The position numbers were made by a program, and so were the translations under genes. Positions 1 through 64,000 of a stretch of DNA of 64,000 bases are shown here, in pieces. The DNA comes from Camelus dromedarius. Its lineage: Eukaryota. Every line of letters begins with the position of its first letter. Positions within the stretch are counted from its first letter, which is position 1. The stretch covers positions 78,556,001 to 78,620,000 of the forward strand of contig NC_087436.1 of NCBI RefSeq assembly GCF_036321535.1. Direction: 5' to 3'. The notes beneath the pieces are model-generated. The model saw only the letters and a program-made list of their open reading frames with translations. It was not told the origin of the DNA and ran no database searches.

Positions 1-2080
1 TTATCAGTGTTCTTTACGTCTTCATGTGGATTTGAGTTACTGTATAGTGTCCTGACTGTTGAATTTTCATTCAGGGCACATCTGCTAGTAATAAACTCTC
101 TCAGTTCCTGTTTATCTGGCAATGTCTTAATTTCTCCTTGTCAAATATAGAATTCTTGGTTGGTAGGGTTTTTTTCCTTTCAGCACTTTAAATATGTTAT
201 CCAATTGTCTTCTGGTTTCCATGACTTTTGATGAGAAATCAGCTGTTTATGTTACTGAGGTTTCCATATTTGTGATGAGTCCATTCTCTGTTGCTATTTT
301 CAAGATTCTGTCTTTGCCTTTGGTTTTCAGTAGTTTGATTATGATGTGCTTAGGTGTAGATCACTAGGAATTTACCCTCTGAGTTTTTCAAACATGTTGG
401 ATGTATAGGTAAATGATTTCTATCAAATTTGTGAAATTTTCAACGATTATTTCTTCAGATATTTTTTTCTGCCCTTTCCTCACTTTCCTTTCCTCTAGAA
501 CTTCCATTATGCTTATGTTGGTACATTTGTTGGTGCTCCACTGGTTTATGAGGCTTTGTTCATTTTTCTTCATTCTTTTCTTTTCTGTTCCCCAGACTGG
601 ATAATATCAATGTATCCGTCCTCAAGTTCCCTGATTCTTTGTTCTGCCACTTCACATCTGCTGTTGAGCTCTCCGCTAGTGATTTCTCTTATTTCAGCTT
701 TTGTACTTTGAAGCTCCAGGGTTTTCATTTCTTTTTTTTTTTTTTTTTCATAACTTCTGTCTCTTTGTTGGTATTCTCTATTTGATGAAATGTTGTTATC
801 ACACATTAATTCCTTAGATTTGGTTTGCTTTAGTTCTTTGGAGTATCTAAAACAGTTGATTTAAAGTCTTGTAAGTCCAACATCTGGGGTTCCTTAGGTA
901 CAATTTCTACTGATTTCATTTTTTTCCTTGTATGGAGCATATTTTCTTGCTTCTGTTTTTTAAATAATACCTCATAATTTTTAAAATCTGTTTTTAAATT
1001 GTGTCTCATAATTTTTTATTAAAAGCCAGACATTTAAAATAACATAATGTGACAACTCTGGCAACCAGATCTGCCCGCCCTACCTGCAGCATTTGTTGCT
1101 GTTGCCACTTGTTATAGTTGTTGCTATTTGTTTAGTGACTTCCCAGAACTAATTCTGTAAAGTCTACATTTTTTGTCATATTAGTGTCTCTACTTGGTTA
1201 GCTTATTGGTGAGCTAATGATTAGGTAGAAATTTCCTTAAACACCTATAACCAATCAATCTCCCAGACTTGGCTGTGTGTGTGGGTGCTGGAGCATGCCT
1301 TTTAAACTCAGTTCATAATGCCACCTTATCCTTCACTTCTTGCTCGCATAGAACCTCAAGATCAATCAGGAATGAGAGCTTAGGGCCTTCTCAGGTCCTT
1401 CTTAGGCATGCTCACAGCTCTTCCATGTACATGACCTTCTAGATTATCAAGAATATTTCAGAGCTTTTCAAACCCCCTATGAACGGTGCATTCACCAGCT
1501 ATTCCTTTTAATCTTTCTGTTAGCCTATTGTTTTCCCCAACTGCTATCCATCTAAGGCATCTGCAAAGTTTAAAAAAAAAAACAAAAAACCCTACCCCTG
1601 CCTTTAATTGTTCTTGACAATGCACCTTGTGGGAGTGGACTTTTAGCACTGAGTGAGCTCTGAGTCAGCCTTGAAAGTGATGTATTCCAGGGAACCACCA
1701 AACAGGTCAGGTAATGACAATTCCATAAGAATGAGGCTTTGAATAAATTCTGAATACATTTTCCCCCACTCTGGTGGCTGTCAAGCTGTCCCAGAAATGT
1801 GGGCTGTTATTTTTTAAGGCTATTACATAGCTGGAAAGTGGGGGATGGGTGGACTAGGGCAAGTTAAAATGCCACAAGGCTCACTGTTCTTACTAAGATT
1901 CAGCCATTTTTCTTGAATAAACAATTCTTGGGTTACCATAAGTCTTTAGTTAATTTCTAGAGTTCTAAAAAAGTTAATTCTGAAAAATTTTGCCAGTTTT
2001 TTCATTGCTCTTAAGGAAGGGAAAATATTTGGGGGCCCTTTTATCTGCCATTTTTACTGACATTCTCCAATAACCTTTTT
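1..2080 (-). mobile_element. Old LINE-1 5' region (ORF1 remnant plus 5'UTR-like sequence)
   Basis: Minus-strand ORFs 388-573 (EVLEERKVRKGQKKISEEIIVENFTNL) and 570-806 (coiled-coil ELNSRCEVAEQRIRELED) resemble degraded L1 ORF1p. Boundaries are approximate. Confidence 0.7.
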
Positions 2081-5079
2081 TAAGCCAAAAATAATCCAAA
2101 CCATGGCTAAATACAAAAGTACAAGTAGCCAGACACCAGCATCATGGGGATGAGGAGTCAGAAGTTGTGAAGTAATGAAGACATAACAAAGAGCCTACAC
2201 CTTCTGTGAAATTGCCCCATAAGGCCCATTCAGAACAGCCACTAATTTCTAACACCTCTTCATCCTCCTTTAATTAAATCTGTTCTTCCTTAAACACCAT
2301 CACCAAGATAAATGAGAGTAAGCTAATTCAATCTTATTGATTCTCTGTTTTGTTTAATCACTAAAGATACCATTTTGTTTAATTACTAGAGGTTGTTTTC
2401 TACTATTTGCATTTCAGATACACCTTGACTGAGTTACAATATTTCTGCAGAGAAATGTGCTCTACACTCTGAACAATCACTTTATAAACTTTTAAACCCA
2501 ACAGGTTTGTTAACAAAGAAGTAGCTGTCTGAAATTAATGGCTGAAACCAATATTGTAAAACCTAAATGTTGTAGGCTGGTGGGTAACTGGAGACCTCTG
2601 AAGGAAGTAACACTTAAGCTGGATTTTGAAGGATGGAAGAGTAATTAGAAGAATGTAGGGAAAGATTATATGTCCAAGAGCTTCCAGCCCAGAATCAGCA
2701 TAATATCATCTCAGATCAGTAAGCAGACTAACTGACTATAGTGGCAACTAATGTGGAAAGGAAAAGAAGGTTAAATTTAGGGAGATATTGGAGCTCAAGA
2801 AGACAACAGAAAACTTTAAGTAAGAGGCAGAGAATTTGGACTCGACTGTAGGACAATGGTTCACAACCATTTCCCCTCTTCCAATAAACTTGAGAGATGC
2901 ACTTATTCCCAGTACCAGCAACAGCACACAATTCAAGAGATCCTCAAATGCGGGGATGAAGTAGTGAGGATGATGTCAGAATCTCTGAGGGGGGAGAGCG
3001 AGTGTAGGATATGAGAGATTTTTAAAAACCCACTTGAAATTCTGATATTCCTTCCTTCACCGTTCCACTCATCCCTCCACACCTCCAGTAGTGGGAAGCC
3101 ACAGGAGACTTCTGAAGAAAATATTGCTCTTTTTAAAGTGTTTCATGGCTAGTTTTTAAAGTATTTCATGGAGTAATAGCCTAATTTCCTGAACAGTAGA
3201 CAAAACTACTTCTGCACTTTCCAAAAGGTAATTCATAGAATACTCATCCCACAGATGCCATCTGTGAAGAAGGTTCAGTCCCCATAAGTTTGGGAAATCA
3301 CACGTATCACATCCCCTTCTACAGGAGATTCACAAACTGTGCTAATTAGCTTACTAAAGGATCTAAGAGTTCCCACAGTAGAGAAACCTGTTCAGTTTTT
3401 TCAACCCAGAGTTTCCACACCCTTATTTGAACACAGATTTATTCCCACATAATATCTATCAATATTCTAGTACTGAACAGAAGTTGAGCAACGCTGGCCT
3501 GCGTTAGTTTCTATGTGGTTGGGGCAGGTCACATGTGGTTCTGTACCCGACAAAGATCTTCTTAGGCAAGACAATAAAGCAGGAAGTGGCATTTCCCCTA
3601 CTCTCTAGAAACCCCACTCCCTACAACCGTTTCTGTCTGCTCTCATTTGCCTTTTCAGTTCCTCATGCAGAGAAGAACCCAACCTCAGCCCTCATTCCTA
3701 CCCTGTAAGTGCCCCCCAAACAGCTTTATTCAGTGAAAATGGTGAGTAGAGGCCCCTGGGTTCCTCAGTATTTTTCTGGGACCCTCACCAGCATCTGAGC
3801 TAAGTAACTGAGTGGCTGAAAGAGAAACCAGCCTGGAGAACATGATGGCACTTGTGGATCTTCCTGTGTAATTAACTAGAGGAACAAAAAGGGTTGTGAA
3901 AAGCTGCTGGGCAAGGGACGAAAGAAAAGAGGAGAACAAGCCTGTCTGGGCCTGAATGAGTTACAAAAGCAGATGAGAATGAAAACAAGGAATGGCCTTC
4001 TTCCTAGCTCTCACTTCCTTCCTCTGCAAAAGCCCTGAGTGGCCTTTTTAATTCTTCCCCAGCGCAGCTGTAGTCAGCTTTCTCCTTCAAAGCTGTGCTC
4101 TGTGCTCCCTCTGCTGGCCCTGACGCAGCCATTAGATTTAAAACCAACTACAGCGTTGACAGTTACATCTGAGTGGCCTGCAGAGATGTGTGCCATCCAC
4201 ATAGCCTCTCTTAAACTTAGCTACTCTTCCGAGCTCTGAGGAAAATTCAACTTCTTTTGTACCAGTAACAACAAAAAATATGTGTGTTGGGGAAGAGGGG
4301 TAAAAAGGGGATGGTTAAATAAATTACTGTACTTCATACATGAAATGCAGCCATCCTAAATTGTATCCACCACTGTGTGAGGCTCTGGAGATTGAAAAAA
4401 AGAAAAAATTAGTAATACTTGCCCTCTACTCTCAGGAAATTTACAAGTTAGAGAGGGAGACCAACATACAACACGTTTCTCAAGAGGAAGAATTTTAGAA
4501 AATTTCTGTAACACGTGCCTTGAATGATGATTCTAATATGTTTGCTGAACCTAAAGAGAAGCAACTCAAATAGAGCAGGCTGTGCCTTCTTAAATGTGCA
4601 TCTTATTGGATAGATTTGGTTATGTGACAGTATGGGCTCATAACAATCACTACGGTCATCCATTATGGAACACCTGCTGGGGGCCAGTCACAGTACGCTT
4701 TATGTATGTCAGCTCATTTTATAAAGTTCAGAGATGAGCCTAAGGGAGAAACTGAGGTTCAGAGATACCAACATTACATAACCAGAAAGTGGCAAAGTAG
4801 GCATTCAAGTCCAGGTCTGCTTGACTCCATAGCCCCTTCAATCTCTCCCCACTACCTCAATCATTATCCAGCTTCCACAAACAGCGCTGCTACCTCAGGT
4901 CCCCCTCCACTTGGTCACTGAGTAAAATGGAATAGCCTAATACGACAGTTAACAATAGAATCCTATGTCATGTTCACATTGAGCAAAGTACTACACAAGG
5001 TCCCTAGTCTTAAGAAGCTTAAAATACAATGGAGCAGAGGCTATATGCAAAATAAGTTAAATACAGCCAATAGATTTCC

Positions 5080-5800
5080 TCTGTGTCAGAAACAGCCAGT
5101 TTGAAAACATAATGGAAAACAAATTCTATTAACAGGAGCACCTAAAATACCCCAGAATAAACATTTTAAAATTTGTCAAGCCTTTATGAAGAAACTTACA
5201 GAGTTTTTATAGGAGGATACAATATAGAATAAATAGAAAGTCAACTGATGTTCCTGGCTGAGAAGACTCAATATGGCAAATATATTAATTCTCTCCAATT
5301 TGTTAAATTTAAAGCAATTTGAACTACAGTTATTGACTCATTGTGATATCAGCACAGAAACAGGCATATAAATCAACTCTAAAATCCAATAAACAATGTA
5401 TATGGGGGATTAGTCTATGGTAAAAGTGGCATTTCAAACTAGTGGGGAAAGGAGTCAATAAGTGGATGAAACAATTGTCTGTATATTTGGGGAAACACAA
5501 ATTCCTACCTCGCAAGAGACATGAAAACAAATTCCAGGTGGATTAAAGACTTAAACATTAAAAACAAGCAAAAGTAATAGAAGAAAAATAAGGCAATATT
5601 TTTATATAGAGACAGGAAAGGAAGCCTTGGCCAACATGCCACCAAGGTCCAACATCATCATAGAAAATACTAATATGTTTGACTAAATAAGAAATAAAAA
5701 TGTCTGCAGAAGAACAGACACCAAAAAGAAAAAGAAAATGGCAAACTTCAGAGGAAAGTATTTGAAATATATGACAGTCAAATAAAAAAATGTATTACTA
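5080..5800 (+). mobile_element. Degraded L1 ORF2 fragment
   Basis: A-rich, L1 ORF2-like phrases (agaagactcaatatggcaaa, ccaggtggattaaagacttaaac). Confidence 0.55.
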
Positions 5801-6860
5801 TTTTAAAAGCAAAAAAGTTCAGAAAAACATATTCATTCATGTTAAATATAAATGTATAAAAAGAAAAGACAAATATAAATTAGATTTTTGCAGTGGTTAT
5901 TTTTATGGGATGGCAAAAATAAAGAGACTTTTACTGCTGTATTGTTTGAATTTCTACAGTGATCACATGCTGTACGGAAAAGAACTATAGAAATATTTAC
6001 ATTTTGAGGAACAACAATGAGTAAAAGAATAGTCCTTTACAGAAGAATTTCAATACTTAATAAGAAGCATCTTGATTTAATCAGTGCTTGAAAGACTCTA
6101 GCTTGTGTAGTATTTGCAAACTCTCTAGTAACGTAAGAAATTCAATGATTCAAAATTAGTGAACTTTTCTTCTGAGTAGCTAATCTCTAAAACGCAACAA
6201 CAGATTTGCTGGTCTATGAAAGTAGTCTTGAGGTCTAAAAGCTTGTTTTAAAAGAAATGGACAATAGTGAAATGTCCCATTTCTCCTTCCCAGGGGTCCA
6301 TCTTCTCACCACTCCTTCTGCCCCATCCTCAAGATTTTGCCAAACTATCAAGGGAAAGATGGAAATACTTGTTCTGTTTTATATTACCTGTTGTGGTTTT
6401 TATTCTCAGCTATTACTTTTGCATAAAAAAAAAAGAAAACAAAGAGGAGGAGGAAGAGCAGGAAAAGATTCTCAGCCCTTAATGTTTCAAAACAGATTTT
6501 GTTAACTCCTGGAAAAGAAAGTCTTCAGAAAGAAAAGGTGTGGGACAGCAGATGTCAACCTTAATGCCACAGTTTGGGAAGAACGCCTGAGGGGTGGACA
6601 GCTGCCCACCTAGGCTTGCTGGAGTCTCCCCTGGCTGCAGGAGGGTAGAGAGGCAGAGAAGGAAGCAATTCAATCAGCCACAGAGCCCCGGCTGGGAGGT
6701 GGGGGTGATGGAGGATGGTGATGGGAAGACTCCCAGCTGACCAGAGATCTAAGGGCTTGCTCCTCAGGTGAGATAAGGTCCATGAGCTGCTCCTCACATG
6801 ACAAGAGAGTGACAGTATGACAGGAGGGGTGGTAGCATGGTGTGTTGGCCAGAGTCTTGA

Positions 6861-7388
6861 TGTTACCCCAAAAGGTAAAGACCTACTTCTTGTCATACCG
6901 AAAGATGTTTATAGATAGAAGACGGTGTGTTGTGTAGCGAAACATTTTTAAAGATTTACATAGAAAAGGAAATGTACTCCTCCAAGAACGGGAGGTAGGC
7001 TAATCCAAGGGAGAAAAAGCGGTGGCTTTTGTCTCCCCTTTTTCTTATACCCTCACTTAGAGGTGGTCTTTTGATTGACGGCTCTTGTCCCTAGAGTGCT
7101 TAGTCATATTTGGCCCCTTTTGTGCATGTCCTTACCCATGGTGTACACAGAAAAACCCATAGAGGGCGCACCTAAACCCTAACGTTATTTATAACACAAT
7201 GAACATTGGGTTATGTTTGGTTAAGTCCTTTCTGCTACCACCCAGTCCTGGCTGTTGGGTTCTAACCAGTTTCTTGCAGACACTCATCTAGAAGTAAAGT
7301 CCCTTCAGGCAGGCATACCGCCATCCGGACCATCCTCCCTCCCCTCCACCTATCTGCCTGGCGCCCCCACTTACCTAACTACCTAACA
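6861..7388 (-). mobile_element. Probable solo ERV (ERV1-like) LTR
   Basis: About 528 bp bounded by TGTTA...TAACA, with a near-matching 4-bp flank (ttga / ctga). TATA-like and polyA-like motifs read on the minus strand. Confidence 0.55.
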
Positions 7389-9539
7389 CTGAGACAGCCT
7401 CCTGAGCCTCCCAAAGCCTCAGAATGGCACTGGGGGCAGCAGAAAGTTTCCCTCGCCCCTAAGAAAGCCACAAAAGTGGCTGAGAGAAGCGTGAAACTGC
7501 CTTATACTGAATCGCAACACGTCTCCCACAAGTCACACACGCACCGTATGTCTGACTAGAGCTGAGGAGCCGTTGGAGGTGACAGTGGCCTTAGAGAACA
7601 TCTAATACAAATGATACTTACCGGGCTGTGGACCAGGCCATTGAGCCCCACACTTGAGTGAACATAGACCCATTTGAAATGTTTGTAAAAAATGCAGATG
7701 ATCAGGCCACACCCCCAAGGGGGAAAAAAAAGTGGCTGAGAGAGAATCAGAGTGCCTGAAGGGGCCTTGAGGTTCCAAGGGGAGTATGTGAACTGATACC
7801 AGAGACAGACAGAAAACAAACATTAGCAGCAATGCCACCTTAGAGAGATGGTCATGAACCAGACGACCTCACATCCACCAAGTTCCTCACACACACAGAT
7901 GGCACCCTATGTAGAAAGAAGGGAAAGGGGAAATTCTGAGTTCATTGAGGAAACCTGGTATTGACTAGATAAAGCTCAGATATCAGTAAAATGAGGCTCA
8001 CAAGAAAGTTAGAGTTGTGTTATAAATTACGTTTTTCGTTGCTGTAGGCCAGAATCTGTGGTTTGTGCAAAGCTAACCCACCACACCTGCTTCACAGGAT
8101 TGTTTTAATATGACAAGGTGAGACCAAGATGGGGAAGGTCCTAAATACACCGCTCCAATTACCAGATGCTTGTTGTTGTTACTACAGTTCACGATTTCAT
8201 TGTCCAGTCGCAAGGAGCAAAGCAACGTGGCCAAGTTTATTGTGCTTATTTTTACTATAACCAAGAATATATAAATGCATTACCTCAGAATTAACATGTC
8301 ATTTTCCCACATATAAGTAATGTGACCAGTGCTTGTAATTCAGTCATCCCACGAGTAACACAAGACATTTTCTCTAAGATGATAAGATACATTGATTTAA
8401 GACTTCCATCATACAAAAGGATAAATGATTCAACAAGGCATTCTCACGACTACAATCCAGATCTGTTTTGCTCCTTGCTTGTCAAACCCAATTTAACTGC
8501 ACTGGGTTAAAATAAACTCAATCGACTACCTGTCTTCACCTCCTGCCAGGGACCCCAGGAGGACATCAATTGTTTTTCCTTCAAAGTTATACCATTGGGA
8601 GCAAGAAACTAATTCTCATTAATGTATTTATCATAATAAAGATTGCATATCTACAATATTTTGCATAATTACTTAATTTAAACTTGACAACTATCCCCAT
8701 TTTATAGATTAGCAAACAGAGTCTCAGAAACGTTAAGTTACGGTAAAGCCACAGAGTAAATGGCAATGCCTGTATTTTGAATCAAGTGTGTCTCGTTTCT
8801 TTCCACTGTACCACATCGCCTTGCTAATGAAAACATATAAGCTTATCTGAAGCTTATACTTTAAAAAATTCTTGCCAAGAAACTCAAGGTCTAAGATAAG
8901 AAGTCGTCTACCACTCCCATCACCCACCCACTCTACCACACACCCACTCTGCCACACTCCGTCCCCTAAACCCACTGGCCTTCTTTCAAGCCTTTACAGA
9001 GCTGTTCCCTCTGCTTAGACCGTCCTATCTTTCCTCCCCACTTAAGAGAGTTCAACCCATCCTCTATAACGGACAGTGACTTTGAAAGTTTTGCTCCCTC
9101 TCCTAAGGAGAATTAGCGGCGTACACTCGGATTTGTACGGTTAGTTCAGCTTTCCATCACAGCGCACACTTATCACTTGAGAGTGGCGTTTGTCTGCATG
9201 TGCCTCGGTGACCACTACTAGAATATGACCCCCTCAAGTCAAGGTCCGGGGCCCGCCTACCTCCTGGCTTACCTGTTGGTCTAAGCACTCAGCGCATAGT
9301 CGGAGTTCAACTGATACTCGTGGTGTTAACAAATGAATTTTATTTTAAATCAAGGTCTATATTTTACACGACCTACACTGTGAACGAATTATATGTAGGT
9401 AAGCACTGTGGAGTAAACTGCTCTTAAATGATTTTAACGATGACCACGTAGAAAGGCTTCACTCACCTAAACCCAGTTTTTCCAGAAACCTCGCTCAGAG
9501 TTCAGCATAGGTTCGGTACAGACTCAGCCCAGACCAGAG

Positions 9540-10080
9540 ATGGCCCCACCTCCCTGACTGCCAATCAATCGCCCCTCACGCCTGCGCAGACACCGTCCTC
9601 TCCCGGAGCCCCGCCCCAGTCACCCGCCCCGAGGCTGCCGCGGGCGGTTAGGTCTGGCGGGAGCCTTTCCTTCACTGGCCCGCCCACTATGACGATCACC
9701 TACAGCTGCGTTGCAAATGGCCGAGCGGTCCTAGCCGAGCTGGCCCTAACCGGCGGCTCTTATCAGGTACCCCTGGGTCGCCACCTCGGCCATCACGGGT
9801 TCCACTTTTCGAGGGTGGTACCCACCGGACCTGCCCCTCGGGACGCGGCGCTAAGGAGCTGCCGGGAATCGGCTGTTGAGGCGTGAGGCCCCGCCTCCGC
9901 GAACGGCCTCTCCCTCGAGAGGCCACGCCGCCGCGCGGCCTAGCCTGCGAGATGGTGAATCCCTGGCGGGAGCCGCTCGCGCTCCCAGACGGCAGAGCCG
10001 CAAGTGCGCCGCCCAGGGGCTACGGTTGGTGTTGCACGCGACCTACTTGGCCGTGATTAGCAGTCACGTTTAATTCCGGA
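9540..10080 (+). promoter_or_regulatory. Small CpG-island promoter of the VAMP-like gene
   Basis: Local CpG enrichment around exon 1. CCAAT 9561-9565, NRF1-like CACGCCTGCGCA 9577-9588, GC boxes ~9609-9630, MYB-type CGGTTA 9645-9650, and CTGGCGGGAGCC (E2F-type core) at 9654-9665 and 9963-9974. Confidence 0.75.
9689..9766 (+). CDS. VAMP9: VAMP-like exon 1 (longin N-terminus)
   Basis: cccactATG start with A at -3. [26 protein letters not shown] aligns with VAMP7 MAILFAVVARGTTILAKHAWCGGNFL. Donor CAG|gtaccc, phase 0. Confidence 0.85.
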
Positions 10081-13000
10081 GACCCTTAAAAATATTCTCT
10101 CCCCTGAGAGAAAATGAGAAACTGAAGAATGGTCAGCAGTTCAACCCACATTTATTGAGCATGTGTTAGTCGCAAAATCCCAGGGTAAAGGTGTGGGGGA
10201 TGAAACGATGAAGAGAAAACGGTGCCTGGAGTTGTCCTTTGATGAGCACGTTGTCCCTTTATACTCAGGGGCTACGTTCAGTCGTCCTACAGTGTGAAAG
10301 TATTTCAGTGGAGGTAGATCGAGATTACTCCCGTAGCACTCGGGATGGGTGACTGCTTGCCAGCCACAGAGGAGGTGATGCTCCTGTGCAAAAGCATTGC
10401 AAGCATTAGCCCTAGCCTGGCACAGGAAAGGGGGGTGGAGACCCCATGCGGAGGGATCAGTGTGGTGTGTTTGCGGAACCTCAAGAACCTCAAGAACCTC
10501 AGTGGGGCTAGATAGAGCACAGGTTCCCAGTATACAGGGGCTAAAGATGAGGTCAGAAAAGTGGACAAAGAATAGTTAATAAAAAGTCCTATATTCAGTT
10601 TGGTTTTTTATCCTAAAGATTTATAAATAGAAGAATAGCAAGATCTGATTCATCTCCTGGAAAATTTGATCTGGTTACAATGTACAAGGTGGATTGGAGG
10701 GAAGAGAAACAGGATGGTATTCTTACTGGTTACCCAGAAGATCTAAGGGCCTGAGCTAGGGCAATAACCTGCAGAAGAAAAGAAGGGGACAGATCCTAAA
10801 CTTACTTTGTAAAACTAATCCTCATAGAGTTAATGACTGGCTGAATATGCGGGAGAAGGGTCAGGGCCATGACTAGGATGATTCTCAATTTTTAAAATCT
10901 TTTTCCCCAGCTTTATTGAGATAAAATTGGCAGAACATTGTGTAAGTTTAAGGTGTTTAATGTGAAGATTTGTCAATTTTTTTTCTTAGGTGGCATCAAA
11001 CGATAGAAACGACAGATGGAGGGGCAGAATTGTGGGGAAAGGAGTCAGAGGGAATGCAGGGGAGGAGAGTACAGCCTGGGACAGGTTGAATTGTGTTGCG
11101 GGTTGGAAATAGCCAATCTATTTGTGTATTTATTCCTCCATCTTATTCCCAAAATATTTAAGTCATAAAAATATCCAATAGGTCGCACTCAGAGGGTCAG
11201 GGTGAACAGTTAAAGATAGTTGAAGTAGATAAGATTGCCCAAGAAGGACTGTGAGTTCAATGAACACCTTGTAGATCTTGTTCAGCTTCTCTGGAGCATA
11301 AGACATTGTTTTAATTTTCTTCTCTTGGTTTTCAGAATACCATTCCTCTCATTCGGTGGCCCACCTCTCTATTCTGTTCTAAAACAGCGTTCTGCTTTTT
11401 GGCGCTCTGCTATTCTGACTGTATACTTTTCTTGGGCAATCTTATCCTTCAACTTTCTGTCTCCCTTCATAATTATGAAATGTTTATTAAGAACCTACTA
11501 CGGCATCGTCCACTGTACAAAGATTAAAACAGTCCCTGTCTTAAAGGAGTTCATAAGCCCAGTGGCCTCTCTTTATGAAGCATGCAGGGAGGTAAGAAAG
11601 TGGAAGGCGATGGAGCAGTATGCAGTCGGAGGAAAGGATTAAAGATGTGGGATGACTGCTCTGTGGAAGGCTGACCAGAGAGGAGAAAAAGGATGACAAA
11701 GAGCTTCAAGGGACATACCTTTCCTTGGTGCTAAATATTAATATGACAAATATTTTATACTTACTAGACAATATTAGTACCTACCAAAGCATAATCATGA
11801 AATCAAATCATGATGGAGCTGGACAGGATCCTAGAGATCATCTTGCCCAGTCCCTTCATTTTTCACACAAGGAAACAGACCCAGATAAGTCACCTTCTCA
11901 AGCTGTGCAGCACATCAATTCTAGAAACAGTACTGCAGCCCAGGCTGTCACTCATTTTACTGCCTCACGTTGCCATTTGCTTCGTTTGTCATTTTTCTAT
12001 GATTCCATTGTTTATATACTCTAACAGAGACACCTGGAGAAAGGTAGGGGAATATGATCCAATGAAGAGAATAGACTAATTGAAAGATTATAGATTCCCT
12101 TAATGTTTCTTAGGAAATCCTTTTCTAGAAAATACTGCCTGGATTTTTCAGGCAATACCAATAATTTCAAGTTTTACTCTTTACCATTAGTAATAAGCCT
12201 TACTCTCCCCAAAAGTTTTTATTTCCAGTGTCATTTTGTAAAAATGGAAAAGTTAATCAGGAGTGCGGCTACTCAAGTCTTCTTAGGTTACTTTCACGTC
12301 CCTTTCACATGTGTAAAGTCAATTTATGGGATTCCATACAATCAACTGTATTTAAGGTATCTGGATAATCGCAGTACCTTACAAAATTTCCCCCAAAGAA
12401 TAAGCCTTATAAGAAACAGGCATGAGAGATCTTAGTAATTATTTGTCTTTTAGAAAAAAATCAGTGAATAATAATGAATAAAATTTTTTATCTTAATCAA
12501 AAAAAAAAGAAGACTGCTTAAGTTATTCTGAGACTAAAAGCAGAATACTTTTAATCCATTAATATTTTATATGTAGCTTCATAGAGGTCACTGAAAAGAT
12601 ACTTGATTAGATAGTACTTCCCAGCCTTGAAACCATATATGATAATGTGCTGTAAAAATAAGACTAATTAGTGCAACTTATATTTGCATACTTATGTGTA
12701 TGCACAAAGTATATGTGTATTTATGTAATTTTATTATTTTCCTTCAGATTCATATGAATATTTCATGATAACTTGCCTCTTACCATGCATTACGAATAAC
12801 CACCTATTTGTCCTCCTAGTAAACAGTTGTTCCTTAATAAACTAAACAGAACATTGGTAAATTAAGGAGATGTATAATGAAAGACACTACAGTCTTCTGC
12901 AAAGTAAATGCTGACAATTTATTTTTAGGAAGCAGCTGCAACAGTGCTTAAACTAGTGCTTCTTAGAGCTGAACCAAAGACCATAATTCATATGGGAAGG

Positions 13001-16000
13001 TATGGTATACTCTAATAAAAGCCTACTTTTCAATAATTACTAGCTAATAATTCCAATGATAATGATATAGGGAAAAAATATTTGTTGCACAGACTCTTGA
13101 TTGAACCCTCAGAAAGGAGAACTTTTATATGTAAAAGTATAAAATGATGAATGGGAATGATGAACACTAAATTCGAAATAGTGGTTCCCTCTGCAAAGAG
13201 AAGGGAGAAGAAGTTGTGGGGACATTGTCTCTGTAACATTTTGACTGGATGGTAGGTCTACAACTGTTCTTGTTATCTTATTCTCCATACTTTGTTGGCA
13301 TACCCAAAATATTTCATTAATAAAAAAGGAGACTTCCACTTGAAAATATCTGTAATAAGATCATTAAGATTTACTTGGGACATTGCATGGTTTGGCCTAA
13401 ACCAGTCTTAAAAACCTTTTGCTAGTAAAAGAACAGGTGAGGAATAAGAAAGCTTCTATAATTTTTAGACTCATCATTTTTTTTAAGAGGAGGTTTGTTT
13501 TAACCTTTATATTGTAAAATAAAACAAAACAGAAAAACCTCATCAAGCAAATGTATAGTTTCATGAAGTTTTTCGAAGAACCCCACTACCAACCAACTGC
13601 AACTGTCACCTAAGTCAGAAAATGGAGTACTGCCAGCTCCCCCCAAAACTCCCCACCATGTAGCCTGGCCTGCTCACAGTTTCCTCCCTCCCCCTCAAAT
13701 CAACCATCATTCCAACTTCTGTTGCAGTCATTTATCCTGTTTATTGCCTCAGTACCTAAATATGCATCCTCAGACACAAGAGCCCAATCCTGCCCATTTT
13801 TAAAATTGATGTTTTCCAAGTCTCTTTAACCCACATATTTCCCCTCCTTCCCTTTCTTTTCCTTACAATTTATTGTTGAAGAACCTGTAGAGCTTCCCAT
13901 ATTCTGGTTTTGCTGATTGCATATTCAAAATACAATTCACCATGTTCCAAGCAGCCGGATCCGGCGGCATGATCCCTTTGGCAAGACTACAGGTGTTTTT
14001 TCATCAGATGGTACATAACATCTGCGTATGTCTCCTTTCGGCATGCTAGCAGCCATTGACTTTCACTGCCTACATCCTAGAGCCATTAATTTATTGGGGG
14101 GTTGCAAAATGGTGACATCTAGTTTTGTTTTCACTTATTAGCTGAAGTGATTTTTTTTGAAAAAAGATACTATCCTCCTCTACTATTTGCTTAACCTACA
14201 GTGGACATTCTAATTTGAGTCTTTTGAGGATCTCTTCCCTGAACTCCAGACTTGTATATCCAACTGCTTCTTCTACGTCTCTGTTGGATATCTAATGGGC
14301 ATCTCAAACTTAGTTCCAAAACCAAACCTCCCCCTACAGCCTTCCACATGTTACCTTTCCAGTGCCTCAGGCCAAAAGGCCTTCATATTTTAGAGAGTTT
14401 TTATTTAACGTAATTTACTTTGATTTTTCAAGTGTATGATAGATTCTCTAATTATTCTGATTATAAAAAGTTATCTACATAGTTTTTACACTGTTAGTGA
14501 GAGCTTGAAAATGAAATTTAAATTCTCTGTGTCATTGCTTAATTTCTTTAATGTGATGTAAATGAATGTACTCTTTTCAAAGCTTTGTCTACCATACTCT
14601 GTTTATTGATGGAATCACTTACCTATGTGCTTCAGACAATACCTTGGATACCATAACACCATCTGCATTTCTTAAAAATGTAAGTAATTTCTTGTACTAC
14701 TTTAAGGACTTCTTCAGTTACTGAAATTATTAGGTGTCTATTCTATAGTTTATTAGTAATAATGTCACTGACCAAAAGCAGATCATACATGTCTGCGAGA
14801 TTAACATCTACATGTCTGTATAGTAGAGCCATTAATGACCTTCAGAGATTTCTTGCCCTTATCCCTCATCTGTCTCCTGCTTTCATACCTCCCCTGACTC
14901 GAAAGCAAGATCTGCAAAGACAATCCACCCAGATCTACTAGAATCTCTCTGTGTATTTATTTTGTTCTTTAAAAATAAGAAAAATTATCTTTACTAATAT
15001 TTAATATACCTTTTCAATAGCATATGTATTTAATTTTCAAATAATTATTGTAAGACATTTCTGGTAGAAAATATGAATCAATTGTATGAGTTAAATGAAA
15101 AAAATTTTTTACTCAAGACATACTATCTTTAGGAAACATCTTACCTGAAAACTCCTGGCAAATATAAAATATGCTAAATGGAATACTTATATGTATGTAC
15201 TTATGTGGATAAATGAGATTTTATAAGTTTCTCAAAGGGTAATTAACCTTCTCAATAGATATCATCAGTTGCTATCACCCAGCATTTAATCTCCGACTAG
15301 AATAAGACTGTGAAAGGCAGTCTCAGAGGCAGACCACGGCTAAACCATTATTCTGATAACTTTATGGTCCAGATAGTATGTTTGTATCTTATTTTAAAAA
15401 GTAAAAAATACTAATCTTCAATTTTATTCACAAATATATAATTTAGGATAAATATTTTAACAAAAAATATTCATGGAAAAATCAGTCAGCTATACTATAG
15501 TTACTAATAGTTATTCTCCAGTCACAGTCATAAATAATGCATACATTTTATTTGTTTAGCATAACAACTTGTTTTAACACAACTCAAACTGTAACCATAT
15601 ATAGAATCAAAGATTACAAGACCTAATACTGTAGTTCACTCTACAGTTATGCCGAGACAGTCATTAGCATCTACCTGCTAAACGTTGTTAGCCATTTAAC
15701 TGACTCCACTCTAATTTTTTTTCCTTCTCTGCCATTATGGAAGAACATCTCAACTTTACCAACTTTTCAAAACTATATGACACAAAACTTCTAACCACAT
15801 GATGGTTACTACTACTTCTGAATTGTCAGAATTGTCAAAATTCCTTCTTGAAGTTTTGAAATGTCATATAACAACCCTATAGGTTTTGAAAAATAGTATC
15901 ATGATATTTAGTTGGGATTGTTTTGTTATTGTTGAATGGATTTTGAGGGTAGGGGCAGGAGGGGAAAATGGAAAGCATTTATTTAGAAGATATCATGGAA

Positions 16001-17625
16001 TCCCATCTTTCCTTCTCTGCCAAAAGGAAACATCTGCAAGTCCCCTCACTTCCCCAGAAATGCCAATACCAAAGAGTCAAGGCAGCACCTGCAGTCTCAC
16101 GATACGAGGCTGTGGTCTGTACTTCTGTGGTGGAGAAGACTGGGAAAGCACAGTTTTCATTAATACTGTATCTTTAAATGGAAAGGACACCCAGACACCA
16201 AAAATCCAGAAATGTTCTGGTTTCTTTTCTTGCCAGTTTCTGCCAGACTTTGCTTCAAATAATGCTTGCTCTGTAGTTCTCCAGTTGAAATTATCTATAT
16301 AGTTTAAATATTTCCATTAATTTTCCCAGGTTAGTGAGACTTTTCTGAGAAATCCTTTGATGTCACAAGAACATTTTTCTCCTTCAAATGCAGTCGCTGC
16401 AGATTTTCAACAAGTATTAGGAAAGTATATGGTATGTAACCTCCAATTGTATTCCTAAACATTGTTAGTGTTACATCTAACTAATCAGGAATTATGAGTT
16501 AAGAGCTGTTAAGGTGAATGAGAAGTAAGAACTTCTATCTCTATATAATGATAAGGAATGGTATCCAAGATACATTGATAAGTGAGTAAAGCAAGATAGA
16601 GAAAATATGTATAGTATTCTGTTATTTACTTATCATCCTGTATGCATCCATTTAAGAAAGAGGGAATAAACACAAATATATTTTTGCTTATAGTGAAAAA
16701 GGGTGGGACAGAAGGACATGGGAAGGATAAACCAAAAGCATTTCAATGGTTGCCTGTGTAGAAATGGGGACAGGAATAGAAACTAGAGCTCTCTGAATGA
16801 AAGTTGACTTGGAACTGTTGTAAATATTTTACACAATTATAAAATCCTATTAAAGTAAATATTTTAAGTAGTCCCTAATAAGTGAAATAAGACAGTCCGA
16901 GAGGACAAATACTGTGTGATGCCACTTATTTGAGGTACATAGAGTAATCAGATTAATAGAGACAAAGTAGAATGGCGGTTGCCAGAGACTGAGTGGAAGG
17001 GAGGAGGAGTTCTTGTTTAATGGGTACAGAGTTTCAGTTTGGGAAAATAAAAAAGTTCTGGAGATGGATGGTAGTGATAGCTGCACAGCAAGGTGAATAT
17101 CCTTAATGCCACTGAACTAAGCAGTTGAAAATAGTTAAAATTACACATTTTATGATATGTATGTTTTAACATAATAAAGTTTTTAAATTTTTTTCTTTTA
17201 TTGAGACATAGTTACTGTATAATATTATTTAAGTTATAGGTATATAATATGATTCACAATTTTTAAAGATTATACTCCATTTATAGTTACTATGAAGTAT
17301 TGGCGTATTCCCTATGTGGTACAGTATATCCTTGTAGCTTATTTTATACCTAATAGTGTCTACCTCTTACTACCCTACCCCTGTCTTACCCCTCCCCCAT
17401 TTCATCTCCCCATTGGTAACCACTAGTTTGTTCTCCATATCTGTGAGTCTGCTTCTTTTTTGTTATATTCACTAGCTTGTTGTATTTTTTAGATTCTACA
17501 TATAAGTGATGTACAGGATTTGTCTTCTCTGTCTGACTTATTTCAGTTAGCATAATGCCCTCCAAGTCCATCCATTGTTGCTGCAAATGGCAATATTTCA
17601 TTCTTTTTTATGGCTGAGTGGTATT

Positions 17626-17660
<35 letters not shown>

Positions 17661-20600
17661 CTCACATCTTCTTAATCTATTGGCCTGTTGATGGACACTT
17701 TGGGTGCTTCTGTATCTGGGCTATTGTAAATAATGCTGCTATGAACATCGGGATGCATGTATCTTTTCAAATTAGTACTTTTATTTTTTTTCAAATATAT
17801 ACCCAGGAATGGAATTGCTGGGTCTTATGGTAGTTCTATTTTTAGTTTGTTGAGAAACCTCCACACTGTTTTCCACAGTAGTTGCACCAGTTTATATTCC
17901 CACCAACAGTGTACAAGGGACAAACCAAATATTTGATGATACTAAGGAATATTTTTAGATGTCATGATTTTGTTTTTAAGAAAAATAAGGCTGTATCTTC
18001 TAGAGATACAAAATGAAGCATTTACAGATTAAAATAATAGACTGTCTGGGATTTGCTTTAAAATAATACATTTGGGGAAGGGGTAATCGATAGTTGTATA
18101 GGTGAAATAAGATTGGCGATGCTGAAACTAGGTGATGGGCACACTGAATAATTCACTCTGTTTCTGTATATATTTGAACTTTTCCATAATAAAATATTTT
18201 AAGTATACCTGCATCAGTTTTCAATGTATGTGTAACAAATTTACCGCAAATCAGCAGCCAGAAACACGACACATTTACTATCTCACACAGTTAGTATAGG
18301 TCAGAAATCGAGGCTCAGTTTAACTGGGTTCTCTGCTCAGGGCCTCTCAGGGTTGCAGTCCGTGTGTCAGCCCGGCTGTGTTCTCTTCTGGAAGCTCTGG
18401 GGAAGAATCTGCTTCTGGCCTCATTCGGGTTGTTACAGAGTTCATTTCCTCAGAGCTGTGCAAGGGATGCCACTTTTTGCTGGCTGTCAGCTGGAGGACA
18501 CCCCTGGTCCTAAAGACTGATGGCAGCTCCTTGCCATGTGAGCATCCTCAGCACAGGGCTTGCTTCTTCAGGGCCAGCAGAGGAACCTCTCACTCCAGTC
18601 TGCTAACTGTTATATAATATGACATAATCATAGGAGTGACATTGCATCACCTTTGCTTCCATTCATTAGGAGAAAATCACACTTAAGTGGGGGAAATCTT
18701 ACTAAGATATGACTCAGTGGGGGTCACCATACGGTGTGCCCACCACAATGCCTGAAAAAGTAACTCAGGATAGATATATTAAATATTTCTTATGAAGAAT
18801 TCTGTAATATTCAATGCAGCCAAAATATATTATTATCATAACTCCGTGAAAACTAGTTACCATGCAAAAATATGCACATTTTAAGCAGTTAACACATCTG
18901 ACATCAAAAAGATTCCTGTTTAACATTTATAAACTAACCTGGTGGGCTTTAAATCTGCAGAAAATTTTGTAAAACTTGTTGAATTTTTTATACTATAATT
19001 AACAAAATGCACACAGCAGAAAAAAAAGTAGTTTTGAGAGAGTTTTAATTATATATTACATATTTTAATTATATATATGTATATATATAAATGTACCAAA
19101 TACCATTGAACGGACTATGAATACATTATCTTAACAAAACTTAGATGCATCTCTTAGATTAAAAAAGATTAAGCACTTTTTAAAAGGAGAGGAAAAGAGA
19201 AGAGAAACAAAAAGAAAAATCAAAGATTCACTATTTATCTTAACTTGATTATATCTGCAAAAACCTTATTTCCAAATAAGGTCACATTCACAGGTATCCA
19301 GAATTAGGATTTGAAGGTATCTTTTTGGAGGGATACAGTTCCCTCTCTTCTACATCCAACTAGTAAGCTCCTGACAGAACGTCAACTATGAGTTGTATGG
19401 TCCAGGAACCAAGATCAGAGTTCTGTTTAAGGTGGATTTGATCACTTGCCAAAGATCAAGAGGTTTTCATATCATTTTTATTCAAAAAGTAATAGTCATT
19501 AATAAAGTGAGATAAAGCAAAAGTATTTAAAGTGAAATATGAGTATTTCCTAAGGTCTCAATCAAACTCCCTTGAGGTGAGCACTGTTAACAGTTTGGTG
19601 TGTAACCTTCCAGAATTATACAATGAGTAAAGGCTTAATCTCTGGAGCTTCTTGCTTAGCCTCTAGCTGTGTAAAATCAGGCAATATATTAACTTCTCTC
19701 AGTCTGAATTTTCTTATTTAGAAAATAAGAGACAGTAGGAGTACTACTTTATATAGTGGTTTGGGAATTAAATGAACTAGCATGTGTGAAGTGCTTAAAA
19801 CAGTGCCTGGAACATACTAAGTGCTTAATGAGTTATTATTTAATACTGTTCTGCAGCTGCAGCTTACCTCTTTAATATAGCACTATATCTTAGAGATCAT
19901 TTTTCATATAGATTGAGTGGAAGACAAAAATAGGAACAAAGAACAAGAGCAATGAATAGAAAACAGTAACAAATATGGAAGATATTAATCCAACCATATC
20001 AATAATCACTTTAAAAGTTAGCAGTCTTAATACACCAATTAAAAGACAGAAATTGTCAAATTGGATCAAAAAACTGTCACAAGAATGAGAAGACAAGCCA
20101 CAGACTGGGAGAAAATGTTTGCAAAAGAGAAATGTGATAAAGAACTATAATCCAGAATATACAAAGACCACTGAAAACTCAACAATAAGAAAATAAACAA
20201 CCTGATTGAAACATAGGTCAAAGATATGAATAGATACCTCACCAAAGAAGATATACAGATGGCAAATAAGCATATGAAAAGATGCTCAACATCATATGTC
20301 ATTAGGGAATTGCAAATTAAAGTAACAATGAGATACCCCTCACACACCTATTAGAATGGCCAAAATTCAAAACACAACACCAAATGCTGGCAAGGATGTG
20401 GAGCAGTAGAAACTCTTATTCACTGCAGGTGGGAATGCAAAATGGTACAGTCACATTGGAAGGCAATTTGGCAGTTTCTTACAAAACTAACATACTCTTA
20501 CCATATGATCCAGCAATTATGCTTCTTGGTATTTACATAGAGGAATTGAAACTTACATCCACACAGAAACCTGTATATGGATGTTAGAGCAGATTTATTC

Positions 20601-23600
20601 ATAATTGCCAAAACATGGAAGCAACCAAGATGTCTTTCCATAGGATAAATAAACTGCAGTACATCCAAACCATGGACTATTATTCAGCCCTAAAAAAAAA
20701 TGAGCTATTAAGCCATGAAAAGACATGAATCTTAAGTTCATATTACTAAGTGAGAGAAGCCAATATGAAAAGGCTACACATTGTATGATTCTAACTATGT
20801 GGTATTCTGGAAAAGGCAACACTATGGAGACAGTAAAAAGACCAGTTGTCTCCAGGGCTTAGGGAAAAAGGAAGCATGATTAGGTGGAGCACAAAGGATT
20901 TTAAGGGCAGTGAAGCTGTTCTGTATGATGCTGTAAAAACGAATACATGTCATTATGTCATTATACATTTGTCCAAATCCGTTGAATTTACAGTATTAAC
21001 AGTGAACACTAATGTAAACTATGGGCTTTGTATGATAACGATGCATCAATGTGGGGTCACCCATTGTGACAAATGTACCAGTCAAGTGCAGGATGTTGAT
21101 GGTGAGGAAGGCTGTGCATGTGTCAGGGATAAGGAGTATCTGTACTTTTCACTCAATTTTACTGTAAACCTAAAACTGCTCTTTTTTAAAAGTCTCTACT
21201 AATAAATAAACAAAAAATTTAAACTTAAAAAGAAACTTCCACTGCTGATTATACAGTCCTGCTCCCGCCACCCTCCATTTTTCCTGCAAGATTAAGGTGA
21301 GACAATTTGAGGCTTAGTTGATTCCTTATGCTGAAATGCAAGTGAGATGTGCCTTTGACACCTTTGTTCTAATTTATACAGTGTATCATAATAGATTTCA
21401 CTTATAGAAAATAAAATTTATATTATATTTCACTTCTATATAGATGAAATACAATAAAAATCAAGATGACAGCTCGATGTCCACACTGAGGAGTCAAGTG
21501 ACTGATGTAAAAAATGTTCTGACCCAAAATATTGATAAAATTTTGGAAAACGAGGGAAGATTGAATATCTTCTCTGATAAGACAGCTAATCTGCAAACAA
21601 CTGTGAGTGTTACAGAGCTCTCTTGATACCTAAATACTGCTCTAAAGCACAGGCTCACTACCCTTGAGACAAACTGCCCAAAGCAAAAATACACCTGGGA
21701 CACTAAGTGAGAGAATCGTATGTCACCAAGCTATGGCTTCATGAAAAAAATTATTGAAATGCAACTAAAGTATTAAAAGAATAATTATAAAACAATCCAA
21801 ATTTTAAAACCCATTAAAGTAACAGATGGTTATTTGTGTGAAAGGAGGATTTCTTACATTAAGAAACACAGAGGTTAGTCAACAAATAAATTGCAAGGGA
21901 AAAAAGGAGAAGGAAACTTACCCAAAAAAAGACTTAGAAGGTATTATCAATTGCAGTGTGTGGTCCTTACTTGGATTTTGATTCTAACAAACTATAAAAG
22001 TGAAATTTCACAGCTTCATGAGACAACTAGATATTTGAACTCTGGCTGGATGCTAGATGATATTAAGGAATATTACTAATTTTTAGGTGTGATAATGGCA
22101 TTGTGGTTATGTTTTTTTTAAAACACCTTCATTGTGGTATGTTTCCTGTACAGCAAACTAAACATATTTCAAACGTACAATTTGATTAATTTTGATAGCT
22201 GCATACACCAGTGAAATCACTATGGCATTGTGGTTATGTTTTGAAAAGAGTCATTACTTATTAGAGATATACAGTAAAATACTTACGAATGAAATTATGT
22301 AACATCTGAATTTTGCTTCAGAATAGTTCAGGAGTTGGGGAGTAGAATGGGGTATAAATGAAATAAAATTGGCCATAAAATAACAATGGTTAAAACTGGA
22401 TGTTGAGAATATAGGGGCTCATTATGCCACCTGTTAACTTTTGTATGTGTTTGAAATTCTGTATTAAAAAATAGTTTTAAAACAATCACTAAAAGTTGAA
22501 AGCTTCCTCTGAGCATTTAAAATTTTATTTTTACAGATAGTTTCTAGAAACACAGCCACCAGGTAAAGCAAAGTCTACACATACTTTTTACTCACCAAGT
22601 TCTATTAATTCACCTTCCTAAATCTTTTTTGTTCTTAGGCTCATTTTTACTTCTTTAAAAACAACTTACCAAAGCATTATTTACATATAATATTCACCCA
22701 CCTTAAGTGGAGTTTAATGGCTTGTGGTAATTGTGTACAATTGTGTGACCACAATCAAGTTGTAGACCAGCTCTTCCATCCTAAAATCTTCCTCATCCCT
22801 CCTTTATAGTTGACTTAACCCTACCTCTGACCCCAACCAACCACTGATCTGCTTTCAGTTACTATAGTCTTGCCTCTTCTGGAGCGTCGTATAAATAGAA
22901 TCATAAAATACATAGTCTTTTGTGTTTGACTTCTTTTACTTAACATAATGTTTCTAATATCCATGTTGTTGTGTGTTAATATTTTATTCCTTTTCATTGC
23001 TAAATAGTATTCCACAGAATGGCTAAATCTCTTAAACCCACCTTCTGCTCATCCATTGCCACTCACTGTCTCACTCCAAGATCAGTTCTCTCTTGCCTGA
23101 TTCTGGTAATTCCCAGATTTAATTGTTCTCCCACCTTTTAGTTTTATTCTACTCCAGTCATCCTCCACACTGACACTATAAATATTCTTTTAAAATGAAA
23201 GTATGGATATTATCTATAGCCTTTTTAAAACCCTCCAGTGGTGCACCTTTGTTAGACACCAGGGTACTGTTCAACATCTCTAACTTAGTGAGCTTTCTTC
23301 TGACTATATTGTCATCCAGAGGTCATGGTCCTGTAGTTTATAAGTCTCAAAAAATACCAGACTATTTGTAATTCTCCAAAGTACACATTGAATGATTTCA
23401 CACCTTTAAATATACTGTTCCCTCTTTTTCCTTGCCTTGGAAAACTTCTATTCATCCATCAAAACCCAGCTCAAGAGTCATCTCCTCATTCATTACACAG
23501 GCTGAGTTTTTCCCTCTTATCTTTGCTATCCTTGCACCTTTTACTCATTGGTTAATTCAACAAAATCTCTTGAAGATCTACTGTCTATGTATGTGTCTAT

Positions 23601-26600
23601 AGTATTGTTTTGCATTTCTAAACTTTGTATTTATGACATTATAATGATTGTACCCTTCTGCAACCTGAGTTTTCAGTTCTACCTATGTTTTTGAGAGGTG
23701 TTCATTTTGATACACTTAGCTCTAATTTATCAGTTTAACTTCTGACAGCATAACATTACTATTTTAAGAAATACGGTGTGCTTATCCTTTCCTTTCCTCT
23801 TTTAATAAACGTTAATGTAGATTCCAACTTTTTCTTTTTAAGGAACAATACTGCATTGAACTTTTGGTACACATTTGCAAAAATGTTTTTAAGACAATTG
23901 TCTATAGAGTTTTTTGATCATGCATACTTATTTGTAAAATATTCTTGAGACTGCATTTAAATATATAGATATAAATTATATATAAGCTATATATGTTCTT
24001 CTATAATATGTTATATATTATAAAACATACAGAAAAATAGAAATTAAAAGAATGAGACAAAGATGAAATAAAATATTAAATAATTTGTTTTCTTAACAAA
24101 ATTAAAACTATTTCCCTGATTAAGAAAAATATTGATAACATTTTTTAATGCTAGCAATGTGATTAAAAGTCAGCTCTTACTACAAATGACTATTTTTTAA
24201 AATCTCTAAATATGGCAGATGGAGTATTCAAACTAGAAGCAGAGATATATCCTCGTTGCCATTTTCTTATTTATATTTGCCTTATTAGTATAATTAAGCC
24301 ACACGTCTACTTTTTAGTTTAGTGAAAACTAAGTACTAATACTCATACATTCATTTACCCAGATGCATGTAAATTGTAGGAACTGGAATATCCTACAAGC
24401 GAGTGGGTAAAGGAGTATGCTGTGGTCAGCTCTCTATCACTGTGGAATTTCCTCTCTTCCCTCAAAACACCTTAACTTTCATGCTATACCATCTTATATA
24501 ACACCTAGGGAAGATGTCAGTGCCTATCCATATGTTAAACACTAAATATTTTCATTTCCTCCTTTTTTTGTTTTTAATGTAGGTACTGGATATTGAACCC
24601 AGGACCTTGTGCATGCTAAGCATGCACTCTACCACGTGAGCTGTAACCTCCACCCGCCTCCTTCTTGTTTTGTAGATTAAGATGAACAAATAGAGGTTCT
24701 AATATTATGTTTCTGTTTTCCAGTGAATCATTTTACACAACCTCCTGGGATGTTTAATCCCATTTTGGAACCCTCATTCTACAATATATACATAGAAATG
24801 GAATTGCTGGATCTTAAAATATGTGCACCTTTAAATTAACAAATATTTCAAAATTGCTTTCCCAACTGTTATGCCCATTTATACTTCCATCAGTATCGTA
24901 TGTGAGGTCCTGTTGCTCCATAGCACCTTGCCAATACTTGGGATTATGAGATTATAATTTTTAACAGTTTTGTAGGGGAAAGAAAATAATTATTGTCTTA
25001 ATTTGCATTTCCCTAATTTTGAATGACAGTGAGCAATTTTTGTGTTTATTAACCATTAGATTTTCTTTTGTGAATTGTCTATTGACATCCTTTGCCCATT
25101 TTGCTAATGGGCTGTCTACCTTTTTAAATACTTTGTAGTTATATGTATATAATACTAATTTTATAACTATTAAAGAATGAATATATAATTCTTCATCCTA
25201 ATAGTTATGTAAAGTGTAAATATATTCTCCCAATATGTGGCTTGATTTTAACTTTGTGTGTAGTGTCCCTTTTAGGACTAAAGTCTAACTTTCATGTAGG
25301 CAAATATATTAGTCTTGTTCTTCATAGTTATGCTTTCTGTGTCTTGTTTAAGAATGCCTTCCTTTCCCCAGGTTATAAGCAGACTCTTACATTGTCTCAA
25401 AAGTTTTTAATTCTGCTTCTTAAACATGGATCTTTAAACATCTGAAATTTTATTTTTGCATAAATTATGAGGTAGGTCAGAATCAAATTTTATTATTTTC
25501 TGTATAAATAACCAGTACCCTAAACAACTGTTTTTCAATTGAAGAATAGTCAGTTTACAGTGTTGTGTCAATTTCCCATATACAGCATAATGTTTCAGTC
25601 ATACATATACATATATATATTTCTTTTCATATTCTTTTTATTATAGGTTACAAGATATTGAATATAGTTTCCTGTGCTATAAAACAAATAATCATTTATT
25701 GAATAGCTCAGCCTTTCCCATCTGGTTTGTAATGCCAACCTTGTCACATGTAATGTTTTCATATGTAAACAGTTTTTAATCTTTTTCGATTTTTATGTAT
25801 TATATTCTACAGGTCTATTTCTATATCTTTGGACCATTTAAACATTAAAAAAACATTTTTGGTGGGGGAGGTAATTAGGTTTATTTATTTATTTTTGGAG
25901 GAGGTACAGGGGTTTGAACCCTGAATCTCATGCATACTAAGCATGCACTCTGCCACTTGAGCTATATCCTCCCCCAATTTTAACATTAAAACACCATTTT
26001 AGTTACTGTGGTCTTATGAGAAGCCTTAATATCTTATAGGGCCAGTTCATCTACTTTATACTTTTTGGAAATTATGTTGGCAAGGCTTGCTTCTTTCTCT
26101 TTCAGGGAATTTTAGAATCTACATCTCAAGTTACACACACACAAAAAAGGTTATCAGGCTGTTAGGTGGAATCATGTTAATACGGGGAGAACATTTTATT
26201 TAAAATACAATTTTCCCACCTCTGAACATGCTATGTCTCTTCATTTTTCTAAGTCTCTTTCAAAAATCTTTCAATAGAGTTTTATAATTTTTCCCATAAA
26301 GATCTTGTACAACTCTTGTGAGATTTATTTCTTGATATCTTACCATTTTGTTGCTATTGTAAAGGACATTTTTTAAACTACATTTTCAAAAAAAATTTTT
26401 TGATTAATAGGAACACAGTCAATTTTTGCATATTGATTTTGTATCCCAAGTCTTGCTGAACTCTTTTATGGTAATATTTTTTGTATGGATTTATTTGCAT
26501 TTTCTACATAGGAATTCTATCATATGTAAACAAGGACTGGATTTTTTTTATCCTTTCCAATGTATCTTATTTGTTTATTCATTTATTTGTTTGTTTGTTC

Positions 26601-29600
26601 ATTTATTTATTTAGGCTTGTCTTACTACATTAGCTAGGAACTCCAGAAAAATGTTGAAGAGAAATGTTGATGTCTGAAATACTTGTTTTGTTTCTGATGG
26701 AAAAATGAATAATTTCTAATGCTTCAGTTAAGTATTAAATTTACATTCAAATTTTGATAGGTATCTTTTAACAAGCTATGAACATTTCTTCCTATTCCTC
26801 ATTTGCTAAGAAATTTTATCATGAAAGGAGGTTGCATTTTATCAAATGCCTTTTTCACATTGAGTTAATAATTTTTCTTCTTTACCCTGTAAATATGATG
26901 AATTGCACATTACATATTTGTATGTGTTGTTGAATTCAATATGTTATAGTTTATCATTGTTGCCTCAAAAGACTCAGTCCACAAATGTATAAAAACTATA
27001 TGTGATACGCCATGTGCAGTTGTATTCTCCTGTAATTTTTCAGTCTGTCCTGTGCCTGTGGTTAGTTTTATTTTTTCATTCCTAACCTCTCTTTATTTTT
27101 TATGGGAGTTATAATTAACATATAATATTATATTAGTTTCAAGTGTACAACACAGTGATTCAATATTATTTTATATTATTAAATGCTCACCACAATAAGA
27201 CCACTTACCATCCTGTCACCATACAAAATTGTTACAGTATTATTGACTATGTTCCCTATATGTACATTACACCTCTGTGACTTACTTTATAGCTGGAAAT
27301 TTGTACCTCTTAATCCCCTTCACCTATTTTGTCTGTCCCCCTACCCCTCTCCCCTCTGGCAACCACCTCCAAGCTTTTTTTTTTTTTTTTTTTGGAGGGG
27401 GATGTCTTTTGAAAAGATCAGTTTTTGATTTATTTATAATTCCATTCAAAACTTAGTTGATTCTAATCTCATTGCTTCTAATCATTTCCAAGTGATTGTG
27501 GATACATGTGAAGTTCTTTTCCAGACGTATTTCTGAAGCCTGGTTATTTCTTTGCTTCCTTGCTCATGCCTTCCTCTCATGTTAAAGGCAACTACTTTGA
27601 GACCATTAGGCTTGGTTGGATAGGAAGTTTATACCCCTAATCTGATCTCTAATGCAGGGCAGAATCTTTTTTTTTTTTCAATTGAGGTAAAATCCACATA
27701 ACATAAACTTAACATTTTAAAGTATACATTTTAGTGGCATTTAGTACATTCACAATATTGTACACTCATCACCTCTATCTAGTTCCAAAACCTTTTCATC
27801 ACCCCAAAAAGAAACTTCATACCCATTAAGCAATTACTCCCCAGCCCCTGGCAACCAATAACTTACTTTCTGTCTCTATGGCTTTATCAGTTCTGAATAT
27901 TTCATATAAATAGAATAACATAATCTGTGATCTTTTGTGTCTGGCTTCTTTCACTTAGCATGATGTTTTTGAGGGTGATCCATGTTGTAAGCATGAGTCA
28001 GTACTTCATTCCTTTTTGGCTGAATAATATTCTATTGTATATATGTACCACAACTTGTTTATCCATTCATCAGCTGATGGATATTTGGGTTGTTTCTGCC
28101 TTTTGGCTACTGTGAATAATGCTGCTATGAACATTCATTTACAAGTTTTTGTTTGAATACTTGTTTTCAATTCTTTTTATGTATGTACATAAATGGAAAT
28201 GCTGGATCATATGGTAATTTTATTTTAACTTTTTGATAGTTTTAAGGAACTTCCCAACTATTTTCCACAGTAGTTGAACCATTTTACATTCCCATCAGTG
28301 ATATGAGGGTTCCAATTTCTCCACATCTTCTTCAACACTTGTAATTTTTCATTTTTTTTAAATTACAGCCATGCTACCAGGTATGAAGTGGTATCCTTAT
28401 TTTGATTTGCATTTCCTTGATTACTAATGATGTTGAGCATCTTTTCATGTGCTTGTTGGCCATTTGTGTATCTTCTTTGGAGAAAATCTATTCATGTCCT
28501 TTGCCCATTTTTAATAGGTTCAGGGGGGTTTTGTTTTTGAGGAAGGGTAGAATCTTAATGGGCTTTTGTCATTAAAAAGCCTTTTCAATCTTACGTCTTA
28601 TTATTTGGGCCCAAATCCATCAGCTTATCCAATCTTTCAGTGTTCCACATTTCTGCAGTCTCTCTATTCCTTTTCATGTCTTCTTGCAAACCAGCCAATT
28701 GTTACCTTGCTAAAATGTAGCTAGTAACAAGAACTCACACTACTACCATTCTATTTTCCAAACTTCTTCTAAAATGACAGATTTAATGATACTTTGTCTG
28801 CCTTTCAGATTGTCACATATGATAGTTTTAGCAAATATTTTACCGTGCATAGCATTGGTCTTTATGTTTCCAATCTCTAATATTAGTTTGTTCTCTGCTT
28901 ACCACCTGGTGGTTAAGCCACTGCTATGTTTTAGGGTTTTGTCATAACAATATCTCATCCAACTACCAATTTCAATATTAGAAAAACACTAGCTGTACCA
29001 GCATACCTCAAGTTTTCAGTGTTTTAACTCAATAGAGGTTTGTTTCTTGGTTGTATAATGGTCTAAAGCAGGTTTTCAGTGAGCAGATTTCCACATGGTA
29101 ATCCAGAAACCCAGGCTTTTTCCATTTTGTGACTTTGTCATTGCCTTGGCCCCTTAGAGTCTCAACTTCAGGTGGCAGCTGGTTAAACATGGCGTGGAAG
29201 AAGCACATTTGCTTATAGCCACGTTAGCCCAAAAGTGACACTCATCACTTCTACTCACAATCTATTGGTAAGAATTAGTCTTATAGCTTTGCATAGGTGC
29301 AAGGGGTAGGAGAGAAACATGGTCTGTGATTGGAGAGTCTCTTGCCAGCAACAACTCTACACTACGGAAGGGGAACTTAAAGTCTTCAGTGGATAGCTGG
29401 CTGTCTTTACCACATCTGGAAGTTTATCACTAAAGGAGATTCTAAAGGAAGTATAGAAAGTGGTAAAGGTGTGGGTAACACTAAATGAATCTTGACTGCA
29501 ATATAGGTTCCTCTCCTTATCCCTGACAAAGGATAATAAATTGTATTATCTAAAGACAACAGACCTAAGAGATTCTAAACTCAGACACCGGGTGCAGTTG

Positions 29601-32600
29601 AGGCCAGAGTGACTGTCATATTAAAATTAGGCGGACTAAATGAAAATCTGCATCCTGAATATAGTGACCACTCCCCAACATCTCTCCCAGGCAGCCTCAC
29701 CCAGGCAGGAGATTAGACGATTCCTCTCTAAGAAAACTGACCAGGTCGAGGGAAAATGAGGTACAGATACTGACCTACAGATACTGAGGTACTCCCCCAT
29801 GAAATGGTCATGTCCACACCAGATTATCCTACAGTGAAGCCCACCAAATGATAGCCCTCACTCACTCATGCTGAGTTTCCAATCATCGTTTTAGTAAATC
29901 AACAACACAGTTCATGAGATATTTGGGAAAAAAACCTGTAATTTAAAAAAAAATCAAAATAAACAGGAAAAAAGGAACTCAGACAAAACAGATAATGCAG
30001 AAGCAAAAGAAAGCTTCATTTGAAAAATTCTCTAATGTCTTTGGAAAAATAATAGAAGATAATACATATTTAATATCTTATAATAACCTAAGTGGAAAAG
30101 AGTCTGAAGAATATGTGTGTGTATGTGTGTGTATAACTGAATCACTTTGCTATACACCTAAAACACAGCATTGTAAATCAGCTATACTTCAAATAAGAAA
30201 AAAATACACAAAAAGGAAACATGAGGCAATAAAGAAGCATTGAAATCTAAGTCATATATTTAGCTAACACTGAAAACAGCCTCTGCAATCATGCTATTTA
30301 CTCATTATTTACTTAATTAAAACAATGTAATAAAATAACCAAAATGTGTACTGCCATTGCAAGAACATTTATGTAAAGTATCTTCAAATTAACTGGAGAC
30401 AGAGATATGTAATCATGAAATGTTTATTAAAAAGTATTGCTTGGTAAAAAGGAAAAAAAAAGATAATACAACCCTGAAACAAGAATGTAAATCTATATAA
30501 AGCTTATTTATTAAACAAAAAGATCTTTTGGAAATTAAAAAATAGTAAAATTTTTAAATTTAGTTGAATTATTTTAATATAAAGTTGAGGCATCCTCTCA
30601 GAAAGTAGAGCAAAAAGAGAGAGAAAAGATAAGAGAATCAGTTAAGAGATCCAATATATGAGTAACAGGAGTTTCAGAAAAAGAAAATGACGGAATAACA
30701 GGGGAGAAAATCAGATTAATACAAGAAAAATTCTGAGAACTAAATAATGAATTTCCAGATTCCATAAACAAAAAACAAGGACCATAGCAGGGCATGTAAT
30801 CTTAAAATTATAGAACATTAAAAAGGAAGAGAAGATTCTGAAGGCTTTCAGAGAGAGAGAAAAAACAAAGACTTGGCAATTAGAATAATACTAGAATTCA
30901 CAAAAGCAACATATGGGTGCAAAAGAAAAATAAAGGAATGCTTTGAAAATTCTGAAGGAAAATTATTTCCACACTAGGCTTCTATATACCCAAACTACCA
31001 ACTCAGGGTAGAATTAAGACATTTCTAGGCATGTAAATTCTCAGAAACATGCCTCCCACTCACCCTTTCTAAGATGTTTTCTGCAGATATTTTTCACCAA
31101 TAGGAGGGAATAAATCAAGAAAAGGGAAGAAATGAGATTGAGAAAACAGAAGGCCCATCACACGAGAAGGGCATTCCCAGGATATTGGTAAAGAAAGATC
31201 CAAAGATTAAAGCTCTAGGTATAGCAAACCTAGACCCCAACTAAACCAGACTGGAGCAAGTCAAAAGGCTCTGTGAGGAGCCTCCAGGCAAAGCAGGAGG
31301 ACACAACCCAGGAGCCATCAAAGGAAGGGTATTTTCCCCCGCTCCTTTTTGGAGAGTTTAGTAGTGAATTACTGGTTGCTAGATTAAAAATAAACATTTT
31401 AACTATCTACCTATTATTAGCTCTAGAAAAAAAAAGTTACACATTAAAGTCAATGTAGTCAAATATACTTGAATACACTTAAATATTTACAAAGTTTTAA
31501 TTAAACAAAAAGAGGCTAGGAAAGAAGGGAAAAGTGTGTTTGGGGAAGAAGGGTTTGGAGGTATGGTAGGAGTTATATCCTCTCTTCTATAGTTGGAAAC
31601 AGAAAAATCATGGTATACATATAAATAAATAGATACATATATATATACACACACATATATATGCTTTCTAGTAATGCAGAGGAAAACAAACACCAGGAAA
31701 AAATAAAACAGCTAAATGAAGTGCATTCAACAAGTTGGGGTTTGGGGGGTGGGTAGGGAGGAGGGAGGTAATTGGTTTATTTTTAGTGCAGGTATTGGGG
31801 ATTCAACCCAGTATTTACTGAGCACCCACTATAGGTCAGACACTCTTCTAGGTCAGGGTTTCTCAACCATGGTACATTCTGGACTGTCCTATGCACTGTA
31901 GGATGTTTATCAGCATCCCTGGCTTCTATTCACTAGATGCCAGTAGCACCCCCTACAGTCATGACAATCAAAACTGTCTCCTGGTATTGCCAAATGTCTC
32001 CTAGAGGTCAAAATGACCCCCAGTTAGGAACCACTGATCCAGGTAATAGGGATACAGCAAATAACCAAAACATACAAAAAAGAGCTGAGAGTGATTACCT
32101 CTGAAAAATAGAGATCAGAATGGGAAGGAGCTGGGCAAGATAATGCAGCTTTTACTCTTAAGCCTTGTAGAATTCTAACTTTTCAAATTATATGTGCATA
32201 TTACATTAATAAAAGAGAAAGTAAATAAGAGAAGAATGTAAAGTCCGTTTATACCTTAATTCAATATTTTTACACAAGGCAGTATGGTCATGCAATTCTA
32301 GATTTGAATTCCAGCTTCATCACTTACTCTAAATCTGAGGCAAGTAACAAAACTTTCTGAGCCTCATTTTTTCCAACACTATAAAATAGGAATACTCACA
32401 TAAAATTATAATGAACATTGCATATTATTATGCAAAATACATATAATGCCTGTCATACAATCCCTGCATTTAAAGCATTCAATAAATTATAACATCTTGG
32501 AAAATACTCCCAGTCACTAGCTTCCATGTGCCAGATCCTTGGGAATAACAAATGGCATCTTGGATATATAAGCCTGGGCTCCCATTATTTGTCATACGTT

Positions 32601-33886
32601 AGAGTCATGAGGCCATCAAGCAGCATACCAGGATCATGCCATTAATAGCATGCATCGTAATCATGAGCCTTGATTTTGTTCTTGAAAAATCACCATATAC
32701 ACTGAGTAAAGAAGCTGATCTGATGCATGAAGAAAGATAACTGAAATTTGTTAGAATTTTACTTCTTATCCAGGTGGCAGATAGCAGAAATCCATGTAAG
32801 CACCAAGCAATTTACCTGTATTACGGCTATATGAAAAGCAGTTACATGTATTTTAAAAACAAAAAGGAGTGGACCAAATGAAAACAATAAAGCTTTTTGC
32901 AGGGGATGAGGGAAGGATTTTACAATTCCGTGTGGCCTTGTTTCATCTCTCTCCACTGCTCCTTCAATTCTGTCAGTAATTTGAGTAAAAGTGAGCTATT
33001 TTGTTTAGGTTTAATTATGTTAATATATAAAACTTTTTCTATTGTACTTAACAAAATCCATTTTATTATTCATCAAAAATATTAACTATCACAATGGCAT
33101 AATTTATTCTTATATGGCAGTCTAGATATGCTATCCTCACTATCTCAGTTATGCCTAACAATCTGGGCGACTCCGTAGTACATGCCCTTATCCTCATTTA
33201 CTAAACAGATTTAGTCATTCATTTTTTCAACAAATACTAATTGAACACCGGCTCTATATCGTGCACTGTTGGGAATATAGCAATGAATGCAACAGACAAA
33301 AATCCCTGCATTCATAAAGTTTACATTCTCAACAAACAATAAATAAGTAAAATTTACATATTGTTAGATGAAAGATAAGTACTTTGGAGAAAAAATGTAT
33401 TGAAGGGAAATAAGGTTTCAGGGATGGAGATGGAGGTAGCAATTTTAAATAGGTTTATAAGGGATAGTGGCATTTAAGTAGAATCATGAAGTGAAGATGA
33501 GGAAGCTGAAGTTCAAAGAGTCAGTAACTTGTTCAAGGTCACGAAGTTAATAAAGCCAGTAAAAGTATAGCTGACCACAATAAGGAATCTTGGTGCATCG
33601 TTTTATAATAGCTGCTCAGACCTATTGAGACTTTTTGGGATTGGTCCCAAATTAAATCTGTTCTTTTAGATGGTGCTAAGTATTGTAGTGTGCACATTAA
33701 TCCAGAAATGGAAAGAAAAGTTTACATCTGTGTTTATTTTTATTTCAGGCCAAAGAATCCAAAAAAACAAGAAAGATTCTTAGGAGGATATGGTGGAAAC
33801 ACTTCAAAAAGATTATCATTATCACCGTGGCAGTTCTCCTTTCAGTCATCATCCTTCTTTTAAGTACAAATGTAATACCAACCTGA
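9689..33886 (+). CDS. VAMP9: Longin-domain R-SNARE (VAMP7-like / VAMP9), 6 coding exons, 214 aa: join(9689..9766,12929..12999,14583..14679,16330..16431,21444..21602,33749..33886)
   Basis: Exons of 78+71+97+102+159+138 = 645 nt, all GT-AG with compatible phases and no internal stop. Protein: [214 protein letters not shown]. It is collinear with recalled VAMP7. The symbol rests on recalled synteny of VAMP9/VAMP9P with HNRNPD and is less certain than the family call. Confidence 0.85.
10130..11100 (-). mobile_element. L2-like fragments with a short nested L1 3'-end insertion (~10890-10975)
   Basis: L2 hallmark (ttcaacccacatttattgagca) plus a T-rich L1 3' end flanked by repeated tcaattttt. Confidence 0.5.
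12929..12999 (+). CDS. VAMP9: VAMP-like exon 2 (longin)
   Basis: Acceptor atttttag|GAA; encodes [23 protein letters not shown] plus AG; donor AG|gtatgg, phase 2. Confidence 0.8.
14583..14679 (+). CDS. VAMP9: VAMP-like exon 3 (longin)
   Basis: Acceptor ctcttttcaaag|[19 protein letters not shown] aligns with VAMP7 YLFHYICQDRIVYLCITD. Donor AAT|gtaagt. Confidence 0.88.
16330..16431 (+). CDS. VAMP9: VAMP-like exon 4 (end of longin)
   Basis: Acceptor ttttcccag|[17 protein letters not shown] aligns with VAMP7 AMNSEFSSVLAAQL. Donor ATG|gtatgt, phase 0-0. Confidence 0.85.
16850..17180 (+). mobile_element. L1 3'-end fragment
   Basis: L1M-type 3'UTR text (taagtgaaataagacag...gggtacagagtttcagtttggg...aaagttctggagatggatgg). 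Confidence 0.7.
17190..17920 (-). mobile_element. L1 3' end (ORF2 C-terminus and 3'UTR)
   Basis: Minus-strand ORF 17386-17601 contains [17 protein letters not shown], an L1 ORF2 C-terminal motif; T-rich tail at the left end. Confidence 0.8.
17628..17658. repeat. (TG)15 microsatellite
   Basis: Read directly from the sequence. Confidence 0.95.
18210..18750. mobile_element. MaLR (MLT-type) LTR fragment
   Basis: MLT-like phrases (gtaacaaatttaccgcaaa, ggaagctctggggaagaatctgcttc). Confidence 0.6.
19915..21230 (+). mobile_element. L1 fragment: ORF2 start joined directly to ORF2 3' end and 3'UTR
   Basis: Endonuclease-start-like sequence ([26 protein letters not shown]) at 19995-20075, followed by C-terminal ORF2 and 3'UTR sequence ending in an A-rich tail. 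Confidence 0.8.
21444..21602 (+). CDS. VAMP9: VAMP-like exon 5 (SNARE motif)
   Basis: Acceptor cttctatatag|ATG; synaptobrevin-type heptads [39 protein letters not shown]; donor ACT|gtgagt; 159 nt, phase 0-0. Confidence 0.92.
21860..23020. mobile_element. L1 3'-end fragments in both orientations, with a nested short insertion
   Basis: L1 3'UTR motifs. Minus-strand ORF 22821-23015 ([13 protein letters not shown]...[11 protein letters not shown]) is an L1 ORF2 C-terminus. A 21-bp direct repeat lies at 22095-22115 and 22222-22242. Confidence 0.7.
24563..24657 (-). mobile_element. tRNA-derived SINE (camelid-type)
   Basis: Reverse complement reads agctca..gtggtagagtgcatgcttagcatgcacaaggtcctgggttcaatatccagtacc with A/B boxes and an A-rich tail. 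Confidence 0.8.
24790..28520 (-). mobile_element. Cluster of antisense L1 fragments in VAMP-like intron 5
   Basis: T-rich ORF2 and 3'UTR sequence. The element at ~27670-28545 is flanked by a TSD-like aggg(c/t)agaatctt. Confidence 0.75.
25857..25976 (-). mobile_element. tRNA-derived SINE (camelid-type)
   Basis: Reverse complement gggggaggatatagctcaagtggcagagtgcatgcttagtatgcatgagattcagggttcaaacccc, with repeated aacattaaaa flanks. Confidence 0.8.
28970..29410. mobile_element. MaLR (MLT1-like) LTR fragment
   Basis: MLT1-like phrase aagtgacactcatcacttctactcacaatctattgg. Confidence 0.5.
29420..31300 (+). mobile_element. Old L1 5'/ORF1 remnant
   Basis: A-rich ORF1-like text (aacaggagtttcagaaaaagaaaat, ttgaaaattctgaaggaaaattatttc). 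Confidence 0.6.
31854..32036. mobile_element. hAT DNA transposon (MER20-like)
   Basis: Terminal inverted ends cagggtttctcaacc ... agttaggaaccactg, with internal MER20-like text (gacaatcaaaactgtctc...ttgccaaatgtc). Confidence 0.7.
33749..33886 (+). CDS. VAMP9: VAMP-like exon 6 (SNARE C-terminus, WWK juxtamembrane motif, TM anchor, stop)
   Basis: Acceptor ttttatttcag|GCC; encodes [48 protein letters not shown] at 33884-33886. Confidence 0.9.
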   Translation, partial: AKESKKTRKILRRIWWKHFKKIIIITVAVLLSVIILLLSTNVIPT

Positions 33887-33913
33887 CCCTTCTCCCCATC
33901 CCCAGCAGGTACC

Positions 33914-33919
33914 AATAAA
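33914..33919 (+). terminator. Poly(A) signal of the VAMP-like gene
   Basis: AATAAA 27 nt after the stop codon, followed by TG-rich sequence. Confidence 0.6.
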
Positions 33920-36269
33920 TTGTTGTATGTAATTATAGAGTTCTACAACCAGCAATGATGAAAGCATTCTCTAGTGGTTGGAGGACTGGAGGAAGAGGGG
34001 GTTGTAAGTTTTCCTTGCCTCTTTAGTGTCCCTTGCCTCTTGTCTTTGTACATCTTCCATTTCTGTAATCCCATGTTTTGTCTTGCTCTTTTTAACCACT
34101 GCTCCATTACGCTTCTCTTTGTTAATATTACAAGCACAAGTCCTGGACTCAGACTGCAAAGCTTCAACTCTCAACTCTGCCATGTACCATCTAGGGGACT
34201 ATGGACAAGTGAGTTAACCTGGGCCTGTTTCCTCATCTATAAAATGGAGCTAATGATAATATCACATAGAGTTGTTGTTACTACATAGTAAATGCTATTT
34301 AAGTGTTAACTATTACTTAATAGGAAAAGATGATTGCAGTTATGGCACTGATTAAGTCCCCATCATCTTACCCCTTACTCAGAAAAGACCTTGACCTTTA
34401 AATTTCCTTAGAAATGTGAATCTTAACAAGAGTACTGTCCAGATATGCATTCAACTCTTCTACATATTCTTTCATTTGAAATGAAAATTCAAACCACTGT
34501 GTTTTATATTAGGCATATCCTTGGGTAAAGATATAAAAAAATAGGAAACTGTATCATTTCTCTAATAAATCACAGGTCATGTTTTCATATCTTACCACTC
34601 TAATACCCCCCCCTTTTTTTTCTGAGTGATATGCTTCATCCAATAACCTTGAATCACTAAGATTTCTAAAAACCAAAACATTCAACTTCACTCTGCAGTT
34701 TGTAACATGGTCTCATGAGTTCTATATCCTAAGTGGGAACTTGAGGTCTAAAGTCGGTTTTAAAAATCATAGTGACCAAAAGGGAAGAATAAAAAGATTA
34801 GAATAGGGGTTCTTGACTACTAGAAAGCTCATTGTAATTCTGATAATGATCAAATGTCAGCATTTTAAATAGGTACCAATTCCTCCAGCACAGTATCACC
34901 TTTCCATTCACAAAGTATTATTTAAAGCATTTTAGATGTTAGAAAATTTAGAGTTTCTGCAATACGTATGCAGGAAAAAGTCTGATATAACGTATTAAGC
35001 GCTTTGGTGGAGGGGGTGTCTCATTAAATTTTACAATGGCATCAAGAGGTAAAAACTATCAAGTAAGTTAGTATAAAGTACATAGAACAGTGGCTGGCAT
35101 GTATTCTGTTAATGTGAGTTCATATTACTGTCTTTATTTTGTAGATGAGAAAATAGCAAAGTTAAATGGCACGCTCAAGATCACACAGCTAGAAAGCTGA
35201 GATTTTACTGATTCAAGTACTGACTGATGTATACATAGCCATGAAACTCAACTGTCTAAATCAGAGTATATTATCTGACCTTTTAAGTTAATTGTGGACC
35301 GGACAACACACATCAGTACTCTTTTGCTTTTTGCCAGGTTAGTACGTTGTGCTGGGGGCGTAGAGACAGGAATTTGAAAGGAGTATTGTGAGAAGAGGAA
35401 TTGTCATGCATTTTGCTGCCATTATTTTTGCAGCCCTATAAAATTTGCCTCTTAATATTTCTATAATTTATGATTATGTATAAAACAATGTATTTGTATC
35501 CTGATTGCCAGCTGGCATTAGCATACTTATTGCTACAAGACATCAAACTAAAGATCACCTCATCTAGCCACCCTCCTCCCCAGTTTTACAAATAGGATGC
35601 CAAGACCCAGAAGCCTAAAAATAAATAACATGCCTTTGCAAGCGCCTCTCCACTTGCAGCATATTTAAAGCACCTTGGTTCCAGCCAGGAAGTTCTATGT
35701 AATGCCTGTTTTCCTAGGCAGTCTTAAATAGTGTTTAAGAGTTTTCCAGATAACTTGCATTTTCATCAGCTGTTGAAAGCTGCTAGGAAGAAGGAAAGCA
35801 CTCATTAAGTAAGGAGTTTGTGCTACATCTGTCAGAATGTACCTGAGTAGAAAGAAACAAATATTAAGACAATCTTAGATTTTTCATTTATGCATACAAA
35901 TGTCGTTGAGTTCCTACTCTGCACTAAAACGGTCCTAAAATACTGGGATTTATTCTGAGTTACCACATTGATAGAGATAACGGATGTTTGAGAAATTACT
36001 GGCTGTATATAAAAGTGTTAAGAAATGGTCCTGATCCTAAGGGAAGCTTACATACCAGTTGAGGAGGCAAGACCGATAAAAATCATAAACATGTTAAAAC
36101 GTCTACTTAAGTGATGCATTGTGTGGCAGAGAATAAATCCAGGAAAGATAATGAACAACACCAACTCCAGTCACTGAGGAAGATTTTCATGGATTATATA
36201 AGTAGGATGGGAATTGGACCTTACTAGGAATCAAATTTATCTCAGTAAGTAAAGGCAGTCCCGTTAACA

Positions 36270-36420
36270 CTAAGTCATTGAGCACTGATGCACCAGTAGC
36301 TATTGAAGTACTTTATTTAATTCTCACAACAACCGTGAGGTAGGTACTAATATCATTCCCATTTTACAGATGAGAAAATTGAAGCACAAGTTATGTCATT
36401 TGCCAGAGTCCACTGGGCTA
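36270..36420. mobile_element. MIR SINE
   Basis: MIR core text (cccattttacagatgagaaaattgaagcac). Confidence 0.7.
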
Positions 36421-37194
36421 ATAGAGTAAGAGGAAATAGGATGAACAAATGAAGACACTGCTGTGGGTGTGGAGAAAGTGGTCTAGACCTTGGGAGTTCA
36501 ATCATGCATTCATCTATTCATGCAGACAGCATGCAACAGAGCTCAGCATTTGGGTCTCTTCATTTTCCACACTGCTCAGGGTGCTTTTGTTCACTCCCAT
36601 GGCATTGCCTTCTCTAGCAATAACCTCCCTTCTGAATTCCAAACCATTTCCTAAATCTCTACTGCAGATTAGATATCATGCAAACACTTCAAATTTTAAA
36701 TCCGAAAACCCCTAACTACATATTCTTCCTCCTTTCCCCACAAAACTGCATATTTGTTTCCTATTTTTCATTTCCTATTTTCCATTTTCCTATTCCTATT
36801 CTTTATTTCCTATCTCTATAAAGGAGATTGAAGTTTTCCTGTAATCTAGAACTGTCTTGGCCTACCATGACTCCTCCCTTCTGCTCACCTCATCTTCCCA
36901 AATTACTCACCAAAATCTTCTATATTAAATCTCCTGAAGATTCATACCAGGGAAGCCCAGAAGAGTGACAGAAGCAAAAATAGGAAGTCCCTGCAGATAA
37001 CCGGGCAAGCTTCAAAAAAGGCAACGTCTCCATCATGGTGGACAGCTGTGTGTCTACTCTCCTCAAGTCTGGCCAAATCATACTTTTTGTATTGAGTGCC
37101 TTGCACACAGACAGACAATAACATTTGATACTTTTTCACAGGCATGATTTCCACGGCTCTTAAACATAACCAAAGCAATAAATAATGAAGCTTT

Positions 37195-37335
37195 GATTTT
37201 CAACGCTCTGCATCAGAATCACCTGGGGGTCTTAGTAAGACACATGCCTGGACTCCACCCCTGAAGATTCTGCTTAAGGCTGGAATGGGGCCTCAAAGTG
37301 TGTTTTAACCCTACAGTGAAGTTGAGAACAACTAA
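37195..37335. mobile_element. MER5-like hAT fragment
   Basis: Text gcatcagaatcacctggggg...agttgagaacaact. Confidence 0.55.
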
Positions 37336-52200: not shown

Positions 52201-55200
52201 CTTATTTTAAAAAGAAAAAATTGAAAGGCAACAAAATCCTGTGTCTAGTCTGTTCCTCAGATATTGAGACTGAACTCATTTTGATTTTATTCAACCAAGA
52301 AAATGTTTATTATTGGGTTGTGTCAATTTAAAATTAAGAAATAAAAAACAATTACAAAGAAATAAATTGTAACACCAAGAATGAGGCATGTTCTATTATT
52401 CACAAGCCCCAAATTTTTTCTCAACTTTGGGAGTCAGTTTTCTTAAATATTAGATAAGCATACTAATTCATCACCTGGCCTATTAAGGGTTCTTTAAGAA
52501 ACTTTTTACACATTCAATGTAGTCTTTAGTAAAGAAGTCATTAAATGTACCTACCTTAGAGTTAAAAGGTCCCTGAAGAGGCCTCAACTAACAATCAAAT
52601 CCCAGAAATTTAGTACGTGTTCTAGTCAACTATAATTTATACATATTCCATAGAATGATTACTGTTTTTCAAAAACTTAAAGCAAAATATGTAGTAAAAC
52701 TTCGGCTATCCAGCACCTTTGGAGAATGAGGAGCCAAATATTTATTACACCTTTCTTCAAACACTGCCTGCTCTCCTTAATCGCTCCCCTCCTCTTTTTT
52801 GGTTTTCTCCCAATTGTTTTTTAACCTTCAAGCACTTGGAATGATTTTTTTTCCTACAATGTATCACACACTCTTCTGCCTTAATCAAATACAGTAATCA
52901 TGATTTAACACTCTTTGGGTCAGTTACCACTAATACATTATGCTACTGTAGCATGCCCATAGGGTCTTCTGAAGTTAGAGAATTACTTATGAATACACCA
53001 AGTGCATCTTATTTCTTAGCTTTTTTAACAAGTTTCAGTTTTCATTTTTGCTAGATTAACCAGAAGTTACTGTTCTAAAATGCTTCCCCCATCCACTCTG
53101 TAGCTAGGTAGCTAGCACTCAAATTTTTCAAATTTTGTGTAAAGTAAAAGTAAACAGCCTCTGAGCAAGTGCCTAACTGGATCTTTCTGAAACAAATTCA
53201 TTACCATTTTGGCAGCCCAAAAGCACTCTTTTCCTTCTGCTCTAATAAAGGGTGCTGCACAACTAACAACCAGACAACTGGATATACTACAATGAACACA
53301 AACTGTATCAAATCCATTCCATCTTTACTAAATGGAACATATTAAATCCACCCCATTTTCATTCAGTAGGCACAGCAAGATACAAATGTATAATACATAA
53401 GAAAAAGTCTGTTATCTTAACTCTGGATAAATGGGAACTTATTTTAGCCTCTCTGAAACACCAGCATTCTGACATGCTCTCTCTCAAATTATGAGATGGT
53501 ACAAGATGATACCAATTTAAACTTTCTATATTTTATATTACTGTATCTTGCTTGACGTACACCACCTATTGTCTGGCCAGATTACCTCTGCTACCTTAAA
53601 TACAAAGACTGACTTTCAAGTTGCCTTCACCCCTGCAGAGATGTGCACACTTTACAAGGAAGCAGAGCTGGAACTTTAGAAAAATCCTGAGCAGTCAAGT
53701 TAAAACTACAAGAGGACTCATTCAACTAGCAAAAATGGGCCCCTAATACTGCAATGTAAGTTTAAAACTTGATCCTTACTTACAAGTCAATTGAAAATCC
53801 CCATTAAAGTGTAGGACTCCATTTACAGCATTAACAAAGTTTAATTTCTTTTTAACTTTTTTATACAAAGTTTAATTTCTTGATCCTGTCTGTAAAGCTA
53901 TTTAGCACCCCAAAGACAGTACAATACTCAATTTAAAACACTCAACAACTGAAATCTCCTTGCCTTTACACATATTGATATTATACCATATTATAATATT
54001 AAATGGCAGGCAAAGTTATACAACTCAGTGCACATAACTCTCTAAATGAGAATTTAGGTCATTCTCTTTTAGAGAAAGTAAATTTAGAGACAGTAAGCCA
54101 AACTGTCTGGGGTCTAAATCCTTCCTCCAGAACTGATCCTAAGGGAAAAAAAATTCCAAAACTGTTTTCTACATCTGTAAAAAAGAGGACTAAGAGTTTA
54201 CCTCATAAATCTGTACTAAGGATTTAAATGGCACAGAACATAGTCTGACACATCCTAAGTGCTCAATAAAAATAATTATTATTTAGAACAGGTAGAGCAC
54301 AATCTACATATAATTTAATAAAACAATTTTTTCATTTTCTTAACAGCTTAATTTTTTTTTAATCTGCACGGGCTATATGAAGTTTCAACATTAAGGGGAA
54401 AAAGCCAGGATGAGTTTTATATAAATGGATCCTAGCATTATTTTTAATGCCAGACTTAAAAAACCCAGAAATCTTAAATATCCTGTGTAAAACTATATAG
54501 ACTGGAAATTTAGTTGTCTAAGACTCTTAAATAAAATGTAGTTCCAAAATCATACTGATGGCTTGTCTGTACTCTACATAAATGCCAAAAACTTTAGTAA
54601 GGAATAATTTCAAAATATAAAACACAATATATATGGAGCACTGCTGACTGGTGGAAACTGTTCCAATACCGTTTTTTCCCATCCAAGAATTATGTTCTCA
54701 ATACTACTGAGGTCACTAGGTTTAACACTCCAGAAACAGGAAGTATTTTTTATATCTTTATATTTCCCTATCAAGTCCTTACTGTGAAACACCTTATTCA
54801 AGGTAAAATGATAAATACTATTACATTTCTTCCCACTTTTGGAACAGGGACAAAAAAATGTATTCTGTAACTTTTAAACACTTTCTAACAACTCATGATC
54901 TTCCATTTGTGGTTTCATAACAAATTCTGACAGTTTAAAAACTACCAAAAAAAAAGTCAATCTGATATACATTTCAAGTATATAACGTGACTGGTCAATC
55001 ACTATCACTTTTTAGAGTAATGCTACTCAAACATACTACATTCTTTTTTAAAAAGTTTCTGGTATTTTATAATTTCTTTAAAATCCTAAAATGATATTAA
55101 GTATAATAAAATCTCACCAACAGATAAGAAATTATTCCTTATAAATTTTAGATTTTAAAATTAAGTCAGTAGTTAACTAAGCTGAGGTGAGGTTTACTTT

Positions 55201-58200
55201 TTGCAACTAGATGGTATTCACATATTATCATTTAGGAATCTGTGTAAAAGGTAACTTTGGAAACAGCTTAACAAACTTTTAACAAGTCAATAAAAAAGAT
55301 TAATTCCTCTAGCTAATATATTAGATCTCATTTCTTCATACTTTGAATGAACCTAAATGACTGAAAAGGATAACTAAGTTGAAAACATAATAGCTAATAA
55401 ACATCAGTTTTTTAATAAACTTCAATGTTGAACCCTAAAATCTCCCCCCTTCTGTTTCATTCCCAGACAGGAATGACATCTTGTTCATTTTTACTTTTAA
55501 AATAAACTTTCAATCAGCTTTACAAGGTAAACTCCCATCTACCTAAAGGTTAAGGAATAGGCTTTCCTTAACCTAGAGGTTAAGGTTCTGGTTAACTGAG
55601 ATTACTACACATTGTTTTCTATTAGAAATCAATTTAAGTAGTGACACTAAACTCAGAAAATGATTTTCACCGTTTTTGATAGAATTTTAGAATCTTGCTT
55701 TAAAATCACATTACTTTTTAATAGTATAAGAGGAAAATTATAGAAGATTCATTCTATGACATTGTCTTTTAGTTGCTTTTTGAGTATACTGACAGTTTTT
55801 CATCTATCTTTCTCTTAAGACTTGGGGTGGGGAGATGGGAGTTGGGTTTCCTGGCTATTTGGGCTTTGTGGTAGTTTTGAAAGTCTAGATAAGTAGGAGC
55901 TTACACAACATGACCTAAACTATCACTCTGAGTATTCGCCAAGCACTGCCAGTAATACGAGTCTCCCCACTCCACCCCCAAACAGTCTTAAATGTCTAGC
56001 TCCAATGTACAATATAATACTCCAGAAACTAAAACATGCTTACCTTTACTCCACAGGAGTAAACCACTGGCAGTATCAATTATTAAGGCACGGGGACAAA
56101 TACACACAAACTATGAAAGCAGGCTATGTAGTCAATCTTCCTGTGGTGAGCATTGTTTCCAACACATAGATCAGCAAACCAAGTAACAAACATGTTATAT
56201 TACCTGAGACCACACTGTTGGAAGTGAAGTAACAGAAACAGATCCCACGCTTCCAGCATCCAGTTCAGTGCCCTATCTACTAAAACGTTGAAGCAGAACT
56301 AAAGTCAAATAAAACTTCAACAGAAGTTGTTTCACTCCATTTGTGAATCTGCACACACTCAAGGTGCACAGCTTTAATTGGAATAGGAAATGAGTTATTA
56401 CTCTATTCCTTTTTTAATGCTTTCAAGCGTGGCATATTATCACTTAAAGGCTAAAACTAATCATCTTCCATGTTGGCCATAAATCATATACAACAGTAAA
56501 AATGAAAACTGTCTTATATTAGGACACCCTCACAGATGTCAGAATACCCAGGGAACATTAAAAATACAAAGTATATATACCCTTAATTTATAGAAGCAGC
56601 CAAAAGTATACTTATCTCAAAAAGCAGCACTGAAAAACTTCAATAATATTCTACAATTCCAAAGATCAGGTGACTTTTAATCTTTCGTAATAGATAAGAA
56701 CTTGAAATAAAAAGGAATGTAAGTATTCCTCCTTTACGTGTTCATTATCTCAAGATCTGGGGGCATCTATTTCTGCAATTTTAAGCTTGGAAACTTGTCA
56801 AAGGTTCCAAAGAATGCCAAAATTCAGACCCACCTACTCAAGATCTCAACTTTACAATAAATCCAACTTACTGAATCAAAGGCCAGTATATTGGCATGAG
56901 ACTGCTTTATCTAAAAGTTAAACTGTTTTATGAAACAATTTCAAAATGCCCCAGAAGCACTGGGCCATAGATTTTAATCTCAAATATTTAAAATAAAAAC
57001 GTGGTGGGTAGGCCTGTTTCTTAAAAACTGGACAAAAGAAAACCTATAGCACAATTAATTCACAAAATTCTCAAACAGAAAGAATCACACTTGAGTTTAT
57101 ACACTAATGGTAACAGGACTAGATCAACTGTCCTATTAGAAAAGTATTGCTGTACTTTGGCTGATAAATGAATGGGATTATTCTGCTTCCTGCTTCATCC
57201 AATGGAGGCAAGTCAAAGTACCTACCTTGTAAAACTGTCTGAAAGCTAACACAATATTATAGTTCTCCACTGATCATGAGATTTTAAAATCTCTGCCTCC
57301 AGGTAGCTGGCTATATGGCATGCACATTTTGCCAGACAGTAAGTATATTTTAAAGAACCTACCCTAAAGAATCATAGCCCTTACAGGACATAGTGAGTTC
57401 ACACCAAAATGAGAAATCCCAGTGCAACTGCTTTTAAGTAAAAACTGGGGATGTTAAAAGTTGGAAAGCATATAATGAGGTGAACTCATGAAGACATTTT
57501 ACTCTGAAGATACTCTGTAAGTCCACAGTAAATTGTGGAAACACCACACTCCACTAGAGATGTAACAGGCATGTCATCCTCAAAATAGCAGTTTATTCTT
57601 TTGTTTTAAAAAAAAAAACACTTAAGGGGGGAGGGTAACAGCTCAGTGGTAGAGTTCAAACTTAGCATGCAAGAGGGCCCGGTTTATCCCCAGTACCTCC
57701 ACCAAAAAAACAAACAAAAAAACTTAAGTCTACAACAAAAGCATTTTAAAATATTTTTAGGATGAAACTGTCATCACTTTAGTCTCATTAAAACTAAAAA
57801 GAAACGCACAGTGTGTCTTTAATAAATTTAGATCACTTTGTATCTAGTAACCAGTCTTAATTAACCTCACCACTGATCATTATGAAACTTCTGCCAAACT
57901 TCCCTCAAACTGGGAGACAGAGAAGAAAAGATTGGGGTGGGAGGCAAGTGCACAGACATCAGAAAGATTAAAGGACTTAAGTTTTTTGTGTGTGTTCAAG
58001 AAGAAAACAAGAACATCTACAGGATGAGGATAACTGACTGGGCAGTAGTGGTTAAGCCAAATACTAAACTTTAAAAATGAAAATATTATTTGCTAAATTT
58101 GTTAAATGTAAACTCACTTAAGTGAACTTCATAATCTAAAATGTTCATTAACTATAAATATTTAATTGTCCAGTTTTCCTAAGAGGTCACTCAAGGTAGC

Positions 58201-61200
58201 AGACCACATATAAATATTCCAAGAGTCAAAAGTGACCTTTAAACCTAAGTTTACAGTGCTTTTCAAATTAATGAAAATAAGTGCTTATATAAGATTTGAA
58301 ATATGTAATGTAGTAAAGCACAGTTTTTATTATTTAGTTTCCACTATTACCTAGCAGTGAAATTGAACTATCACAGTGACAAATAGAATCATTTCCTTCA
58401 AAAACACATATTCTGTATGTCAAACTACGACGACAGGTTTTTTTGTTCTTTTGCCTACTGGTTCCACTGTTTTATCTCCAATATAAAACTGGACAAATTT
58501 CAGTGAAAGAAAATAATAGCAATAAACTGCTGTAAAATTTAAATGTTATCTCAACTGGGCTCTTAAAGTAGAATATAGTTTGTACAGATGTAAGTCAACT
58601 CTCTGGAAGTTACTGGCTCTTTAAACTCCAGTGTTGGTGGACACAAACTCAAATACCAACATTTAGGGGAAAGGAAAGGAAAAAAGAATATTCAATCTAC
58701 CAGCCTTCCAAGAAGTCATGCAATTGTGAAACACACGTCAACCAACCAACTGTAATTAACATTCCAGCCAAATCACACTTAAATTTAAAAATCTGATTTA
58801 AGCTGTAGTGGAAAGCCACATCAGCGCCTCTAATAATACATATGCAATTCTTACTAAAGTTCTATTTACAAATATGGTTGGCGATAAAAGACTTCATTTT
58901 TGCATACATACACACACTACTTAAAATTATTTTACTACTGACATCTCCAGAATATTTCAGTATAACATGCAAGACATTTTAAACACAAAATACTTTGTAT
59001 CAAATAACCTTCACATATAGCATTAGTTAGTTAACAAAAATACCTTCGTCTTAAAAACAAATCAAATTTAAAATTACAGTAATATTTTTCTTGCCCAGAT
59101 ATACAAATATCATTACTAATTACATTAAGCTTTAATAGCCCAAACCACACTTACATGCATTACCACAGACCAAAAACCATGTAATAGCATCAATTTTGCC
59201 CAAAGATCACACAAGATGCCTAAAAAGGTTTTATATCCCAGGTATAAAACATCCTATTGTACTAAAGTCTAGAATTTCCTGGGGATCAGTGGGCAACTAA
59301 CCAGTACACAGCCTCTGCATGACTACTGAAACCTTTATAAGACAAAAATAAAATTTAAAAGTTTTACCATTCTTCCCGCTGTGCCGTCGCTGCTTCAGAG
59401 TGTCGTGGGGAGGAGTTTGAATGGCTAGGGAATTAACAACCGGTACAGCAACCAATCAAAATTCTAGTTTTAGTTTTTGACATTGTTAGGGTTAAAACTT
59501 TAATTCATTTACAGTTCAGTTCAACAGCACATAACTACAAAGGCAGCTGCTTTGTGATTTGAAAAATCAAACAGAAAGCTTGCCCCACACAGCAAGTTAT
59601 ACAGTTAGTCATTTTGGTGCCTCTGTCCAAAAAATAGAATTCAGAAAACAAAAACCAAAATGTTAAAGGCTTCCAAATGTTAAAGTTCCCAAATATTTAA
59701 CATATCCCTTTCTTAAATTAAGGTATACGTAATTCAAGATAAATTAAGGAAAGAAAAAAGATAAATTAAGAAAAACTACTTTCCCATCCCACCTCCACTC
59801 TCCCAAAGCCAGCACAATCGGCAAAACAGCCTGACAGGAGTCTGCCTAGGCTGAGATTATTAAATCCTATACTCCAAAGAGCTTCTCTCTCACCCCTCCA
59901 AAGCTTGTGCCTTTTTCCAAAAAAAGAAATCGTATTTTCTAATATTGGGTTAAAGCAACATTTTATTGCTTTTACCTTCCACCAACACCTTTCTCCTTGT
60001 TAGAGTGAAAAAAGTTTCATACACACAACCAATTACAAAAAGTAATGGAAGCGTTAACCCAAGATCAGCAGTCAGTAACGGGAACAAGAAAACCCAATCA
60101 AGAACCCCGATTTAGTCCCTCCTGCTAACTCCTGTATTATGCTTCCCGCTCCCAATATGCTCTAATAAATGCAGCGTTAAATAATATATACAACGTATTC
60201 CAATTGGAGAAAGCAAATTACTACTTAAAAACCTGCAAAAAAGAAAAAAATGCCATGGCACAATACAGGATTTGTTCATTTTATGGTACAAGGCTAGTGG
60301 GCCTCTTTCGACTTGAATGAGTGAGAGAGCGGGAAGGAGAAATCAAGAGAGACCAAAAAAAGGATCCTGGGCACGAGGTGGGGTGGGAGTGTTGGTTAAA
60401 AAATGGAAATTGCACAGAAAACGTAAAGCAGGAGTACAACCTATACGAACAGTTGGGGACCCAAATAGCTGAAGGCGCGAAAAAGGTGCGCGGTCAGAGT
60501 AACTCGGCGGGGTGGGGGAAGGGCAGTCAGCAAGGCGGAGGCAGAACAGCTCCAGTCAAGTGCAGGCCCAGCCCACAAGGAACTTAAGGAAAGCCCGAGG
60601 AGCAAAACCAACGCACCAACAGGCGATTTGGGAAATTTCACCAGGGCCAATTGGTTCTGTAAGCTGTAAAGTAGAGACTACGTAAGCAAGTTGTTGTGCG
60701 ATAGTGCATACTGGAAAAACGAAGAGGTGGAGGCGAAACTTACTCAAAATACTGAAAAACATTCGGCCTGAAGCCGAGGCGGGAGGAGCAGAGCTGGACA
60801 GCCTACATGTTCCCCGAAGCATGTGCTTATAAAGAACCACACATCGTCTTGGGATGTTAGAGTTAGGAGGCACCAAATAAACCGTAGTTGTCCAGGCATA
60901 AAGGCTTTTGTGTCTGACTGCGTTTTTTGCCGAGGACTTTAGAAAACCAGGAAGGGAGAAGACAGTGGGAAAAGAAAAAAGGTACCCCTCGACAGGCGGG
61001 AAAAAATCCTGGCGGCTAAGTCGGTGGGAGGAGACCCAAGGCGAGGGAGGGAAGGAGGGCGGGCCGGGGAACAGCATGGTGACGGCTAAAGGTGGAAACG
61101 TGTGTGATGGGGGAGGGGGCGATAAGCAGGCAGGGGGAGAAGGAAATGAAAACCCCGGGGAGTCCAGCGAAGAGAAGGGGAGAACAGTGAAGGAAAGCTG

Positions 61201-61546
61201 CATTGGGCCTGGAGGGCGGGCGGAGAGCGGGAACGAGGCCTAATGGCGGGGGGCAGGGAGGGGGAGGGGGGATAGTTGGGCCTGACTATCCCGGGCCGCC
61301 CCTTACTCACCCTTCATCCTCCTCGTTCTTACTGGCATCGATCTTCGCCCCCTCGGACTCGGCGCTGCCCCCTTCGGTGCCGCCGGCCGCGGTTCCGCCC
61401 CCGGTCCCGGCTCCACTTCCCGCCGCCGCCGCTGCCCCCTGCGCCGCCGCCACCATGGCTCCCTCCTGTTCGCCCGCTGAGCCGCCTACCGCCGCCGTTG
61501 CCGCCGCCGCCGCCGCCCCATCCCCGCCGAACTGCTCCTCCGACAT
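46202..61546 (-). CDS. HNRNPD: Heterogeneous nuclear ribonucleoprotein D0 / AUF1 p45, 356 aa: complement(join(46202..46269,47350..47496,47609..47708,48168..48299,49400..49561,50170..50338,59368..59424,61311..61546))
   Basis: [11 protein letters not shown]-terminus, two RRMs (MFIGGL / RGFGFVLF and IFVGGL / RGFCFITF), Q-rich, RGG and GY-rich tail ending [10 protein letters not shown]. Exons of 236+57+169+162+132+100+147+68 = 1071 nt, all GT-AG. Confidence 0.98.
47350..47496 (-). CDS. HNRNPD: HNRNPD alternative exon 7 (147 nt)
   Basis: Encodes [21 protein letters not shown]...; cag| acceptor and |gtaagt donor; frame-preserving. Confidence 0.96.
47609..47708 (-). CDS. HNRNPD: HNRNPD exon 6
   Basis: Encodes [33 protein letters not shown]. 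Confidence 0.96.
48168..48299 (-). CDS. HNRNPD: HNRNPD exon 5
   Basis: Encodes [44 protein letters not shown]. Confidence 0.96.
49400..49561 (-). CDS. HNRNPD: HNRNPD exon 4
   Basis: Encodes [54 protein letters not shown]. Confidence 0.97.
50170..50338 (-). CDS. HNRNPD: HNRNPD exon 3 (RRM1)
   Basis: Encodes [56 protein letters not shown]. Confidence 0.97.
54085..54280. mobile_element. MIR SINE
   Basis: MIR-like text (tctacatctgtaaaaaagagg...taagtgctcaataaa). Confidence 0.6.
57626..57722 (+). mobile_element. tRNA-derived SINE (camelid-type)
   Basis: ggggggagggtaacagctcagtggtagag...ccccagtacctcc plus an A-rich tail, with an acttaag direct repeat on both sides. Confidence 0.82.
59368..59424 (-). 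CDS. HNRNPD: HNRNPD alternative exon 2 (57 nt)
   Basis: Encodes [18 protein letters not shown](W); ccctag| acceptor and |gtaaaa donor. Confidence 0.96.
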
Positions 61547-62550
61547 AGTGCTAGTGCCTCCGCCGCCTCCGAGACTACACCCGCCGCTGCCGCGAGCCGA
61601 AAACTAGCAGCAAAGTAATCCCCGCCGCTGCCGCGCGCCCGCTCTACCGCGCGAAGCACACAACAAGACAGAGAAGGCGCGCGTGGCTGCAAAGGCTCCT
61701 GCGCCTCTCCCTGGCCTGCCCCCCTCGCCTCCCACTCTCACGCGGCGCGCACTCCCGCTCTCGCCCGCTGCACTAAAAAAGAATAAGAAGCAGCGGCGGC
61801 CGCTCTTGCCTCCTCCTCGCTTTAATGGCGCCGCCGCGGACCACCTAAAATGGCCGACGGAAGAACGGCGCGTCCCGGTCACGTGACGCGCAAGCGCGCC
61901 CTTTGCACCTCCCCCGCCCCCTCTACCGCTAGTTTTTTTTCCCCTTCCTTCTCGGTCCCGCCCTCTCGCTCCCTTTTATGCCTTCCTTTCACGCGCGGCG
62001 CCGCACAGCTAGGGGCCTTTAAAAGGAACCGGAAATGGCGTTCGATAAGACGGCCGCGCGGGGACCATCGAGAACAAGGAGCGCTGTTTCGAAGGCGCGG
62101 CTAGAGGGGCTCCTTCCTCCGCCCCCGCCTTTGCGAGGGTTCCTGGCCGCTCATCCACCAACCCCACCCCCACTCCCAGGAGCGGGCAGGAGCAGCGGCG
62201 TCGGGCAGGGGTGTGGTAGCGCCTCCCGGAAGACGACTGTCCCCTGTGCGCCTGCGGACTGGGAGTGGGGAAGGGGAGGTGCACAGCCGGCGGCTCCTTC
62301 TGTGCGGGAGGTCCCAGCCCTGGAAGGAAGGCTGCCCTGAGGTGTCGGCTCTGTCCCACGCGGCTGCTGGGGACGCCTGGCTCGCGGTGCCCTGAGCGAG
62401 GTGCCGGGGTTGGCGGCGCGCGCGCGGCCTGCGGCAGCTCTCCTCCCACCGTAGTCGCCGACGACCGGGTGACATTGAGGTTTCCCCGACAGTCGTCGTC
62501 GGGCTTCCCAGCCCCGGGCCAGCAGGCTGAGGCTGCTGACGATTAGGGCT
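60400..62550. promoter_or_regulatory. HNRNPD CpG island / promoter
   Basis: Dense CpG. YY1-type AAAATGGCCG 61847-61856, E-box GTCACGTGAC 61878-61887, NRF1-like GCGCAAGCGCGC 61888-61899, and ETS/YY1-like CCGGAAATGGCG 62029-62040. Confidence 0.9.
61311..61546 (-). CDS. HNRNPD: HNRNPD exon 1 coding part
   Basis: Encodes [22 protein letters not shown]...SKNEEDE(G); donor GG|gtgagt. Confidence 0.98.
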
Positions 62551-63739
62551 GCTTTTTCTTTTAAGATTTGCTTTCTAAGTAAGATTTTTTTACTTGCTTG
62601 CATTTCTCCAGAACTTTTTCGTCAAAATACTCAGGTAGCTTGCATATTTTAAGGAACAGGGATTGTTTCGCTTTGCTTGCTTTATTTGAGGTTCCTAAAA
62701 CCTACCAAGATTCTTTGAAAATCCTGAGAGTTGGGAAGTGGATTAGATCAACCAGTCGTTTAATTTAATGCCTTTTAGTCCTTGTACTAAATAGAATGTA
62801 TATATGCTGTGAATCATCTTCCCAAGGTTTTTCTGTTGTGTTGTGGGGGGGGTGCTGGGGGGTTTGGGGGGGCGGGGATTGTTGTTAAATACCGCTAGGC
62901 GTTTTATGCCGGATAACATTCAAGTTCTTTAATAGACCTATTAGAAATCCCAGGTGCCTTGGCTGGAAACTGGATTATTCGGGCTTTGGGATTTGCAACT
63001 TCCTGCAATTACATCTAGAAGAAAATGAAGCTTTTAGGTACTTCTTTAGTCAACAAATGATTATTTGCCTGTTTAGCATGTGCCCAGACACTGAGGAAAT
63101 GAAGACTAGTGAGAAATATAGCAAAGAACTCCGAAGAATTTATTTGTTTTCCACTATGTAATTAAATGAATTTGTGTTGACGCTATCCAGAAATCTCAAA
63201 GGAGGGTTTTAAAAGCATGTAATTTTTTTTATAATTAGACAAGCTTGCAGAATTTGCATTACAGAATAATTAAAACCCAGGAATACAGATCAAATTCTGA
63301 AAACATCTTAAAAAATGCTGAATTCCTGTATTAGGTAAATCATACCCAGGCAATGCTAAGAATGTGTATCTTAGATCAAGTGGTAGTGACTACAGGTATG
63401 TCTCCACCTGTCAAAATAAGAACCAAGAACAAAGTGGGTATTGTGCTCAAACCAATTATTTCAATTTAGAGACAACTAAGAAGAAGATCACCTAAGAGGG
63501 TGTCTCTTCAATCTCTTTTGCAGTCAAGAGAGGATTCTTTTGCTCTTAAAATAGCTTTAGAAGTACCTGCCTTTTAGTAATAAGACTTTTCCCAAAGGTT
63601 CGTTTTAATTCACACAGCCCGGTAGCTTCTGGACTTCTTGGAGTTTATACTTAAAAATTCTAGAAAACCTAGGAATGATTTTAAAGCTAACACCTGTACT
63701 GTATGTTATGTGAGTATGTATGATGCCTTATCACTCATA

Positions 63740-64000
63740 TCCCATATTATGGTCCAAATCTCTGCACCCTGTGCTCCTGCACCTCCTATCCACCCAGCAT
63801 TCCTCTTAGAAGTCACTTCAACCCTAGTTCTTTCATTCCTCATCAGCCTGGTAAACTATTCCTTCAAAACCCCAGTTAGATGTTACTACTTTGGGACTTC
63901 TCAGGCTCCCTGAGGCAGAATTAATCATCCATTCTCACAGCCTTTATCCTTGCTTCTGCTCTTCTAAATATGCAATTGTACTAGACCATGAGTTCCTGAA
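63740..64000 (+). mobile_element. L2 fragment
   Basis: L2 3'-like text (cctggtaaactattccttcaaaacccc, ctagaccatgagttcctga). Confidence 0.5.

What the first reader, a model, noticed from the sequence alone, without database searches (positions are those of the whole stretch)
9689..33919. Hidden, intact six-exon longin R-SNARE gene (VAMP7-like / VAMP9) convergent with HNRNPD
Seen: six short exons over 24 kb, only two touched by the ORF track, splice via GT-AG introns (3162, 1583, 1650, 5012, 12146 bp) into an open 214-aa frame. The gene has a CpG promoter and an AATAAA. Established: longin + R-SNARE + TM anchor is the VAMP7 architecture, and the textbook mammalian longin R-SNAREs are VAMP7, SEC22B and YKT6. 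Inference: this is a separate, strongly diverged, intron-containing paralog (not a retrocopy), i.e. an additional and essentially uncharacterised membrane-fusion component.
Basis: partly seen in the sequence, partly recalled or inferred. Interest (0 to 1): 0.88.

Follow-up and report, generated by a model that had tools for sequence, protein, structure and literature searches.

The report
Camel VAMP9 gene, already annotated
This is a real, intact six-exon gene for a VAMP7-like vesicle protein, but it is the dromedary copy of the already named and annotated gene VAMP9, so it is not a hidden or new gene.

Summary
Six + strand exons (9689-9766, 12929-12999, 14583-14679, 16330-16431, 21444-21602, 33749-33886) join through GT-AG introns into a 214-aa frame. 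That protein is letter-for-letter the RefSeq protein XP_031288620.2 of Camelus dromedarius. It has a longin domain, a synaptobrevin SNARE motif and a C-terminal membrane anchor.

The gene is not hidden. Orthologues are annotated across placentals, marsupials and a turtle, and are named VAMP9 in horse and cattle. HGNC named the human pseudogene VAMP9P after the published rodent Vamp9.

- VAMP9 is not a recent VAMP7 duplicate. It groups with invertebrate "VAMP7-like" proteins and shares a C-terminal motif with them; a VAMP9+VAMP7 clade is rejected.
- The camel protein has Asn, not Arg, at the SNARE zero layer, so it is an R-SNARE by descent only.
- The SNARE motif is the least conserved part of the protein.

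The parts
9600..9999 (.). CpG-rich promoter and 5' region overlapping exon 1
   Evidence: GC 0.69-0.71 and CpG observed/expected 0.82-0.98 in 9600-9999. GC 0.571 for 9001-10000 against about 0.3-0.4 in the flanks.
9689..9766 (+). Coding exon 1 (78 nt; Met1-Gln26; start of the longin domain)
   Evidence: It holds the first in-frame ATG after an upstream stop, and the donor is CAG|gtaccc. The N-terminus MTITYSC is shared by the orthologues.
12929..12999 (+). Coding exon 2 (71 nt)
   Evidence: acceptor ...tttttag|GAA, donor AAG|gtatgg. The joined frame equals P0035.
14583..14679 (+). Coding exon 3 (97 nt; longin core)
   Evidence: On its own it hits Pfam Longin at E 0.01, below the cut-off.
16330..16431 (+). 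Coding exon 4 (102 nt; end of the longin domain and linker)
   Evidence: No Pfam hit on its own.
21444..21602 (+). Coding exon 5 (159 nt; SNARE motif, includes the zero-layer Asn152)
   Evidence: Synaptobrevin PF00957, E 2.2e-9, 37.5 bits against a cut-off of 26.4; 100% identical to camel RefSeq isoforms. Searches give the zero-layer alignment.
33749..33886 (+). Coding exon 6 (138 nt with stop; end of the SNARE motif, membrane anchor, tail LLSTNVIPT)
   Evidence: PF00957 at E 1.9e-4; modelled helix 172-208 with pLDDT 82-87 over residues 190-210.
33914..33919 (+). AATAAA polyadenylation signal, 28 nt after the stop
   Evidence: A second AATAAA lies at 34564. In 7 runs recorded as RNA, 0.79-0.89 of the sampled words of 33749-34600 are present, so the 3' end actually used is unresolved.
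24583..24636 (+). Alternative terminal coding piece of a predicted camel isoform without membrane anchor (187 aa, P0031)
   Evidence: the last 18 aa of the isoform tail map here, inside intron 5. This is a database prediction, not verified.
29158..29235 (+). Alternative terminal coding piece of a predicted camel isoform without membrane anchor (195 aa, P0001/P0033)
   Evidence: the last 26 aa of the isoform tail map here, inside intron 5. This is a database prediction, not verified.

Best explanation
The locus is the dromedary orthologue of VAMP9. It is a six-coding-exon gene for a 214-aa tail-anchored protein with three parts: an N-terminal longin domain (about residues 1-121), a synaptobrevin-type SNARE motif (about 126-182) and a C-terminal membrane helix (about 191-208).

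Shown: the gene model, its identity to the RefSeq protein, the domain content, the longin fold, and the orthology and separateness from VAMP7.

Inferred mechanism (my estimate about 0.45): it sits on vesicle membranes through its tail anchor, probably in male germ cells, and the longin domain folds back on the SNARE motif as in closed VAMP7. Selection acts mainly on the longin domain and the anchor. The SNARE motif keeps its N-terminal layers but has lost the zero-layer Arg (Asn152 in camel) and the +6 Phe (Ser). It therefore more likely works as a regulatory, docking or weakly zippering partner of Q-SNAREs than as a standard fusogenic R-SNARE.

The confidence figure refers to the identity and architecture.
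For: Gene model and identity:
- The joined model is identical over 214 of 214 residues to XP_031288620.2. It differs at 1 position from the earlier dromedary version, at 2 from C. ferus/bactrianus and at 5 from alpaca.

Domain content and fold:
- Pfam on the full protein: Synaptobrevin 3e-17 (62.7 bits, cut-off 26.4) and Longin 3.9e-6 (27.1 bits, cut-off 26.2).
- PDB by sequence: VAMP7 4b93_A at E 1.1e-17 over residues 1-183, the VAMP7 longin domain 2dmw_A at 2.5e-8, VAMP2 at 4.2e-10, SEC22b at 2.6e-4.
- AlphaFold model from 100 sequences: mean pLDDT 73.6, about 90 over residues 1-90, with the longin beta-beta-alpha-beta-beta-beta-alpha-alpha order.
- Foldseek best hit 4b93_A (E 1.7e-9, TM 0.77 on the target), followed by VAMP7 longin structures, Sec22b and Ykt6.

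Orthologues:
- 148 proteins at E<=1e-5; 34 of the 120 listed are exactly 214 aa. They come from placentals of all superorders, marsupials and Chelonia. Those of horse and cattle are named VAMP9.
- HGNC: VAMP9P was named by orthology to the published rodent Vamp9.
- Cattle VAMP9 is listed among the genes around a SNP together with HNRNPD and RASGEF1B, matching the hnRNP D-type neighbour here.

SNARE motif:
- The zero-layer column is Arg in 71 of 71 non-VAMP9 homologues. In the 29 VAMP9 orthologues it is Arg in 14, Ser in 8, Asn in 4 and Lys in 3.
- Mean pairwise identity among 24 placentals is 0.82 for the longin domain and 0.76 for the anchor plus tail, against 0.65 for the SNARE N-half and 0.55 for the SNARE C-half.

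Expression:
- 4 RNA runs labelled 'reproductive system metagenome' hold 0.86-0.89 of the sampled words of the last exon plus downstream sequence.
Against: - Splicing and expression in camel rest on the RefSeq prediction and on conservation.
- The Pfam Longin score clears its cut-off by only 0.9 bits.
- The model is unreliable over residues 150-182, with pLDDT below 50.
- No dN/dS could be computed, because no orthologous coding DNA was available.
- The human orthologue is a pseudogene, so the gene can be lost.
- The non-fusogenic reading is inference only. SNAREs with zero-layer substitutions can still work in some systems (recalled, not checked here).
- 14 of 29 orthologues keep Arg at the zero layer.
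- I did not read the 2014 paper that named VAMP-9 (not held).
Confidence: 0.88

Rival explanations
1. It is a fully competent fusogenic v-SNARE that works like VAMP7 in a specialised (germ-cell) fusion step. On this view the zero-layer Asn is tolerated.
For: - The SNARE motif scores well above the Pfam cut-off (62.7 bits).
- The N-terminal core layers are conserved in the orthologues: V135 in 26 of 29, V138 in 28 of 29, N145 in 27 of 29.
- The membrane anchor is intact.
- 14 of 29 orthologues keep the zero-layer Arg, and all 23 invertebrate relatives have it.
Against: - Camel has Asn at layer 0 and Ser at layer +6. Rodents have Pro at layer +4 (5 of 29).
- The C-terminal half of the motif is the least conserved region, at 0.55 identity among placentals, whereas the longin domain is the best conserved.
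- The gene is dispensable in humans, where it is a pseudogene.
Confidence: 0.35
2. The camel gene is drifting towards a pseudogene, as in humans. The open frame is a remnant without function.
For: - The human orthologue is a pseudogene.
- The zero-layer Arg is lost, and the dromedary has its own E154G change in the motif.
- RefSeq predicts several isoforms without anchor or without the SNARE exon.
Against: - The frame is intact at 214 aa with canonical splice sites in dromedary, Bactrian/wild camel and alpaca, with at most 5 differences.
- 35 columns are invariant across 29 species, out to a turtle.
- Conservation is uneven, highest in the longin domain and the anchor, which is not expected for neutral decay.
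Confidence: 0.06
3. It is simply a mis-called VAMP7 orthologue, or a recent VAMP7 duplicate or retrocopy.
For: Databases label many orthologues 'VAMP7' or 'VAMP7-like'. VAMP7 is the best solved-structure match.
Against: - The gene has five introns.
- Identity to vertebrate VAMP7 representatives is only about 25-28%.
- VAMP9 and vertebrate VAMP7 are each monophyletic at 100/99. Forcing them together costs 85.7 log-likelihood units, AU p 1.15e-10.
- The Cys-containing luminal tail is seen in 0 of 29 VAMP9 against 8 of 10 members of the canonical VAMP7 clade.
Confidence: 0.01

Closest known systems
VAMP9 (rodent Vamp9; horse and cattle VAMP9; human pseudogene VAMP9P)
   Same: - It is the same gene. 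The protein is identical to the dromedary RefSeq entry.
- It is 85% identical to horse VAMP9 (P0048) and 62% to mouse LOC102639650 (P0090).
- Cattle VAMP9 is listed with HNRNPD, matching the neighbour seen here.
   Different: - The camel record carries no VAMP9 name ('uncharacterized protein LOC116147180').
- Camelids have Asn at the zero layer, where mouse has Arg and rat has Lys.
- In humans the gene is a pseudogene.
VAMP7 / TI-VAMP (longin R-SNARE; PDB 4b93, 2dmw, 2vx8)
   Same: - The architecture is the same: longin + SNARE + anchor.
- VAMP7 is the best match both by sequence and by fold.
- The model folds the SNARE N-half back onto the longin domain, as in 4b93.
   Different: - Identity is about 25%.
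- It belongs to a separate clade.
- There is no zero-layer Arg in camel.
- It lacks VAMP7's conserved Cys...Cys luminal tail (the tail is described in PMC13748404, passages read).
- Its SNARE motif evolves faster than its longin domain.
Invertebrate 'VAMP7-like' proteins (Branchiostoma, Glandiceps, Limulus, Centruroides, Ornithodoros, Lingula, Lineus, Bugula, Dimorphilus)
   Same: - They are the nearest relatives in the trees, in one clade with VAMP9 at 100/98 support.
- They share an end-of-anchor motif of the STNVI/ATGVI type: 22 of 29 VAMP9 and 18 of 23 of these proteins, against 0 of 48 others.
   Different: - All 23 keep the zero-layer Arg and the +6 Phe.
- Identity to camel VAMP9 is only 25-34%.
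- Whether these species also hold a canonical VAMP7 was not tested.
SEC22B and YKT6 (the other mammalian longin SNAREs)
   Same: They share the longin fold and the SNARE family: weak sequence matches to SEC22b (E 2.6e-4) and fold matches to Sec22b and Ykt6.
   Different: They are far more distant than VAMP7. YKT6 is lipid-anchored and has no membrane helix (established knowledge, recalled).

Membership tests
Longin-domain proteins (Pfam PF13774; longin fold) | Sequence match to the Longin profile at or above the curated cut-off | tested here: met
   27.1 bits against a cut-off of 26.2 (narrow), residues 40-92; the VAMP7 longin-only chains 2dmw_A, 2vx8_A and 4afi_A match at E 2.5e-8 to 2.8e-7 over residues 1-122.
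Longin-domain proteins (Pfam PF13774; longin fold) | Mixed alpha/beta longin fold (beta2-alpha-beta3-alpha2) | tested here: met
   the model has E3-10, E13-19, H26-39, E43-48, E51-58, E61-67, H74-89 and H102-121, with pLDDT about 90 over residues 1-90; the top 8 Foldseek hits are VAMP7 longin structures (E 1.7e-9 to 1.3e-6). A first model from 29 sequences was poor (pLDDT 60).
Synaptobrevin / R-SNARE family (Pfam PF00957) | SNARE motif matching the synaptobrevin profile | tested here: met
   62.7 bits against a cut-off of 26.4, residues 126-207; exon 5 alone scores 37.5 bits.
R-SNARE in the strict sense (zero-layer arginine) | Arginine at the central ionic (zero) layer of the SNARE motif | tested here: not met
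   the Arg of VAMP2 (LERDQKL), VAMP7 (AQRGERL) and VAMP8 (LARGENL) aligns with Asn152 (LENEGRL); this column is Arg in 71 of 71 non-VAMP9 homologues; in the 29 VAMP9 orthologues it is R in 14, S in 8, N in 4 and K in 3. That this Arg is the zero layer is recalled textbook knowledge.
Tail-anchored SNAREs | Single C-terminal hydrophobic helix with a short luminal tail | tested here: met
   Residues 191-208 ([18 protein letters not shown]) carry no charge, read directly from P0035; helix 172-208 with pLDDT 82-87 over residues 190-210. No dedicated membrane-helix predictor was run.
VAMP9 orthologue group | Monophyly with named VAMP9 proteins, and conserved position beside HNRNPD | tested here: met
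   the VAMP9 rows form one clade (99 to 100 support) whose branching follows turtle, marsupials, placentals; horse and cattle members are named VAMP9. Searches support the neighbourhood.
VAMP7 orthologue group | Clustering with vertebrate VAMP7, and the conserved Cys-containing luminal tail | tested here: not met
   the AU test rejects VAMP9 + vertebrate VAMP7 as one clade (log-likelihood difference 85.7, p 1.15e-10); the CGx..C tail is present in 0 of 29 VAMP9 against 8 of 10 members of the canonical VAMP7 clade. The motif was defined after seeing the sequences.
Expressed, spliced protein-coding gene | Junction-spanning RNA reads across the five introns | not testable with these tools

The most novel reading that the evidence does not exclude
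VAMP9 is not a mammalian offshoot of VAMP7. It is the amniote survivor of an old, bilaterian-wide second lineage of longin SNAREs, marked by an STNVI/ATGVI-type end of the anchor in place of VAMP7's Cys...Cys tail. In Laurasiatheria, including camels, this lineage has given up the zero-layer arginine and the +6 Phe while keeping the longin domain and anchor under constraint. That would make it a SNARE-family protein turning into a non-fusogenic, longin-driven membrane adaptor or inhibitory SNARE of germ cells.
Probability: 0.3. Interest if true: 0.55.

Novelty: already known. Interest (0 to 1): 0.28.

Why it matters
As a gene discovery it matters little. The exact protein is in RefSeq, the gene has an official name in several mammals, and it was published in 2014.

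Its remaining value is as a pointer to a poorly studied fourth mammalian longin SNARE-family protein, one that humans have lost. If the side observations hold, the textbook list of animal longin SNAREs (VAMP7, SEC22B, YKT6) omits an ancient lineage. Those observations are the old bilaterian origin, the loss of the ionic-layer arginine in Laurasiatheria, and the stronger constraint on the longin domain than on the SNARE motif.

VAMP9 would then be a natural case of a SNARE whose fusion core is decaying while its regulatory domain is kept. This can be tested with standard SNARE assembly and fusion assays and with a mouse knock-out.

Tried and rejected
- RNA-seq junction check. I found candidate runs.
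- dN/dS. Not possible, because no tool gave orthologous coding DNA of other mammals. I used per-domain protein identity instead.
- The naming paper (Chocu et al. 2014). It is not held under its PubMed id or its DOI. A search for 'VAMP-9' found no paper with that spelling. Its content is known to me only from its title and from one HGNC sentence.
- First structure model from 29 orthologues. It was too poor to use (pLDDT 60) and was replaced by a model from 100 sequences.
- Pfam on single exons. Only 3 of 6 exons gave any family hit, and only exon 5 passed the cut-off. This is uninformative for short pieces.
- Search with the Limulus relative. It returned only 21 proteins and no canonical VAMP7 from the same species. 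Co-occurrence of both lineages in one invertebrate genome is therefore untested.
- Other genes in 1-34500. 0 of 112 ORFs of 62 aa or more hit Pfam at E<=1e-4.
- Earlier findings of this scan. Nothing relevant turned up.
- Retrocopy or VAMP7 orthologue. Rejected.
- Prior description of the invertebrate clade. The literature searches found none. The SNARE classification papers of Kloepper and colleagues were not held or read, and they may already cover it.
Full report
**Observation.**
- Two solutions appeared, both 214 aa.
- The first has exons 9689-9766, 12929-12999, 14583-14679, 16330-16431, 21444-21602 and 33749-33886.
- Its translation is identical over 214 of 214 residues to P0035 = XP_031288620.2, 'uncharacterized protein LOC116147180 isoform X1 [Camelus dromedarius]'.
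- It differs at one position (V8I) from the earlier dromedary version, at two positions from the Camelus ferus/bactrianus protein, and at five from the alpaca protein.
- All acceptors follow pyrimidine-rich tracts.
- The ATG is the first in-frame ATG after an upstream stop.
- 9600-9999 is CpG-rich, with GC 0.69-0.71 and CpG observed/expected 0.82-0.98.
- AATAAA lies at 33914-33919.

Downstream, minus-strand ORFs carry a CBFNT domain (61310-61603) and three RRM_1 pieces (50152-50367, 49358-49561, 48162-48305). These are 4 of the 104 ORFs tested. A CpG island lies at 61-63 kb. This is an hnRNP D-type gene, convergent with the SNARE gene. A cattle paper lists VAMP9 with HNRNPD and RASGEF1B among the genes around one SNP.

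**What the protein is.**
- Pfam on the full protein finds Synaptobrevin (3e-17, 62.7 bits, residues 126-207) and Longin (3.9e-6, 27.1 bits against a cut-off of 26.2, residues 40-92).
- Against solved structures, the best sequence match is the VAMP7 cytoplasmic domain 4b93_A (E 1.1e-17, residues 1-183). It is followed by VAMP2, VAMP8, VAMP7 longin-only chains, and weakly SEC22b.
- A first AlphaFold model from 29 orthologues was poor (pLDDT 60).
- A second model from 100 homologues gave mean pLDDT 73.6. Over residues 1-90 the value is about 90, with the longin order of strands and helices, but it is below 50 over residues 150-182.
- Foldseek placed this second model next to VAMP7 (4b93_A, E 1.7e-9), then VAMP7 longin complexes, Sec22b and Ykt6.
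- Residues 191-208 are an uncharged hydrophobic helix.
- The architecture of longin + SNARE motif + tail anchor is therefore real.

**It is a known gene.**
- A search with exon 5 alone already returned camel RefSeq isoforms at 100% identity.
- The full-length search returned 148 proteins at E<=1e-5 (120 listed). 34 of the listed rows are exactly 214 aa.
- They come from cetartiodactyls, carnivores, horses, bats, rodents, lagomorphs, a tree shrew, a colugo, a dugong, an anteater, a shrew, several marsupials and the turtle Chelonia (52% identity).
- The horse and cattle proteins are named VAMP9.
[quoted passage not shown] It cites Chocu et al. [quoted passage not shown]
- I could not read that paper.
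- Only 8 papers in the searched library hold 'VAMP9'. All 5 whose passages I read mention it in passing: gene lists, one network hub, one review sentence.
- The gene is therefore annotated and named, but little studied.

**Relation to VAMP7.**
- An exhaustive profile-free search of 1.84 billion representatives showed a gap. VAMP9-type fragments and proteins score down to E about 1e-37, and the next proteins have about 31% identity or less.
- I picked out eight vertebrate VAMP7 representatives by a short motif.
- Source names for 20 representatives and a search with the Limulus relative allowed tips to be labelled.
- In trees of 75, 127 and 48 rows, VAMP9 is monophyletic (99 to 100 support) with the order turtle, marsupials, placentals.
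- In the careful 48-row tree VAMP9 lies in a clade (100/98) with 'VAMP7-like' proteins of a hemichordate, amphioxus, horseshoe crab, scorpion, tick, brachiopod, nemertean, bryozoan, annelid and acoel.
- In the same tree vertebrate VAMP7 groups (98/89) with Trichuris and Hyalella VAMP7.
- Forcing VAMP9 and vertebrate VAMP7 into one clade costs 85.7 log-likelihood units (AU p 1.15e-10).
- An independent character agrees. An STNVI/ATGVI-type motif at the end of the anchor is present in 22 of 29 VAMP9 and 18 of 23 VAMP9-side invertebrate or unnamed proteins. It is absent from all 10 members of the canonical VAMP7 clade and all 38 other representatives.
- A Cys...Cys tail is present in 0, 0, 8 of 10 and 20 of 38 of the same four groups. 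That tail is described for VAMP7 in PMC13748404 (passages read).

Caveats on this section:
- The motifs were chosen after looking at the sequences.
- The trees are unrooted and use LG+G4.
- Most tips are unnamed.
- I did not show that one invertebrate genome holds both lineages.
- Arthropods do fall on both sides: chelicerates with VAMP9, an amphipod with VAMP7.

**The SNARE core.**
- In the pairwise alignments, the Arg of VAMP2 (LERDQKL), VAMP7 (AQRGERL) and VAMP8 (LARGENL) aligns with Asn152 of the camel protein (LENEGRL). That this Arg is the zero layer is textbook knowledge that I recall; I did not test it.
- In the 100-sequence alignment this column is Arg in 71 of 71 non-VAMP9 proteins. 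In the 29 VAMP9 orthologues it is Arg in 14, Ser in 8, Asn in 4 and Lys in 3.
- All 12 Ser or Asn cases are among the 13 Laurasiatherian rows.
- The +6 position is Phe in 69 of the 71 non-VAMP9 proteins, but Ser in 14 of 29 VAMP9 orthologues, camel included. Five rodents have Pro at +4.
- Among 24 placentals, mean pairwise identity is 0.82 for the longin core, 0.78 for the linker, 0.65 for the SNARE N-half, 0.55 for the SNARE C-half and 0.76 for the anchor plus tail.
- In most SNAREs the motif is the best conserved part (recalled). Here it is the worst.

**Mechanism.** The identity and architecture are shown. The following steps are inferred:
- The protein is inserted by its tail anchor into vesicle membranes.
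- It is probably expressed in male germ cells. This rests on the title of the naming paper and on four RNA runs labelled 'reproductive system' that hold 0.86-0.89 of the words of 33749-34600.
- The longin domain closes on the SNARE motif as in VAMP7, which the model resembles.
- The function under selection lies in the longin domain and the anchor. I therefore favour a regulatory or weakly pairing role over a standard fusogenic one (about 0.45 against 0.35).
- Decay towards a pseudogene is unlikely (about 0.06), given the intact frames in three camelids and the uneven conservation.

**What could not be done.**
- dN/dS could not be computed, because no orthologous DNA was available.
- The 2014 paper was not read.
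- RefSeq predicts an exon-5-skipped form (P0070, 161 aa) and anchor-less forms ending at 24583-24636 or 29158-29235. These predicted isoforms are unverified.

**Verdict.** The gene is already annotated and named, however, so the finding is ordinary. The loss of the zero-layer arginine, the faster-evolving SNARE core and the old bilaterian origin are modest additions that may deserve a short follow-up.

Noticed in passing
window 25896-25972 (-), and 24552-24698: A tRNA-Thr(AGT)-like sequence lies in intron 5 (Rfam tRNA 47.6 bits; ARAGORN). From, the minus-strand ORFs 24552-24698 and 25885-25998 both contain the peptide CMLSMH, which suggests two copies of a tRNA-derived SINE-like repeat. The predicted alternative terminal exon at 24583-24636 lies inside the first copy, so that isoform tail would be an exonised repeat.
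   Followed up: partly
window 48162-61603 (-), CpG island about 61000-63000: A minus-strand hnRNP D-type gene lies downstream: a CBFNT domain at 61310-61603 and RRM_1 pieces at 50152-50367, 49358-49561 and 48162-48305, with GC 0.676 at 61001-62000. Its 3' end and the distance to the VAMP9 polyA site were not mapped.
   Followed up: partly
window 21444-21602 (codon 154) and 9689-9766 (codon 8): The dromedary has Gly154 inside the SNARE motif, where the other two camelid proteins and most orthologues have Glu. Val8 differs from the Ile8 of the earlier dromedary RefSeq version, so it may be a polymorphism.
   Followed up: no
window 33749-34600: RNA-labelled runs hold 0.79-0.89 of the sampled words of the last exon plus about 700 nt beyond the first AATAAA. 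A second AATAAA lies at 34564.
   Followed up: no
window 9881-9952 and 17628-17658: A 34-bp GC-rich tandem repeat (2.2 copies) lies in the CpG-rich start of intron 1, and a (TG)15 microsatellite lies in intron 4.
   Followed up: no
rodent VAMP9 proteins P0059, P0061, P0080, P0090, P0092 (not in the window): Squirrel, beaver, hamster, mouse and rat VAMP9 have Pro at the +4 core position of the SNARE motif. Hamster, mouse and rat also have an acidic, poorly aligned C-terminal half. This is odd for a protein expected to form a continuous coiled coil.
   Followed up: partly

What the first reader, a model, noticed from the sequence alone, without database searches (positions are those of the whole stretch)
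21549..21551. Zero-layer arginine of the R-SNARE motif replaced by asparagine
Seen: [12 protein letters not shown], codon AAC, residue 152. Established: the gap-free equivalent position in VAMP7 (NIDLVAQ-R-GERL), VAMP2 (NVDKVLE-R-DQKL) and VAMP8 (NVERILA-R-GENL) is the Arg of the 3Q:1R ionic layer. AAC is at least two substitutions from any Arg codon, so a single base error is unlikely. Inference: this is either a non-canonical SNARE with altered partner choice or disassembly, an inhibitory/decoy SNARE, or a gene under relaxed selection.
Basis: partly seen in the sequence, partly recalled or inferred. Interest (0 to 1): 0.75.

Follow-up and report, generated by a model that had tools for sequence, protein, structure and literature searches.

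The report
Camel VAMP9 lacks zero-layer arginine
The asparagine really does sit where a membrane-fusion (SNARE) protein normally has its key arginine, but the gene is the camel copy of the little-studied VAMP9, in which this position has changed repeatedly across placental mammals.

Summary
Observation confirmed. Codon AAC at 21549-21551 is residue 152 of an intact six-exon, 214-aa gene on the + strand. Its spliced translation equals a dromedary RefSeq protein letter for letter. Ungapped alignments to VAMP7 and VAMP8 put N152 opposite their zero-layer Arg (R150, R37).

The gene is the ortholog of VAMP9. This is a longin SNARE first reported from rat male germ cells and a pseudogene (VAMP9P) in human. 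N152 is shared by Camelus ferus/bactrianus and Vicugna, so it is neither an error nor dromedary-specific.

Across 60 placental VAMP9 sequences the zero-layer column reads S21, R20, K12, T3, N3, I1. It needs at least 13 changes on a species tree, while its neighbours need 0-4. Fish, turtle and most marsupials keep Arg. Of 125 other VAMP7-like cluster representatives, 124 have Arg.

[quoted passage not shown] The longin domain is the best conserved part.

Best reading: site-level relaxed constraint in a SNARE that probably no longer depends on full zippering.

The parts
9689..9766 (+). VAMP9 coding exon 1 (ATG, residues 1-26), inside a CpG-rich promoter region
   Evidence: tblastn of orthologs; GT donor; 84 CpG in the 2-kb bin 8001-10000
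12929..12999 (+). exon 2 (residues 27-49 plus two bases of codon 50), longin domain
14583..14679 (+). exon 3 (residues 50-82), longin domain
   Evidence: weak Longin PF13774 hit on this exon in the genome scan (E=2.26, below cut-off)
16330..16431 (+). exon 4 (residues 83-116), end of the longin domain
21444..21602 (+). exon 5 (residues 117-169): linker plus SNARE-motif layers -7 to +4; 159 nt, phase 0 at both ends, so skipping it keeps the frame
   Evidence: the exon-5-skipped product equals stored protein P0083
21549..21551 (+). codon AAC = Asn152 at the zero-layer position
29158..29238 (+). alternative terminal exon (with stop) that replaces layers +5 to +8 and the membrane anchor; gives the 195-aa isoform P0002
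   Evidence: AG acceptor; translation matches P0002 except V8/I8
33749..33886 (+). exon 6 (residues 170-214 plus TGA): layers +5 to +8, the basic [10 protein letters not shown] stretch, the transmembrane segment and the ..TNVIPT tail; AATAAA shortly downstream

Best explanation
The codon is the true zero-layer position of the camelid ortholog of VAMP9. This is an intact gene for a tail-anchored longin SNARE of the VAMP7-like group. Arg was the ancestral state: fish, turtle, most marsupials, xenarthran and afrotherians have it. In placental VAMP9 the site has lost its constraint. It most likely went Arg to Ser early in Laurasiatheria and Ser to Asn in the camelid stem; felids reached Asn independently. 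The same relaxation affects the membrane-proximal half of the SNARE motif, whereas the longin domain and layers -5 to -1 stay conserved. Inference: the conserved job of placental VAMP9 rests on the longin domain, the N-terminal half of the motif and the membrane anchor. That could mean intramolecular closed-state binding, targeting, or partial non-fusogenic pairing in male germ cells, rather than full zippering. On this view N152 is a tolerated, near-neutral state and not a camel-specific innovation. Shown: position, gene structure, orthology, distribution of residues, relative conservation. Inferred: the order of codon changes, the relaxed constraint, and the functional reading.
For: Gene structure and identity: six exons with GT-AG introns, identical to a 214-aa dromedary RefSeq protein. 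Orthologs are named VAMP9 in horse and cattle records. An HNRNPD-type CBFNT exon lies about 27 kb downstream, matching cattle, where VAMP9 is listed near HNRNPD and HNRNPDL. Zero layer: ungapped alignment to VAMP7 R150 and VAMP8 R37. N152 is shared by three Camelus species and Vicugna, with at most 5 differences in 214 aa. In 60 placentals the column reads S21 R20 K12 T3 N3 I1 and needs at least 13 parsimony steps, against 0, 4 and 1 for L150, E151 and E153. In 40 full-length placentals the steps per site are: longin 2.41, N-half 4.88, zero layer 9 (rank 17 of 214, tied with 8 other columns), C-half 6.64. Pro is at +4 in 13 of 40 and at +8 in 21 of 40; +6 is F in 21 and S in 16. Fish and turtle have a canonical motif with Arg. 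In 131 VAMP7-like cluster representatives Arg holds the column in 124; 4 of the 5 non-Arg rows are VAMP9 fragments. VAMP7 in the same genome has ..AQRGERL... [quoted passage not shown]
Against: No nucleotide sequences of orthologs were available. dN/dS was therefore not computed, and relaxed constraint cannot be told apart from diversifying selection at codon 152. The camelid motif itself keeps hydrophobic residues at -7 to -1, +1, +2, +4 and +8, so it could still form a full bundle. The Pro-containing layers occur in other lineages, not in camel. The species tree used for parsimony was written from my recall of accepted mammal phylogeny, with polytomies. The layer spacing -7 to +8 is also recalled. 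AlphaFold2 gave only pLDDT 51-65 for the motif helix, so it shows no closed state. The primary Vamp9 paper (Chocu et al. 2014) could not be read and may already discuss the motif.
Confidence: 0.7

Rival explanations
1. Functional non-canonical fusogenic SNARE. Camelid VAMP9 still zippers fully with three Q-SNAREs, and Asn (an amide like Gln) forms a polar 3Q:1N layer. That layer would change partner choice, register fidelity or NSF/alpha-SNAP recycling. On this view the repeated changes are adaptive tuning in a fast-evolving male germ-cell gene.
For: The camel keeps hydrophobic layers at -7 to -1, +1, +2, +4 and +8 and its membrane anchor. The replacements seen are mostly polar or small (S, K, T, N), with one Ile. 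N has persisted since before the Camelus/Vicugna split. Passages in PMC5937789 list cases where zero-layer mutants still work, and PMC4970327 shows that the 3Q:1R ratio affects Stx17-VAMP7 binding.
Against: Apart from Asn, every residue seen can be reached by one base change from AGA or AGG, and Asn by one more step from Ser or Lys. That is what unconstrained sampling would give. The neighbouring C-terminal core layers carry Pro, Ser or Arg in many orthologs, which argues against strict full zippering in the family. No partner is known.
Confidence: 0.2
2. The gene is decaying in camelids, as an early pseudogene like human VAMP9P, and N152 is one of its lesions.
For: VAMP9 is a pseudogene in human (PMC6324057). 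Annotated isoforms drop the SNARE exon or the anchor (P0083, P0002). The dromedary also has E154G next to the site.
Against: The 214-codon ORF, the start, the stop and all ten splice dinucleotides are intact. There are only 5 differences in 214 aa between dromedary and vicuna. The longin domain is predicted with pLDDT above 90 and matches VAMP7 longin structures.
Confidence: 0.05
3. Assembly or sequencing error at the codon.
For: Raw reads were not inspected (one search gave no result).
Against: The same residue appears in records of three other camelid taxa. Fourteen DNA runs of seven samples in four studies hold all 11 sampled words of the exon, though some may be the source of the assembly.
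Confidence: 0.01

Closest known systems
VAMP9 (rodent Vamp9; human pseudogene VAMP9P; horse and cattle 'VAMP9' records)
   Same: Ortholog. It is 76-86% identical to placental VAMP9 proteins over the full length. It has the same longin + SNARE motif + anchor + ..NVIPT tail architecture and the same neighbourhood as cattle VAMP9.
   Different: Zero layer is Asn rather than the Arg of mouse, whales, squirrels, turtle and fish. Among the taxa examined, Asn is otherwise found only in felids.
VAMP7 / TI-VAMP (longin R-SNARE; PDB 4b93, 2dmw)
   Same: Best solved relative (E=1.2e-17, residues 1-174). Longin fold, Foldseek TM 0.67 normalised to target, rmsd 2.3 over 121 columns. Ungapped SNARE motif. 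Both genes have annotated isoforms that lose the SNARE motif but keep longin domain and anchor (VAMP7j, PMC3123573; P0083).
   Different: About 25% identity in the Foldseek alignment. In the tree VAMP9 sits in a separate ancient clade with invertebrate VAMP7-like proteins (support 100/99 for the split, midpoint root only). VAMP7 of the same genome keeps Arg.
Drosophila Ykt6 as a 'non-conventional, regulatory' longin SNARE
   Same: A longin R-SNARE whose zero-layer Arg is dispensable. The authors propose that it forms only a partly zippered complex (PMC5937789, passages). This is the mechanism favoured here for placental VAMP9.
   Different: Ykt6 keeps Arg in nature and is lipid-anchored. VAMP9 has lost Arg naturally and has a transmembrane anchor. 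Nothing was tested for VAMP9.
Non-SNARE longins (plant phytolongins; exon-skipped VAMP7 isoforms)
   Same: Longin domain plus C-terminal membrane anchor, with a central region that is no longer a SNARE motif (PMC2779197 abstract). Placental VAMP9 looks like a partial step in that direction, and its exon-5-skipped isoform has exactly that architecture.
   Different: The canonical camel isoform still has a recognisable Synaptobrevin motif above the Pfam cut-off.

Membership tests
Synaptobrevin family (Pfam PF00957) | Match to the family profile above the curated cut-off | tested here: met
   Exon 5 alone scores 37.5 bits against a cut-off of 26.4, E=2.2e-9; it also scores above the cut-off in the whole-genome scan.
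Longin SNAREs | N-terminal longin domain | tested here: met
   phmmer to VAMP7 longin structures: 2dmw_A E=2.6e-8 and 4b93_A E=1.2e-17. PF13774 is precomputed for P0002. The AF2 model has pLDDT above 90 over residues 1-90 and 88-95 in 101-120 (67 in the 91-100 block), and its top Foldseek hits are VAMP7 longin structures. The exon-wise genome scan alone was below cut-off.
Longin SNAREs | C-terminal membrane anchor after the motif | tested here: met
   Exon 6 encodes [26 protein letters not shown], aligned with the same segment of orthologs. This was judged by inspection; no transmembrane predictor was run.
R-SNARE (Q/R classification) | Arginine at the zero layer | tested here: not met
   Asn152 lies opposite VAMP7 R150 and VAMP8 R37. 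By sequence family it belongs with the R-SNAREs, but by the defining residue it is not one.
R-SNARE (Q/R classification) | Heptad pattern of hydrophobic core layers -7 to +8 | tested here: inconclusive
   Camel layers are M L V V L N I [N] L F T L A S R L. Layers -7 to -1, +1, +2, +4 and +8 fit; +6 is Ser and +7 is Arg. The layer spacing is recalled, not taken from a structure of this protein.
VAMP9 orthogroup | Closest relatives are VAMP9 proteins, and the gene sits in the same neighbourhood | tested here: met
   Best hits are horse and cattle 'VAMP9' and their orthologs. The mammal+turtle+fish clade has support 99/94; the camel sequence itself was not in that tree. The HNRNPD-type neighbour matches cattle.
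Inhibitory (i-)SNARE / non-fusogenic SNARE | Binds cognate SNAREs but blocks or fails to drive fusion | not testable with these tools
   This needs binding and fusion assays.

The most novel reading that the evidence does not exclude
Placental VAMP9 is an R-SNARE caught in transition to a non-fusogenic, membrane-anchored longin regulator. After a one-residue deletion and the arrival of Arg at +7 and Pro at +8 in stem placentals, the zero layer and the membrane-proximal layers became free to vary. Only the longin domain and the N-terminal half of the motif, which would serve closed-state binding or half-zippering, are kept. The repeated replacements (Ser, Lys, Thr, Asn, Ile; Asn twice) might alternatively be adaptive tuning in male germ cells.
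Probability: 0.3. Interest if true: 0.6.

Novelty: new variant of a known kind. Interest (0 to 1): 0.4.

Why it matters
The 3Q:1R zero layer is the feature by which SNAREs are classified, and natural exceptions among VAMP-type proteins are rare. Here 124 of 125 other VAMP7-like representatives keep Arg. VAMP9 offers a natural series across mammals (R, K, S, T, N, I at the zero layer; Pro at +4 and +8). That series could be used to ask what the ionic layer and C-terminal zippering are needed for in vivo, and whether a longin SNARE can drift into a non-fusogenic role. For genome annotation the message is plainer. This is an ordinary, already annotated ortholog, and the odd residue is a family trait of placental VAMP9, not a camel curiosity. 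I found no printed account of the zero-layer variation. The term 'VAMP9' occurs in 8 papers of the library: passages read in 5, listing only for 2, 1 not listed. The primary paper, Chocu et al. 2014, could not be read.

Tried and rejected
Raw-read support and camel expression therefore remain open.

2. RNA runs X15-X20 (organism B and runs labelled 'reproductive system metagenome') hold 7 of 11 sampled words.

3. Longin Pfam scan of the genome: the window exon scored only E=2.26. The domain was established by other means.

4. AlphaFold2 on the camel isoform P0002 with 59 aligned sequences: the longin domain is confident, but the SNARE helix has pLDDT 51-65. It says nothing about a closed conformation.

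5. A four-helix-bundle prediction with Q-SNAREs was not attempted, because no usable partner sequences were in hand.

6. The primary Vamp9 paper (PubMed 25210130) is not held. A search for 'VAMP-9' with 'germ cells' found nothing. What I say about testis expression beyond its title is recall.

7. Earlier notes of this scan: two look-ups, nothing found.

8. Pfam scan of the 47 longest of 92 ORFs of at least 75 aa in the window: only one hit, CBFNT.

9. A regex census counted isoforms redundantly and missed 33 proteins. It was replaced by the one-protein-per-genus alignment.

Full report
**What is at the coordinates.** Window 21549-21551 reads AAC. It lies in a 159-nt exon, 21444-21602 on the + strand, bounded by ..tatag| and |gtgagt. 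The exon's translation matches Pfam Synaptobrevin above the curated cut-off: E=2.2e-9, 37.5 against 26.4 bits, profile positions 3-45 of 89. The window comes from a 2.3-Gb mammalian assembly, on contig C1.

**Gene model.** tblastn with database orthologs found six coding exons on the + strand. Inspection fixed their borders at 9689-9766, 12929-12999, 14583-14679, 16330-16431, 21444-21602 and 33749-33886. All five introns are GT-AG. The spliced product is 214 aa with a single terminal stop. It is identical to stored protein P0304, a dromedary RefSeq record named 'uncharacterized protein LOC116147180 isoform X1'. Residue 152 is the Asn.

Two further annotated products are reproduced from the window:
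- Skipping exon 5 gives P0083 exactly: longin domain plus anchor, with no SNARE motif.
- An alternative terminal exon at 29158-29238 gives P0002, which lacks layers +5 to +8 and the anchor.

**Is N152 the zero layer?** phmmer of the camel protein against all PDB chains gave VAMP7 as best hit (4b93_A, E=1.2e-17, residues 1-174) and endobrevin/VAMP8 (1gl2_A, E=3.2e-5). Both alignments are ungapped through the motif:
- camel [12 protein letters not shown] against VAMP7 NIDLVAQ-R-GERL;
- camel [12 protein letters not shown] against VAMP8 NVERILA-R-GENL.

Passages of PMC4970327 name VAMP7 R150 and VAMP8 R37 as the zero-layer residues. The paper's mutagenesis primers encode exactly these local sequences. 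Camel R155 aligns with the second Arg of VAMP7 (GERL), so the register shift proposed as a refutation does not apply. VAMP7 proper in the same genome, on contig C37, encodes DLVAQRGERLELLIDKTENLVDS.

**Is it an error?** The same Asn is present in Camelus ferus/bactrianus (P0299) and in two Vicugna pacos records (P0303, P0309). These differ from the window protein at 2 and 5 of 214 positions (P0299 and P0303). All 11 sampled 31-letter words of the exon are held by 14 DNA runs of 7 samples in 4 studies, although some of these may be the source of the assembly.

**What the gene is.** Database searches returned orthologs of about 214 aa in bats, carnivores, perissodactyls, cetartiodactyls, eulipotyphlans, rodents, lagomorphs, a colugo, a tree shrew, one monkey fragment, a xenarthran, afrotherians, marsupials, a turtle and fish. 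The numbers were 28 hits among 39 candidates; 165 hits at E up to 1e-5, of which 120 were listed; and 88 hits.

Source names are mostly 'VAMP 714-like', 'VAMP7-like' or 'uncharacterized', but the horse and cattle records are named VAMP9. [quoted passage not shown] It cites Chocu et al. [quoted passage not shown] That paper is not held, so I know it only by its title.

Synteny agrees. A cattle GWAS table lists VAMP9 next to HNRNPD, HNRNPDL, ENOPH1, RASGEF1B and TMEM150C (PMC13491712). The window has an ORF with the CBFNT domain of hnRNP D-type proteins at 61310-61603 on the - strand (E=8.6e-11), in a CpG-rich stretch.

In a maximum-likelihood tree of 46 proteins, mammalian, turtle and fish VAMP9 form one clade (support 99/94). 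That clade sits among invertebrate 'VAMP7-like' proteins and is separated from the clade holding vertebrate VAMP7 by branches with 100/99 support. The root is midpoint only, many rows are unnamed representatives, and the camel sequence itself was not included.

**The zero layer across VAMP9.** I took one protein per genus (75 genera, chosen by me). Isoforms and duplicates were dropped, as were the exon-5-less cattle and buffalo models. I aligned them and counted changes by Fitch parsimony. The species tree was written from my recall of accepted phylogeny, with polytomies.

In the 60 placentals the zero-layer column reads S21, R20, K12, T3, N3, I1 and needs at least 13 steps. The flanking columns L150, E151 and E153 need 0, 4 and 1. 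By lineage:

| Lineage | Zero-layer residue |
|---|---|
| Fish, turtle | Arg |
| Australidelphian marsupials | Arg |
| Didelphid marsupials | Lys |
| Tamandua, dugong, elephant shrew | Arg |
| Tree shrew, colugo, squirrels, beaver | Arg |
| Most muroid rodents | Arg |
| Voles, Rattus rattus | Lys |
| Lagomorphs, hystricognaths, Rhinopithecus | Lys |
| Shrew, mole, most bats | Ser |
| Horse, rhinoceros, caniforms | Ser |
| Pig, hippopotamus, sheep | Ser |
| Hipposideros, hyaenids | Thr |
| Glossophaga | Ile |
| Felids (three genera), camelids | Asn |
| Whales, deer | Arg |

Every residue seen except Asn is one base change from AGA or AGG. Asn is one further change from Ser (AGY) or Lys (AAR). 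This is codon logic; the relatives' codons were not seen.

For comparison, I aligned 131 cluster representatives (P0167-P0297) from an exhaustive profile search of VAMP7-like proteins to the same profile. That search gave 3137 hits at E up to 0.001, of which the best 150 were listed. Of the 131 rows, 124 have Arg in this column and 2 have a gap. Four are short VAMP9 fragments with Ser or Lys, and one has His.

**The rest of the motif.** In 40 full-length placentals (211-216 aa; this set excludes the camel, whose stored row was the 195-aa isoform) parsimony steps per site were as follows:

| Region | Steps per site |
|---|---|
| Longin domain | 2.41 |
| Linker | 6.45 |
| Layers -7 to -1 region | 4.88 |
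| Zero layer | 9 (rank 17 of 214, tied with 8 other columns) |
| C-terminal half of the motif | 6.64 |
| Juxtamembrane | 4.4 |
| Anchor | 4.96 |

Layers -5 to -1 change conservatively (V/I, M/L, N). In contrast, +4 is Pro in 13 of 40, +8 is Pro in 21 of 40, +6 is Phe in 21 and Ser in 16, and +7 is Arg in 32. Placentals also have one residue fewer between +6 and the WW motif than fish, turtle and marsupials. Layer numbers rest on the recalled a/d spacing around the documented zero layer.

The camel itself reads M L V V L N I [N] L F T L A S R L from -7 to +8. It has no Pro, but it has Ser at +6 and Arg at +7, like other Laurasiatheria.

**Structure.** AlphaFold2 on P0002 with 59 aligned sequences gave a confident longin domain: pLDDT 91-97 for residues 1-90 and 88-95 for 101-120, with 67 for the 91-100 block. 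The motif helix 127-159 has low confidence, 51-65. The best Foldseek matches in PDB are VAMP7 longin structures: 4b93_A at E=3.2e-7, TM 0.67 normalised to target, rmsd 2.3 over 121 columns. Sec22b and Ykt6 follow.

**Interpretation.** The following points are shown:
- The position is the zero layer.
- The gene is an intact VAMP9 ortholog.
- Asn is fixed in camelids.
- In placental VAMP9 this site and the membrane-proximal core layers are among the least conserved parts, while the longin domain and the N-terminal layers are kept.

The rest is inferred. The requirement for Arg was lost, most simply because placental VAMP9 no longer depends on a fully zippered 3Q:1R bundle. Two published precedents make this plausible. 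In Drosophila, Ykt6 R164Q rescues fully, and the authors propose a partly zippered, regulatory SNARE (PMC5937789, passages). [quoted passage not shown] Membrane-anchored longins without a SNARE motif exist as VAMP7 splice forms and as plant phytolongins. The exon-5-skipped VAMP9 isoform has that same architecture.

I put about 0.7 on this reading, 0.2 on a still-fusogenic SNARE with a functional 3Q:1N layer, 0.05 on gene decay in camelids and 0.01 on error. Codon-level selection tests, expression data and assembly or fusion assays would decide between them; none could be run here.

**Novelty and score.** The gene is annotated and named. The camel residue is one instance of a family-wide pattern. 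I did not find that pattern in print. Of the 8 papers containing 'VAMP9', I read passages in 5 and none concerns the motif; 2 I saw as listings only and 1 was not listed. The primary paper was not readable. I rate this as a new variant of a known kind, with moderate interest of 0.4.

Noticed in passing
window 16431/33749 junction (exon 4 joined to exon 6): An annotated isoform skips the 159-nt SNARE exon in frame, giving longin domain plus membrane anchor (P0083, 161 aa). It is reproduced exactly from the window. The same cluster holds such forms from whales, dogs and vicuna. It parallels the VAMP7j isoform of VAMP7.
   Followed up: partly
window 29158-29238 (+): An alternative terminal exon after exon 5 yields a 195-aa product without layers +5 to +8 and without the anchor (P0002).
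   Followed up: partly
window 61310-61603 (-), CpG-rich 60001-64000: An ORF with the CBFNT (NUC161) domain of hnRNP D / D-like proteins (E=8.6e-11). It is probably the first coding exon of the neighbouring HNRNPD-type gene, as in the cattle VAMP9 neighbourhood.
   Followed up: partly
window 21555-21557 (codon 154) and 9710-9712 (codon 8): Gly154, two residues after the zero layer, occurs only in the dromedary records; other camelids and 49 of 60 placentals have Glu. Val8 and Ile8 differ between two versions of the dromedary record.
   Followed up: no
orthologs P0095 and P0096 (Bubalus, Bos): The only buffalo and cattle VAMP9 models retrieved lack the SNARE exon, while sheep and deer models have it. 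Whether bovines have lost exon 5 was not checked.
   Followed up: no
orthologs, alignment: Placental VAMP9 has one residue fewer between layer +6 and the WW motif than fish, turtle and marsupial VAMP9. It also carries Arg at +7, and Pro at +8 in Atlantogenata and Euarchontoglires. The C-terminal layers therefore seem to have been altered already in stem placentals.
   Followed up: partly
G000 contig C33, about 15.103-15.114 Mb (-): Two tandem genes each have Synaptobrevin split over two exons (profile positions 2-45 and 45-88). From memory this looks like the VAMP8/VAMP5 pair; not checked.
   Followed up: no
window about 20000-20900: Intron 4 holds ORF fragments that look, from memory, like the end of LINE-1 ORF2. 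They were not checked with any tool. The ORF at 20321-20584 (+) gave no Pfam hit.
   Followed up: no
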